Shown: piece after piece, positions 1 to 64,000 of the stretch | How the letters are laid out: each line of letters opens with the position of its first letter | How positions within the stretch are numbered: the stretch's first letter is position 1 | From: Narcine bancroftii | Taxonomy: Eukaryota | Direction: 5' to 3' | Length of the DNA stretch: 64,000 nt | Assembly (NCBI RefSeq): GCF_036971445.1 | Contig: NC_091477.1 | Coordinates: 4,836,001-4,900,000, forward strand | The notes under the pieces: model-generated | What the model saw: only the letters and a program-made list of their open reading frames with translations | The model's database searches: none | What the model was told of the DNA's origin: nothing | Position numbers and translations under genes: made by a program

Positions 1-3000
1 CATTGTGACTTTATTTTTTAAATTATATGTTATCTTTTCCAATGGAATACATTTATTAATTTCCATGTACCATTGTTGTATACTCAGGCTCTCTTCCATT
101 CTCCAAGTTGATATTATACATTTTTTTGTTATCGCTAAAGCGATCATAATGAATTTTTTTGCACTTTATCCAATTTCAGGCCTAATTCTCTACTTCTTAT
201 GTAACTTAAAAGAAATATCTCTGGTTTTTTTGGTATGTTATTTTTTGTAATTTTATTTAGTATCTGATTTAATTTTTCCCAAAACGTATTTACTTTCGTA
301 CAAGTTGCATGTAATGTTGTTCCCATTTCCATTTTACAGCGAAAACATCTATCCGATAATGTTGAATCCATTTTTAATTTTTTTTAGGAGTAATATATAC
401 CCGCTGTAACCAATTATACTGTATCATGCGTAACCTTGTGTTTATTGTATTTTTCATAGTTCCAGAACATACATTTTCCCGTACTTCATTTTTTATCTTT
501 ATGTTTAGATTCTTTTCCCACTTCTGCTTAGGTTTATAGTTTATTTCATTTTCCTTATTTTGCAGCTTAATGTACATGTTGGTTATAAATATTTTAATTA
601 TCATTGTGTCTGTGATCACGTATTCAAAGCTGCTTCCTTCAGGTAATCTCAAGCTGTTTCCCAATTTATCCTTTAAATAAGCTTTCAATTGATGATATGC
701 AAATATTGTACCATGAGTAACCCCATTTTTGTACTTCAGCTGTTCAAATGTTAATAAATTATTTCCACAAAAACAATTTTCTATTCTTTTGATTCCTTTT
801 CTCTCCCATTCTCTAAAGGAAAGTTTGTCGATTGTAAAAGGGATTAGTGGATTTTGAGTCAATAGTAATTTTGGTATTTGATAATTCGTTTTTTTTTTCC
901 TTTCTAAGTGGATCTTCTTCCATATATTAAGTAAATGATGCCGTACTGGTGAGTTTTTATATTGCTCCAGTTTTTCATCCCACTTATAAAGTGTATGTTC
1001 CAGTACCTATTTTATCTAGTTCTGTCTTCGTCCAGTCTGGTTTTTCCCTTGTCTGTTAAAAATCTGATAAATACCTCAATTATGCGGCTTTATAATAATT
1101 TCTAAAATTTGGTAACTGTAAGCCACCTTGATTATACTTCTCTGCTAATTTATCTAATGCTAACCTGATTCATCCCTTTCCACAAGAATTTCCTTATTAT
1201 TCTCTTTAGTTCGTTAAAGAATTTTTCTGTTAAGAGAATTAGTAATCATTGAAATATGTATTGTATCCTTGGGAACATGTTCGTTTTAATGCAGTTTACC
1301 CTCCCTATCAACGTTAGCGGTAATTCTTTCCAATGTTCTAAGTCTTCCTGAAATTTCTTTATTAGTGGCTGATAATTTAGTCTGTACAAGTGGCTTAAGT
1401 TATTATATAACCTGATCCCTAGGTATTGGATTGCTTGTGTTTTCCATTTAAATGGTGATTCTTTTTAAAAATTCTGTATAGTCTGCATTACTCATTGGCA
1501 TCACTTCAGTTTTCTTTTGATCTTAAACCCGATATTTCTCCATATTCCTTCAATTTCTTATGTAATTTTTGACTGATATCTCTGGTTCTGTTAGGTATAC
1601 TATGATGTCACCTGCAAATGAGCTGATTTTATACTCCTTCTCCTTTATTTTGATCCCTTTTATTTTATTTTCTATTCTTATCAGTTCTGCCAAATGTTCT
1701 ATTTCTAAGGTGAACAATGAGGGGGAGAGTGGACAATGATGTCTAATTGACGTACTTAATTTAAAGTGACTCGATACATATCCATTTAGTGTTACCTTCG
1801 CCAATGGTCCATTATACAATGCTTTAATCCAATTTATATATTTTTCTGGTAGATTGAACTTCTGTAATACTTTAAATAAGTAATTCCACTCTACTCTGTC
1901 AAAGGCTTTTTCTGCATCTAGAGCAACAGCCACTGTTGGTTTCTTATTTCCTTGAACTGCGTGGATTAGATTAATAAATTTGCAGACATTCTCTGCTGTT
2001 CATCTTTTCTTAATATATCTAGTTTGATCGTGTTTTACTATTTTAGGTACACAATCGGCCAATCTGTTTGATAATAATTTCACTATTATCTTAAAGTCTG
2101 AGTTATGTAGAGATATTGGTCTATATGATGCTGGTGTTAATGGATCCTTCCCCGTCTTTGGTATTACTGTAATTATTGCTGTCTTACTTGAATCTGGCAA
2201 GTTTTATGTTTCTTCTATCTGGTTCATTACTTCCAGGAGAGGAAGAATTAATAATTCTTTAAATGTTTTATAAAATTCTATTGTAAATCCATCCTCTCCT
2301 GGTTTTTTATTGTTCGGCAGCTTTTTAAATATATCCTCTATTTCAAATGGTTTTATTAGTTTGTTTTGTTCCTCGTGCAATTTCAGCAGTTCAATTTTAG
2401 CTTTAAAACTTCCTCCATTTTATCATATGTCCCCTCGTTGTTTGATACAATTGTTCATAAAATTCCTTAAAAGTTTCATTAATCTCTGTTGGATTATATG
2501 TAATATGTTTGTCCCTTTTCCTTCATGCCAGTATCGTTCTTTTAGCTTGTTCTGTTTTAAGCAGCCAGGCTAATATTTTATGTGTTTTTTTTCTTGCAGT
2601 TCATAATACTTTTGCGTTGTTTTCATTATGTTCTTCTCCACCTTGTTTGCTTATAATGTTTCATATTTAATTTTGTTGTCTGCCAATTCTCTCCTTTTCA
2701 TTATATCATCCCTTTTAACTAATTCCTTTTCTGTACTTACTATCTTCCTTTCCAACTGCTCTATTTCCCAATTGTAATCCTTTTTCATCTTAGTTACATA
2801 ACTTATTATCTGCCCTCTAATCAAGGCTTTCATTACATCCCATAATATAAATTTGTCTTTCACTGATCCTGTGTTTATTTCAAAATATGTTTTAATTTGG
2901 CGTTCAACGAACTCCCTAAATTCCAGTCTTTAAGTAGCATGGAGTTTAACCTCCATCTATATGTTCTTGGTGGGATGTCCTCCAGTTCTATTGCTAATAA

Positions 3001-4998
3001 TAGGGGTGAATGATCTGATAGTAGTCTAGCATTATATCAGTTTTTCTAAATCTCCCTTGATTATGTTCTGACAACAAAAAATCATATCAATCCTTGAATA
3101 AGTTTTGTGCCTACTTGAATAATATGAAAATTCATTCTCTCCTGGGTGTTGCCTCCTCCATATATCCATAAGATTAATTTCCTGCATTGATTTAACCATA
3201 CATCTGGCTACTCTATTCTTTTTACTTGTCTTTTGTCCAGGTTTATCCAATATTGGGTCCAAATTAAGGTAAAAATCCCCTCCTATCAATATATTTCCTT
3301 GTGTGTCTGCAATCTTCAAAAAATATCCTGCATAAACTTTTGATCCTCCTCGTTAGGTGCATATATATTGAGCAAATTCCAAAATTTTGAGTATATCTGA
3401 CACTTTATCATTGCATACCTCCCTGCTGGATCTATTATTTCCTCCTCTATTTTGACTGGTACATTTTTGTTAACTAGTATGGCTAGATCTCTAGCTTTTG
3501 AATTATAGGATGCTGCCATTACATGTCCTACCCAGTCTCTCTTTAGTTTGTTCTGTTCCACTTCAGTTAGATGGATTTCCTGCACAAATGCTATATCTAA
3601 TTTTTCCTTCTTCAATAAATTTAGTGGCCTCTTCCTTTTAATTTGGTTATGTATTCCATTAATGTTTATAGTCATATAGTTCAACATGGCCTCTTTTCCA
3701 CATCTTCATCACCTCCATCCCCTTTGTACCCATTTTCATCTCTTAGTTTTCTCTTATTACACATAATGTATGGCAACACATTTAAGACATAAAGTTCCCC
3801 CGCAGTTCCCACATTCACTAATACCTTAACCCCAAAAGTTCCCCCTCTCTCTGAGTTTCCCCATACCCCATGCTGGGCAACCATAACTCCCCTTTTAATT
3901 TGGATTGCGATCTTGTTTGCAGTGTCAACTGATTTTGAAGTGACAGTTATTCCTCCTCTACCCAGCCCTCCCCAGAAAACACTTTTTTAACACATATAAC
4001 AAAGCTCACTCTCTTCTTTTCCCCCCTTACTCCCTTCCTTCCCTTCTCTTTTAACTCTTTAGTTCTTTATGCATACATTGTTTTTACATCTTTATATATG
4101 CTTTATTTTCATTCTTGCTACATCTTTTCATCTCTTCTCCTGTCCTGCAAACTTTCTGCAAATTCTTGCACTTTCTCTGGATCCGAGAACAGTCTGCTTT
4201 GTTCCCCAGGTATAAATATTTTAAGCATGGCTGGATGTCTTAATATGAATTTGTAACCTTTTTTTCCCAAAAAGTTGATTTTGCTGTATTAAATTCTTTA
4301 CTCCTCTTTAAGAGTTCAAAACTTATGTCTGGGTTAAAAATATTTTTTGACCCTTGTATTCTTATGGTTTATTATCTTCTCTAATTTTATTCCTTGCCCG
4401 TTCCAGTATATTTTCTCTTGTTGTGTATCTTAAAAAGTTTACTAAGATGGATCTTGGTTTTTGATGTGTCTGTGGTTTCGGAGCTAATGCTCTGTGTGTC
4501 CTTCCTATTTCCATTTCTTCCTGCATTTCTGTCATTCCCAGGACCTTTGGGAACCATCCTTTTATAAATTCCTTCATGTCGGTGCCTTCTTCACCCTCTT
4601 TTAGGCCCACTATTTTTATATTGCTTCGCCTACTATAATTTTCCACATATCAATTTTCTGAGATAACAACTCTTGTGTCTCTTTAATTCTTTTGACACTT
4701 TCTTCCAATTTTTCTCTTAAGTCATTTTCGTCCATTTCTACAGCCGTTTCCCGCTCTTCCACTCTTTTCCCGCTCCTTTCCCTATTTCTGTCATGACCAG
4801 TTCTAACCTTTGCATTTTATCTTCTGTTCTTTTCATGTTCCTTTTAATTGTATTAAATTCTATTGATAACCATTCTTTTAGTGATCTCATTTGTTCTTCA
4901 AAAAAGGCTTTATCTATATTCTGCTCATCAGTTTTATCTTCTATTTCTCTGTGAAGATCTTGGTCTTCTTCTTCCTCTAAGTCTGTGTCTGTATCTGT
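1..4998 (-). mobile_element. Decayed, 5'-truncated L1/Tx1-type LINE (ORF1 remnant ~4130-4998, ORF2 remnant ~3687 to beyond window start)
   Basis: Minus-strand ORF fragments: ORF1 (ENYSRRSNIKIVGLKEG, RTHRALAPKP...PRSILV), APE endonuclease (ININGI, FVQEIHL, GGDF, YSRID), RT (YRPISL, LDAEKAFDRVEW, CPLSP, FAGD) and a C-terminal CFRC motif. Many stops and frameshifts. Confidence 0.95.
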
Positions 4999-5004
4999 GA
5001 TTCT

Positions 5005-5130
5005 GTCCGAGAACGGGTAACACCCACTCCTGACGACGGCAGGGTCGCTCTGTTTTGGGTATCTTAGCAATCTAACTGTGAGAAAGTGCTATCTCTTCAC
5101 TCTTACCGAAACGGACGACCACCTGAGCAC
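5005..5130 (+). pseudogene. Possible remnant of the 3' end (cytoplasmic tail) of a protocadherin exon
   Basis: One frame reads TPDDGRVAL (cf. YPGTGRIVR in the 9032 gene). It is followed by gagaaagtgctatctcttc...ccg...cgg...ccacct, resembling gaaaagtgattttctcttc...ccgtgcgg...ccacct (KSDFLF region). Weak by-eye match. Confidence 0.35.
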
Positions 5131-5749
5131 CATATTTCCATTGTTGTTGGATTTATTTCTCAAATAATTTGATGCAGGATTTCTCTATCGAACCTGAAGA
5201 ATTAATATTGATACAGTGCAATCAGAGACCCACTTATTACATGGACAAATGTTATACATTTGTTGTCATAATAAATCCGGTGCGTGGCACTATATCTGAA
5301 GTACAATAAATCGTATGAATATAGACCTATAAACTTTATTCTTTGTTGTTGAAGTGGTTTGTCCGGTTGTATTTAATGTCCTTTACGCAGAAGTTCCATA
5401 TGCTTCATAATACTTCACCTGAGTCAAATTCTATCACTCATTCACCTTTTTCTGCAATAACTTGATTTGAAATATTTAATAATTATTAAATGTCAATCAT
5501 TTGTAGTGTTTGTGTCAGACCGAAAGCTGATGGAGACAGTTGGGTTTCTACACGAAAGCGAAGAATAGAAAACAAAGATCAAAATTCTATTTGCCATCCT
5601 GAAGTTTAGTACTGGGGACAATTTGAATAATTGAAGCTGCTTTACACTATGTGTTTTTATGAGTTTTACTCATTTAAAAAGATACGCATAGCACAGAAAC
5701 AAACTCTACTGTCCCACGAGCCCGTATTATATCCACTTGACCAACAACT

Positions 5750-5836
5750 CTCGTACGTTTTGACTGGTGGTAGTAAACCGCAGCACCTGGAGGCAACCCG
5801 GGCAGACACGGGGAGACCATACAACCGTCTCTACAG
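5750..5836 (-). mobile_element. SINE fragment
   Basis: Resembles the reverse complement of the SINE body at 53440-53570 (aaaccgcagcacctggaggcaacccgggcagacacggggaga). Confidence 0.55.
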
Positions 5837-6532
5837 TTTGATTATTGTACATTGATTCAGGCACAGTTACATGTGTGATATTTCCATGGAGTAGTTTATA
5901 GTCCACTTCTTTCCCCACACCGCGTATCTTAAATCTATGTCCTGTACTGATTTCCTTACTCTGGACAAATTTCAATCTGCATTCACCCCATCCATTCCCC
6001 TGAATACCAGTAAAAGATCAGGAAAAAAGTTAACCTTTTCAATATTCTTGGCCATGAGTTGTGTTTGGCTGACTGGTTTGATATTCATGCAGCTGAAACG
6101 AGCGTTTGCCTTATGAAATCGGAATGCAGTCAGTTGAAAAATCTGCGAAATGTTAGATCACATTCAGTGCACTGACTGAAAGATTTCGTCAAGAAAGTGA
6201 AGTATTAAAAATGGTGGTTCTTTTATCTGGGTTTAATGTAGCGCACGGTAAAAAAAAATACACTGGAGACGAAAAGATAAAATTGCAAGCCTAATAATCC
6301 AGAAATGACAACTATCAATCCAGAAAGACCACGTTCATGTCGTTGCAGGATAGCTGTAAAATGTCAATGCTGTTAATATTTCAGAACTTAGTTTGAATAA
6401 CGGCTGGCGCAAAACCAAACGGATGAACCCAAAAAATACTTTTTCATAACTTTATATTTCTATGGATTAGTGTTAATCAAGAGTGCCCTTTTCCTCCCTT
6501 GAAGAGAATGTGATGCGCTATGCATTCAGTTT

Positions 6533-8542
6533 CTTTCTTTGGCTTGGCTTCGCGGACGAAGATTTATGGAGGGGGTAAATGTCCACGTCAGCTGCAGGCT
6601 CGTTTGTGGCTGACAAGTCCGATGCGGGACAGGCAGACATGGTTGCAGCGGTTGCAGGGGAAAATTGGTTGGTTGGGGTTGGGTATTGGGTTTTTCCTCC
6701 TTTGCCTTTTGTCAGTGAGGTGGGCACTGCGGTCTTCTTCAAAGGAGGTTGCTGCCCGCCAAACTGTGAGGCGCCAAGATGCACGGTTTGAGGCGATATC
6801 AGGCCACTGGTGGTGGTCAATGTGGCAGGCACCAAGAGATTTCTTTAGGCAGTCCTTGTACCTTTTCTTTGGTGCACCTCTGTCTCGGTGGCCAGTGGAG
6901 AGCTCGCCATATAACACGATCTTGGGGAGGTGATGGTCCTCCATTCTGGAGACGTGACCCACCCAGCGCAGCTGGATCTTCAGCAGCGTGGACTCGATGC
7001 TGTCGACCTCTGCCATCTCGAGTACTTCGACGTTAGGGATGAAAGCGCTCCAATGAATGTTGAGGTTGGAGCGGAGACAACGCTGGTGGAAGCGTTCTAG
7101 GAGCCGTAGGTGATGCCGGTAGAGGACCCATGATTCGGAGCCGAACAGAAGTGTGGGTATGACAACGGCTCTGTATACGCTTATCTTTGTGAGGTTTTTC
7201 AGTTGGTTGTTTTTCCAGACTCTTTTGTGTAGTCTTCCAAAGGCGCTATTTGCTTTGGCGAGTCTGTTGTCTATCTCATTGTCGATCCTTGCATCTGATG
7301 AAATGGTGCAGCCGAGATAGGTAAGCTGGTTGACCGTTTTGAGTTTTGTGTGCCCGATGGAGATGTGTGTGGGGGGGGGGGCTGGTAGTCATGGTGGGGA
7401 GCTGGCTGATGGAGGACCTCAGTTTTCTTCAGGCTGACTTCCAGGCCAAACATTTTGGCAGTTTCCGCAAAACAGGACGTCAAGCGCTGAAGAGCTGGCT
7501 CTGAATGGGCAACTAAAGCGGCATCATCTGCAAAGAGTAGTTCACGGACAAGTTTCTCTTGTGACCTGCGCAACCTCATCTAACGCACCCCTACAGCCGA
7601 CAAGGTTGTCATCCTTGGCGACTTCAACGCTTGCGTCGGCAAAGACTCAGAAACATGGCCAGGAATCCTGGGCAAGCATGGCGTCGGCATTGCAACGACA
7701 ATGGGCGCCTCTTGTTGGAGCTCTGCGCAGAACAGCGGCTTGTCATTACAAACACCCTTTTTCAGCAGAGGGACAGCCTTAAGACTACCTAGATGCATCC
7801 CCGATCCATACACTGGCAACTCCTGGACTACATCCTGGAGCGAGAAAGTGACAAATGAGATGTGCTCCACACCAGGGTCATGCCCAGTGCGGAATGCCAC
7901 ACTGACCACCGGCTGGTTCGCTGCAAGCTAAACCTTCACTTCAAGCCAAAGCCCAGGAACAGTAAAGCCCCCAGAAAGAGGTTCAATGTTGGAAACTTGC
8001 AGTCAGACGAAGCAAGAGGAAACTTCCAGGCAAACCTCAAAGCAAAGCTCGACGATGCAATCCGCCTCACGTACCCGTCCCCTGAAACCCTCTGGGATCA
8101 GTTGAAGACTACCATACTGCAATCCACTGAAGAGGTACTGGGCTTCTCCTCCAGGAAAAACAAGGACTGGTTCGACGAAAACAGCCAGGAAATCCAGGAG
8201 CTGCTGGCAAAGAAGCGAGTTGCCCACCAGGCTTACCTTACAAAGCCGTCCTGTCCAGAGAAGAAACAAGCCTTCCGTCGCGAATGCAGCCATCTTCAGC
8301 GCAAACTCCGGGAGATCCAAAATGAGTGGTGGACTAGCCTCGCCAAACGAACCCAGCTCAGCGCGGACATTGGCGACTTCAGGGGTTTCTACGAGGCTCT
8401 AAAGGCTGTGTACGGCCCCTCACCCCAAGTCCAAAGCCCGCTGCGCAGCTCAGACGGCAAAGTCCTCCTCAGCGACAAGATCTCCATCCTCAACCGATGG
8501 TCAGAACACTTCCAATCTCTTTTCAGTGCCAACCGCTCAGTC
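6533..8542 (-). mobile_element. Young RTE-clade LINE with 5' inversion; 10-bp TSD CATTCAGTTT
   Basis: 6533-~7562 on the minus strand is the RT C-terminus (LLFADD, LRWVGHVSRM, GAPKKRYKD, CNRC zinc knuckle) plus an (AAAG)n tail. ~7562-8542 on the plus strand is the endonuclease end and linker (ILGDFN, TDHRLV, DWFDEN, RWSEHF). TSD at 6523-6532 and 8543-8552. Confidence 0.93.
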
Positions 8543-8732
8543 CATTCAGTTTATCACTTGTCTTAATAATGCTTTCGGTGTGGGTATAAAAAACACTGAG
8601 ATGGATGATATCTCAAGGAATTCATCTGTCTCTTCCTGATGCTAACCAATTTTCAAAAGGGAATTTGTAATTAACATGATCAGGACCATATTTTTAAATT
8701 GTGCACAACAAAATGGTCACAAGGACAGTCCA

Positions 8733-8820
8733 GCTTTAAGAAATGTCGATGTAGTTTGTTGAAAAGAACTGGGTGTGTCGCTGTGCACCAATAAGAATCG
8801 AAAAGGCAGGGATAGATCCA
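8733..8820 (+). promoter_or_regulatory. Clustered protocadherin promoter (CSE/CGCT element plus CCAAT)
   Basis: TGTCGCTGTGCACCAAT at 8776-8792, 256 bp before the ATG. GCTTTAAG at 8733, GATCCA at 8815. Confidence 0.85.
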
Positions 8821-9031
8821 TTTCCCGGCCCCTTCGACGTAGAAAGATCAGAAATGAGACGAAATGAGAACAATGCGCAGTTTTTACTTGGATGCCAGTT
8901 GAAAAAGATAACAACAATACAGTTATCTATTTAAAATATAAAAAAGAATACTACAATATTCTCGTAGAAGGCCATATCTCTGGATTTAATTGAGCTGTGG
9001 GTCGTATCGGGAAAGGATTTACTGCAGAACA

Positions 9032-11422
9032 ATGGCGAATTCGGCGATCAGCAACACCGCTGCTTTCCAAATCTTTGCGTTCCTAATTCTGGTATGTACA
9101 GAGCATTCAATTGCCGGGGAAATTCGGTATTCTATTCCCGAGGAAATGGAAGAAGGGGCTTTTGTCGGGAATGTCGCTCAAGATTTGGGATTGGAAATAC
9201 AGCAATTGTTTGATCGTAATTTTATGCTGACGTCTGATGACGGAGTAGATTATATTAATATTGAATTGCAGAGAGGGATATTATCCATTGCGAAAAAAAT
9301 CGACAGGGAGCAGATCTGCGGACAGGAAACAGCATGTACGATTTCCTTTAAAATCATATTGGAAAATCCTCTGGCGGTGTATCGCGGGGAAGTGGAGATT
9401 CTTGACGTGAATGATAATACCCCTACTTTCAGCGAGGGCACGATAGCTTTACAGATAGCGGAATCTATGGCACCGGGAGTTGGCTTCCCTCTAGAAAGTG
9501 CGCAAGATCAGGACGTTGGAATAAATGCAGTCGCTGCTTACACCATCAGTTCCAGTGCCTATTTCAGATTAAAGACACAAACATCTGACGACGGCGTGAT
9601 AGCTGTCGAGCTTCTGTTGGAGAAATCTTTGGACCGAGAGCTGAAATCATCCCTTCGGTTGGTTTTGACGGCGATCGATGGTGGGATCCCTCAGAGATCT
9701 GGCACAACACAGATTCTCATTACCGTAATGGACATCAATGATAATCCTCCTGTATTCGACCATAAAATATACCGAAGCAGCTTGAGAGAAAACGCGCCAC
9801 TTGGAAGCTTGGTGGTGACGGTCAAAGCTAATGACCTGGACGATGGGCCGAATGCTGATCTAACGTATTCCTTCAGCAAATTAACTTCACCAACATTGCG
9901 CGAAATGTTCAGTTGTGACCCCTATAGCGGAGAAATCCGAACCAATAGAAAGCTCGACTTCGAAAAATCTACCAGCTATTCACTCCACCTTCAAGCTGTG
10001 GACCATGGATCACCTGCAATTACGGGACACAGCCAGATCTTAGTCAAGATAATTGACGTTAATGATAACGCGCCCGAAATCAAAGTCACATCGACCACGT
10101 GCAAAATCATGGAAACCGTTTTGCCAGGAACTTTAATAACATTGGTCAATGTTATTGACCGTGATTCTGGTGAAAACGGGCAGATAAACTGCGAGGTGTC
10201 AGGGAGCATCCCCTTTAAACTTCAAACATCATCCAGCAATCACTATGAGTTGATTACGAGCGAGGAATTGGACAGAGAATCTGTCCCCGAGTATGAAGTA
10301 GTTCTAGTGGCCTGGGATTTTGGGTCGCCTTCATTATCGACAAATAAAACCATCCAGATCGTAATTACAGATGTAAATGATAATGCTCCTCTGTTTTCGG
10401 AACCCTCCTACAACATGTATTTGACGGAGAACAACGCTCCGGGGACTTCCATCTTCGCAATAACTGCCACGGATCCTGATATGGATCAGAATTCCTATGT
10501 TTCATATTCCCTCGTATGGAATAACATCCAAGACACGCGAATATCTAGCTTCCTCAGCATTAACGCATTGAATGGCACCATTTACGCGCTGCGCTCTTTT
10601 GACTACGAAAAACTCAAAACCTTCCAGATCCATGTTCAGGCCCGAGACGCTGGAGTTCCCCCATTGAGCAGCAGCGCTGCAGTGAATGTGATCATCTTGG
10701 ATCAAAATGACAACGCGCCTGTAATTGTTTCGCCTTCAGCGCAGAGTGGATCAGCATCTGCAGAGAGCCTGCCCCAGTCAGCGGATCAAGGCTACTTTGT
10801 CACCAAGATAATAGCAACTGATGCAGATTCTGGTCAGAACGCGCGGCTGTTTTATCAGGTTCACCATTCAACTGATCCCACCTTGTTCAACATTGAGCAA
10901 AACTCCGGTGAGATCAGAACTGCGCGCAGAATTTTCGAGTCCGACACCTCCATGCAAACTCTCGTCATCTTGGTGACAGACAACGGGCAGCCACGACTCT
11001 CCAGCACGGTTACAATTCACATTTCCTTTCAGGAGAACGTCACTGAAAGAATCACGGAAAGGAATAACTTGGTGTCGAATTCCGAATATGATTCTAATCT
11101 TCATCTTTATTTAATCGTCGTTTTCGGTTGCACTTCTCTTCTGTTCCTGGTGACCATCATTTTGTTGATTGGAATCAAATGTAAGCAAGAAGGAACTGTC
11201 ACCCAGGATCATAATTCCTCCAGTTGTTGCTACAGGCTTGGAGGTTCCAACGATGTGCTGGATCGGAGATATGGAACGGAGGAAACATTACGCTATCCTG
11301 GGACCGGCCGGATAGTTCGAGTGGGAGAAACACCGCATTACTCAGTCTGCCTCTCCCCAGAATCAGCGAAAAGTGATTTTCTCTTCCTGAAGCCGTGCGG
11401 TAGGCCCACCTCTCAGCCTTAA
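9032..11422 (+). CDS. Clustered protocadherin A1 (signal peptide, 6 cadherin repeats, TM, short tail; ~796 aa)
   Basis: ATG in CAATGGCG context at 9032 (the track's TTG start lies upstream). IRYSIPEE, EC1 Cys-X5-Cys (CGQETAC), repeated DRE/DxNDN/DxD motifs, TM (LYLIVVFG...), tail KSDFLFLKP. Confidence 0.95.
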   Translation: MANSAISNTAAFQIFAFLILVCTEHSIAGEIRYSIPEEMEEGAFVGNVAQDLGLEIQQLFDRNFMLTSDDGVDYINIELQRGILSIAKKIDREQICGQETACTISFKIILENPLAVYRGEVEILDVNDNTPTFSEGTIALQIAESMAPGVGFPLESAQDQDVGINAVAAYTISSSAYFRLKTQTSDDGVIAVELLLEKSLDRELKSSLRLVLTAIDGGIPQRSGTTQILITVMDINDNPPVFDHKIYRSSLRENAPLGSLVVTVKANDLDDGPNADLTYSFSKLTSPTLREMFSCDPYSGEIRTNRKLDFEKSTSYSLHLQAVDHGSPAITGHSQILVKIIDVNDNAPEIKVTSTTCKIMETVLPGTLITLVNVIDRDSGENGQINCEVSGSIPFKLQTSSSNHYELITSEELDRESVPEYEVVLVAWDFGSPSLSTNKTIQIVITDVNDNAPLFSEPSYNMYLTENNAPGTSIFAITATDPDMDQNSYVSYSLVWNNIQDTRISSFLSINALNGTIYALRSFDYEKLKTFQIHVQARDAGVPPLSSSAAVNVIILDQNDNAPVIVSPSAQSGSASAESLPQSADQGYFVTKIIATDADSGQNARLFYQVHHSTDPTLFNIEQNSGEIRTARRIFESDTSMQTLVILVTDNGQPRLSSTVTIHISFQENVTERITERNNLVSNSEYDSNLHLYLIVVFGCTSLLFLVTIILLIGIKCKQEGTVTQDHNSSSCCYRLGGSNDVLDRRYGTEETLRYPGTGRIVRVGETPHYSVCLSPESAKSDFLFLKPCGRPTSQP

Positions 11423-13019
11423 TGGTAAATCATATCCTTAATATCGAGAAATAACTCAATTGTCGGTTGTTATTTTACCATTTTCTCGCGTTTGAATCGA
11501 TGCACGTTACCTATATAATAATATATTTCCTTCCACATGTCTTGTTCTTGATTACACAAAGGGTATGACTTATTAGCCGTTATAGCCAAATAACCGTTAA
11601 CAGTATCTTCGCCTCCAATTAGAGGCTGCTCACTCTGTTAGACAATGTTTCTTCTATTGCCGAACTGTTTTATTTCTTTGTCAACTATTCAAAGCTTGTT
11701 AGCACATGAGCAAATAATTAAACCTGTTGAATTAACATATAAATTAAACATATAATATTCTTCATGCCGTATTGATACTACATGGTCATCAGTTCTATTC
11801 TCGTTATGGTTTCTGCTTCTAGGTACACTGCAATGTATTTCTCATATTCTTCATTTGATAGTATACTGCATTTCTATTTTGAAACAAAGTATGAAGATGT
11901 GGATTAGGAATTAATTATGTTACTTAATTATAAAAGCAACTGGAACGGTCATGACTTTCGAAGTTTACGTTAAAAATTAGAAAAAGAAGTAAGACCATTC
12001 GGCGAGTGTTCCCCGTGTATTTCATGATAATCAACCGGTTTATATTGGTGATCATCTCTGCTTCATGGTCTCTTCATAAATGGGCACAAAAGTATTGCGA
12101 TTGCAATTACATCTGAAATTATCGCAAGCAGGTGTTATAGGAAAGAGGCCAACACTAGCAATGGTGTCTATTGACGTAAAATATAATATAAATAAAAGCA
12201 ATTCAAATGTATGCTCACCATAATGAGGTTTACCCCCGAGAAAATATTCGGACTTTCAACCTTTCAACCTGAGATGAACTGAATGAAATAAACTGCATTA
12301 TGATAATTCTGGGTGGTACAAAAATTGACCATCTGAACGTCAGACGTCTTGCAGTATGATGGACGGGGTTAGATTGGTGTTTCTCTGTCCTGATTTTACC
12401 CATTTTACGTGTGCCTTTGGCATATCTGCTGATGACCTTCACTACACTATTAATGCTTCGATGCCATTATTTGCCGCTAATGGGGTTAAAGTGAGTTTTT
12501 TCGATTTTGTCGAATGTTTAGAATATGGTGATATTAACATAGAAATGAAAGACGTGGTAATTTATATCAATTGCACAGAAATATGCTTGAATTAACGTGC
12601 AATACTTTTAAGTATTATCAGACAAAGTACTTGTTAAACATCTGTACATATGTAAAACAGATAGGATGAATTGAGACGTTTATAATCTAGATAGTCATGC
12701 TTCAGATTAAAGTTGCAGTTACCGTTTGGCAAATTAATCGATTTTAAACTCAAAATAATGTTTATTTTTACTGAAATATATTCCAAATGGTCCATATAAT
12801 TCATTTATATCAACATATATTCATTACTGGAGTCATTGCTCTTGCACACGAATAGGGTTCTGCCTCAAAATTAATTAGTGAAATAGATCAATTGAAGTGA
12901 CAGGTTTTTCCCAAGCAGCAAATCAAATTTTATCGGTTACAAAAATTATTTCACCTGAACTGGATTTTGTGCACTCTATCAACCTTTCTATGACCTCAAG
13001 TCATAGAACCATAGAATGG

Positions 13020-14008
13020 TGTGATAGATAATGTTATATTTTATATCGTATATAGATATGTTTTAAAGGAGATAAATTATGGCAGGGTTTTTAATTAGAT
13101 CACACACATATACAAACACTTCAAAACTGTTCTCATTTAAAATGCCAGTGCTCTACTCAAGCCAGACAATCCAGACTCCGGGTGCCTTTGCAAAAATTTT
13201 GAAGAAGGCCTATAAGGACTTCACAAGTAGGTGTTGATTGGGCATGTTGTGGATTAATGGATTATTGTTTAGGGAAGCAAAAGATGAACGAACTCAGAAG
13301 ATTGGGTTTGGTGGTGCAGTCTGAGTGTAGTTTGCTCTCCTAAGNNNNNNNNNNNNNNNNNNNNNNNNNNNNNNNNNNNNNNNNNNNNNNNNNNNNNNNN
13401 NNNNNNNNNNNNNNNNNNNNNNNNNNNNNNNNNNNNNNNNNNNNNNNNNNNNNNNNNNNNNNNNNNNNNNNNNNNNNNNNNNNNNNNNNNNNNNNNNNNN
13501 NNNNNNNNNNNNNNNNNNNNNNNNNNNNNNNGAGAGGTTTTCATCTGGAATACCCTGATGGGCACGTTTCTTTGGCAAGACACTCAAATGGCTGATCTGA
13601 AGGAAACAGTTATGTATGTCCAACAAGCAACAAATCACTCTGAAAACCAACAAGAATCTTGCTGAGATGTAACTATTTGCCTTTCAAGCACCAAAGTCTG
13701 GTGAAATTCATAAATTTTAAATATTGTGCACAGTTTAAGAATTGCCTGCAACCAGTGAACTTGGAGGAATAAGAAGTGAGATTGGACTGCGAATTAAAGA
13801 ATTTTTCTGAAATTATGTACACATCACATACACGTGCGCTTAGAAGTAGAAAGGGGTTAAGTTAGGTTAAGTGAAGGTAATAGTAGCAAGTTAAAGTTTG
13901 ACCCTGTTTTCATCTATAAAGATAATTAAAAGTAACATTTGTGGATGTAACCATTTGTCTTGGTGAATTTCTATTGTTGCTGAATTTTGGGGTTCTCTGG
14001 GTCATAGA
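13020..14008. mobile_element. Solo LTR-like repeat spanning an assembly gap
   Basis: Starts TGTGAT. 13532-14005 aligns with 46203-46645 (atctggaa.accctgatg, aagaattgcctgca.ccag.gaacttgga, acatacacgtgc.cttagaa, aagttaaagtttga). Confidence 0.6.
13345..13531. other. Assembly gap (N run)
   Basis: Run of N. Confidence 1.
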
Positions 14009-14009
14009 A

Positions 14010-14635
14010 CTGGATGTAAGTCCTTCAGTTCATTGTCCATGCCTACCACGCTTGTCCCATTTAAATAAACCACTCATGTCTTCCAAACCTTTCTTATTCA
14101 CGTAGATCCTAAATGCCTTTTTAAAGTAACAATTGTCTCCGCTTGTACAATTTCCTTTGTCCGCTCGTTGCAAGTACCCACAACCCTCCATGTGACAAAG
14201 GTATTTCCGGGGCCCGTTTTATGTTTTTATCTCTTCGTAGAAAATGGCCCTGCTTAAGTATCAAATCACAGCTATCGTTATTTTATAAACCTCTTCTGTA
14301 TACGGACCAGTTTGGTTTCCTTTTCCTCTGATAAAAAAGTTCCAGCCTATCAGGCTTCAAGCCTATCATCCCATACAATATTCTCCTGAATCTGTTCTGT
14401 AGCCTTTCCAGCTTAACAACATAGTTTCTATGTCTTGGTGTCCAGATTTGCCAACAATACCCCAAGTGCAGTCTCACTAACGTCACGTACAGTTCTAACC
14501 TGACATGTTGCTCCTGTATTCTATGCCCTGACAGAAAAGGCAAGGGTGCCAAGTTCCTTTCACCACTCTCTCTACCTCCAGCGCCAATGTAATGGAATGA
14601 TGTAGGCATGGCTCTTTGTTCTACAGCGCTCTCCA
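14010..14635 (-). mobile_element. Old CR1 LINE 3' fragment (paralogous to 22380-23090)
   Basis: Minus-strand ORF LYVTLVRLHLGYCWQIWTP...LERLQNRFRR is a CR1 ORF2 C-terminus signature. Confidence 0.75.
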
Positions 14636-14793
14636 GTCTAGATCATGAAATTAACTCTTGTGAATTGAAAAGGAGAATATTGCAGCAAACCTCAGTCACA
14701 CAATGCAGGAGCATGAATGGCAACTTGACCTCTGCAGCCACGTTGCATTATATTTTCCACCTATTGCTGCATTTGGTTGAATTCCTCTGAATG

Positions 14794-14930
14794 CCGCATG
14801 ATGGCGCAACAATTAATGCTGTTGTCCCACGGATCCAGGGACCAAGTTTGGAACCTGACGTTGGCGCAGCTTTTGTGGAAATGACACAGTGTCTCCTTGA
14901 AACTTCCCTCACACCATCTGTGTTCCAGTT
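14794..14930 (+). mobile_element. Old tRNA-derived SINE head (paralogous to 23255-23370)
   Basis: tggcgcaacaattaatgctgttgtccca...ccagggacc...cctgac pattern of a decayed A/B-box head, repeated at 23263. Confidence 0.5.
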
Positions 14931-15849
14931 ATATTCCACAAAAACGAGCTGGTACCTCATATTGTTATTGCCTAGCACACATTTGTATAAGTTAATGCGA
15001 AAGAAGTGAAAGGTGGGATGCTGCGCATGTATGTAGGCAATTCATCTGCAGAGGTACAGGGTAATTAGAAGAGAGGATGTGATGCACATCTGAGAAACGT
15101 TATAGTTCCGATGGCTTCCTGTACCGTTTTAGATTGGATCTGCAAAAATTGAAACTTCCAGACATGGAGCATTACACGATAAAACCGACTATAATTAGAA
15201 TAGTGTGTTGATACTAATCATTTGGTTTCACTTTTATTTCCCTTATTTTGAAATTTCGAAGTTGCACAACTGTAAATATAGCTATAACGTTGCATTGTAA
15301 TCCATATATTGCTGTCTTTGGTCATCAGAATGGAGCGTGATGAAACATTATCCTATTTATTGGCTACATTATTCGATTGTTTTCCAAATTAAATGAAGTT
15401 AATGTGAAAAGTTCGGAAATTAAATCTGTCAAAAATTCAAATCAGCATTTTTTCTGATGTTTCAAATGACGGTGTACAGGAAATTTAGTTATTAATAACA
15501 CATGAGAGTAGTCTTTTTCTGTTATCAAACAGCGACTTAATACATTGGGAAGAATGTTTCTCTTTACCCCTCAATACGATTATCTGACGTTGTGATAGCT
15601 GTTATCCGAAGTCGCTCGTCTGCCTTATTCCATTCAATTGAATGAACTATTAAAAAAAAAGTCATATTGCACCATGCATACGTTGGTTGGGAACATAATC
15701 TCTTTAATTTAAATTGTCCTCTCATCTAACATTCATGACTTCCAAAGATAGATGTTGCAAAATAAATCGATAACTAGATTTATCTAAGACTCCTTTATCG
15801 CCATACAATGGAGGAAAGTTTGGATTGACGATCTGTCGATCTCAATGGC

Positions 15850-15895
15850 GAAAAGAACTAGTTGTGTCGCTATGTACCAACGAGAATCGAAAACG
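15850..15895 (+). promoter_or_regulatory. Orphan protocadherin CSE with no exon behind it
   Basis: aaaagaactagttgTGTCGCTATGTACCAACgagaatcgaaaa closely matches the A1/A2 promoter. Downstream sequence matches the pseudogene leader at 24350-24475, then no cadherin coding sequence follows. Confidence 0.7.
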
Positions 15896-16888
15896 CTGAG
15901 AAAACATTAGAAATGACAATAATTACGCGTTCAGATCGTGAAGTCACGATGAGAAGAATAAAATCAAGTTTTCATGTATTTAACATGTCTATACTTTGTA
16001 GCATGTATTTTACAAAATACAGGTTTTCATTTTTAGAGATTAAGGATTTGGCCACACTAGACCTGAAGCCATCATGGACCAAACGAACTGCAGCCGTGAC
16101 GTTACAATATTCTGAAATGCCAAGGAAAACAATCCAAGGGAGAAACATTAAGATGAACAATCAAAGCTATTGTTGCGCCAGGATACAAAAACAATATGGA
16201 ATTAAAATGTTAAAGTCGGAAAGAATATATGATCTTAATGTAGCAAATAGTCCAAATGCAAAAATGCAGCTAATAATGTTAGATCTGCATATCCATATGC
16301 CTTATTGAATGAAAGATTATTATCGCAGTTCCAACTCAATCCTGATGCTCTTGAAAATTAATCCAGCACGTGTTATAACCTTATAAATGTCCCTAAATTA
16401 AGAATTCTGTCAAAATCTAAAAACCACAGATTCCTTCAAATTTACTGTACTCTCTCCGCATGACATCAGATAATTAATATTTACAGACTTTTATCTAACT
16501 TGATCGATATTCATCCAGTTCATAATATTGAATTTGGCTTACGGTCAACATTGTATATGTACTTGTGACACAAGTCAATTTGCAGCTAATACAGCAATTT
16601 GGTTATTGAATAGATCGTGACGAAAAACGGTCAAAGCCTTAGATTGCTGTGCCCAATGTTAGTCAAGAACGACCTTTACTCTATTGGCACCAGTAAATGA
16701 TAGAGTGTACACTCTGGCCGCTTTTTCTATTACTATGCTTTCCTCGTGGGTAAAGCACTGGTTCTCAGCTCAAGATATTCATCTGCCTGATTGCTGTTGA
16801 TTCCTGATTTTCAAAAGGAAGTCATATTTGAGACATTAAGGACGATGTTTTAAAATTGTACACTACGAAATATTCGCAGGACAGTCCA

Positions 16889-16975
16889 GCTTTAAGAAAT
16901 GTTGATGTAGTTGTTTAAAAGAACTGGGTGTGTCGCTGTGCACCAATAAGAATCGAAAAGAGGGAGATGGATCCA
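16889..16975 (+). promoter_or_regulatory. Clustered protocadherin promoter (CSE plus CCAAT)
   Basis: TGTCGCTGTGCACCAAT at 16931-16947. GCTTTAAG at 16889, GATCCA at 16970. Confidence 0.85.
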
Positions 16976-17187
16976 TTTCCCGCCCCATTCGCAACGAAAA
17001 AAAATCAGAATGGAGAAGAAACGGAACAATGCGCAGTTTTTACTTGGATGCCAGTTGAAAAAGATAACAACAATACAGTTATCTATTTAAAATATAAAAA
17101 AGAATACTACAATATTCTCGTAGAAGGCCATATCTCTGGATTTAATTGAGCTGTGGGTCGTATCGGGAAAGGATTTACTGCAGAACA

Positions 17188-19578
17188 ATGGCGAATTCGG
17201 CGATCAGCAACACCGCTGCTTTCCAAATCTTTGCGTTCCTAATTCTGGTATGTACAGAGCATTCAATTGCCGGGGAAATTCGGTATTCTATTCCCGAGGA
17301 AATGGAAGAAGGGGCTTTTGTCGGGAATGTCGCTCAAGATTTGGGATTGGAAATACAGCAATTGTATGATCGTAATTTTATGCTGACGTCTGATGACGGA
17401 GTAGATTATATTAATATTGAATTGCAGAGAGGGATATTATCCATTGCGAAAAAAATCGACAGGGAGCAGATCTGCGGACAGGAAACAGCATGTACGATTT
17501 CCTTTAAAATCATATTGGAAAATCCTCTGGCGGTGTATCGCGGGGAAGTGGAGATTCTTGACGTGAATGATAATACCCCTACTTTCAGCGAGGGCACGAT
17601 AGCTTTACAGATAGCGGAATCCATGGCACCGGGAGTTGGCTTCCCTCTAGAAAGTGCGCAAGATCAGGACGTTGGAATAAATGCAGTCGCTGCTTACACC
17701 ATCAGTTCCAGTGACTATTTCAGATTAAAGACACAAACATCTGACGACGGCGTGATAGCTGTCGAACTTCTGTTGGAGAAATCTTTGGACCGAGAGCAGA
17801 AATCATCCCTTCGGTTGGTTTTGACGGCGATCGATGGTGGGATCCCTCAGAGATCTGGCACAACACAGATTCTGATTACCGTAATGGACAACAATGATAA
17901 TCCTCCTGTATTCGACCATAAAATATACCGAAGCAGCTTGAGAGAAAACGCGCCACTTGGTAGCTTGGTGGTGACGGTCAAAGCTAATGACCTGGACGAT
18001 GGGCCGAATGCTGATCTAACATATTCCTTCAGCAAATTAACTTCACCAACATTGCGCGAAATGTTCAGTTGTGACCCCTATAGCGGAGAAATCCGAACCA
18101 ATAGAATGCTCGACTTCGAAAAATCTACCAGCTATTCACTCCACCTTCAAGCTGTGGACCATGGATCACCTGCAATTACGGGACACAGCCAGATCTTAGT
18201 CAAGATAATTGACGTTAATGATAACGCGCCCGAAATCAAAGTCACATCGACCACGTGCAAAATCATGGAAACCGTTTTGCCAGGAACTTTAATAACATTG
18301 GTCAATGTTATTGACCGTGATTCTGGTGAAAACGGGCAGATAAACTGCGAGGTGTCAAGGAGCATCCCCTTTAAACTTCAAACATCATCCAGCAATCACT
18401 ATGAGTTGATTACGAGCGAGGAATTGGACAGAGAATCTGTCCCCGAGTATGAAGTAGTTCTAGTGGCCTGGGATTTTGGGTCGCCTTCATTATCGACAAA
18501 TAAAACCATCCAGATCGTAATTACAGATGTAAATGATAATGCTCCTCTGTTTTCGGAACCCTCCTACAACATGTATTTGACGGAGAACAACGCTCCGGGG
18601 ACTTCCATCTTCGCAATAACTGCCACGGATCTTGATATGGATCAGAATTCCTATGTTTCATACTCCCTCTTATGGAATAACATCCAAGACACGCGAATAT
18701 CTAGCTTCCTCAGCATTAACGCATTGAATGGCACCATTTACGCGCTGCGCTCTTTTGACTACGAAAAACTCAAAACCTTCCAGATCCATGTTCAGGCCCG
18801 AGACGCTGGAGTTCCCCCATTGAGCAGCAGCGCTGCAGTGAATGTGATCATCTTGGATCAAAATGACAACGCGCCTGTAATTGTTTCGCCTTCAGCGCAG
18901 AGTGGATCAGCATCTGCAGAGAGCCTGCCCCAGTCAGCGGATCAAGGCTACTTTGTCACCAAGATAATAGCAACTGATGCAGATTCTGGTCAGAACGCGC
19001 GGCTGTTTTATCAGGTTCACCATTCAACTGATCCCACCTTGTTCAACATTGAGCAAAACTCCGGTGAGATCAGAACTGCGCGCAGAATTTTCGAGTCCGA
19101 CACCTCCATGCAAACTCTCGTCATCTTGGTGACAGACAACGGGCAGCCACGACTCTCCAGCACGGTTACAATTCACATTTCCTTTCAGGAGAACGTCACT
19201 GAAAGAATCACGGAAAGGAATAACTTGGTGTCGAATTCCGAATATGATTCTAATCTTCATCTTTATTTAATCGTCGTTTTCGGTTGCACTTCTCTTCTGT
19301 TCCTGGTGACCATCATTTTGTTGATTGGAATCAAATGTAAGCAAGAAGGAACTGTCACCCAGGATCATAATTCCTCCAGTTGTTGCTACAGGCTTGGAGG
19401 TTCCAACGATGTGCTGGATCGGAGATATGGAACGGAGGAAACATTACGCTATCCTGGGACCGGCCGGATAGTTCGAGTGGGAGAAACACCGCATTACTCA
19501 GTCTGCCTCTCCCCAGAATCAGCGAAAAGTGATTTTCTCTTCCTGAAGCCGTGCGGTAGGCCCACCTCTCAGCCTTAA
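17188..19578 (+). CDS. Clustered protocadherin A2, near-identical paralog of A1
   Basis: Same architecture as 9032-11422, with 8 amino-acid differences between the two translations. Confidence 0.95.
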   Translation: MANSAISNTAAFQIFAFLILVCTEHSIAGEIRYSIPEEMEEGAFVGNVAQDLGLEIQQLYDRNFMLTSDDGVDYINIELQRGILSIAKKIDREQICGQETACTISFKIILENPLAVYRGEVEILDVNDNTPTFSEGTIALQIAESMAPGVGFPLESAQDQDVGINAVAAYTISSSDYFRLKTQTSDDGVIAVELLLEKSLDREQKSSLRLVLTAIDGGIPQRSGTTQILITVMDNNDNPPVFDHKIYRSSLRENAPLGSLVVTVKANDLDDGPNADLTYSFSKLTSPTLREMFSCDPYSGEIRTNRMLDFEKSTSYSLHLQAVDHGSPAITGHSQILVKIIDVNDNAPEIKVTSTTCKIMETVLPGTLITLVNVIDRDSGENGQINCEVSRSIPFKLQTSSSNHYELITSEELDRESVPEYEVVLVAWDFGSPSLSTNKTIQIVITDVNDNAPLFSEPSYNMYLTENNAPGTSIFAITATDLDMDQNSYVSYSLLWNNIQDTRISSFLSINALNGTIYALRSFDYEKLKTFQIHVQARDAGVPPLSSSAAVNVIILDQNDNAPVIVSPSAQSGSASAESLPQSADQGYFVTKIIATDADSGQNARLFYQVHHSTDPTLFNIEQNSGEIRTARRIFESDTSMQTLVILVTDNGQPRLSSTVTIHISFQENVTERITERNNLVSNSEYDSNLHLYLIVVFGCTSLLFLVTIILLIGIKCKQEGTVTQDHNSSSCCYRLGGSNDVLDRRYGTEETLRYPGTGRIVRVGETPHYSVCLSPESAKSDFLFLKPCGRPTSQP

Positions 19579-21149
19579 TGGTAAATCATATCCTTAATTT
19601 CGAGAAATAACTCAATTGTCGGTTGTTATTTTACCATTTTCTCGCGTTTGAATCGATGCACGTTACCTATATAATAATATATTTCCTTCCACATGTCTTG
19701 TTCTTGATTACACAAAGGGTATGACTTATTAGCCGTTATAGCCAAATAACCGTTAACAGTATCCTCGCCTCCAATTAGAGGCTGCTCACTCTGTTAGACA
19801 ATGTTTCTCCTATTACCGAACTGTTTTATTTCTTTGTCAACTATTCAAAGCTTGTTAGCACATGAGCAAATAATTAAACCTGTTGAATGAACATATAAAT
19901 TTCGATGAAGGAACTTCTCACCGTACACAAAATTGTCTGCATGCAGTTTTGACACTACGTCGTCATCCACTTCAGTCTTAGCATGATGTCAGCTTCTAGG
20001 TGCATTCTAAATTATGTAACAAAATGTTCAACTGGCAGAATACTTTATTTATGTTTTTAATCCAAGTAGAAATGTGGGAAAATGGAATTCGTTATTTAAG
20101 TTAATTTCAAAAGCAATTGGAGCGCTCATGACATTTGACTTTTACTTTAAACATCCGACCCAGAAGTCAGGCCAGACGGCGTGTGTGCCCATGTGCTTGA
20201 TTATAATCAACCTGTTTCTATTCGTGGTCATGTCTGCATCCTCACTGTATTTATAACTCGGCTCAAATGTATTTGTATTGCAATTACAGTAACTGTAAAT
20301 GGGGGTTCTAAAAGTCGCCGAGACTGGCATTTGTGTTTATAGGCGTTAAGCATAATATTAAATCCAACAACGTTCATAGGCTTATTTGCAATCATGAGGT
20401 TTCTTCTTGAGAAAATCTTTTGGACTTTCAACCTATTACAATGTATGATATGGTAGCCATAAAACTATTATCATTCTTCTTGCAAAAACAGTGAACCATC
20501 TAAACCTCAGTCATTTTGAAATTCGCCGGCTGGGGTTTAAGTAGTTTTCTCTGTCCTGGCTTGAACAATTCAAGACATGCCTTGATTTCCTTCATAATGT
20601 AATTAATCACATGGCACCTTTATTTGAGGGCTAACGGGGTTAATAGTAATTGAGGTTTTTTTTCGAAGTTGTCGGCTTTTAGGGTATGGTAATTTTAATA
20701 TAGAAACAAGAGAAGTGGGAGTTTGAATTAATTGCAGGGATGTGTGTTTGAATTGATGTGCAATGTCTTTAAGCATGATCAGAGAGGATACTATCAAACG
20801 ACTTTCTGACATATATATGGCAGATATAATTCAGAGGCTTGGAGTCCTAATGGCCAAGCTTCGGAAATTGGCTGCAGTTACTGAATAGAAAAGTTGTCTA
20901 TTTAAAAATCTAAAAAAGTTTATTTTGATTGAAAGAGGAACAACTCACATTTGGTGCCTAGAATTTATTGATATCAATGTATTTTCATTGCTGGTGTCAT
21001 TGCTATTGCACAAGTATCGGTTATCATCAGAGAGTTGATCCCAATAGCATTACTGGCCTAAATTCAGAGTTTGTCCGAATTAGACCACTTTTGTACGACT
21101 GGATTTTGATTAAATTCCAGCAGGAAATAGCGCTAGCAAATTCATGAGT

Positions 21150-21280
21150 CAAGCAGAGCCCATAGCCGAAACGTTAACCTTTACTTTCTATGAATGATGC
21201 GTGATCTGCTGAGATTCTTCACCACACTTGCGTATTGCGCGCAACCAAAGCATCTGCAGAATTTCTTGTTTAACGCCTTC
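21150..21280 (+). repeat. Decayed Penelope-type terminal repeat fragment
   Basis: gccgaaacgttaacc...gatgcgtgatctgctgagattcttcaccacac...agcatctgcaga, similar to the arms at 60459-60702. Confidence 0.45.
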
Positions 21281-22379
21281 TTTATCATTTTTCTATGGAA
21301 TGAAGACTAAGCAATTGGGTCCGCTGCTGCCATCTTCTTGTGGTCAATAGAGGAATCAATATTCTGAACACATCACAGGAACGTGGGACGGCCTGGTTAA
21401 CGGTATGATGTGGTGTGGTTCAGGTGTGCAGGAAGTCGAACGGTCTCAAAGAGCTGTCAAATAAATATCAATTGATAAAATGGACAAACGTAGCTGCCAA
21501 TTGCGGATCTGTGGTGATGTATTCAAGAAATCGAGATGTTGACGACTTTTTCAATGCTCGAAGTTACTATATCTATAAGCATTTTGTTTTACTACCGTGA
21601 TTTACGTCTATATGAACTATTCTACATGATCTGTTTGAATGAAAATACCATGTTCCACGTCTTTAACCACCGGAAATAAACAGTTATTCTTTTTACAAAA
21701 CGTGTTCATGCCTGTTTCTGATCATTTAAAAGAAAGAACTAGAGACCCTGCGTCTTCGCAAGCGCTTGTTGAAGAGCTGGCTGAACAGCTCTTCCATTTG
21801 GTAGCAGTAAAGACACGCCGGTTGATGACGGCAGTAGCAGAATCCGAATGACAGTAACTCAAGGCAAGGAAGAACCACGAACAGTGGAATCTATGGATAA
21901 CTCAGCGAAGCTGCTGAGCCTACGCGAGGCCCAACAGAAGATGGATAAACTGATGCCTACATCATTTTACTTACTCACGCTTCATTAGATTTAATTTCAT
22001 TGTGAATGCTTAAATTCTAAAATTTGGTTCAGTCTGAACACATTGATAAAGCCAGCTCAATAATTGTCCTTAGCTTCTCCTTCCAAATGGGATGACTGTA
22101 ATTTTTTCAATTGAGTATTACCTGATTAATGTCGGTTATCACATCATTTCTGACAAACAACTTTGCTCAAATAATTAATTTTAAAATTGTTGTTTAATGT
22201 CGATTGGGGTGAATCACATTGAACGTGCAGAATAACAAATATTCAGCAATTGCTTCGTGAAGCGGATCAAATGCAGTGACGGTTGTGCCGCAGGCAGCAA
22301 TAACTCGAAATATTATTTCAACTGAAGTGGGTTCTCGGCACCGCATGAAACGCTAAACGCAACTGATTTCGTCATTGAG

Positions 22380-23090
22380 ATCTATAGCATGAAAAAAGAT
22401 CATTCGACCTGATGTCCAAGCCGACAAAGCTAGTCCCACTGACATGAGCTTCATCTATATCCTCTAAACCTTTCGTATTCATGTACCTCCTAAATATCTT
22501 TTGAATGGCACAATGGTCTCCATGTGTATTGTTTTATTCGACCGCTCGTTCCATATATCCACAGCCGTCCATGTAAAGAAGGTGCCTCTGAGGTCCCTTT
22601 TCAACCTTTCTCCTCTACCCTCTAATTTAAAATTCACGAACTCTACGAAAAAGCCACTGACTATTTACTTAATATATGCCTATCATTGTTTTATAAACCT
22701 CTACAATTACCACATGTGCTCCAGAGAGAAAATGTGCGGCATATTGAGCTTCTCCCTATAATTCTCTTAACCACATAACCATTTGCAACACAGAAAGAGG
22801 CCGATTTGGCCCTACTAGTCTGTGCCGAACATCTTTTCCTACCTATTCCCACTGAACCGCATTTGGCCCATAACTCGTTCTGCATAACAATATGTTTTTT
22901 TTATGTCGGGTGACTAAAGTGCAGTCTCACTAACGTCCTGTACTGTTCTACCATAACTCTGATCCTGTATTCAATACCCTGAAGGAGAAAGTCAAGGGCG
23001 TCAAAAGTATTTTCCACAATTGGTTTCGGTTCGTCGTCAATTTCATGGAACAATAATCATGAACCCCCGTATCTCTTTGTTCTACAACAC
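22380..23090 (-). mobile_element. Old CR1 LINE 3' fragment
   Basis: Shares aagtgcagtctcactaacgtc and tctttgttctaca with 14464-14625; co-duplicated with that region. Confidence 0.65.
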
Positions 23091-25119
23091 TCCCTTTTAT
23101 TGAACATGGAATTAACTCCTGTAAATTCAAAATAATAATGTTGCAGCAAAGTTCAATCTCGCAATGCATGAGCATATGTTGCACCCTGACCTCTCCAACC
23201 AAGATGAGTTATATTTACGACCTTTCGATACGTGTGGTGAAATTCTTCTAACTGCCACAAGATGGCGCAGCGGTTAATACTGTTGGACCTCAGATCCAGG
23301 GACTTCGTTCGGTCCTGACCTTTGCGCTGGCCTTGTGGAAATTGCACATTGACTCCTCGATATTTTCATGCATGTCTCTTATAATGATCTTATAAATGAG
23401 CTGGTAACTTAAATTGCTATTGTCTATCACGCATTTGTGTAGGTGAATGCAAAATAAGGCGGAGGTGAGATGTTGCACATGTATGTAAGTGAATAATATA
23501 CAGACGCACAGGGGAATTAAAAGATGGGGTGTGTGTCTGATAACATTTCTCTATGGGACTCGTCATGTCCCCGATGATCTCCTGTATTATTAAGAAAATA
23601 ATTGAATCGGAAAGAATTAAACTTTTTGAGATAGAACTTTCTGTGATAGAAGCGACTATTATGAGAATGTTGAGCAGTTACTAATTATTTAGCTTCACAT
23701 CCTTTCTCTGTGTTCAAGTCGGTCAACGATAAACCTGGCCATATTAGTTGCATTCTAATCTATATATTGCTGTGTTTAGCCAACACAATGAAACGTGACG
23801 AAACATTTTGTAAATTATTGGCTATCATGTTCGATTCTTTTTCCAAATTAAATGAAGTAAACGTACAAATGTCTAGAGATTAAAACAGGCAAAATCCCAA
23901 GCAACATTGTTTTCCTGTTTAAAATGAGGTTGTACTTGAAAATGGGATCTGAATTACACACAAGAGTAGCCTCTTTCTGTGGTTAGCCAGTAATAAATAG
24001 GTTTGGAAGAATGCATATCTCCTTCATCCCCAATACAATAGTGATATTTGCCGTCTGTTCAATTGAATGAATTATTTTGGACAGAATTTACATCATGGGT
24101 ACGTTGGATGAGAAAATAATCTTTTTGATTATATTGTCCTCTAATCTGACAATCATGCTTTATGAAGATAGATGTTGCAACATAAATCGATTAATTTGGT
24201 TATCTATGACGGTTTTATCACCATCAACCTTTAAATATTTCAGAGGGCAGTTTAGACTTATGAAGTGTCAATGTCAGTGCTGAATAGAAATGATCGACTT
24301 GCACCAACGCAGTGATTGATCCTTTGCTTCTCTTTCTTCGCAGCAAAAAGATAGGAAACTATTATGAAGATACCAATTACGCGTTCAAATTGTGGAGTCA
24401 AAGCAAGAAGGATGGAAGTTGAGCATGTATTTATTCAAGATGTTAATACTTTCTGGCATATATTTTAGAATGACCCGTTTTCTGCACTAATACAGAAGAG
24501 TGGAAAATAATGCATTTAACAACAACGGCAAACCCGGAGAGTGACAACATATTTGCTTTCAAGAGGTATTCCCTAATGATTCTGGTACACATATCGGAAT
24601 TGAATTCCGGGAAAAATCATTAATCTATAACCGATGAGCTGGAGCAAGGTGCCTTTGTGGGCAACAACGTTCAAGATTTGAGACTGAATACTCCAAAATT
24701 ATCCAAGCGCAAATTTCGAGTAAACTGTGAGGACGGGGGAGAATACATGAAGGTTAACATGGATAATGGTAATTTGTCTCTTTGTGAAATAATCAACAGG
24801 GAGTCAGTCTGTGGACAAGTTAATTTGTGTACTATCCTTTCGAAATAGTCCTGAAAGTCCTTTGGAGATGTATCGCGGGGAAGTCGAGATTCTTCTTGAC
24901 AATTCCCCCACTTTCTTGACAATTTCCCCGCTTTCTCAGACAGTAATATCTTCTTACACAGATCCGAATCGATGCAGCAGGTATGTTATTCACTCTCGAG
25001 ACTGCAGAAGATCCAAATGTTGGAATAAATGCATCTGTGGCTTACACAATCAGTTACAATGTACTTTAGTCTAAAATCTGAGAGAACTGAGGACGGTGTG
25101 AAAATTGTTAAAATGCTGG

Positions 25120-26565
25120 ATGAGAATTGTTGTGGTCTGGTGCACTGATCTCTGTCTGGCCGAGGCCAGACAACAACATTCATATACCTCCTCTTATTTA
25201 TTCCTCCAACAGGTCCCCACGAAAACTCATCAAACCACTGTATTTGAACTCATTCCTTCCAGTCACCTCCCTGGCTCGGCTTTCACCATTGTTTTCCAAC
25301 ATCACACCTCCCACCTAAGATCCACAAACGCAATTGCCCTAGCAGACCCATCGTGTCTGTCTGGTTCTGACCCACCGAATTAGTCTTCGCTTACTTCGAC
25401 TTTATTTTGTCTGCCCTGATCCAGTCCCTCGCCATCGACACACGGTACACATGACATGCACTCCATCACTTCAAAAACGTCCAATTCCCTGAACTCGATC
25501 GATTCATGTTTACCATGAACATCCAATGCCTAGACACTTCCGTTTCCCATAATGAAGGACTCAAAGCCCTTCATGTCTTTCTGAGTAATAGCCCCAACCA
25601 GTCACCCTCCACCTACCATATTCCTCCAGTTGGAAAAACTTATCCTCACCTTCAATAATTTCTCCTTTGACTTATTGCACTTTCTCCATGTCCAATGGGG
25701 AGCCATGGGCACCCAGAAAGGTCCCAGCTATGCCTATCATTTTGCTGGCTACTGGAGCAATCCAGGCTACAAGTCTATACAGGAAAGGCCCCTCAACCTT
25801 TCATAGGCTACACCAATGACTACTTTGGTGCTGCCTCATGATGAGCTCGTTGACGTCATCCACTTTGTGGCTAGCTTTCAGCCTCCCCCTCAAATACACT
25901 TGGTCCATCTTTAGCAACACTATCCCTTTCCTTGATCTCTCTGTATCCATCTCGCGAGACAAACTATAGACAATCATCTCCACACCCATCAACTCTCACA
26001 GTTACCTCGACTACATGGTCCACTGTGAAGATTCCATTCCTTTCTCTCAATTCCTCCTACTCCGTCGCATTGTACCCAGGATGTGGACTTCCATGCCATA
26101 TCATAAGTGATGTCCTCCTTCATCCAACAGTTTTGTTTTCCCTCCACCACCATCTACTCGGCGCTCACCCACATATCCTTATTGCTCGCACCTCTGTGCT
26201 CGTCCCCTCTCTCCCCATGCACAACAAGGACATGAGTCCATATATCCGAACTCTCACCGTGTAATTATTTCATGAGGTTAAGTCAAAACACTCAGAAGTA
26301 GGATGAAAAATGATTTTTAAATATTTCTGTAAATTTTATGCATTTCGAATTACCGTAACATTTATGAATAATTTTATTGAGAATAGGTTCTTGAACTCAC
26401 CAGCCTCCGCATCAAAATATGTTCCTCTGAAATTTCCACTGCCTACCAGTGATTCCACCACAAGAGTCATGTTATTCTCTCCTACCCTCTCCACCTTTCA
26501 CCGGGACTGCTCCCTCAATGACACTCTTGTCCACTTCTCCCTCCCCACCAATCGTCCCCTTGGAA
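25120..26565 (+). mobile_element. Decayed Penelope-like element (RT region)
   Basis: RPIVS, MFTMNIQCLDTSVSHNEGL, GAMGTQKGPSYA and IPFSQFLLLRRI motifs are readable; C/T-rich coding strand. Confidence 0.85.
26254..26393 (+). repeat. ~140-bp direct copy of 28050-28188
   Basis: tcaccgtgtaattatttcatgaggttaag...attgagaatag.ttcttg is present at both sites with few differences. Confidence 0.95.
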
Positions 26566-27244
26566 TATAAACAATCATGATTATGTTGTCTTTGTAAATG
26601 TTAGCTCACCATCCATGGGTGCTACAATTTATAACGTGATTGCATTCGACCACTACCTGGACCAGAATGCAATCCTGGATCCTTTTCATCGAATATGAAA
26701 CAAAACTAGTTCTCAAGCTTTTTGTTACACATTGATTCATGGAATTTACATGAATTCAAATTTACGCATTGCACTCGTTTGACTAGAAGAAACGCAGGAA
26801 CGTCCAGTTCTATATGCCACCCAAGGAGGCTGTGCTTCCGCTAAGCAGAAGCGTTTCAGAGAATGTGATCATCCTGCATCAAATGACAAGGGTCCTGAAA
26901 TTATTTCGTCGTCATTGCAGAGTGAATCAGCAAGTGGTGGAACTTGGTCGTCAAGATAATGGCTACGATTTAGTTTCTGTTCAGAACGCAGGACTCTTTT
27001 TTTTTATCAACCGCAGAGATCAAGTAACCCCAGTTTATTGAGTGTGAACATAACTCCCGTGAAATTAGGATGAGAACTATATTGAAGCGAATACCAGCAC
27101 ACAAACTCTGATCGTTTTGGTAAAGGACCATTGGGAACGGAGCCTCTACAGCAGAGTTACAATATACATACAAAGTGGAGAATACAGCGTACACCATCAC
27201 TGAAAACAATAATCTAGTTCTAAATGGGGGAAAAATGAAGATAG

Positions 27245-27970
27245 CCTGACGAAGAGGGTGCTGGGAGTCCTCGTGCAGTATAGCCTGAATGTAACCTTGC
27301 ATATTGAGTCGTAAAAGCAAATGTAATGCTTGCATTCGTTTCAAGGGCAATGGAATTTAAAAGGAGTATTGTGATGTTTAGGCTTTATAAGTCACTGGTG
27401 AGACCTCAAGGAATCACGTGGAGTATTCTGAGCAGTTTCTAGCTCCTCGTTTAAAAAAGTATATGCTCATGTTGGAGATGGTACAGAGGAGTTTCACAAG
27501 GATGATTTCCGGTGTGTAAAGGCTATAACGTGGGGGGCGTTCGACAGCTTTTGGCCTGTCCTTGTTGGAAGTTAGGAGAATTCAAGGCGGGGGGGTGGGG
27601 TGCTTCTCATTGAAACATTTTGAATGTTGAACTATATGATGAAGAGAACAGATGTGGAAAGGATACTTCGCAAGGTGGAAAGTCTAGGATAAGACAGCTC
27701 AACTCAGGATTGAAGGGCGTCCTCTTAGAACAGAGATGCGTACGGATTTCTTCGGCATGAAGATGGCAAATCTGTGAACATGGTTGCGACAGGCGGTTGT
27801 CAAGGTCAGATCATTGGGTGTATTTAAGGCAGATGATGACAGGTAATTGAATAGCAATGGTATCAAAGGTTATGGGAAGGTTGGGGTGTATGGCTGAGTA
27901 TCAGCTCAAGATTAAATGGCGGTGCAGCGTCGATGGGCTGAAGAGCCTTTTATGCTTTTATGTTTTATGC
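27245..27970 (+). mobile_element. CR1 LINE 3' fragment
   Basis: LYKSLVRP and LEMVQRSFTRMI motifs, followed by a CR1-type 3' UTR (gatgggctgaagagcct). Confidence 0.8.
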
Positions 27971-28539
27971 TCTAATTGTTTTACAGAATTAATTGAAGAG
28001 AAAGCGACTAATTTGAATTAGTCTGAAAAATACTTATCATCGATAAGTATCACCGTGTAATTATTTCATGAGGTTAAGACAAAACACTCAGAAGTAGGAT
28101 GAAAAATGATTTTTAAATATTTCTGTAAATTTTATTCATTTCGATTTACCGTAACATTTTGAATAATTTTATTGAGAATAGATTCTTGTTTGGTTTACTC
28201 CTGAAAGATTCGCCTGCAAGCATTATTATTATTTTAAATGTGCAAAAATTAGCAAATTAACTGAATCCCAGATGCATTGATGGCGCCGTTAAAATCTGTT
28301 GGAGTTCGAGTGTGGTGATCTGGATAAACTGAATGATTATCACGCATTGGACGATTAAAAAATTCAATAATTCAGAGGAAAAAAATCCACTACATCTCCC
28401 TTTTCAAACTATGAATACTTATTATCAAATTCTGCTTCTTTGTTTTCGATCGACATTTTTTCCATAGGTTAAAGGTTTCATTCAAGGATTCAACTTTGTC
28501 AACCTCTCCAGCACTCTCATGAATGCTTTTAAATCCCAC

Positions 28540-28910
28540 TCTAAACACCCAGGACATAATGGTGCCTTGTGCTCCAGATGTGATCTCAGCAGTTTCTGTG
28601 AAGTTGTGCAGATATTTCTATTCTTTATCTCTTTCATTGAAAACCGACTTTCCAAAAGGTTTCTATGCCGAGTCCTTGAGTTTCATGCATAAGACTCTTG
28701 AGATCCCTTTGTCCGTCACGTCAGCTGCAACAAGATCCCACCAGCAGTCAAAATATCTCCATCCTATATATATGTCTGCCTTCTACAGCGACGACTCTCA
28801 TAGCGATTGCTTCGTTTGCGTTATCCTCCACACCGCTGTCTCCACGCACCCTGTCGCATTCACTACAAGGATAGCAGCTACAATACGTTCATTCTCCTCT
28901 ATTCCCAACA
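28540..28910 (+). mobile_element. Highly decayed Penelope-like fragment
   Basis: ccctttgtccgtcacg, atctgcc ttctacagcgacgactctcatagcgattgcttcgt-type sequence resembles 26400-26560. Confidence 0.4.
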
Positions 28911-29319
28911 TCCAGGGACGTAAAGAGCCTTTCTAGGTAAGGAAAATATTGACACGTACTTTCTTCTAACGTTGTATTCTCCTTTCGTTGCTCCTGACGT
29001 GGCAAAGATAGATGAGGCAACAATATTGTGGAACACCCGCGCCCTATCCACAATGATCAACCTGACATTCCGCCTACTTGCCAATGAAACACTTCTTTCC
29101 ATTTTCATGTTCTCCACTGCTCGGGAAGGACCAAACGCGAATTAAAATAAAATAACCTAATATTCTGCCTGGGTAACATACAACCCAATCGCATAAATCA
29201 TTGGAAAATATCCCTTCAGAAGGAAAATAATAAATTGCTCCATGATTCAAACTATGAGAAATTGCAGCATTCTCTTGCGCCGAGAATATGGGGGAGCCCG
29301 TATATGAATTTGAAAACAA

Positions 29320-29830
29320 ACGTCAGATTGCAGGTGCTGCAGTTATCACCGAAGTTATCGCTGGAGGAGCTCGACGGTTCATGCAGCATCCATGGAAAGC
29401 CAAAGGCAAGTGACGTTTCGGGCACAAGCAGTTTATATATGATGATAATAAGGCAGACAGAAATAAGAAGGAAGTTGGAGGGAGAGGTAAGGAGGGAAAG
29501 GGGCTTAAAGTGATAAGGGAGGGACAGATGGCGAAAAAGGATACTGATAGGTGTAAAGGAGAAAAGGGGCTGATGTGCTAAAGGTAAAGAGTAGGACAGA
29601 TGAGAAAAAATGAATGAGCAGGGGCATGGGATGGGGGGCGGTGAGGGGAGGGCGAACCGTAAATTGGAGGTTGATATTAATGTCGTCTTGTTGGAGACTG
29701 ACGAAATGGAATATAATGTGTTTGTTATGCGTTGTGTCAACCTGACAGTGGATAGGGCAATTGATGCAAATGTCAGTATGGCAAAAGAGTGTGGAATTGT
29801 TTGCTACTGGTAGATCCCTGTGGTTCCAGC
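29320..29830 (-). mobile_element. Penelope-like element 3' end and terminal repeat
   Basis: Purine-rich tract plus aaattggaggttgatattaatg, similar to 57430-57620; terminal tgacgtttcgggc. Confidence 0.6.
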
Positions 29831-30715
29831 GGTAGGCAAAAGCTTAAAATGATACAGACACTTCCAAAGTTGAATTTGAGCTTGTATACAATAGCAATCT
29901 GTGAGTTGTAAGTTTGTTGCACCAAAACATTACTTGTGTAGTTCTTGTCGCCTCGCAATAGAAATAAATTTAAAGTTGATAAGAGTGCAGAGATTCATCA
30001 GAATAGAGGGCAATATTGAGACTGGAGGGTTTGCGTTATGAAGAGAGATATTTTGGACAGAGTCTTTATTCAGTGAAGCTGAGTGCGGTGTTGACTCAAA
30101 GAAATACACGAGAGGCACATATAAAATAATTCTTCACAGTCATTCCCAATATTGATGATTGTAGAACTGGGGAAATGGTGGATGTGAGAATTTAGTAGCG
30201 ATCTGACGGGCAAAACCCTTATGCAGATGCTGGTATGCAAGTGAAATGAGCTCCCAGAGGAAGCTTAGGAAAAGAAAGAAAAATAAGGGTCAGAATGGGT
30301 TGGATCGATTTGGTTAAAATAAAATGAAGGCAAATAGGACTGGCCTAGAGTTCCAAATTGTTCGACATACAGAAATGATGCTAGGGCCCTTCCCTTCTAT
30401 ATGGCTCACTTGACGCCATAATGTCTCTTAAAGATGTTGGATTATGTTCCACATCTCTATCACACCGTCACTCGCAAACACTGCAAAAATCTATTGGATG
30501 TAACTTTAAACAAGCCCTATTAATATTAAGCATCAAGAAAAATGTTGAGAATTGCAATTATTAATTTAAATTATTTTGCAAGGGATTTCGGTGCATCTTT
30601 TTAAAAGATATCACCCCGATTTTATGAATAAAACAGGTATAATAGCTATGGTTCCGCATGTTCGAAAGGTCGGAATTTCAGTTGTCCACACAAATATTGA
30701 CTTTGGAGCAGTTTC

Positions 30716-30805
30716 GCTTTAAGAGCAGTTGCTGCAATTATTGGCTAGGGCTCATCGTGTCGCTGTCTACCAATGAGCAGATGAAGCATTGATGGAGATC
30801 TACCC
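30716..30805 (+). promoter_or_regulatory. Clustered protocadherin promoter (CSE plus CCAAT)
   Basis: TGTCGCTGTCTACCAAT at 30758-30774. GCTTTAAG at 30716, GATCTACCC at 30797. Confidence 0.85.
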
Positions 30806-31007
30806 CTCCAATTCAGTGAAACGCAGAGCAGAAGCGAAGAGAAAGACGATGTTTAGGTTTATGCTGTGCGGACATATTCAGCGAAGCTACTTAAGTTCGC
30901 TCTTTGTTTTCCCTATTTCCTCCAAGATATATTGATCAAATTACCAACGGGAGAAATGGTGATATTAACACCGGATTTTTATCCCTTTTAATTGGAAATC
31001 TGGAACA

Positions 31008-33338
31008 ATGGCGTTCGCAATTTGTTACTTTGTCCTGATATTTGCGTTGGACTCCGTCTCGGTGCAAATTCACTTTTCGATTCCCGAGGAGCAGGAGCGT
31101 GGCACCATTGTTGGGAATATCGCCGAGAGACTGGAACTCGACACTTGGGAATTATCAGCTCGGATACTTCGGCTGGTCCATGACGAAAGAAAGAAATATA
31201 TAGAGGTAAACCCGAATAACGGCATTGTATATGTGACTGAAGTAATTGACAGGGAAGAGATATGCAAGCAAAACCCTATCTGCATCCTTAGGTATCAAAT
31301 AACGCTCGACAGTCCATTTGAAATACACCCGATTTCAGTGGGGATACAAGATATAAATGATAATTCACCAGAATTTCCGAAGCCGGAAATATCCCTGCAG
31401 ATCAGCGAATTAATTGCGCCAGGGGCGCGCTTTCCTCTCGAGAGTGCATACGACCCAGACGTGGGGACAAACGCAATCACCATGTACCACATTAGTCCAA
31501 ACGAATACTTCGCTATCAAGATACAGACGAGAACGGACGGGAGCAAAAGTGCTCATCTGTTGTTGAAGAAATACTTAGACCGTGAGCAGCAGTCGACCTA
31601 TCAGTTGATACTGACGGCGATTGATGGCGGCATTCCTCGGAGGTCTGGCACGACTCAAATAAAGATAGCTGTGGCGGATGTCAACGATAACGCGCCTTTA
31701 TTTGACCATGACATTTATAAGGTGCGTGTAGTTGAAAATATTGCAGAAGGTAGCCTGGTCACCAAAATTAGTGCGACCGATTTGGATATAGGGGTGAACG
31801 CAGAGCTGACGTATTCTTTCACAAGTCACGTGCCGAATCATTTTCGCGACCTGTTCGAGATGGACCCGAAAACCGGCGAGATCAGAGTCGGTGGAGTATT
31901 GGACTTTGAAGAAATGAGTGTGTATGAACTCGATGTCGAAGCTGTGGACAGCGGTTTAGCCGGCATGACAGGAAATGCTAAAGTTGTAGTCGGATTAATA
32001 GATATGAATGACAACGCTCCTAAAATTGAGGTAACCTTGGTGACTGGCGAAGTGCGTGAGGACGCTCCTTTTGGAACAGTAATTGCAGTCATTAGTGTAA
32101 CAGATTTAGATTCTGGCGAATATGGAGAAGTACAATGTCAGGCCCCAGAGCATCTTCCTTTTAAACTTCTTAAGTCATCGAAGAACAACTATAAATTAGT
32201 CACCAATAATGTTTTGGATCGTGAAGACTTCCCGGCATACAACATCACTATTTCGGCCTGCGACGGTGGACTTCCTCCCCTTTCGACAAACAAAACTATG
32301 TTTATATCTATTTCTGATGTAAATGACAATGCCCCAAGGTTTACGCAATCTTTCTACAGTGCGTACCTGGCGGAGAACAATACGCCGGGCTCTTCCATAT
32401 TTGCTGTCACGGCTGTAGATCCGGATTTAAATCAGAACGGAGACGTTTCATACTCAATTGTAGAGAATCAAATGGAAGATGTTTCCGCATCTGTGCATGC
32501 CACTATTAACTCGAGAAGTGGCATCATTTACGCATTGTTCTCTTTTGACTATGAGGAAATGAAACATTTCCAAATCAAACTTAAAGCCCAGGATGCTGGG
32601 TCTCCTCCACTGAGCAGCACTGCCATTGTGAATTTTATTATCCTGGACCAAAATGACAACGCTCCCCTTATCATTGCGCCTTTAACATGGAACAGTACGG
32701 CAGTGGTGGAGATAGAGCCTCACTTGACATTTGCAGAGAATGTGATCACAAAAGTAATTGCAACAGATGCTGATTCCGGTCAGAACTCACGACTTTCGTA
32801 TCAACTGCTGGAAGCCAGTGATCCCAGTCTCTTTACCTTGGGATCTCTCTCTGGGGAAATACGAGCCACCCGAAGTTTAAGGAAGCACGACATCATTGCA
32901 GAGAGACTGGTTATCACTGTGAAAGACAGTGGACAGCCGAGCCTCTCTAGTACGGCCACAATCACATTTTCTATCTTGCCTAATGTCACTGACAAATCAA
33001 TTGAACAAACAGACAAGCCGAGATATTTCACGCAGTTTTCACCACTGAATCATTACTTAATTATCGTTTTCGGATCGTCGTCCTTGGTGTTTCTTGTAAT
33101 CATAATTTTCCTAGTTGTGCTGAAGATTAGACAAGACCCAGGACGATCAACAGTCTCGAATTTACATCCACGAAATGATATGTTAAATTATTCTGGAGTT
33201 CGTCAACACGATAGCTATCATTATACAATGTCCTTATCTCCAGAATCTTCGAAAAGCGATTTTTTGTTTCTCAAGCCGTGCCATCCCACTTTACCTTTCA
33301 TTGATTTGGATATCCGTGACACCAGTGCAGTGAAATAA
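31008..33338 (+). CDS. Clustered protocadherin B (776 aa)
   Basis: Intact ORF with signal peptide, CKQNPIC in EC1, six cadherin repeats, TM and KSDFLFLKP tail. Confidence 0.95.
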   Translation: MAFAICYFVLIFALDSVSVQIHFSIPEEQERGTIVGNIAERLELDTWELSARILRLVHDERKKYIEVNPNNGIVYVTEVIDREEICKQNPICILRYQITLDSPFEIHPISVGIQDINDNSPEFPKPEISLQISELIAPGARFPLESAYDPDVGTNAITMYHISPNEYFAIKIQTRTDGSKSAHLLLKKYLDREQQSTYQLILTAIDGGIPRRSGTTQIKIAVADVNDNAPLFDHDIYKVRVVENIAEGSLVTKISATDLDIGVNAELTYSFTSHVPNHFRDLFEMDPKTGEIRVGGVLDFEEMSVYELDVEAVDSGLAGMTGNAKVVVGLIDMNDNAPKIEVTLVTGEVREDAPFGTVIAVISVTDLDSGEYGEVQCQAPEHLPFKLLKSSKNNYKLVTNNVLDREDFPAYNITISACDGGLPPLSTNKTMFISISDVNDNAPRFTQSFYSAYLAENNTPGSSIFAVTAVDPDLNQNGDVSYSIVENQMEDVSASVHATINSRSGIIYALFSFDYEEMKHFQIKLKAQDAGSPPLSSTAIVNFIILDQNDNAPLIIAPLTWNSTAVVEIEPHLTFAENVITKVIATDADSGQNSRLSYQLLEASDPSLFTLGSLSGEIRATRSLRKHDIIAERLVITVKDSGQPSLSSTATITFSILPNVTDKSIEQTDKPRYFTQFSPLNHYLIIVFGSSSLVFLVIIIFLVVLKIRQDPGRSTVSNLHPRNDMLNYSGVRQHDSYHYTMSLSPESSKSDFLFLKPCHPTLPFIDLDIRDTSAVK

Positions 33339-35518
33339 TTCACATGCAACTTATGTTTGCTGGCTTCTTGTATATCTTACTGGATACACCTTTTGCATTC
33401 AGCCAAAGCATGAAACTGTTAGTGGAAAGAAAAGCGTTTTAGTTCTGTTTTACGATTATTGAATGCTTCTTTTAACCCTGCTAAACAATGCATGATGTAT
33501 TATGTTACTTTGAAACCCATACATACATAAACCGATCAATAGTTCAGAGCTAGGACGTGCTGATCAGTTGATGAGATCATATATTGTAAGATTTCACAGA
33601 ATGAAAACAACATGGATTTAAAATGCTTTGTTTTATCAATAAATGACGTAAGCGTTAGTATTTTCACGGAAAATACCTTTAATGGGAATGGTGTATACTT
33701 TTCAGACTGATCATCGTTAAAACTTTTATTATGAAGATTTACATTGAGATGAAGGATCCTCACCCAGTTGATTCAATTAGTCCTGGATAAACGAGGTTCT
33801 TGCAAAGTTTTGAGTGCTGGAAAAAGTTATGGTTTTGATAAAACAGGATCTTGTTCCTTCAATGTGGATTATCCACAACAAAGAGACTTCAATATGATTT
33901 GTGTATGGAGAAAAGAAGAGCTATAAATTGCGACCTTGACTTAATATTGCTTATCAATAATAATTAATTTCGCTCCGTCATTTTCCATGCAGGAACCCTG
34001 TGACGTTGGTTTACATTCTTGTCATCATCCGAATCATGTCGAATATATTTTGTCATTTTTGTTCAAGGCGTCTTGCGCTGCTCTTTAAAATGCAGATCCT
34101 GATACTGTAAATGTTGAAGGTTCTTCATCTACCGATGTTCGATAGATATTGGCATAAGCTCATAATAATCATTTGGGCATACTCAACGCAGAAAAAAAAA
34201 ACAACTACATCCATTCATTCACTTCAATTCCATCGCTGTCTCCATATGTCTCCCTTCATTACACTTTATCTTGCATATTCTCTTTCGGCATTTCCGAAAA
34301 TGGATTAAAATTATTTATGCGTTTGTTTATGTTATTCCACATTTCAGAATCAAGAAAACTAACATCAAAACAAAATTTATAGATGTATTTTCACCTTAAT
34401 TTACAATGTTCTGTTGGTCCGGAATTCACCTCTCCTTCTTAATGAGAGCAGAATGATGCTATCTTCTAACTACAGTGCAGGGAAATGGCGTAATATACCC
34501 CAGAGAATATGTTTAGTTGGGATAAACGAAATTAATTACCTTCGTTGGATTATAATTTCTGATAGCTATGAAGTACTGAACGTGGGATTAACGTTAATTT
34601 CATCGCAGCACTTGTGAACCTCCTTCAATCTGAACATAACCCTCAAAAATATTACAAAAAACAACTCATGTTTCATGGAACATTCTAGCACTCACAATGT
34701 ACTGACACATTTTACATCAGAACTGAAACAATTATGTTTCTGCTGAAACAAAAGAAAATAATTCTCTCTTTAATCCAACAAATGCTGAAGGAATTGATCA
34801 AAACATTGTCACTCATTCAATGTCCCCACTTCAAACACAACTCCATCAGCCTCAAAGATTGTGCAGACATTCAGACTGTAGGTTGAAGGAGAAGGTATTT
34901 CATAGAATCATATGGGACTTGACTAAAGTTATGTGAGGAGAAAGTTTAATTCTGAGATACTCCTGGGTTATTCAATAGGAATGAACATAACCCATCTATT
35001 TTTTTTCTCTATGGATTATTAAGTCTTTGGATCTCTCTCCGAGACATGGAGGGGAGATATAGATACACCACATAGAGTAATTAAGAGCATCAGTGGTCGG
35101 AATTCGCGTTACAATCTGATCAATTAAAATCTTAAAATATGAAGTAGGATCGAGAGGCCAGGATCATAGCACCTCCTCCAATTTCTTGTATTCCTGAGAC
35201 AAAAGTCGGGTCTCCAATACATTTCTGAATATTCGAACATCTGAAGGTACTGACATCTAATGCTGCAAGACTTAGTTACTGTTGTGTATACTTTGCGTTA
35301 TATCATGCACATGTGAGAAGTACTGTTCAGGTGACTCGGTGACAATAAATGTCGAAAGATATAAGCGTTTTGTTCAGGAAACACATAAGTTAGGCTTCTA
35401 TATTTTGTTACAACACATCTTCAAAGTGGATCTAAATCACTGTATTGTGTATTTCTATTTTGGGATTATAATTGCACACGTTTAAATAGAAGAAGAAAAA
35501 TATATTTGGAACAGTCTA

Positions 35519-35608
35519 GCTTTAAGGGCAATTGTTGCAGTTATTGGGTGGAACACTTTGTGTCGCTGTCTACCAATAAGATGCAGAGTGGCTATAAGAG
35601 ATCTACCC
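35519..35608 (+). promoter_or_regulatory. Clustered protocadherin promoter (CSE plus CCAAT)
   Basis: TGTCGCTGTCTACCAAT at 35561-35577. GCTTTAAG at 35519, GATCTACCC at 35600. Confidence 0.85.
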
Positions 35609-35805
35609 CTTCCTTCGGCAGGAGACCGTGAGGAGCGGAAGGGAGTTAAGGTTCCGTTTGCGTTTAAGCCATGGTCTGAAACCTCCGGCTGCGTTTCTAT
35701 TTCCATGGATTTATTTCAGCATTCGACGGATTCCATTAATGCCAGACGTCATTGTTGTTGAGTGTTAAATATTTGGAATTTGATGAGAAATTCTATTCTC
35801 GAACA

Positions 35806-38202
35806 ATGGCGACTGCAACCAGCAGCGCGATGCGCTTTATTTGCATGCTCTTTGTGTCGGCCCACGTTGCGGGACAAATTCGCTACTCAATTCCAGAGGA
35901 GCTGGATCACGGGACTTTTGTTGGAAATATAGCCGAGGAGTTAAAAATTAAGATTCGGGAACTGTCATCTCGAAAGCTTCGCCTGATTCCTGATGTCACG
36001 AGAAAATATTTGGCGTTAAACCTACAAAGTGGGATTTTGTTTGTCAATGAAAGGATCGACAGGGATCAGCTTTGTGGCCAGAGCTCTTTCTGTTCTATTT
36101 CTTATAAAATTGCCCTCGATAACCCTCTGGAAATGCATAGTGTTGTCGTGGAAATAACGGATGTCAACGACAATTCACCGAGCTTTTCTAAATATGATTT
36201 TACTTTGCGGATTTCTGAGTTAATTGCTTCAGGAACACGCTTCCCGCTAGAGTCCGCACAAGATTCTGATGTGGGCACAAATACCATTAGCTCTTACCAG
36301 ATCAACCCAAATGAAAACTTCGATCTCAAAGTGCAGAAAAGAAGCAACGGGGATATAATTGCTGAATTGTCACTGAGGAAATCGTTAGACCGTGAGCAAC
36401 AGTCAACGTTTCATCTTGTACTTATGGCCGTTGATGGTGGGATTCCGCAGAGAACCGGCACTGCTCAACTCATTGTCAGTGTAGTAGACGTGAATGATAA
36501 TGTTCCTGTGTTCGACCATGAATTATACCGAGCTAAAATTCAGGAAAACGCTCTCAAAGGTACGTTAGTGACGCGAGTTAGTGCTGTTGATTTAGATGAA
36601 GGTACAAATGCTGAGTTAATCTATTCTTTCACGAGTCATACCTCACAAACGACTCAGGAATTGTTCAACGTAGACCTGGAAACAGGAGAGATCAGAGTTG
36701 AAGGAATACTAGATTTCGAACAGTGCAATATTTATGAGCTTGGTGTGGAAGCTATGGATAAAGGTCCATATGCACTTTCAGGGCACACGAAAATTATGGT
36801 TGAATTAATTGACTTGAATGATAATATCCCCGAGATACAGGTGACGTCCTTATCCAGTACAGTATCTGAGGATGCGCAGATTGGAACTGCATTAGCCGCA
36901 ATTAGTGTAAATGATCCGGATTCTGGTGAAAATGGGCATGTGCGGTGCGATGTTGATCGGAACCTTCCATTTAAGCTCCAGCAGGTTTTACTCAACAACT
37001 ATAATTTGGTGACTAAAGATACATTGGATCGTGAAACAGTTTCACAATATAACATTTCTATAATCGCCTCAGACAGAGGGACTCCGCCTCTTTCAACGCG
37101 TAAACACATTACAATCACTGTCTCCGACATAAATGATAACGCACCAAAATTTGCACAAGCCTCATACAACGTGTTTTTGACGGAGAACAACACACCCGGG
37201 GTTTCCATATTTGCTGTAACCGCTGTTGATACAGATTTGGATCCGAATGCAGAACTATCATATTCAGTCATGGATACTCAGATACAAGACGCATCACTAA
37301 CTTCATTTATTACAATTAACTCTGAGAGTGGAATCCTTTTCGCTGTGCGGTCGTTTGACTACGAAAAACTGAAGAAATTCGAGATTAAAGTACAAGCTCA
37401 AGATGCAGGATTCCCTAAGCTGAGCAGCACTACCATTGTGAACATTATTATTTTAGACCAAAACGATAATGCACCAGTTATCGCTTCACCTTTATTGAAG
37501 AACAATGCAGCATTCCTGGAGATTGAGCGCAGCCTACTCTATCCAGGATACTTGGTCACTAAGATAATCGCAACCGATGCGGATTCAGGGCAAAACATGC
37601 GGCTTTCCTTCCAAATTTCGGAGAGCACCTATCCGAATCTCTTCGATGTGGGTCTACAATCTGGGGAAATTAAGATTATCCGAAATTTTAATAATGAAGA
37701 CTCCGCCATTCAACAGATAGTCGTCCTGGTTAAGGATAACGGACAGCCGAGCCTTTCTTGCACGGCCACTCTCGTTGTATCAGTATTGGGTAATATCACT
37801 GAAAGAAATGTGCGTAAATTGCCACAAGCCGGAAAATTTAGCCAGTTTTCTGAACTGAATGTTTATTTAATTATCATATTTGGATCTACTTCATTCATTT
37901 TTCTTACCATCATAATTTTGCTGCTTGCACTAAAATGCAAGCAAAGTAGCGATGACAGCTTTGGAGAGAACAGATGTTGCCTTCCTTGCAGAAACCGGGC
38001 TTCGCGAAATCATTTTGATCGAGCAGCTGTTCGGCAAGAAATGGTAAATTGTAGTGGAGTAACTCCGACGCTTCCCATCACGGAAACCTATTATCATCCC
38101 TCGCGTGTATCTTCAGAATCTTTTAAAAGTGATTTTTTATTCCTACAACCAACAATGCCGGTAAATGATGGCCATGCTCGTAGTACAATAGTCAGAAAAT
38201 GA
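35806..38202 (+). CDS. Clustered protocadherin C (~798 aa)
   Basis: ATG in CAATGGCG context at 35806. QIRYSIPEE, CGQSSFC, six cadherin repeats, TM, KSDFLFLQP. Confidence 0.95.
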   Translation: MATATSSAMRFICMLFVSAHVAGQIRYSIPEELDHGTFVGNIAEELKIKIRELSSRKLRLIPDVTRKYLALNLQSGILFVNERIDRDQLCGQSSFCSISYKIALDNPLEMHSVVVEITDVNDNSPSFSKYDFTLRISELIASGTRFPLESAQDSDVGTNTISSYQINPNENFDLKVQKRSNGDIIAELSLRKSLDREQQSTFHLVLMAVDGGIPQRTGTAQLIVSVVDVNDNVPVFDHELYRAKIQENALKGTLVTRVSAVDLDEGTNAELIYSFTSHTSQTTQELFNVDLETGEIRVEGILDFEQCNIYELGVEAMDKGPYALSGHTKIMVELIDLNDNIPEIQVTSLSSTVSEDAQIGTALAAISVNDPDSGENGHVRCDVDRNLPFKLQQVLLNNYNLVTKDTLDRETVSQYNISIIASDRGTPPLSTRKHITITVSDINDNAPKFAQASYNVFLTENNTPGVSIFAVTAVDTDLDPNAELSYSVMDTQIQDASLTSFITINSESGILFAVRSFDYEKLKKFEIKVQAQDAGFPKLSSTTIVNIIILDQNDNAPVIASPLLKNNAAFLEIERSLLYPGYLVTKIIATDADSGQNMRLSFQISESTYPNLFDVGLQSGEIKIIRNFNNEDSAIQQIVVLVKDNGQPSLSCTATLVVSVLGNITERNVRKLPQAGKFSQFSELNVYLIIIFGSTSFIFLTIIILLLALKCKQSSDDSFGENRCCLPCRNRASRNHFDRAAVRQEMVNCSGVTPTLPITETYYHPSRVSSESFKSDFLFLQPTMPVNDGHARSTIVRK

Positions 38203-38792
38203 CATGCATAACAGTTTCTAGTGTAAGTAGTTTGTAAAATGTATATATCCTACAGTTGTGACCAAAGATCATTCATCCAAACCAGTTAATGACCATAACT
38301 ACTTACCTTATAAGAACACTGCATGTTTACAACATGTCCATTTTTTTTCCGGAGAAAAAAAACATACATAACAGACATTGTTATGTCGTCAAATTTTGAA
38401 GTGTGTCACGTTTTGAATTAATGAGTACAGTAAATATCACTAGAGAACCTATTGGTTGTTTAGGATATGGTAACTTAAGGTTCATAGTTTTAAATTAATT
38501 AAAAGTAGCTTTAAAAAATGTGCTTTCTTCCAGCATATTTTCCATGTAAGTATTTGTCATACAGTAGATGAATAATTTTGTGTAAGTAGCATAAGATGGT
38601 TTTTTTTTTATATACGTGGAGCAGGTAATCATTAGATAAATTATATATACAACTAATGAAAGTTATGTTCTATGTCATTGTCCATTTAATTTCCATCTTC
38701 TATTCGTAAATTTGTAAATTCTATTATTACGAATGCCAAATAAGAGCATTTGTTTTGTGGAGACACAATAAATTCACTTCCAAGCTTTAGAC

Positions 38793-39151
38793 CAGTGGTT
38801 TTCAAACATCTTCTTTCCATTCACATACCATTTTAAGTAATCCCTATGTTATAGGTTCTCTGTGATTAATCAGGGATTGCTGAAGGTGGTATGTGATTGG
38901 AAATAATAACTTTGAAAACCACTGTTTTAATCGTACCTAATTAACTCGTTATGTGCACAGTTTCGTAACTCCAAAGGAAATGAGCAAATGACAATTTTTC
39001 TCAAGCCAAATATTTCAGTAACAATTGGGTCTAGAGCAGTGGTTCTCAACATCTGTTCCCTCACTCTCACATCCCTTGCTATTCACAGCGCGCCTATGGC
39101 AAATGGATGACTTAAGGTGATGTGAGTAGAAAGAAAAACTGAAGACCACTA
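38793..39151. mobile_element. Non-autonomous hAT (Charlie-like) element made of two MITE units; 8-bp TSD CTTTAGAC
   Basis: CAGTGGTTTTCAAA...TTTGAAAACCACTG (38793-38924) and CAGTGGTTCTCAA...TGAAGACCACTA (39037-39151). CTTTAGAC at 38785-38792 and 39152-39159. Confidence 0.85.
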
Positions 39152-40135
39152 CTTTAGACAATAAAATGAAACATGATGTTGCTCTGAGCAAACAGGACGA
39201 ATCATGGGATAGTTGGGAAAAATGTCCAAGTTGTATGACTGCCAATAAAATATGTTTAAATAAACCACAATTGGCTCTTTAGTAACAGTGCGTCTATATC
39301 CCAGAAAATACGGAGTAGTGCATCCAGAAAATTAATTGTTGACAGAGGAAGTACAAACTATTGAACATTTATATATTTTAAACATAGATGATGTTTTATC
39401 CAATTATACATAATGTATCAATTAATATTAGCATATAAAATTAAAATGATCATTTATGCTTTTATCAAATTAAAAATGTGAACTTAATTCTATCTTTTAT
39501 CTCAGGTAAACTATATTTTGAACATTGTAATGAATCCATCATTGCAGACAAAATGCAGTCCGCTTAGTTATCTATGTGACTTGATAACCCACATAATAAA
39601 CCTCTTGTGGTTATGTTCTTCATAGAAATGCTATTCATTGGACATCAATCTTTTATTTCCATGAGAGTGGTGTTTGAAATATTGCAGTCAATAGTTCTGA
39701 AATAAAAAAATGTAACTCAGTGAGTCAGCTGGCAGAAGAAAAAGAATATTATTTGATCGAATTTGATTGTAGTGCTGAGGGTTTCCTGCATTTTTTTTTA
39801 TTTTGGTGTTAGATATACAGAATGTGTAGCTCTTAGGGTTTTTTTTTTGTATTAAATATATAATACATTACTTCTGCAGAACAAGGATTGTTAAATCTTA
39901 AATATAAATATTAGATCATTTTTCAATGAGGACAGTGCACGAGGTGAACTTGGTGGTGTTCTCACGTGCTTTCTGTCCAGTCTTTGTAGACCCAAAGATC
40001 GAAGGTTTAGTATGGACTGTTCAATGTGCCTCACTCTGTCTTCTTCAAGGAATAAAACACATAAGCATGACTTTACCAGAATGATTTTACCGGACATTGG
40101 CCAAGCACGTGACAGTGGACGTATCTACTCAAGCT

Positions 40136-40975
40136 AGAACAGTATAGGCCCTCGGCCCTCGATGTTGTGCGATCCACATATATTTTCCTTAAAATACTAA
40201 ACCCTCCCTACTCTGTGTTACGGAATACGTTAATACAATTATGGAATTAAAATTATCTTAAAATGGTATAGATTTTGCGGCTTTAGTTTAGGCCACACTT
40301 CATAAACAATCATCGCATTTGGAATGCAAAAATCGGTGCAGGTGGAACCTTCAAGTCTACAATGACTTTACAGAAACCACAACAAGTGTCATATGTTAGT
40401 TGGACTGATGTTGTAGAATTGAAATGGAATATTGTTTGTAAAGGAACAGCATGTTTGAACAGAAATCAAGGTGCAGAAACTGATCAATCTTTTATTGCTA
40501 AACTGCAGCCAGCGATTCAAATTTCTGGTTGAAGGCTGCCGTTCAAAGATAAGTCATGCTGATTTGCAAACAAAGTGAGAAAAGAATATGCCATTATTTG
40601 GGTAGAGAGAGGGAAACAGTCATTTTACTGAAGCAGTTGATGCTGAAGACTGCAAGTTTGCAGACCTGCTGGAGGACCCCATTTCAAGTCGGGTTTTGAG
40701 TTCCGAGTTCAACTTATTATAAATCTCTGTAGTAATTTACAGAGTTTCTGGTCTCTTCCAGACCAGGCACCTTCCTGGTTAATCTCCTCTGCATCACATA
40801 GCTTCCATATCCTTCCAGTAATCAGGTAACCAGAAATGAGCACAATACTCGAAGTGTATCTCACTAAAGATTTGTAGATTTGCAAAATGACCTCTCCATT
40901 TCTGAGCTCAATCCCCTTATTAATGTCCCATATGCATTTTCAACCTATACGGCGATCTTCAGGGATGTATGAAGC
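40136..40975. mobile_element. Minus-strand CR1 3' fragment interrupted by a partial LTR-like repeat (~40217-40745)
   Basis: ggccctcggccctcgatgttgtgc and ccagaaatgagcacaatactc match the CR1 at 44410-45130. The insert begins TGTTAC and resembles the 5' part of the 13020 and 45447 elements. Confidence 0.55.
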
Positions 40976-41949
40976 AGATAGTATATGAAATTCGAAAGTG
41001 TGCTGTCGTAAATCTTGACTTTAATTGGTAGAGACCATTACGTTATTTTCATAATATGTGGAACACATTCACTGATTAAGACCATTTCGGTCCGGTGAAG
41101 GTTAAAGGAATGACATGCCAGGCAGTTTGAGGAGAGGTGATCGTTTTCTGTATTTACGATCGTAATTCTTTGATTCTAATTTTTCCTGAGAGTTACCCTA
41201 GCGTGAACACCTCTGGTGAAAAAGGCTCATAACAGGCTGCGTAAGCTGGCGACTCTTCTGGAGATTAGATTTCTGGGAAAAACGTATGTAAACTGAAACA
41301 GGTCACGTGAACATTTTATTAACTGATATGCGATATCAAACAGCCACTGGGAAATCGATGCAGAAGACTGTTGGTCCATAACACAGCTCAACTGATCGCC
41401 TGCATGGATGCTATAGAGATGAATATTTAGCCTCCAATAATCACACCAAACTTCTATTGCACTTGCGATCAAATTTACACGCTTTTCACAATGTCTTTAA
41501 AATTAACATATTTTAGAATCTATGTATGATAAATAAACCTTCAGATTTAAAAGTATTTCAGGGGTCAGCGAACGATCCAATCCATCGTGTTGCTAGACTT
41601 CAGCAGTTGCCTTCTCAGTCTTTAAATTTTCGCAGCAGACCTTTAAAAAAAAACGCAGTTTTTGCACTTGTATTGAAACAATTTAGACAGAGACGTTGTT
41701 TTACTTGGGTTCAGGTGAAGTTAGAATGGCGGAGGAGATTTAATTGAAAATAAATATATATATTTTAAAACAAATGGTCTATAATCACTTAAACATGACC
41801 ATACATTGCTTGAATCATGAACTTTGGAAAATTTAATTCCCGTCGGGGACAGCGAAAGTTCGACTGTGATCGAGAAGAGGGGCATTTACAAAGCAGTGCA
41901 AGAGGTAAGTGCCTGTTTAAATATTTCCAGTAACAAATTACCCATAACT

Positions 41950-44075
41950 AATTACAGGAAAGGAAGGTCAAGTGGAGCAGCCGTTGTGGAGCGGCCAGTG
42001 TTAGAGTGGCCCATTGTAGGAGTGGGAATCGGAGACTTTCACTCTAGAGGCTTCGACGAAAGGAAGCTGAGGTCATGGTGCTGGAGTTATCGACGAATCT
42101 TTCTTACTCTTTCATTTTATTGGAGGCAGTGGAAATCCAGTGCAAGAATCTGTTCCTCTTATAGAATATGGATAGTCAAGGAGCTGGCAGTACCCCTGAC
42201 GGCTTCATCTGAGAGGTGTGTTCAACTGCAGCCCCATATAGACCGTGTTACCGAATTAGAACAGGAGTTGAATGAACTCCAGATCATTCAGGAGGCTGAG
42301 GGGGCAATAGACAGGAGTTTCAGGGACGCCATCACACCTAGGAGGAAGGAAGAAGTTAGCTGGGTGACAATCAGGAGAGGGAAAGGGAACGGTGAAAGTG
42401 CGATGTGCGCCTACGGCCATTGCTCTCAGCAACAAGTATACTCCTTTGGATACTGCTGAAAGGCAAAGCATCCGCCAGAACAATAGCTCTGTGGTCGGCC
42501 AAGGGAAGGGAGAATTCAGGCGATAGTCATAGGGGACTCAATCATCAGGGAAACAGATGGAGATTCTTCACCTTCACTTGTCTTCCAAGTACTCGGGTCA
42601 AAGATGGTCTGAGCGGGTGCAGAATATTCTTAACGGGGAACGTCAGCAGCCATAGGGCGTGGTATATGCTGGTACGAATGACATAAGCAGGAGTCAGTTA
42701 GAAGTCATGTAAAGTATGTTTAGGGAGTAGGAAAGAGGCAGAAGAATAGTTCCTGCAAGATGGTAATCACTGGATTATCCCCAGTGCCACGAGCTGGGGA
42801 AAGTTAGAACAGAAGATAGTCCAGACAAAGTGTGCGTGATGAGGTCGTGCAGGAGACAAGATTTCTAATCCTTGGATCATTGGTATCTGTTCTGTGGAAG
42901 GGGTGACCTGTACAATTGGGACGAGTTGCACCTGGACTCGAGGGGAACCGATATCCTGGCAGGGAGGTTTGATAATGGTGTTGGCGTGGGGTTAACCTAG
43001 ATTCACAGGAGGTGTGGGAACCAAAGGAAAGGGGCAGAGAAAGAGGCGGTTGGTGCACAGGTAGGGGTAGCTGCATGGAATCTGTGTGGAAGAAAGAGCA
43101 GATAGGGAAATATTGCAGCCATTAGGGTGAATTGCAATGCTACAGGGGCACCGTTACAAACAATAACAAATACAAGGCTAAAGGTTTTGTATTTAAAAGC
43201 GCATAGCATAAGAAATAATTTGATGGCATTGTTGTACAGCTCGAGATTGTCAGGTATGGTGTTGAGGCCATCACGAATCGGAGCTAAAGGGTGGATGCTA
43301 TGGAAGCTATATATTGTAGCGAAAGGACAGATAGATAGACAAAAGGGGTGGCGTGACTGTTGATAAGAAGTAGCATTAAATTATTAGAAAGCGGTGACAT
43401 AGGATCAGAAGATATATAAACATTTGGGTCCAGTTAAGAAAGGGCAAATGTATAAGGAAAGTGTTGCCAATTATATACAGACCTCCGAACAGTACCCAGA
43501 ATGTGGACTATACTTTTCATCCCAAATTTAAAAAAATGGTGTCTCAGAAGGGCAATATTATGGTAGTCATGGGGATTTTAACATCAAATAGATTGGGAAA
43601 ACAGGTTTGGGATTGGATCGTAAGAGAGAGGGTATGTTGAATGCCAATTTTGCATCCCTATCTCATGATCTTCTGGTCCAAATGTGCGATCATGCATTTT
43701 GTGATCTAATAATGGGTATCACCTATACAGTGATGTGCAGGGCTATGTGGAGTATGTTTGAGCAGAGATTTCTTTGAGTATAGGTGCATAGTACCGTAAA
43801 CGTAGAGTTACAGGTTGCTCGTGTGGTCCAAAAGGCTTTCGGCACAATTGCTTTCATCAGTCAGAGTATTGCGAGTTGACGTTGTGAGGTCATGTTGTAG
43901 TTGCCTAAGAAGTTAGTGAGGCCCCAATGGTGTATTGTGTTCGGTTTTGTCCTATGCGACAGGAATGACGCTGTAAAGACGAGAAGGATGTTTACAGCAG
44001 TTACGGGACTGGGCTGCAAAGAGAGGTCAAGTAGGCTTGAATTTTATTCCTTAGAGCTCAGGCAGACGGAGTGTG
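41950..44075 (+). mobile_element. Decayed CR1 LINE: ORF1 (zinc finger, coiled coil, SGNH esterase), start of ORF2, internal deletion, ORF2 3' part
   Basis: CSSY...RCVQLQ...RVTELEQEL; esterase blocks IVIGDSIIR, CLPS, GTNDI, ELHL; endonuclease start LKVLYLKAHSIRN; YRPPN; then a jump to KCAIMHF and LVRP. Confidence 0.85.
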
Positions 44076-44409
44076 ATGTGCATGCAGTGCATCGATTAAT
44101 CCTCACCCTTCTAAACTCCAGCAACCATCGTCACAGAACCATCAAATACTTTAGGTATGATAAACATTTCAGCCCATGATTTATTCAATTGAAACGCCTC
44201 TGGACCCTTTGCGACGCCGACACATCCTGCAATTGCGGACTGGCCAATGCTTTATGAATCTCGACAGTGCACCTCTGATTTTATATTCTCTCCTTCCCTT
44301 CCAGATCCATTCCTTTCTGACATGTTTGTCCATGGTTTCATGCAGTGCCAGACTGAGTTCACTCTCAAATTAAAGGAACCACACCTCACATTTTGTTTTT
44401 AAACATTAA

Positions 44410-45130
44410 ATAATTACAGCACTGTACTGGCCCTTCGGCCCTCCATACTGTGCTGAACCATATAAAAGTGCTAACCCCACCCTACCCTATAATCCTCTAC
44501 TTACCTTTCGTCCATGTGCCTATCTAATAGTCTTTTAGTCTTTTAAAGGCCCCTAATGTTTCAGCCTATACCACCATTTCTGGCAAGGCATTCCAGGTCT
44601 CAACAACTCACTGTGTAAACAACTTACCCCTGATGTCTCTCCTGTACTTCCTTCACTTAATCTTATACATATATCCTCTAGTGGTTGTTATTCCCACCCT
44701 GGGAAACAAGTATTGGCTGTCCAACCTATATATGCCCCTTATAATTTTGCAGACCTCAAATCCCTTCTTATCCTTCTATGCTCCAAGGAGAAAAGTCCCA
44801 GGTTTGCCAACCTTGTCTCATAAGACATGCCCTCTAATCCAGGCAACATTCTGGTAAATCTCCTCTGTACCTTTTCCATAGGCTCCACATCCTTCCTATA
44901 ATGAGGCAATCAGAACTGGACACAATACTCCAAATGTGGTCTCACCAGAGGCTTGTAAAGCTGCAACATGACTTCTCTACTCTTATACATAAATCCGCTT
45001 ATTAATGAACTATCCTATCAACATGAGCAACTAAGTTGAGGGATGTATGCACATGAACCCCAAGATCCCTCTGTTTATCCATGTGATCGTTAATCCTGTA
45101 CTTGGCTTTTTGAGTTGTCTTGCCAATTAC
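44410..45130 (-). mobile_element. CR1 LINE 3' fragment
   Basis: Minus-strand QRDLGVHVHTSL; cagaactggacacaatactccaaatgtggtctcaccag encodes LVRPHLEYCVQF. Confidence 0.8.
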
Positions 45131-45773
45131 ATCGATTTCTCTGGTTTCCATTACCCCACTCCATGTTCCCTTTCCTTGGGCTTTCTCTCTCACTCTCTCC
45201 CCCCTCTCTTCCATTTTTCCTGTCACTTTACACAAAGCTAATATCTATCCCTCCGCCGATCAATGATCACCTTTCCTCTCTCCTGTCCTCTCATTATATC
45301 AAACTAACACATTGTTGGTCTACACTCCTCCTCCTATTCACCAACATTTTAATGTAGGTCGCTTACTTGCTTTTTGCTCATTTCTTGAGGATGGGATCAG
45401 AACCAAAATGTTGATAATATATATTTACATCCTCTGGACACTGTATTGTAATGGATAAAGTTTGGGAGAATTTGGTAAGATTTAGAGTAGGTTACATGCA
45501 TAAGCACATTTTAAAACAGATCTTATGTGAAATACTGAAAAAATCATATTCAATAACATTGCAGAATCTTTGGAGACTTTTATGCACATTTCACAAGTAG
45601 GTGAAATTGAAATGATGTCATGAAATGAATAGCCATTGTTTGCAGGAGACAAAATGGCTGTTAAAAAAAGTACTTACAGTGTGCTTACAGAAAGGTCACT
45701 CCTGGGTTTTGTTTATCTAAGACAACATCTTTGCTGAAGAAGGTGTGGGTTTTGCAAGTGAGAGCGTCACATG

Positions 45774-45917
45774 NNNNNNNNNNNNNNNNNNNNNNNNNNN
45801 NNNNNNNNNNNNNNNNNNNNNNNNNNNNNNNNNNNNNNNNNNNNNNNNNNNNNNNNNNNNNNNNNNNNNNNNNNNNNNNNNNNNNNNNNNNNNNNNNNNN
45901 NNNNNNNNNNNNNNNNN
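45774..45917. other. Assembly gap (N run)
   Basis: Run of N. Confidence 1.
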
Positions 45918-46089
45918 TCAGCTAGTGTGGGTGACACTGAAAAGAGACTGAACAGTCATGGCTGAAACAGCCAGAAAGGGCTGATTGGAAGCTAAGTTCC
46001 AAATCAGTCGATGGCTGAAAATGCTATCTATCTGATGTTTCTCTTGGAATAACGAGAACAGAAAGGAACTCTATGGTAGTCTGAAGAAA

Positions 46090-46202
46090 GACATAAGCAG
46101 GAGTCAGGTAGAAGTCATATAAAGTATGTTTAGGGAATAAGAAAGAGGCTGAAGAATAGTTCCTGCAAGATGGTAATCTCTGGATTATCCCCAGTGCACG
46201 AG
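46090..46202 (+). repeat. ~113-bp direct copy of 42680-42793
   Basis: gacataagcaggagtcag...ggattatccccagtgc is present at both sites with ~8 differences. Confidence 0.95.
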
Positions 46203-46699
46203 ATCTGGAAAACCCTGATGGGGCAAGTTTAATGAGCGAGACCTTGAGGTGACTAATGGTGGTACCTCATTGTGGAAATCCTGGAAAAACAAATCTCTCT
46301 CTGCAAACCCTACAAGAACCTTGCTGAGTGGTAAACATTTACTTTTCGAGCATCAAAGCCTGGTGTACTTTATACATGTTAAATTTTGTGCACAGTATAA
46401 GAATTGCCTGCATCCAGAGAACTTGGAAGAAGGAGAAGTGAGATTGAACTGTGAACCAAAGAATTTTTCTTAAAATTTACACACACATACACGTGCACTT
46501 AGAATTAGAAGGGGGTTAATTTGGGTTAGTTAAGTATAGAGATAAGTTAAAGTTTGATTCTGTTTTCATGTTTAAAGTTGATTAAAAACAACTTTTGTTT
46601 TAAAAACCACTTGTCTTAGCTGCTGGGTCCTTTGGGCTCGTAACATTTTTTCTGTTTCTAGTGTCAGAGACTTTATCGCTGCCTCTGTGCCCTGGTAGA

Positions 46700-46959
46700 T
46701 TTTACCTGAAAGTTTTCAAAGTGGTATACTAATTAATGGGGGGAATTGCCACAGGATGCTCTGGCCACTCACTTTTGCTTTCGATCTCCAAGCAGTCACC
46801 TACCTCTGCAGCAGGGCTGTCTCCCTGTAGCCCTAATCTATTAACTCCACATTCTCCATGCCAGCTGAAGTTCCTCCAGCTGCAATTCCAGTTAACTTAC
46901 ACAGTCTATAAGGAGCTGCATCTCCATACACCGCACAGATATAGCTATCAAGGAGATTG
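46700..46959 (-). mobile_element. CR1 ORF1 fragment that served as the L1 target (continues at 52964-53010)
   Basis: Reverse complement reads SYICAVYGDAAP / QLLIDCVS.LELQLEELQL, like 42200-42290. The upstream part lies on the far side of the L1. Confidence 0.65.
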
Positions 46960-49900
46960 ATAATGAAGAGTCAGGTGATGGAGTAGTGGCCGATGGGGAA
47001 AAACACCCCCCTCCAGGAAAACAGGAAAAGGTTAGAAAAAGACAAAGCACAACAAAAATAAAATGGAAGAAATAGAAGATAAAGTTACAGAGAAGAGAAG
47101 GAGGATGGCATCCAAGAAGGAGTAAATAAAAACAACTGGAATAAAAGAAGGAGAAAAATCACCGAAGAAGAAAGAAGAAGGCCTTACCTGCACGAAGGAA
47201 CAAGATGCTGTGGAGTGCCCGAACCCAGAGGTCAGTGCTTGCCCTGCGGAGTCACGACTCACTTGCCAGTGGACTTCAAAAATGGCTCTCGGAGCCAAGT
47301 AAAAGTGCACAACCAACGGAAATAAGGGAAAAAGAGGACACCGGTAGGAAGGGGCTCATCAGAGGAGCGGGCAGCCGCAGCACAAACAGCTGAGGGATGC
47401 CCGACACCAGGGTGGTCAGGAGACAACGGCAAGAAGATCAAGGACAGGAGGCACAACAGAGGAGTAGCCCAAGAGGGGAGGACCAGCAACAAGAGGCCCA
47501 GTAAAAAGAGGCCCAACAAAGAGATGCAAGCAGATCCACAGGAAAAAAAAACCCAGAAGCGACACAGACACAAAGAAGAGAAGAAGAACACACAAACACA
47601 GGTACAGACACAGAACAAGAGGAAGAAGACCAAGATCTTCACAGAGAAATAGAAGGTAAAACTGATGGACAAAGAGAAATAGAAGGAAACACTGATGAAC
47701 AGAATATAGATAAAGTTTTTTTTTTAAGAACAAATGAGGTAATTAAAAGAATGGTTATCATTAGAATTTAATACAATTAAAGGGAAAATGAAAAGAAATG
47801 CAAAATTTAGAACTGGTAATGACAGAAATAGGGAAAAGCGTAGAGAACATAGAAGAGTGGGAAACGGCCATAGAAATAGAAGTAAACGACTTAAGAGAAA
47901 AATTGGAAGAAAGTGACAAAAAAATTAGAGATACAAGAGTTGCTATCTCATCAAATTGATATGTTGGAAAATTATAGTATTCAAAACAACATAAAAATAG
48001 TGGGCCTGAAGGAGGGTGAAGAAAGCACAGACATGAAGGAATTTATAACAGGATGGATCTCAAGGGTCCTAGGAATGACAGAAATACAGGAAGAAATGGA
48101 AATAGAAAGGGCACACAGAGCACTAGCTCCAAAACCACAGACACATCAAAAACCAAGATCCATCGTAGTAAAATTGTTGAGATATTCGACAAGAGAAAAT
48201 ATACTGGAACTGGCAAGGAATAAAGTTAGAGAAGACAATAAATCATTGGAATACAAAGGTCAAAAATATTTATTTATTCAGACATAAGTTTTGAACTCTT
48301 AAAGAGGAGGAAGGAGTTTAATACAGCGAAAGCGATTTTATGGAAAAAAGGTTACAAATTCATGTTAAGACATCCAGCCGTGCTTAAAATATTTATACCT
48401 GGGGAGCAAAACAGACTGTTCTCAGATCGAGAGAAAGTGCAAGAATTTACAGAACGCTTGCAGGTGAAGAGATGTAACAAGAATGAAGAACGGAGATAAA
48501 GTATATATAAAGATGTAAAAACAATGTATATGTTAAGAACTAAAGAGGGAAAACAGAAGGGAAGGTAGGAAGTAAGGGTGGAAAAAGAGAGAGAGGGAGA
48601 GCTTTGTTATATGTGTTAAAAAAGTGTTTTCTGGGGAGGGCTTGGAGGAAAAGGAAGAACCGTCACTGCAAAATCTGTTGACGCCGTGAGCAAGATCACA
48701 ATCAAAATGAAAAGGGGAGCTGTGGTTGCCCAGCAAGTGATCAGGGGCAACTCAGAGAGGGAGGGAACTTTTGGGGTTAAGGTATTAGTGGGTGTGGGAA
48801 TCACGGGGGTACTTTATGTTTTAAATGTGTTGTCGTACATTAAGTTTAATAAGAGAAAACTAAGTGATGAAAATGGGGAAAAGGGTGATGGAGGTGATGA
48901 AGATGTGGAAAAGAAATATAAGCAAGATATAAGATGGCCATGTTGAACTATATGACTATGAACATTAATGGATTACATAACCAACTTAAAAGGAAGAGGC
49001 TACTAAATTTATTGAAGAAGGAAAAAATCGTTATAGCATTTGTGCAGGAAACACATGTAACTGAAGTGGTACATAACAAATTAAAGAGAGACTGGGTAGG
49101 ACACCTAGTGGCAACATCTTATAATTCAAAAGCTAGAGGTGTAGCCATACCATTTAACAAAAATGTACCAATTAAAATAGAGGAGGAAATATTAGATCCG
49201 GTAGGGAGGTATGTAATGATAAAATGTCAGATACACTCATAATTTTGGAATTTGCTCAATATATATGTGTCTAATGAGGAGGATAAAAAGTTTACGCAGG
49301 ATATATTTTGAAGATTGCAGACACATGAGGAAATATATTGATATGAGGAGATTTTAACGTTAATTTGGACCCATTGTTGGATAAAACTGGACAAAAGACA
49401 AGTAATCAGAATACAGTAGCCAAATGTATGGTTAAATCAATGCAGGAAATGAAACGTATGGATATATGCAGGAGGCAGCACCCAAGAGAGAAGGAATATT
49501 CATATTATTTGAGTCGGCACAAAACTTACTCAAGTTATTAAACTTACTCAAGGATTGATATGTTTTTGTTGTCAGCCAAAAAGCAAGGGAGAGTTAGGAA
49601 AACGGAGTATAAAATTAGATTACTATCAGATCATTCACCCCTATTATTAGCAATAGAACTGGAGGACATCCCACCGAGAACATATAGATGGAGGTTAAAC
49701 TCCATCCTACTTAAATGGCAGGAATTTAGAGAGTTTATTGACTGGCAAATTAAAACATATTTTGAAATAAATAAATACAGAATCAGTGAAAGATAAATTT
49801 ATATTATGGGATGCAATGAAAGCCTTCATTAGAGGGCAGATAATAAGTTATGTGACTAAGATGAAAAAAGATTACAACCAGGAAACAGAGCAAATGGAAA

Positions 49901-52900
49901 GAGAGATAGTAAGTACAGAAAAGGAATTAGTAAAAGGGTATGAAATATCAAAAAGAAGAGAATTGGCGGACAAAAGATATATGAAACATTACAAACATAT
50001 AAGATGGAGAAGAACAAAATGAAAACAAAGAAAAGTATTATGAATTGGGAGAAAAAACATAAAATAGTAGCATGGCAACTTAAAACAGAACAAGCTATAA
50101 GAACGGTATTGGCATCAAGGAAAAAGGACAAACAAATTACATATAACCCAACAGAGATTAATGAAATTTTAAAGGAATTTTTATGAACAATTATATCAAA
50201 CTGAGAAAGGGAAATATGACAAAATAGAAGAAATTTTAGCTAAAATTGAACTGCTGATATTGCAAGAAGAGGAACAAAACAAACTAATAAAGCCATTTGA
50301 AATAGAGGAAGTACAAGATATATTAAAAAAGCTGCCAAACAATAAAACACCATGAGAGAATGGATTTTCTATAGAAATTTATAAAACATTTATAGAGTTA
50401 TTAATTCCTCCTCTCCTGGAAATAACGAACCAGGTAGAATAAACACAAAAATTGCCACATTCACGTAAGACAACAATAATTACAGTAATACCAAAGATGG
50501 GGAAGGATCCATCATCATATATACCAATATCTCTACTTAACTCAGATTATAAGATAATAGCGAAATTATTAACAAACAGATTGGCCGATTGTGTAGCAAA
50601 AATCGTAAAACAAGATCAAACTGGATTTATTAAGAAAAGACGAACAGCAGACAATGTCTGTAAATTTATTAATCTAATTGATGCAGTTCAAGGAAATAAG
50701 AAGCCAACAGTGGCTGTTGCTTTAGATGCAAAAAAAAATCTTTTGACAGAGTAGAGTGGAACTACTTATTTAAAGTATTACAGAAATTCAGTCTACCAGA
50801 AAAATATATAAATTGGATTAAAGCATTGTACAATGGACCATTGGCAAAAGTAGCAGTAAATGGATATGTATTGAATCAATTTAAATTAAGTATGATGTCC
50901 ACTATCACCCTCATTGTTTTCCTTAGCAATAGAACCTTTGGCAGAACTGAAAAGAATAGAAAATAAAATAAAAGGGATAAAAATAAAGAAGGAGTATAAA
51001 ATCAGCTTATTTGCAAATGACATTATAGTATACTTAACAGAACCAGAGATATCAATAAAAGAATTACATAAGAAATTGAAAGAATATGGAGAAATATCGG
51101 GGTACACGATCAACACAAATAAAAGTGAAGTGAAATGAGTAACGCAGATTACACAGAATTTAAAAAAGAATCACCATTTAAATTGCAAGCACAATCAATC
51201 CGATACCTAGGGATGAGGTTAGATAATAATTTAAGCCACTTGTACAAACTAAATTATCAACCACTAATAAAGAAATTGCAGGAAGATTTAGAACATTGGA
51301 AAGAACTACCGCTAATGTTGATAGGGAGGGTAAACTGCATTAAAATGAACGTATTCCCAAGGATACAATACTTATTTCAAACGTTACCAATTCCCTAACA
51401 GAAAAATATTTCAATGAAGTAAAGAGAACAATAAGGAAATTCTTGTGGAATGGGAAGAATCAAAGGATAGCGTTAGATAAATTAAAAGAGGGGGGTACAA
51501 TCAAGGTGGTTTGCAGTTACCAAATTTTAGAAAATATTATACAGCCGCCCAACTAAGGTATTTATCAGATTTTTACCAGACAAGGGAAAAACCAGACTGG
51601 ACTAAGATAGAACTAGATAAAATACGTGAGAAGGTAGCAGAGCATATACTTTAAAAGTGGGATGAAAATCTGGTGCAATATAAAAACTCTCCAAATCATT
51701 TACTAAATATATGGAAGAAGATCCACTTAGAAAGAAAAAAATATGAATGACCAAATACCAAAATTATTATTGATGCAAAATCCATTAATTTCTTTTACAA
51801 TAGATAACCTTTCCTTTAGAGAATGGGAGAGAAAAGGAACGAAAAGAATAGAAAGTTTTTTTGGGAAATAATTTATTAACATTTGAACAGTTGATGTACA
51901 AATAAGGAATAACTCATGGTACAATGTTTGCATATCATCAATTGAAAGCTTATTTAAAGGATAAATTGGAAAACAACGAGATTACCTGAAGGAAGCAGCT
52001 TTGAATATGATTACAGACACAATGATAATTAAAAGATTTATAACGAACATGTACATTAAGCTGAAAGAAAAGGAGAATTATGAAATAAAGTATAAACCTA
52101 AGCTGAAGTGGGAAAAGGATTTAAACATAAAGATAAAACATGAAGCATGGGAAAAGTTATGTCTGGAACTATGAAGAATACAATAAACACAAGGATACGC
52201 ATGATACAGTATAATTGGATACACAGGATATATATTACTCCTGAAAAATTAAAAAAGTGGGACTCAACATTATCAGATAGATGTTTGCGCTGTGGGAAGG
52301 AAATGGGAACATCTTTACATGCAACTTGGACATGTGAGGAAGTGAATACGTTTTGAGAAGAACTAAATCAGATACTAAATAAAATTACAAAAAATAGCAT
52401 ACCAAAAAAAAAGCGATATTTCTTTTAAATAACATAAGTAAAGAATTAGGCCTCAAACTGGATAAAGCGCAAAGAAAAGAATTCATTATGATCACCTTAG
52501 TAGTAGCAAAAAAAAAGTATAATCTCAACTTGGAAAATGGAAGAGCCTGAGAATACAGCAATGGTACATGGAAATGAATAAATGTATTCCATTGGAAAAC
52601 ATAACATAATTTAAAATATAAAGTCACAATGTTTGAACAAATTTGGGAACCATACATGGAACATATCAGAAAGAGCATGCCTACGACCTCCATTCCCTAG
52701 AATGAGAATGATAAGAACGACTAGATTCAGTGTGTAATTTTTCTTGTTTATTTTCCTTTGTGTGAAGATATTGTTTTATGGTTTTATTGTATTGTATATG
52801 TTGAATACCAATTGGTTTGGGGGGGGGGGGGGGTTAGAGGGGAAGGAGAGAAAGGGGGGAAAAAGGGAGAAAGAAAGGGCCACTGTATAAAGTTAATGAG

Positions 52901-52963
52901 AAACGTTTGTACATATTTTGGTTGACATGATTCACAGAATGAAAAATTTAAAAAAAATAAATG
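46960..52963 (+). mobile_element. Apparently full-length (~6.0 kb) but inactivated L1/Tx1-type LINE; 10-bp TSD AAGGAGATTG
   Basis: 5' UTR, ORF1 from ATG 47105, ORF2 from 48934 (NINGL, VQETH, LSDHSP, LDAKK, LFANDI, YLG, CLRC), G-rich 3' UTR (G15 at 52819-52833) and A-rich tail. TSD at 46950-46959 and 52964-52973. Same family as 1-4998. Confidence 0.95.
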
Positions 52964-53439
52964 AAGGAGATTGCGTGTCTCCCAGAATTATCACAGTTCA
53001 TGAGATGATCACTAATCCTTTTGCCATTCGGATATTTCTACCTTAGCACCAATAGAGTGTCAAAGAATAAAAGATCAAATGTTCACCGGAGATTAAGCTC
53101 TTCTTGCCCAAGCTTCTTGAGCCAAAACGTCCGCATACCACTCTAACCCTAAGCCGTTCTCACAATAGTCACTTCGTTTATGCCCACCTGCTTTTTAATC
53201 ATAGGCTCAATCCAAATGCGACTTCCTAGCGACCGACGTCCCTCCAAAAGTACTAACGGGTCCCACTTCCCTTGCCCAAAACTCTCTGCCCGCTCGTTCA
53301 ACACCTTTTGGAAGGCTCAACAATGCCCTCTATCTCGCCCTTTAAAATCTTGCGATTTCTTGCCTTTTAAATATTGGGTGCACTCCCAGAGAAGCCACTG
53401 CTCTCTCGATTGAAAACCCGGCGAATATTTGAACCACAG

Positions 53440-53570
53440 TGTGCATGGCTGTAAGCACGATGCTATTAAAGCGCCAGAGGGACGGGTTAGAATCCGTTGC
53501 TGTCTGTGAGGAGTTTGTACTTCTCCCCTTTTCTGCTCGGGGTTTCCCAGGAATTCTTCGGTTTCTTCCC
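53440..53570 (+). mobile_element. tRNA-derived SINE head
   Basis: B-box-like GGTTAGAATCC followed by gctgtctgtgaggagtttgtacttctcccc...ggtttccc. Confidence 0.6.
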
Positions 53571-53769
53571 ATTTTCAAAAACCTGTGGAGCTGCTAGTTC
53601 ATTTGAGAGTATTTGGGCCACACGGGTTGAATTGGCGGAAATCAGGTTGTACTGTGATGCATCGCATTGTTGTTTGGAACACGGAAATGACGAAAGTTCC
53701 AGGAACAAAAAATATAATATCATCGATGGGATTTAAACTATGAGTATTTATATCTTGGTAGGGTTTCTC

Positions 53770-53962
53770 TGAGAAGGAGAAGTATGAGGAGGGGGAGGAG
53801 GGCGATGACGAGGAGAAGGACGAGGAGGAGGAGGAGGAGAAGAAGATGATGAAGAAGACAACGATGATGAAGAGAAAGACAAAGACTGAAAAGAAGATGA
53901 AGAAGACAACAAAGAAGAAGAATATGATGGAGAAGAAGAAGACAAAGATAGAGAGAAGATAA
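53770..53962. repeat. Purine-rich degenerate (GAG/GAA)n triplet tract
   Basis: gaggaggaggaggaggagaagaagatgatgaagaagac... over ~190 bp. Confidence 0.9.
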
Positions 53963-54029
53963 ATAAGTTGTATATGGAGAAAAATAATAAATTGACAAAA
54001 TCTATTTGTGCGCGCGTTCACTTTATTAA

Positions 54030-54800
54030 TCAATGTCCCCGATGGGATCTGGCAAAGCGCGAGGGTACGTAGAGTGATGAGTCTTTCAGTCTTTTACTTG
54101 TCTTTCCTCGAGGAGAAGATATATATGGAGTCAATGAGGGGAGAAAGAGTTGCGGTATGTTCTGAGCTGTATTTACTGCCTTCTGTGTGTTTTTCGGTTC
54201 TTGAGACAAGCAGGTCCCATACCATGTTGTGATGCATTCGACAAGTCTGCTTTGGATGGTGCACCTGTAGAAGTTGTTGCGAGACAAGGGGGCATGCCGA
54301 GCTTCCCTAGTCCTCAAATAGAGTAGTGGCATTAATGCATTTCTTTGTCCAGTACGTCAACGTGCTTGTCCCATGCCAGATCATGGCTGGCGAGTGAACT
54401 CTTCCCCCTCTCCTGAAGTCAATGGTCACCTCCTTCATCTTTTTAGATGTTGACAGATAATGTTATCTTGTCACCATGCTTTTGACTCAGTTTATTTTCT
54501 GTATCCCATCTCATTGTATCTCATCTCATTGTTATTTGATAACTGGCCGACTACTATGGAATTATTAGATAATTCGAAGATCGAACAGTATTTGGCAGCT
54601 CAACCGTCGGTGTATAGGAGATAACATAGATGAGTGTGTACATATCGTTGACGAGGGCCTGGATTGAGTATGATCGTAAATATGTTAATTACCTTTATGG
54701 GTTGCTGTTGTTAGACATAAAGTCATTCATCCAGTTGCAGACGCGGCTTTGAGGCAATGGCACTGAAGTCATAAATGTTGTGTATGAGCAGTTGCCTAAC
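54030..54800 (-). mobile_element. Decayed non-LTR retrotransposon RT 3' part (Rex1/Babar-like)
   Basis: Minus-strand LLYLR...NFYRCTIQSRLVECITTWYG...KAVNTAQNI motif. Confidence 0.7.
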
Positions 54801-55139
54801 GAAGTTGTGTTGTCGTTTACTGCCGAAAAGAGGGAGCTCTTTTATTTTACTCCGATCTAGTAAATAAGATCCACGTAAAAGTTCAAACTCAAAATGCGAA
54901 CAACCCCATTAGGAGCAAACTTAGGAAACCTCGTCTATATTCCATCCGAAATCCAAGTACTCCTCATCACATATCATTCACAGATACGAGATTTGATTAA
55001 ATTATCAGTGTTGACAAACTTTATCACCGGACATTGTGAGAAGCTGGGAATCAAATTTCATGGTTCAGTGAAAGATTGTTGCACGATCGATAGCCACCCC
55101 GGAGATGCGAAAAAATTGAACATGAACATAGGTGTACTC

Positions 55140-55575
55140 ATCTATGATGCGTATGTTATTAGAGGGTATTTGAAGGATGTTTGGATCAGTAAGAACTGAA
55201 TATGGATAGTCAACATGGTTTAGCACTTGGGTAATCATGTGTCATGAACTTCATAATTCTGACGAAGTCACTGAAGGAATTGAAAAGGGCAGGAAGGTGG
55301 CTGAAACAACTTCAGCAATGCCATTGACAAGGTCAGTTGTTTTGGCTTGTCCCAACGTTTATATTATAGGCTATTTAGTGTGAAATATTGGATTCAAATT
55401 TGACTTAGTTGGAGTAGTCAGAAAGTGGCAGTGGGCTGTTATTCTTTTCTGATTAGACAATCGAGGCTAGTGCTTCTTGGGAATCTGTGCTGGTGCACCA
55501 TTTAAAAAAAGTATTAACTATGATAATGTTGGTTGTGCACACAATAAGTCTGGGGACGACACCCAAATTGTTGTG
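55140..55575 (+). mobile_element. Highly decayed CR1 RT fragment
   Basis: SQHGL, SCVMNF, DEVTEGIEKGRKV, FSNAIDKV (cf. QHGF, SCLTNL, FSKAFDKV). Confidence 0.6.
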
Positions 55576-57159
55576 ACCAAATTATTCCAGGAACTCAGAG
55601 ATAATTTCAGAATTAAACGATATTATTCTGAATGATCATATGCTGTAGACAGGTAATTTTAGGGTGGCAGCCTTCCTTTCTGGTAGGCATTTCCGATTGA
55701 CGAACAGAAGTTTGACATTTAACATTACGTCGACTTTGAATTTAAAATGAAAAGAAATTATGGCTCAGTTACGTAATTTCATTTAATTAACAGTGTAGCC
55801 ATGGTGTGATATGAATTCTTGTGTGTCTCTCATTTCAGGTGATATTTGACTCTGATTTCAGGATTACGAGGTAGTAACTTTTGCTCCAACGTATTGAGTT
55901 ATATTCGTGCGTAAAATTGAAGCCAGTGACAGGGGTGGATTTTTGCTCTCATTTTGCCTTGTCATTTATTCGTCCAAATGGAGTGGCCGCTGGTGGGATT
56001 TTGACCATCAGCAGAAATGTAGAAATGATGCAGCAATTCTAGAGATAGCCAACTCCATTATGAGCTAGGTTAATAGAAATAAGCCTGAAATTTAATTGTA
56101 TTGGAATAGGAAATGCAGCTAAATTAAGGCAATATCCAGAAGTCCAAATGAAAGGTCGTCGGACATGTATAGACAACAAAAATGTACTATGTTAACATAT
56201 CAATTACTGGTGTTGTCTAAAATTTGAAAACTTATTTCAAATGTGCTAATGTGGGTCGAACTTTGTACGTTCAGGTTACTTATTTTGTACAAGAAACTCA
56301 TACGTAAGGCTGAAAATACAGGATTATTAAATGAAAGCTCGACTGGACCAAAACTAGGTACAAATGTGATGGATCGCCTTGGGTTGATTAACATCGCGAA
56401 ATTCTTCAAAATTAATCAATGCAACACAAACATCCCACGTGTACAATAATATTGTGCAAGTTAGTGCATGGGGACCTGAGCGTCAAAGCACGGCCAATTG
56501 TATTTTTAATTTCTAACTACCATGGAATATTGTGGAGAACACCATTTAAAACGGATGCAGGTCCGTTGTCGAAGCATTTCCAGGACTAATTCCCAGGGGT
56601 ATTGACGAACTGACAGTATATTTCTGAATCAATATATTGTGCTGCTTCAAAGGGAACCTGGACTTCTTGGTATCCTCAAGCACCTGCTGTTCTCGTCCAG
56701 GCTAATATCAATGTACCTTGCGGGCATTTTCCAATTTCACCTGGAAGGGCTTGGAAGTAAATGCAAAAGCATGTCAGAGATAATTCAGGAATTAGCAATA
56801 ATTTTATTTAATGACAGAGTAAAGATTATTTGGTACAGTTCTGCTTTCAATTCAAAAGTTTTCTTTGCAAGTACAATTTTTCAGTTGACTTCATCTGAGA
56901 TGCCCAGTTCTTTAATAATTATGGAGTCAAAACGGATGCATGTTTATGTTCATGTTTCGGCATAACATCTTCCAGGCTGTGAGTGACATATCTCTTAATT
57001 AAAATATATTCCATCAAAGTTGGATAACACTTGGGATTGTGTGCAAAGTTTGTTTTCTATGAAAATAATAACTAAGTCATAAACGAGATGGACGTCATTA
57101 AAGATATTATCGCCTGTAGCCCTTTCGGCGGAGTATTCCTTCGAATTATTATGGTAAAC

Positions 57160-58500
57160 ACAGCGAAATGTTGCAGGAACTTAGCCGGTCTTTTCAGGAT
57201 CTATAGCAGACAAAGATATATTGGCAACGTTAAAGACATGAGCCCTTCTTCGAGGAAATATCAGAAAAGGGAGAAACAGAATATACCAGAATGTCTCAGA
57301 ATTCAAAGGAAGGGTGAAGAATCTAGACCAACAAACGGTGTTAATCGGACAATTGGATATGATAAGGGACAAGAGGAGAATGATCTTATCTGTGCCAAAG
57401 GAGACAGGGAAAGGAGAGACTACAGGGAAGAAAGGGGTGGGAATTTAACGACAGCCAGAGAAGACGATATTAATGCCATCCTGTTGGAGGATGCCCAGTG
57501 GGAAGATATGGCGTTGTTCCTCCAATTTACGGGTGGTCTCCGTTTGGCAGTAAATAAGACTATAGACAGACATGTCGGCAAGGGAATGGGGTGGAGAATT
57601 GAAATGGACACCTACTGGGAGATGCAAACTATTGCAGAAAGAGATCCTCAACAAAGGATCTCCCAGTCTATTTACAGTCTCTCCGATGTAGAGGAGACCG
57701 CAGCGGGATGCAATAGATTACTTCTGCAGATTCAAAAGTGAAAATTGCTTCACTTGGAAGGACTGTTTTGGGTCCCGAATAGTGGTGAGGGAGGAGATGT
57801 GGACGGAAGTGGAGCATCTCCTGCGGTCACAGGTGGAGTAGCGGATAAGGGTGTCGCGGATAGAATCACGTAGTAGATGGCAGAAATGGCGGAGGAGGAT
57901 GTGTTGGATGCGGGGGTTGGTGGAGTGGTAGGTGCGGAAAAGGGTAAACCGCGTTCCTGATGCGTTTGTGGGTGGAAGGGGCCAGGGCAGATGTGCGGAT
58001 AATGAGTGTCGAGTTGATGGTAGTAGAGGGAAAACCACGTTGTTTGATGATCTGGCATAGAAGTCCTCATCCTTATTGCAGATTTGATGGAGACAGGAGT
58101 TGAGAAAATGGAATGGAATCCTCACAGGGGGCTGGGTGGTAATGGGTATAGTCGATGTAGCTGTGGGATTTGATGGGTTTATGAAAGGTATCTGTTGAGA
58201 GTTCTTCTCCTGAGATGGTGACAGAGACATTGACGAAATATGGTATTGCTAGAGTTGGACCAAATGAATTTGAATCGGGGTTGAACTTGGCAGAAAATTG
58301 GATGAAGTGAACAAGCTCATCATGGGTACATGAGGCAGCATCAAAATAGTTATCACTGTAGTAGAGGAAGAGATGAGGGGCCTTGCCTTTGTAGGCTGTA
58401 GTATGGATTGCTCCACATAGCCAACAAAATGGCAGGTATAGCTGGGCCCCTTGTTGGTACCCATGGCTACCCCTTAAATCTGGAGAAAGTTGGATGACTC
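57160..58500 (-). mobile_element. Decayed Penelope-like element (RT to GIY-YIG end)
   Basis: Minus-strand MGTNKGPSYTCHFVGYVEQ, TYHSTNPRIQHILLRHF, RKLEEQRHIFPLGILQQDGINI. Confidence 0.88.
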
Positions 58501-59635
58501 ATGGACTTTAATAAAGCTTTTGACAAGGTCCCACATGGAAGGTTAGTCATGGCTTTTCAGATGTTAGGTATTGATGGTGAAGTAGTGAACTGGATTCGAA
58601 AATGGCTGGACTGGAGAAGCCAGAGATTAATGGTTTATTATTGTTTTTCAGACTGGAAAACTGTGACTAGTGGTGTACCTCAGGGATCAGTGCTGGGACC
58701 ATTGTTGCATGTTATTGATATCAATGATCTGGATGATCATCAAGTTTGCAGATGACACTAAATTTAGGGGCTTGTGGAAAGCGAAGGGTTTCAAAGCTTG
58801 TCGAGAATTCTGGAGCATCTGAAAAAAATGGGTTGAAAAATAACAGATGGAATTTAATGAAGACAAATGTGAGGTTTTGGATTTTGGAAGGACAAACCAA
58901 CAAAGGACATTCATGGATAATGTTAGGGCACTGAAGAGTGCGGTAGAATCTTGGGAATACAGATACAGAATTCCATGAAAGTGGTGTCACAGGTGGATAG
59001 AGTTATAAAGAGGCATGTTGACATATTGGCCTTCATAAATCAAAGAACGGAGGAACTGCGATGTTATGGTAAAATGGCATAAGACATTTGAGAGACCAAA
59101 TATTGAGTATTGCTTGCAGGTTTGGTCATCTAACGACACGAAAGATAACAATAAGATAGAAAGAGTACAGAAAAGATTTACCAGGATTTTTCCCAGAATC
59201 CAGGAACTAGGATGTAAGGAAAAATTAAACAAGTGAGGACTTTATTCCCTGGAGCATAGAATAATAAAGGGAGATTTGATAGAGGTATTTGAAATTATGT
59301 GGAAGACAGAGTAAATGTAGACATTTCCCACTGAGGGTAGGTGAGACACAAACCAGAGGACATGGGTTAAGAGTGAAGTGGAAAGGTTTAGGAGGAATGT
59401 GAGGGGAACGTCTTCACACAGAAAATGATGAGAGCATGGAAGAGCGGTGAGCTGACGTGGTGAATGCAGACTCAATTTTAACATTTAATAAGAATTTGGA
59501 CAGGTTCATGGATGCGAGAGGTTATGGAGGGCTATGGTCAGGTTTCAAGTCAGTGGGACAAGAAAGAATAATAGTCCGGCACAGGATAGAAGGGCCAAAC
59601 AGCCTGTTTCATACTATAATTGTCTACGGTTCTAA
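58501..59635 (+). mobile_element. CR1 LINE 3' portion (RT to tail)
   Basis: MDFNKAFDKVPHGRL, VTSGVPQGSVLGPLL, KFADDTK, RPNIEYCLQVWS, IERVQKRFTR. Confidence 0.92.
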
Positions 59636-60458
59636 AAGGAAAATTATGACCCTTATTGTCAGAAATACATAGAGGTGCATGTGATTCATTCTAGTTTTTG
59701 AATCAAAGATAACCTGCAAAATCGTTAGTTGAACTGAAAGAGGCTGTGGTGGAATTTTCACCCTTCAGAAATATGACCGAGATCTATATTAAATTCATGT
59801 TAAATTCTAGCTCACTGTTAAAGGCGAGTTGATTGTTAACATTTAAGAAGGATTTGAACAGTATGTAGAAGTATGGATTGGGTACAGCTATTGCGACTGG
59901 GCATAAAAATGGATTGCACAGATTAGAAGGACCGAAGGGACATATTTCTGAGTTGTGCTGTTCTATGGTTCTGTATCAGCTGTATCAGCTTTCTCTGATT
60001 TTTTTTCTTTAAAGAAGGGATCTTTATCTCTTTTTGATGCTTAAAGGATCGGCTGAGTTTCTCCATACTTTTGGTGTGTTTAACACAATCACAGCGTCTG
60101 CAGCCTATCCTTCCTCACTTGAATGACCATGGATTCATTAAAAGCGATGGAATTATGTGTAATGGTATAAGAAGGCTTCGCTGGAGTGAATTGTAAATAA
60201 GTTAAATCGATTTGAAATTTTATACGATTGAACACTCTCTTGCTTAATTTACAATGGAAGCGTCTTCCATTGAGTTTGCTGAAATCTATCGACGATACAG
60301 AAGAGGACGCAGATGAGACAATTGAGAGTACGTAATATTCTTCGATAAGATAACATATGTAAATATGTGTTTGCTTATAACCATAATATTAAATGAAGGT
60401 ACAGAGTTTAATTGTTAATCATGCACTTGGCTTGAGATGTCCGACCTATAAGTTTCAA

Positions 60459-60702
60459 AAACACAAGCGTTGGAGGAAATCCACAAATGTCGCAGCGTCC
60501 ACAGGAGGCACAGGTATCCTACCTACACTTCGGGCCTGAGCCAACCCGGCACTGCACAGTTTTACCTCCTTCCCAAGATCCTCAACCCCTATAAAACACT
60601 CATATCTTGACGAAGGGCTCTGGTTTTAAACGTCGGTTGTACCTCCTTGCCTCCTATATACGCTGCGAGACCTGCTGATTTCGTCCAGCACTTGCGTTTT
60701 TT
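60459..60702. repeat. Imperfect inverted-repeat element (~85-bp arms), Penelope terminal-repeat-like
   Basis: The reverse complement of 60459-60542 aligns with 60615-60702 (ggctc.gg, gcctcct.t..acgctgcga, gatttc.tcca...cttg.gttttt). Confidence 0.7.
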
Positions 60703-61081
60703 ATACAATAAAAGCTTTTGCAAACTTTCATGTTTCAACCCACGAGTGTTGTATCATGTTTGTTGGACTGCTGGAGGGAATACTCTAAATATGTTCGCAT
60801 AATGGCAACTTGCCGTTGGTTAAGATGTAAGATAACTGCGTAATACTTCACAGTTATCTGGTCTAATATTTAGGAATTAACCTTTTGGAATGTACACGTC
60901 TTGGAAGCAAATATGAATGCATTCGTCGAACTTACAGTGATAAAACTGTTACATTTACTAGCCGTGCATTCAGATATCTCTTCATTTGCTTCAAGTAAAC
61001 TCTTTTACTGTGTACTCGCTTCCTCTATTTGTTTCGGGAAAATCTTCTGTCGGATGACCAATATTTAACGGCAGAAAGCAA

Positions 61082-61112
61082 TGTAACTCCTGCATTTCCA
61101 GCAGAGGGCAGC
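61082..61112 (+). promoter_or_regulatory. Candidate forward CTCF site
   Basis: CCAGCAGAGGGCAGC at 61098-61112 matches the CTCF core consensus. TGTAACTCC lies 16 bp upstream, at the position of the upstream module. Confidence 0.55.
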
Positions 61113-61981
61113 TTCGTCTGCACAGAATGTGAATTGACCAGACAATTTGCCCACAAGTCAAAGAATGTAAAATGGTATTACTGCGTAATGAATTGAATCC
61201 AAACAACTCGGTCTAAAATTACGCACGGCCGTCATAGCTCTAAAATAAAATATAATTCTTTTATTTCCATTCTATCCTTACAAGATTTAGCATCCCCGAT
61301 GATATCGCCAGAGTAAAATTGAAGTCAAGATGATATTTTCCTTTCTCAACATTATGGATCTCCCTGTAGAATGAAGGAAAGGTGATGGCATTTTGGTGCT
61401 CGAATTCACTGCAATGATTCTCGCTTGTAGCATTTTTTCGAAAATCCATGTTGTGTTGAATCTGGGTTGAGATAGACAATATAATAAGAATGGTGATTTC
61501 TTCTCTTAATCCAACAAGAGGCCCGCAGCGCTTTTTAACTGCAAAAACATGAAAAATGCCTATTAATGAGTGCATGGATAAAAACGTATTTTCTTCATTT
61601 TTGGTGTTACAAATCCGATTCCCCTTACAAGTCTTATTAGAGTCTTGCCTCCAGTCGAGATTCCTTCATTCTTTAGAATTAAGCGGTGCATTCAGGTTAC
61701 AAGAAGCAGACCATCGCCGACTCTGCACATGGTGTTGTTTAGGAGCAAATGACTAGGTAAGCGTCAGTTGGAATTGTTGAATCTTTTTTGAAAGTATTTC
61801 TTTTTATAGATCTTTACAATTTTTTTCCCAAGCGATCGGTAGACTTTTCAATCAATCAGTGAGTAATAACGGACATACATAGTTTTCGAATTATGCGCTT
61901 TTCAGAAATGTATTTCAAAATCGGACGTAATTTTTCATTGAGCATTTTGGAATATTTGTGAAGTAAAATGTAAACGAGCAT

Positions 61982-62071
61982 GCTTTAAGACAAGCACTGT
62001 GCGGTCGTTGCTGCCTCCCATTGTGGCGTTCTCTACCAATAAGAAACGATGACGTCGCAAGGGATCTACCC
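61982..62071 (+). promoter_or_regulatory. Clustered protocadherin promoter with variant CSE (CGTT)
   Basis: TGGCGTTCTCTACCAAT at 62024-62040. GCTTTAAG at 61982, GATCTACCC at 62063. Confidence 0.8.
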
Positions 62072-62254
62072 ACACCATAATTATCAAACACAGTCCAGAA
62101 TCTCCGACAAAGAGACGATGTGACTGGGCTAACAACATGAGACAAGCGAAGTCCTGTTTGTTTGATGAGTTGATTTACACCCTTGGTCGGGTCGAACGAG
62201 GTAAACGAATCGAGTGCTTCTGAATAGGATGCAGATACATTGTATATTCAAGCA

Positions 62255-64000
62255 ATGGCGAATGCGCATTGCACCGAAGCATATTTGTTATATTCAATTT
62301 TTCTCGCCAGCTTGGTTCTTGGACAAATAAATTACTCCATTCCCGAGGAATCGGAAATCGGATCCTTTACCGGAAACATTGCTGAAGATTTGGGGATAAA
62401 GCTTCGTGAACTATCCGACCGAAGGCCGCAACTGCTCCAACGTGAGACGAATCATTATTTCGAGTTCAATATGCAAAACGGAATTCTATTTGTCAGCAAA
62501 AGAATCGACAGGGAAATGCTTTGCTTGGAGGTCTCTATCTGTTCTATATCGTTAGATATTGTGCTGGAAAACCCATATGAAATATTTCCCCTTGAAGTGG
62601 AGATATTAGATATAAATGACAACTCACCGATTTTCCCAACCGACGTTATTTCTTTGCAGCTCCCTGAAATACTTGCTCCGGGAGTCCGCTTCCCTCTCGA
62701 GAGCGCGCATGACCGAGATGTTGGTTCATACTCCATCGCCAGTTACCATCTTAGTCATAATGAATTTTTCAGCCTTCAAATTCAGGAAAGAAAAGATGGA
62801 AGAAAAATCGCTGAACTGCTTTTGGAGAAATCCTTAGACCGCGAAAAGAATCCGTCTTTTGAATTAATATTGACGGCTGAAGATGGTGGGATCCCATCAA
62901 ATTCCGGTACGAGTAAGATTTTTATTACTGTTACAGACATAAATGATAACGCACCTGTTTTCGATCAAGACATTTATAAGTTAAGCGTGTTAGAAAATGC
63001 ACGACTTGGTATGTTACTGATCACATTAAACGCTATTGATTTAGACGAAGGCCCAAACGCCGAGTTTAAATATTCCTTCAGTAATTATGCCTCTCAAAAG
63101 GTACGGGAGCTATTCCATTTGGATGCTAAAACAGGAGAGGTCAAAGTTCAAGGTTTACTAGATTTTGAAACTGCACACGATTATGAGCTTGATGTCCAGG
63201 CTATGGACAACCTTCCAAATGTGGGACATGCAAAGGTTCTGGTGAGCATAGTTGACGTGAATGATAATGCTCCCGACATTAAGCTGGCGTCAGTAATGAA
63301 ATCGATTCCAGAAGATGCAGCAGAAGGTATTGTCGTTGCTATTTTCGGAGTAACTGACAGGGATTCTGGAGAAAATGGGCTCGTTCGCTGTCAGATTCCT
63401 ATGGATATGCCATTTAAGCTGGAAACGACTTTTTCTAATCATTATAAGATAACGACCAGCAAGAAACTTGATCGCGAAACAATTTCACAGTACAACATAT
63501 CCATTTCGGCATACGATGCTGGAATGCCCTCTCTCACTACAATTGAAACGATCACCGTTTCAGTTTCGGACGTAAATGACAACATTCCGCAGTTTGCCCA
63601 GTCCACGTATGATGTATATCTGATGGAGAACAATGCCCCAGGCGGATCTGTTTTCTCTGTTTCCGCGTTGGATCCTGACTTAGAAAAGAATGGGGATGTC
63701 ACCTACTCTATTTTGGATAACATGCCGCAAAACCAGCTTCAGCCATCTTATTTTGCAATTAACTCGAAAAGCGGCAACATATTTGCTCTGCGTTCCTTTG
63801 ACTATGAACAATTGAAGAAGTTCCGCTTCACAATTTTAGCTCAGGATGCCGGGTCCCCGTCGCTAAGCACCACTGCTGTTGTGAGGATTATTATTTTGGA
63901 TCAAAATGACAACCCACCATTCATAATATCTCCGTCTACGTGGAACAGTTCAGCGTCATTCGCAATGGTGCCGCGTTCAATACCCCCCAGCTACTTAGTC
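62255..64000 (+). CDS. Clustered protocadherin D, 3'-partial (absent from the ORF track, presumably because it has no stop in the window)
   Basis: Manual translation MANAHCTEAYLLYSIFLASLVLGQINYSIPEESEIGSFTGNIAEDLG; CLEVSIC in EC1; DINDN, DRE, DFE and ILDQNDN motifs continue to the window end. Confidence 0.92.
   Translation, partial: MANAHCTEAYLLYSIFLASLVLGQINYSIPEESEIGSFTGNIAEDLGIKLRELSDRRPQLLQRETNHYFEFNMQNGILFVSKRIDREMLCLEVSICSISLDIVLENPYEIFPLEVEILDINDNSPIFPTDVISLQLPEILAPGVRFPLESAHDRDVGSYSIASYHLSHNEFFSLQIQERKDGRKIAELLLEKSLDREKNPSFELILTAEDGGIPSNSGTSKIFITVTDINDNAPVFDQDIYKLSVLENARLGMLLITLNAIDLDEGPNAEFKYSFSNYASQKVRELFHLDAKTGEVKVQGLLDFETAHDYELDVQAMDNLPNVGHAKVLVSIVDVNDNAPDIKLASVMKSIPEDAAEGIVVAIFGVTDRDSGENGLVRCQIPMDMPFKLETTFSNHYKITTSKKLDRETISQYNISISAYDAGMPSLTTIETITVSVSDVNDNIPQFAQSTYDVYLMENNAPGGSVFSVSALDPDLEKNGDVTYSILDNMPQNQLQPSYFAINSKSGNIFALRSFDYEQLKKFRFTILAQDAGSPSLSTTAVVRIIILDQNDNPPFIISPSTWNSSASFAMVPRSIPPSYLV

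Follow-up and report, generated by a model that had tools for sequence, protein, structure and literature searches.

Conserved promoter boxes upstream of clustered protocadherin exons in a batoid genome

Protocadherin exons and their upstream cassettes

The window, which is the whole 64-kb stretch of batoid DNA that was analysed, carries a protocadherin (Pcdh) cluster of five intact exons, each preceded by promoter elements that lie in register. All are on the forward strand: A1 (9032..11422; 796 aa), A2 (17188..19578; 796 aa), B (31008..33338; 776 aa), C (35806..38202; 798 aa) and D (62255..64000; open at the window end, with 582 aa seen). A Pcdh pseudogene remnant of 2.7 kb (24525..27170, forward strand), in which ACG replaces ATG and each frame has 30-41 stops, is located between A2 and B. 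The relatives of the five open reading frames have a six-cadherin architecture, and the best named matches were chondrichthyan Pcdh proteins, including elephant-shark epsilon; the exon C protein matched a Pristis protein at 72% and a Rhinoraja protein at 67%. Promoters with a CGCT-type box were found upstream of these tandem clustered-Pcdh variable exons, at a similar distance from each ATG.

The first-pass annotation had counted five genes. Five exons are indeed intact, but as the A1 and A2 proteins are 99% identical, there are four independent lineages. Between A, B, C and D, identity at four-fold synonymous sites is only 28-38%, which is near saturation. In a comparison that used 17 of the 120 relatives listed, B, C and D fell with different shark proteins, which places the separation of these copies before the shark-ray split.

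Promoter positions were numbered from the first T of TG(T/G)CG(C/T)T (zero), located at 8776, 16931, 30758, 35561 and 62024 for A1, A2, B, C and D, respectively, and all cassettes are on the forward strand. The A1 cassette (8726..8820) includes CAGT..GCTTTAAG (8726-8740), a TG module (TGTAGT, 8750-8755) followed by a 6-bp linker, a core (8768-8782), CCAAT (8788-8792) and GATCCA (8815-8820). In the A2 cassette (16882..16985), the same elements are at 16889-16896 (GCTTTAAG), 16906-16911 (TGTAGT), 16923-16937 (core), 16943-16947 (CCAAT) and 16970-16975 (GATCCA), and a GC box, CCCGCCC, is present at +48. The B cassette (30709..30810) has GCTTTAAG at 30716-30723, TGCAAT at 30733-30738, the core at 30750-30764, CCAAT at 30770-30774 and GATCTACCC at 30797-30805, followed by a C-rich run, and the C cassette (35512..35613) likewise has GCTTTAAG (35519-35526), TGCAGT (35536-35541), the core (35553-35567), CCAAT (35573-35577) and GATCTACCC (35600-35608) ahead of a C-rich run. 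B and C are the only two of the five with a second, reverse CCAAT (ATTGG; 30740-30744 and 35543-35547), found at -18. The D cassette (61982..62076) consists of GCTTTAAG (61982-61989), TGCGGT (62000-62005) with a 4-bp linker, the core (62016-62030), CCAAT (62036-62040) and GATCTACCC (62063-62071).

The offsets reported in the first-pass annotation were reproduced, with GCTTTAAG starting at -43 in A1 (8733) and at -42 in A2, B, C and D (16889, 30716, 35519 and 61982), GATC(T/C)A starting at +39 in all five, as part of GATCTACCC in B, C and D, and the ATGs lying 256, 257, 250, 245 and 231 bp from zero, each within CAATGGCG. A TG module does occur between GCTTTAAG and the CGCT box in all five promoters, as described, but its spacing is not strictly fixed (-26, -25, -25, -25 and -24). 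The spelling given earlier for the central element had no literal match, as the gap from TG(T/G)CG(C/T)T to ACCAAT is four bases and not two. The intervening DNA, described as otherwise diverged, is not so in A1/A2, and B and C still share 73% identity over -55..+50.

The central box is CGCT in A1, A2, B and C and CGTT in D, 231-257 bp from the ATG. CCAAT(A/G)AG is found at +12 in all five promoters, with CCAAT beginning 6 bp past the core end in each, and in A, B and C the -42 box continues on its 5' side to give CAGTYYNGCTTTAAG. A GC-type box was clearly matched in only three of the five promoters, and no TATA(A/T)A was found within -120..+130 of any of them. In the 64 kb, GCTTTAAG has only these five matches on the forward strand and one on the reverse strand (32587). 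A core matrix scan of the window recovered only the five promoters and an orphan copy (scores of 28-44), the next best scores being 1.8 (forward) and 8.7 (reverse). CAATGGCG is best explained by a strong Kozak context, which has a purine at -3 and G at +4; this reading was enough, and a YY1 site was dropped as a candidate. A scan with a 17-mer NRSE query (up to 3 mismatches) gave one match, at 6979, and none near the boxes. By eye, the segment -47..-33 resembles the consensus of a PAX paired-domain site, which makes it a tentative candidate at most.

Conservation of the boxes and decay of dead copies

When A2, B, C and D were compared in register, 8/8 columns were invariant at -42..-35 and 5/6 at +39..+44, while the spacers are randomised (invariant columns 0/18 at +21..+38 and 4/34 at -34..-1) and the flanks have 13 invariant columns in 531. 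The earlier expectation that both boxes are better conserved than neighbouring bases was thus borne out in this paralog alignment. There is no net indel across the 81 bp between the boxes in A2, B, C and D. Because the ray paralogs are old and neutral sequence has largely been erased, constrained bases stand out. At the flank rate, 8e-11 runs like that of the -42 box and 3e-5 like that of the +39 box would be expected by chance in 600 positions; at a cautious rate taken from four-fold sites (8/70), the figures are 2e-5 and 0.06, respectively. On the window alone, the significance of the +39 box under the cautious null is therefore only marginal, and it is rescued by a copy outside the window in which GATCYA stands at this single fixed position (p about 5e-4). 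When a +39 matrix was built from B, C and D, it missed A2 (rank 4651 among about 128,000), and D ranked only 72nd with a -42 matrix.

In the A1/A2 pair, 349/353 four-fold sites are alike and the DNA is identical from +92 to the ATG and into the exon. Substitutions between the two promoters were found in 2/72 columns at -52..+19 and 0/6 at +39..+44, against 43/170 in the flanks (p = 8e-6). The linker columns are also conserved (2/27, p = 0.047), and a short conversion tract may thus add to the contrast between boxes and flanks. The sole A1/A2 indel in the block is in the flexible linker of the predicted CTCF site, which is 5 bp in A2 and 6 bp in A1.

Two decayed promoter copies that had not been recorded before were found at ~15865 and ~24255-24326. 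The orphan promoter (15815..15895, forward strand), which has no exon behind it, keeps a CGCT core (zero at 15865) and has GATTGACG at 15823 in place of the -42 box (5/8); it matches 2/10 of the CTCF upstream motif and has no +39 box. The decayed promoter of the pseudogene (24243..24326, forward strand) has GACTTATG at 24255 (5/8), CGACTTGCACCAAC at 24295 and GATCCT at 24318, and the distance between the -42 and +39 boxes has shrunk from 81 to 63 bp. In both dead copies CCAAC replaces CCAAT, and as they share part of their decay they count as about one lineage.

Copies outside the window were examined in contigs from two runs of one study that are presumed, by guess, to be RNA; contig ends do not define transcription starts. 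In an unplaced copy, read by eye from loose contig ends, GCTTGAAC starts at -43 and GATCCA at +39. A second paralog agrees with A2 at 22/24 positions from -51 to -28, and its coding part gave a match as well. For a further A-like paralog, the 431 nt 5' of the ATG included no match to the A2 promoter at 80%, but the B, C and D contigs likewise had none, so this absence says little. A run labelled as another organism yielded short pieces only, none of them over the promoter boxes, and a further run gave no match to 15600-17500. As the register is kept in old lineages, the dead copies have decayed and the unplaced copy keeps both boxes, selection on the promoter boxes is well supported.

The predicted CTCF site and the role of the boxes

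The CTCF 15-bp core consensus is CCACCAG(G/A)GGGGGCC, which the cores of A1, A2, B, C and D match at 9, 9, 9, 11 and 9 of 15 positions, respectively; the 3' half is good and the 5' half poor, and none of the five has the AG of core positions 6-7. CTCF binding may therefore be weak or absent. Within the intact exons, no CTCF site with up to 2 mismatches to this consensus was found. In the reported CTCF geometry, a 10-bp upstream motif is followed by a 5-bp linker (range 2-7), TGG and the 15-bp core (PMC12885311), which predicts the TG module at -25/-26. The observed linkers are 6, 5, 5, 5 and 4 bp, all within this range, and the upstream ZF9-11 motif is matched at 6, 6, 7, 7 and 5 of 10 positions, where random sequence reaches 5 or more matches at a rate of 7%, 6 or more at 1.9% and 7 or more at 0.4%. 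The TG module, previously listed as a separate module, is thus better accounted for as the CTCF upstream motif, given its position and its 5-7/10 match (PMC12885311). As it occupies the slot of that motif, it is likely that -26..+6 is a single bipartite CTCF site in forward orientation.

On balance, it is probable that the cassettes represent a TATA-less composite promoter of ~95 bp that is kept by selection and centred on a predicted CTCF site, with the remaining boxes serving general activators and not gene choice. CTCF would bind -26..+6 and lean on the upstream motif to make up for the degenerate 5' half of the core, NF-Y would bind CCAAT at +12, a Sp/KLF-type factor would bind the C-rich run at about +44..+54, and other factors would bind GCTT(T/G)AA and GATC(T/C)A. 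Human NF-Y and Sp1 exert their effect in cells from sites located upstream of the core promoter, and the two cooperate when NF-Y is the more upstream one (PMC11269187). The boxes at -42, +12 and +39 would set start position and strength. As they are common to all genes, they would make the promoters equal competitors and cannot hold gene-specific information, which makes a basal promoter more likely. Gene choice would then depend, as in mammals, on whether the CpG of the CGCT box is methylated and on loops that cohesin forms with a distant enhancer.

Transcription would begin 3' of +45. Presumed-RNA contigs start at +77 (B) and +128 (A), 3' of all boxes, and one covers 30835-33885, with exon B inside, with zero differences. 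However, the unplaced copy lies inside such contigs, which continue 5' of -25 for another 289 and 53 nt and so disagree with transcription of this copy beginning 3' of +45.

An either-or switch is unlikely. It supposes an ancestral, CTCF-independent engine of the -42 box, CCAAT and the +39 box, on which an overlaid CTCF site competes with and excludes NF-Y; some subclusters would have lost the CTCF part, B and C would be intermediates between mammal-like CTCF promoters and CTCF-less promoters with twin CCAAT, and the boxes would serve further Pcdh activators. Competition is consistent with the weak CTCF core, with CCAAT lying 6 bp past the core end in all five promoters and with the position of the reverse CCAAT of B and C, inside the upstream motif and linker of the predicted CTCF site, but that second CCAAT is present in only two of five. 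A link between NF-Y and clustered Pcdh promoters was not found in the literature searched.

The first-pass annotation had read the -42 and +39 motifs as sites for additional factors, each about four helical turns from the core and phased for promoter choice. Additional factors are plausible, because the boxes are conserved and lie outside the bipartite CTCF site, but helical phasing is not supported. The number of turns changes with the reference point; measured between the centre of CGCT and that of each box, the distances are 4.1 turns (-42 box) and 3.5 turns (+39 box), which puts the boxes on different faces of the helix. That the boxes bind CTCF partner factors, helically phased, in stochastic promoter choice is accordingly quite improbable, even though the 81 bp between them is free of net indels, the -42 box is also 5.0 turns from CCAAT, SSE-CSE spacing is critical in mammals (PMC3333863) and the reported position of RAD21, some 40 bp past CTCF on the downstream side (bioRxiv 10.1101/2023.09.27.559875), is near the +39 box. 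The +39 box is 2.6 turns from CCAAT, and no natural 10-bp spacing variant is seen among the promoters. Moreover, linkers of 5, 10 and 15 bp all abolished activity in mammals, indicating dependence on distance and not on phase (PMC3333863), the spacing between CTCF sites and start sites shows no preferred 10.5-bp period (PMC11269187), and boxes common to every gene cannot tell genes apart.

It is very unlikely that GCTTTAAG is TATA-like (sense or antisense), or that GATC(T/C)A, at ~-30 to -40 from the start, substitutes for TATA, with both as core-promoter elements that the general machinery reads. TTTAA does occur at -40/-41 in all five promoters, which have no TATA(A/T)A, and a B start near +70..+77 would leave the +39 box about 30-38 bp upstream; however, GCTTGAAC in the out-of-window copy is not TATA-like, and a sense TATA at -40 would place the start within the CGCT box, well upstream of the 5' ends of the A and B contigs (+128 and +77). 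Finally, gene conversion has been active at A1/A2, but that conversion or neutral duplication remnants keep the motifs alike with no function is hardly credible given the randomised spacers, the near-saturated synonymous sites, the decay of the dead copies and the unplaced copy that keeps both boxes in register.

Comparison with known promoters

How clustered-Pcdh promoters are activated after CTCF/cohesin brings the enhancer is poorly defined, and mammalian work points to unnamed co-partners (PMC3333863). The ray cluster yields two precise, mutable candidates of 6-15 bp outside the predicted CTCF site, and the two dead copies and the 5/6-bp linker pair (A1/A2) are natural controls. If CTCF-less promoters of the cluster carry the same boxes, promoter activation and loop anchoring would be separated at this locus, inside a single genome.

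No description of the -42 and +39 boxes was found in the literature searched, to which the elephant-shark primary paper did not belong. The cassettes resemble elephant-shark and Xenopus Pcdh promoters in their CGCT-type element and, for the former, in the chondrichthyan cluster, and the passages seen on these do not mention a -42 or +39 box (PMC2926608; PMC4978886). A lineage-specific extra promoter motif has a precedent in the 13-bp motif of frog gamma2 15-36 (PMC4978886). As in TATA-less NF-Y + Sp1 promoters (PMC11269187), CCAAT is 5' of a C-rich box and both are 5' of the apparent 5' ends of A and B, with which the unplaced copy disagrees; in the ray, though, CCAAT sits right beside a CTCF-type core, and its order and distances have stayed fixed from paralog to paralog. 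The TG(C/T)(A/G)(G/A)T module with its 4-6 bp linker is like that of bipartite CTCF sites (PMC12885311; bioRxiv 10.64898/2026.01.05.696797; bioRxiv 10.1101/2023.09.27.559875), although the ray core matches only 9-11/15 and the -42 and +39 boxes fall outside the roughly 42-bp site.

The closest parallel drawn is with the mammalian SSE-CSE promoter (PMC3333863, PMC7811963), which shares a forward CGCT-type box ~230-260 bp 5' of the ATG, one per variable exon, with the CpG kept in the box and a conserved stretch directly upstream under constrained spacing. A spacing-critical SSE just upstream of the CSE has already been described in mammals (PMC3333863); by its description it is about 20 bp, adjoins the CSE and is gene-specific. 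The ray promoter differs in that its CTCF core is degenerate in the 5' half, its upstream box is further out (-49..-35) and identical across paralogs, it has an extra common box at +39, and the scan of its intact exons for CTCF sites at up to 2 mismatches found none. As the -42 box is identical in all five paralogs and 35 bp upstream of CGCT, it does not correspond to the SSE, and the gene-specific stretch at -34..-1 is the better equivalent.

Pcdh exons and their promoter boxes

Five intact protocadherin (Pcdh) exons lie on the + strand of the window, namely A1 (9032–11422), A2 (17188–19578), B (31008–33338), C (35806–38202) and D (starting at 62255 and still open where the window ends), together with a Pcdh pseudogene remnant (24525–27170). 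The A1 and A2 proteins share 99% identity and all other exon pairs 48–52%. When a tree was built with 17 of the 120 listed relatives, different shark proteins clustered with each of B, C and D, indicating that their duplications are older than the shark-ray split. Protein C shares 72% identity with a Pristis protein and 67% with one from Rhinoraja; the closest named elephant-shark proteins are epsilon-type (53–55%), the mu, nu and delta members falling outside the named matches compared. These relatives place the organism among the batoids. The 24 kb gap between C and D contains no Pcdh exon and no promoter copy. Two inverted copies of ~5 kb (1–5006 and 47590–52631; 85% identity) carry a reverse-transcriptase remnant (PF00078, E 1e-15) and are decayed LINE-type elements.

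Offsets were counted from the first T of the TG(T/G)CG(C/T)T element (CGCT box or CSE) on the + strand, at 8776 (A1), 16931 (A2), 30758 (B), 35561 (C) and 62024 (D). The sequence GCTTTAAG begins at -43 in A1 and at -42 in A2, B, C and D, and is present only five times on the + strand of the window, always in these promoters. CCAAT begins at +12 and GATC(T/C)A at +39 in all five, confirming the spacing proposed for the two outer boxes in the first-pass annotation. When A1 and A2 were counted as one of four independent lineages in an ungapped register, 8/8 columns were invariant at -42..-35 and 5/6 at +39..+44, compared with 13/531 in the flanks, so the boxes are better kept than neighbouring bases; 14/21 were invariant at 0..+20, 4/34 at -34..-1 and 0/18 at +21..+38.

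Four-fold synonymous sites showed 28–38% pairwise identity (8/70 invariant), and at a cautious synonymous-site rate the -42 box was still significant (2e-5 expected) and the +39 box marginal (0.06 expected). The longest shared run in the 90-column stretch was 8, versus 3 in 2000 shifted-register controls (4 at 2-bp tolerance). With leave-one-out matrices, the held-out -42 box ranked 4, 6, 3 and 72 of ~128,000 positions; the held-out +39 box ranked joint first in B, C and D and 4651 in A2, and GATC(T/C)A alone is therefore common to all promoters. CpG observed/expected was 0.69 for the window, 0.97–1.15 for the intact promoters, 1.21 for an orphan promoter copy and 0.68 for the pseudogene promoter.

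Dead, paired and out-of-window copies

The pseudogene promoter and the orphan had been overlooked previously. In the former, the boxes read GACTTATG, CGACTTGCACCAAC and GATCCT, and the outer boxes are separated by 63 bp rather than 81. The orphan (15815–15895, zero at 15865, ~1.07 kb upstream of the A2 core) retains TGTCGCT with no exon downstream; its other boxes have decayed, with GATTGACG at -42, 2/10 matches to the CTCF upstream motif, CCAAC in the CCAAT slot and the +39 box absent. As the two share some changes, they count as roughly one dead lineage. The orphan, which could persist as an additional tandem CTCF site, is at the end of a block (14464–15804) 68% identical to 22917–24224, upstream of the pseudogene.

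A1 and A2 differ at 43/170 flank positions, 2/72 at -52..+19 and 0/6 at +39..+44 (p = 8e-6). Conservation extends to the linker columns (2/27 differ; p = 0.047), hence local conversion may contribute to this contrast. From +92 through the 5' leader into the exon, A1 (8867–11422) and A2 (17023–19578) are identical, with 349/353 four-fold sites alike and upstream flanks differing by 28%; this tract is a recent gene conversion ending short of the promoter. The A1–A2 similarity begins at 8612, just 164 bp upstream of the A1 core and directly after a 235-codon open frame (7859–8566) with no Pfam match, which we take to resemble a retroelement. Given this position, the native A1 promoter may be only ~160 bp.

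Copies outside the window were sampled in contigs of public runs. Among the matches listed, one sequence not in the window matched C over -25..+16 (36/42) and was termed the unplaced copy as no coding match was listed for its contig sequence. Its loose ends, read by eye, have GCTTGAAC starting at -43 and, precisely at +39, GATCCA (chance estimates ~0.011 and ~5e-4), words not found together within the window. A second contig matched A2 over -51..-28 (22/24) and also matched coding sequence as far away as expected.

Presumed-RNA contigs came from two runs of one study whose RNA label is a guess, and they cannot reveal starts or strands. Those of one run cover B from 30835 (+77) to 33885 and A from 17059 (+128), with none over 15600–17058, which a DNA run covers. 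Counter to this pattern, the unplaced copy is inside presumed-RNA contigs that reach beyond -25 on its upstream side, by 289 and 53 nt. At 16260, a DNA-run contig has 22 inserted nt that the window lacks, an allele or assembly difference. Two nucleotides past the A1/A2 stop codon (11422–11430, 19578–19586) is a likely splice donor, TG|GTAAAT. Calculated from record lengths, it coincides exactly with the end of contigs from both presumed-RNA runs, a hint that a non-coding exon further downstream is spliced on. B, unlike A1/A2, runs unspliced 550 nt beyond its stop.

A predicted CTCF site in the cassette middle

With the core set at -8..+6, the promoters matched the CTCF consensus at 9–11 of 15 positions, the 3' half well and the 5' half poorly. 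The TG module upstream matched the CTCF upstream motif at 6, 6, 7, 7 and 5 of 10 positions (A1, A2, B, C, D), with linkers of 6, 5, 5, 5 and 4 bp, the A1/A2 indel being a change in linker length. Closer to the 15-mer consensus than the CSEs are two + strand sites, 61098–61112 (0 mismatches) and 23255–23269 (2 mismatches), ~0.9–1.0 kb upstream of the D and pseudogene promoters, respectively.

In the accessible text of PMC12885311, a CTCF site comprises a 10-bp upstream motif (ZF9-11), a linker usually of 5 bp (2–7), a TGG-like triplet and a 15-bp core; the position of the TG module and its 4–6 bp linkers fit this layout. Spacings of 5 and 6 bp (bioRxiv 10.64898/2026.01.05.696797) and a distance of 8 or 9 bp between Modules 1 and 2 (bioRxiv 10.1101/2023.09.27.559875) are also given in available portions of other reports. 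From the linkers, the module matches and the weak core, the cassette middle would most simply be one bipartite, possibly weak, CTCF site.

Role of the outer boxes and relation to known Pcdh promoters

CCAAT at +12 fits the NF-Y consensus. Downstream of the +39 box are C-rich runs, for which 3/5 promoters gave a pattern match. The reading of the -42 and +39 boxes that we favour over four rivals, and consider somewhat probable, is that they serve basal activation, equalising the promoters. An either-or switch between CTCF and NF-Y appears unlikely. A reverse CCAAT is found at -18 within the predicted CTCF site in B and C and is absent from A1, A2 and D, so that B and C combine a CTCF-type with a twin-CCAAT design. 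Factor motifs close to CTCF sites may cooperate or compete (PMC13470930, in the part available).

The first-pass annotation had proposed helically phased factors at the two boxes acting in promoter choice, which we regard as quite doubtful. The data support a fixed distance but not phase: measured centre to centre, CGCT and CCAAT lie 4.1 and 5.0 turns away from the -42 box and 3.5 and 2.6 turns away from the +39 box, respectively. Boxes common to all five genes carry no gene identity and so are unable to specify the chosen gene. The action of NF-Y and Sp1 in human cells depends on their position upstream of the start and shows a 10.5-bp periodicity, which CTCF lacks (PMC11269187, accessible text). 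Identity of the boxes as TATA-like core elements is improbable, and their being neutral or converted remnants very improbable.

Full-text literature searches returned no description of the -42 and +39 boxes or of NF-Y at clustered-Pcdh promoters, though elephant-shark, zebrafish or CTCF-structure work or SSE alignments may show flanks related to the boxes; the available parts of PMC1852091 and of the PMC7087399 supplement contain no promoter motif and no promoter probes, respectively. The CSE is a known Pcdh promoter element (PMC7811963; PMC4978886, both in part), and elephant shark also has a CGCT element according to the accessible text of PMC2926608. The mammalian SSE, just upstream of the CSE, is essential in human cells and does not tolerate 5-, 10- or 15-bp insertions (PMC3333863, in part). 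Compared with this mammalian pair, as described there, the ray cassette middle corresponds to a CSE plus an SSE equivalent. The ray cassette is thus a real, selected extension of the known Pcdh promoter type, in which the -42 and +39 boxes would be the added part.

Follow-up and report, generated by a model that had tools for sequence, protein, structure and literature searches.

Two neighbouring genes of a ray for nerve-cell recognition proteins (protocadherins), here called A and B, are nearly identical over their leader, their whole variable exon and the start of the intron behind it, while the DNA on either side is homologous and ~30% diverged. This tract probably owes its likeness to repeated non-allelic gene conversion within an island bounded by indels, after an old duplication of two genes. 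The conversion mechanism itself is already known and ordinary. The first-pass annotation of the window (the whole 64,000-nt stretch analysed here) had proposed that an old duplicate pair was recently homogenised over leader, exon and 3' UTR; with downstream non-coding DNA in place of the 3' UTR, this fits all tests that we ran. Unless otherwise stated, the features described below lie on the + strand.

A and B are intact clustered-protocadherin variable exons. Exon A (9032..11422) and exon B (17188..19578) each encode 796 amino acids in one large exon, with a signal peptide, six cadherin repeats, a transmembrane segment (TM) and a short tail that ends in the exon's own stop. Domain matches in both open reading frames were to Cadherin_2, five Cadherin and Cadherin_C_2, and Pcdh alpha7, gammaB4 and gammaA9 are among the best relatives of solved structure. 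The nearest relatives of exon A are ray protocadherins (65–70%), and the relatives' proteins end at about the same place. The two proteins differ at eight residues (60, 176, 204, 235, 307, 391, 482 and 495). We compared the I235N difference with 'residue 206' of gammaA isoforms, a position described in the available text of PMC5106212 as contacting itself, and the two agree only to within one residue: mature residue 206 of A aligns with chain position 207 of gammaA9, and with position 206 of alpha4 and alpha7.

Transcript structure was traced through contigs of runs X5 and X6, which are probably RNA; no run found is registered as RNA, and this is a guess supported by a GT..AG joint, present in both and missing from the DNA run X1. 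The joint marks a probable 1725-nt intron within the 3' UTR (19581..21305), with its donor 2 nt past the stop codon of B, and its shorter side spans only 29 letters. It leads to a probable non-coding terminal exon (21306..21680; contigs 21305-21661 in X5 and 21305-21669 in X6) with AATAAA at 21675. No homologue of this exon was found behind A, and the run contigs showed no splice joint in 8540-13340, a stretch where contig holes prove nothing. The stop precedes the donor and the sole joint seen in the stretches analysed leads to the non-coding exon at 21306, an arrangement that differs from the alpha/gamma type of splicing to shared coding constant exons. Thus the earlier description of the tract as including the 3' UTR is right as to homogenised non-coding DNA and only partly right as to the label, since part of that DNA is intron. 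We abandoned an assignment of unspliced contigs to A and spliced contigs to B: both copies share the sequence on the exon side of the joint, and expression is poorly reflected in contig depth.

The homogenised tract comprises the leader, the whole exon and 321 nt past the splice donor, at 8868..11745 in A and 17024..19901 in B. A gapless alignment at a constant offset of 8156 gave 19 mismatches in 2878 positions (99.3% identity) and no indels, as had been claimed from inspection, and K2P distances within the tract were 0.006–0.016. The 164-nt leader has no mismatches, the 2391-nt coding sequence has 14 (the number first counted by eye), of which eight change an amino acid and six are silent, and the 323 nt past the stop have five. 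All coding mismatches are confined to 9210-10514. They are followed by a mismatch-free run of 928 nt (10515..11442; P = 0.012 for such a length with 19 random sites), covering most of EC5, EC6, the TM and the tail, which bears out the reported lack of substitutions over the last ~900 bp of coding sequence and is likely a younger, nested conversion. Identity is 98.4% in EC1-3 and 99.4% from EC5 to the end; over EC1-4 the proteins are 98.6% identical (6/426 residues differ). Six of the 14 coding differences fall in EC2 (P = 0.007 with EC2 taken alone, and P = 0.09, not significant, in a scan test). The likeness extends to sites with no amino-acid consequence: only 6/549 silent sites and 5/487 non-coding sites differ, where 175 and 156, respectively, would be expected at the flank rate. 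Identity between the paralogs is therefore far above that of their homologous flanks, silent and non-coding sites included. A scan for tandem repeats found none in the tract or at its edges.

Outside the tract the copies remain homologous and are far more diverged, with indels, in agreement with the annotation. The downstream flanks (11746..12856 in A, 19902..21020 in B) show 344 differences over 1077 aligned sites, plus 16 indels (K2P 0.42), and the upstream flanks (8558-8721 versus 16725-16877) show 55 over 153 sites. The edges had been called sharp, and this holds downstream, where identity drops in a clean step at a 21-nt gap in A's flank relative to B (94–100% in 50-nt bins, then 68, 62, 68 and 70%); the 9-nt direct repeat AACATATAA flanks both sides of this edge in A. 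It does not hold upstream, where the edge is graded, with 89% identity across the promoter and then 54–70%. The promoters (8722..8867 in A, 16878..17023 in B) form this intermediate layer. Each has a CGCT box, which in A adjoins CCAAT at about 8779-8795, and B's has a 1-nt indel at the tract edge. The CSE/CGCT box of protocadherin promoters is described in the available text of PMC7811963.

The surroundings place the duplication far back in time. The + strand carries a tandem series of five exons, intact or cut, together with one pseudogene. A CGCT box precedes A, B, C, D and an orphan promoter, in keeping with a one-strand array whose exons have their own promoters and boxes. The orphan (15812-15901) belongs with its upstream DNA to unit X (14034..16028), and a tblastn search found no match for an exon behind it. 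Unit X is homologous to 22413-24482 (63.6% over 2140 columns), the first part of unit P (22413..27212), which holds upstream DNA, a decayed promoter and the exon of a protocadherin pseudogene (24528-25124, 26760-27212), which is broken by stops, frameshifts and an inserted repeat. The X/P pair has a K2P of 0.37–0.43, like the 0.42 of the A/B flanks, and the duplication is therefore old. An assembly gap of 187 N (13345..13531, unstranded) separates the two units; it adjoins a very high-copy repeat, with read depth reaching 90,000 at 13048-13208.

Under repeated conversion, a unit (A + X) would have duplicated to give (B + P), after which the flanks would have drifted and gained indels, while the exon of each copy remained similar enough to template repair of the other. 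Conversion tracts would stop downstream at the 21-nt indel and peter out upstream across the promoter, reaching little beyond the exon, and the 3' part of the exon would have been overwritten last. The copies show layers of divergence (0.12 in the promoter, 14 differences between 9210 and 10514, then 928 nt without any), and we read these as layers of different age, which argues for repetition. The pattern of differences matches the published order, with EC2/3 least and EC5/6 most converted. GC3 is higher in A/B (394/796) than in the other three exons (919/2155; P = 0.001), although distant paralogs are a weak reference, and higher from EC5 to the end (53%) than in EC1-4 (46%; P = 0.05). At 8 of 18 variant sites both letters occur across four runs, which suggests that the letters do not sort by locus. 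Each sample's contigs are mosaics of A and B letters, a result that bubble removal can also produce in collapsed, unphased contigs. The pieces recovered from run X9 (organism B) were short and for the most part matched the window exactly, so this run provides no outgroup. A protein tree joins A and B at a tip, where their sisters are single and have weak support; we set the tree aside as a test, because a recent duplication would give the same pair.

The rival that survives best, which we hold to be rather improbable, is a single long-tract conversion by gap repair or template switch, in which ~2.9 kb was copied between loci, A being the recipient. The downstream drop without a shoulder counts against repeated conversion and is explained equally easily by one long event, and the 21-nt gap and the 9-nt repeat on both sides of A's edge could be the scar of an imprecise end. 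Tracts of several kb ending by microhomology joining are reported from mammalian cells in the available text of PMC5104497, which used a sister-chromatid reporter. GC in the non-coding tract (33–34%) shows no rise over the flanks (34–36%), which counts against repeated conversion and suits a single event. Against a single event speak the layering of identity in three steps and the 928 nt without a difference. One event would also require copies similar enough beforehand to pair, and this points to an earlier exchange.

Unequal crossing-over, with three copies arising by a crossover at one edge and a contraction by a second crossover at the other, so that one exon ends up between two old flanks, seems unlikely to us. 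Its final sequence would be the same as that of conversion, and one genome cannot separate the two. The cluster is turning over, as seen in orphan promoter X and pseudogene P, and the downstream contig depth in X1 (8.8 for B, 4.4 for A) could be caused by a fused one-copy haplotype. The upstream junction depths in X1 are, however, equal (5.4 and 5.27), unlike those of a fused haplotype; all these depths are low and noisy, and the process requires both crossovers to fall where homology runs out.

Both copies are physically present, and we regard as very unlikely an assembly artefact in which one exon was filled from the other or two alleles were laid in tandem across the N gap. Contigs from raw reads place the tract at about twice flank depth: in X1 A and B collapse into one 2865-nt contig of depth 12.3, against flank sums of 10.7 and 13.2, and in X4 the values are 10.4 and 11.8. 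All four tract junctions occur in exact contigs, which reach 43 letters into the tract downstream and 30 upstream; A's downstream flank has an exact contig in X1 and X4, B's in X1 (19859-22400), and pieces of both recur in two further samples, X5 and X6. Collapse or fill-in, which the annotation had named as a refutation, was therefore not borne out, and alleles 30% apart over >1 kb are implausible. In favour of an artefact, the N gap separates the two units, no record spans a whole copy plus both flanks, A's 8540-8775 lacks an exact contig, and 10 of the 18 variant sites show one letter only in the runs, so that rare alleles or errors in the consensus may account for part of the 19 differences. 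A retro-copy or short transposed duplicate was rejected because the flanks are collinear homologs and the tract takes in intron sequence. Purifying selection alone, consistent with two intact reading frames and a pN/pS of 0.40 between the exons, is refuted as the explanation, since the likeness of silent and non-coding sites exceeds that of the flanks 30-fold (binomial P about 1e-80 and 1e-72).

Clustered protocadherins work through paralog differences in EC1-EC4. Since the homogenisation includes these specificity-setting domains, A and B probably specify almost one and the same recognition code; judging from sequence, they would act as about one code under two promoters and are predicted to bind each other in trans. 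According to the available text of PMC8901172, Pcdh isoforms 92% identical over EC1-EC4 still fail to cross-bind, and single interface changes mostly leave specificity unswitched. The pair offers a natural experiment on the minimum number of changes that sets two codes apart. Trees built from the exons alone would assign a very young age to this old pair. We also put forward, as a tentative and rather doubtful extension, that whole-exon concerted evolution is regular in the protocadherin clusters of sharks and rays. On this view, many apparently young, lineage-specific duplicates might be old loci whose exons, together with the domains that set specificity, still exchange alleles, gene counts would overstate recognition codes, published low-conversion calls would be an artefact of the domain ratio, and the few surviving EC2 differences (for example I/N at mature residue 206) would mark sites of selection against overwriting.

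Regional conversion in clustered protocadherin variable exons has been described in fugu, zebrafish and mammals (Yu 2007, PMC1852091, in its available text), and likewise by Noonan 2004, as known via citing papers. A and B resemble these cases in nucleotide identity above 99%, a discrete boundary, raised 3' GC3 and an EC2 that is least homogenised. In the published cases, however, the boundary lies inside the exon, in EC4 or EC5, and the 5' part is 60–80% alike, whereas in A/B the whole exon, the leader and the intron start are covered, EC1-3 are not diverged, the unit is a pair rather than a subcluster, and the host is a cartilaginous fish. Inclusion of EC1-EC4 is new among the published protocadherin cases that we examined, with the proviso that Yu 2008 and Noonan 2004 may describe whole-exon cases. 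Like mammalian Pcdh-beta in the available text of PMC7811963, the A/B variable exon carries its own stop and codes for the complete protein; unlike Pcdh-beta, which has no constant exons, it is probably spliced, from a donor 2 nt past that stop, to a non-coding exon. Pcdh-beta is reported as absent from elephant shark, whose cluster likewise consists of tandem variable exons in a cartilaginous fish, with delta, epsilon, mu and nu subclusters and little conversion reported (highest/lowest domain dS ratio 1.8–2.3; Yu 2008, via the available text of PMC2764143 and PMC4978886). That ratio cannot register whole-exon homogenisation of the A/B kind, and low-conversion calls for elephant shark, coelacanth and anole would miss events that affect all domains. 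Conversion is not rare in rays, and the ordinary 3'-biased pattern is also seen there; a further pair at >=95% identity (P0092/P0152) was left out as probably a single gene from two assemblies. The contrast with elephant shark that the annotation drew is thus smaller than was supposed; EC1-EC4 coverage, which it called notable, is what sets A/B apart from the 3'-biased cases. A and B also resemble the Drosophila Amy and Bob blocks, with their U-shaped identity profile under long-term conversion (available text of PMC2588116), and the tandem duplicates BMP8A/B, DDX19A/B and TUBG1/2, with long-term concerted evolution (available text of PMC2720389), in having a middle that is alike at silent and intron sites too, diverged edges and an older block. 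Those cases are proven by orthologs from other species, whereas A/B rests on paralogs of one genome, and, unlike in them, protocadherin function relies on the very differences between paralogs.

Exons A (ORF 9032-11422) and B (ORF 17188-19578), tandem clustered-protocadherin variable exons of 796 codons each, lie within copies of a tract (8868-11745 and 17024-19901) that differ at only 19 positions in ungapped comparison at an offset of 8156 bp; outside the tract, matching falls to chance level. Gapped alignment revealed 0/164 differences in the leader, 14/2391 in the CDS and 5/323 in the post-stop part of the tract, compared with 16/144 in the promoter (distance 0.12), 55/153 in the far-upstream flank (0.49) and 344/1077 in the downstream flank (16 indels, K2P 0.42). 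The first-pass annotation had described an ungapped match of ~99%, about 14 coding substitutions, none of them in the last ~900 bp of CDS, and flanks that are homologous but far more diverged, with indels. These observations were reproduced, including 14 coding differences (8 residue-changing, 6 silent) and an identical run of 928 nt from cadherin repeat EC5 to the tail (P = 0.012). EC2 had the most differences (6/14; single-domain P = 0.007, scan P = 0.09). The sharp edges claimed earlier hold downstream, where identity drops in a step at a 21-nt indel, but not upstream, where it declines gradually across the promoter and a 1-nt indel lies at the limit of the tract. Upstream homology stops at ~8558, at a 228-aa ORF (7880-8566) that adjoins A's promoter region, resembles a LINE ORF2 fragment and has no Pfam match.

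Both proteins have the clustered-protocadherin pattern of Pfam domains, and among solved structures they match ectodomains of the alpha, beta and gamma types. Their closest full-length relatives, among the 120 best of 7711 matches, were from rays (Pristis 70%, Amblyraja 69%), and Narcine bancroftii database proteins were taken as same-genome paralogues. Further protocadherin exons (C, D and E) lie at 31008, 35806 and 62255, and a pseudogene at 24528-27212, with a 145-nt direct repeat (95% alike; 26249-26393 and 28045-28188) inside and behind its exon. A CGCT box with an adjoining CCAAT precedes A (8779), B (16935), C (30763) and D (35565), and also occurs in an orphan promoter (15812-15901). 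At exon E (~62000) the box is altered and the neighbouring CCAAT retained, so promoters of two types may exist in the cluster. The orphan promoter region (15812-16028) has an intact box but no exon behind it; lying 1.1 kb ahead of the promoter of B, it could still act as a CTCF-binding site or drive expression of B. A broken 5-kb LINE-like element occurs twice in opposite orientation (1-5006, minus strand; 47590-52631, plus strand; 85% alike), its fragments reading in translation like L1-type ORF1, endonuclease and reverse transcriptase.

Because the assembly has an N gap between the A and B units, contigs from the raw reads of five of the nine listed runs were compared with each copy. DNA runs X1 and X4 derive from one sample, possibly the assembly source, but their contigs were built independently of the assembly steps. 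In both runs the tract merges into a single 2865-nt contig at depths of 12.3 (X1) and 10.4 (X4), approximating the flank sums (10.7 and 13.2 in X1; 11.8, upstream, in X4). Junction contigs were exact for A (upstream 5.4 and 5.1, downstream 4.4 and 4.9, in X1 and X4) and, in X1, for B (upstream 5.27); downstream ones reach 43 letters into the tract and upstream ones 30, one below the bridging threshold. The twofold depth in X1 of the exact contig downstream of B (19859-22400; 8.8) vs that downstream of A (11703-13060; 4.4) may be noise or may reflect a structural allele. X5 and X6, probable RNA runs from two other samples, contained parts of the flanks downstream of A and of B. No single contig record covers either copy plus both flanks, order across the N gap being that of scaffolding, and contig coverage is absent at A's 8540-8775. 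The depths and exact junctions speak against one exon having been filled in or collapsed during assembly, the artefact considered earlier, and the homogenised pair is real. Compared with the assembly, X1 has 22 nt inserted at 16260; the insertion repeats a nearby motif and is likely a second allele.

Within the collapsed contigs, 8/18 variant sites showed both letters, as did the 19th site in the two junction contigs. No contig carried B's letter at any of five adjacent EC2 sites, or A's at 9210 or 9805, and position 11081 showed a third letter in X1. Since contigs drop rarer variants, a share of the differences in the assembly are probably errors or single-haplotype polymorphisms, and fixed divergence may be under 19. 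The pattern is compatible with loci that share alleles, short of proof.

Judged by the exon alone, the pair would appear very young: in protein trees the tip branches of A and B measure 0.002-0.010 against a stem of 0.24-0.26, and their sisters, single proteins of skate and sawfish, are weakly supported. The orphan promoter terminates a stretch (14034-16028) that can be aligned, at 63.6% (K2P 0.37-0.43), with the stretch running into the pseudogene (22413-24482), so that an ~8-kb unit of two genes was probably duplicated a single time. The ages given by two separate non-coding stretches agree and put the duplication at roughly 30 to 70 times the age of the tract.

We lean towards an old pair that would have been kept alike through repeated conversion inside an island, because differences fall in layers of different age (promoter, EC2-rich differences, 928-nt run), GC3 is raised (49.5% vs 42.6% in three other window exons), and long-term conversion in Drosophila shows the same edge profile. 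Counting against this, we found no GC rise in the tract's non-coding parts and no shoulder at the downstream edge. One long conversion event ending by microhomology would account for the 21-nt gap and a 9-nt repeat at A's edge, and is unlikely. Two-step unequal crossing-over, whose product is identical to that of conversion, is more doubtful still. Selection alone is ruled out by the silent (6 in 549 sites, 175 expected) and non-coding differences (5 in 487 sites, 156 expected), and because it fails, recombination between the copies in one of these three forms is nearly certain. The earlier view that an old duplicate pair was recently homogenised is thus well supported, diverged flanks enclosing near-identical leader, CDS and post-stop sequence.

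In X5 and X6, a GT..AG joint skips 1725 nt (19581-21305), leading from a donor 2 nt past the stop codon to a terminal non-coding exon (21306-21680); its shorter side is only 29 letters, common to A and B, and DNA run X1 contained no such joint. Another contig, bearing A's letter at 11443, continues from the exon into the intron. The post-stop part of the tract is therefore spliced out of one transcript form and retained as UTR in another; homogenisation of a 3' UTR, as first proposed, applies to the latter form only. The exon alone codes for the entire protein, and relatives seem alike. With its donor so close to the stop, the junction would be predicted to escape nonsense-mediated decay.

A and B differ at 6/426 residues over EC1-4, and likely cross-bind. 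Work on mouse isoforms describes beta6 and beta8 as 92% alike over EC1-4 without cross-binding, and most single interface swaps as retaining the parent's behaviour (PMC8901172). Depending on the numbering, the I/N change at mature residue 206 falls at or next to a self-contacting position that has been put forward as a specificity determinant in gammaA isoforms (PMC5106212).

Of 153 related proteins, the 102 from sharks, rays and chimaeras with a length fitting a single exon were aligned with the four window proteins, leaving out bony-vertebrate matches and fused models; members were read from 10 clusters only, so close pairs are undersampled. Six of 395 within-species pairs had the classic 3' bias, and four were 95% alike or more in each half: A/B, Narcine P0029/P0123, Mobula P0028/P0126, and one dropped as a single gene in two assemblies. 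The both-halves relatives, seen without flanks, may be true recent duplicates. Classic 3'-biased homogenisation appeared in three ray species (EC1-3 vs EC5-end: Pristis P0100/P0107, 79% vs 95%; Leucoraja P0055/P0149, 79% vs 96%; Narcine P0113/P0114, 75% vs 96%), though cartilaginous fish have been described as little converted.

We found no report of whole-exon conversion in protocadherins, or of conversion in ray clusters, in mostly open literature without Yu 2008 and Noonan 2004. Conversion in anole, coelacanth and elephant shark (the last being the case cited earlier) has been called low from the ratio of highest to lowest domain dS (PMC2764143), a measure that, we infer, cannot register events covering a whole exon. 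Published work also describes EC2-3 as escaping conversion (PMC4978886; PMC3966226), and fugu tracts as ending inside EC4 or EC5 (PMC1852091), whereas the A/B tract spans the whole exon. Concerted evolution of gene pairs with converted introns is established (PMC2720389; PMC2588116), the Drosophila edge profile being the same as that of A/B (PMC2588116). The mechanism is already known; its extent is unusual for clustered protocadherins.
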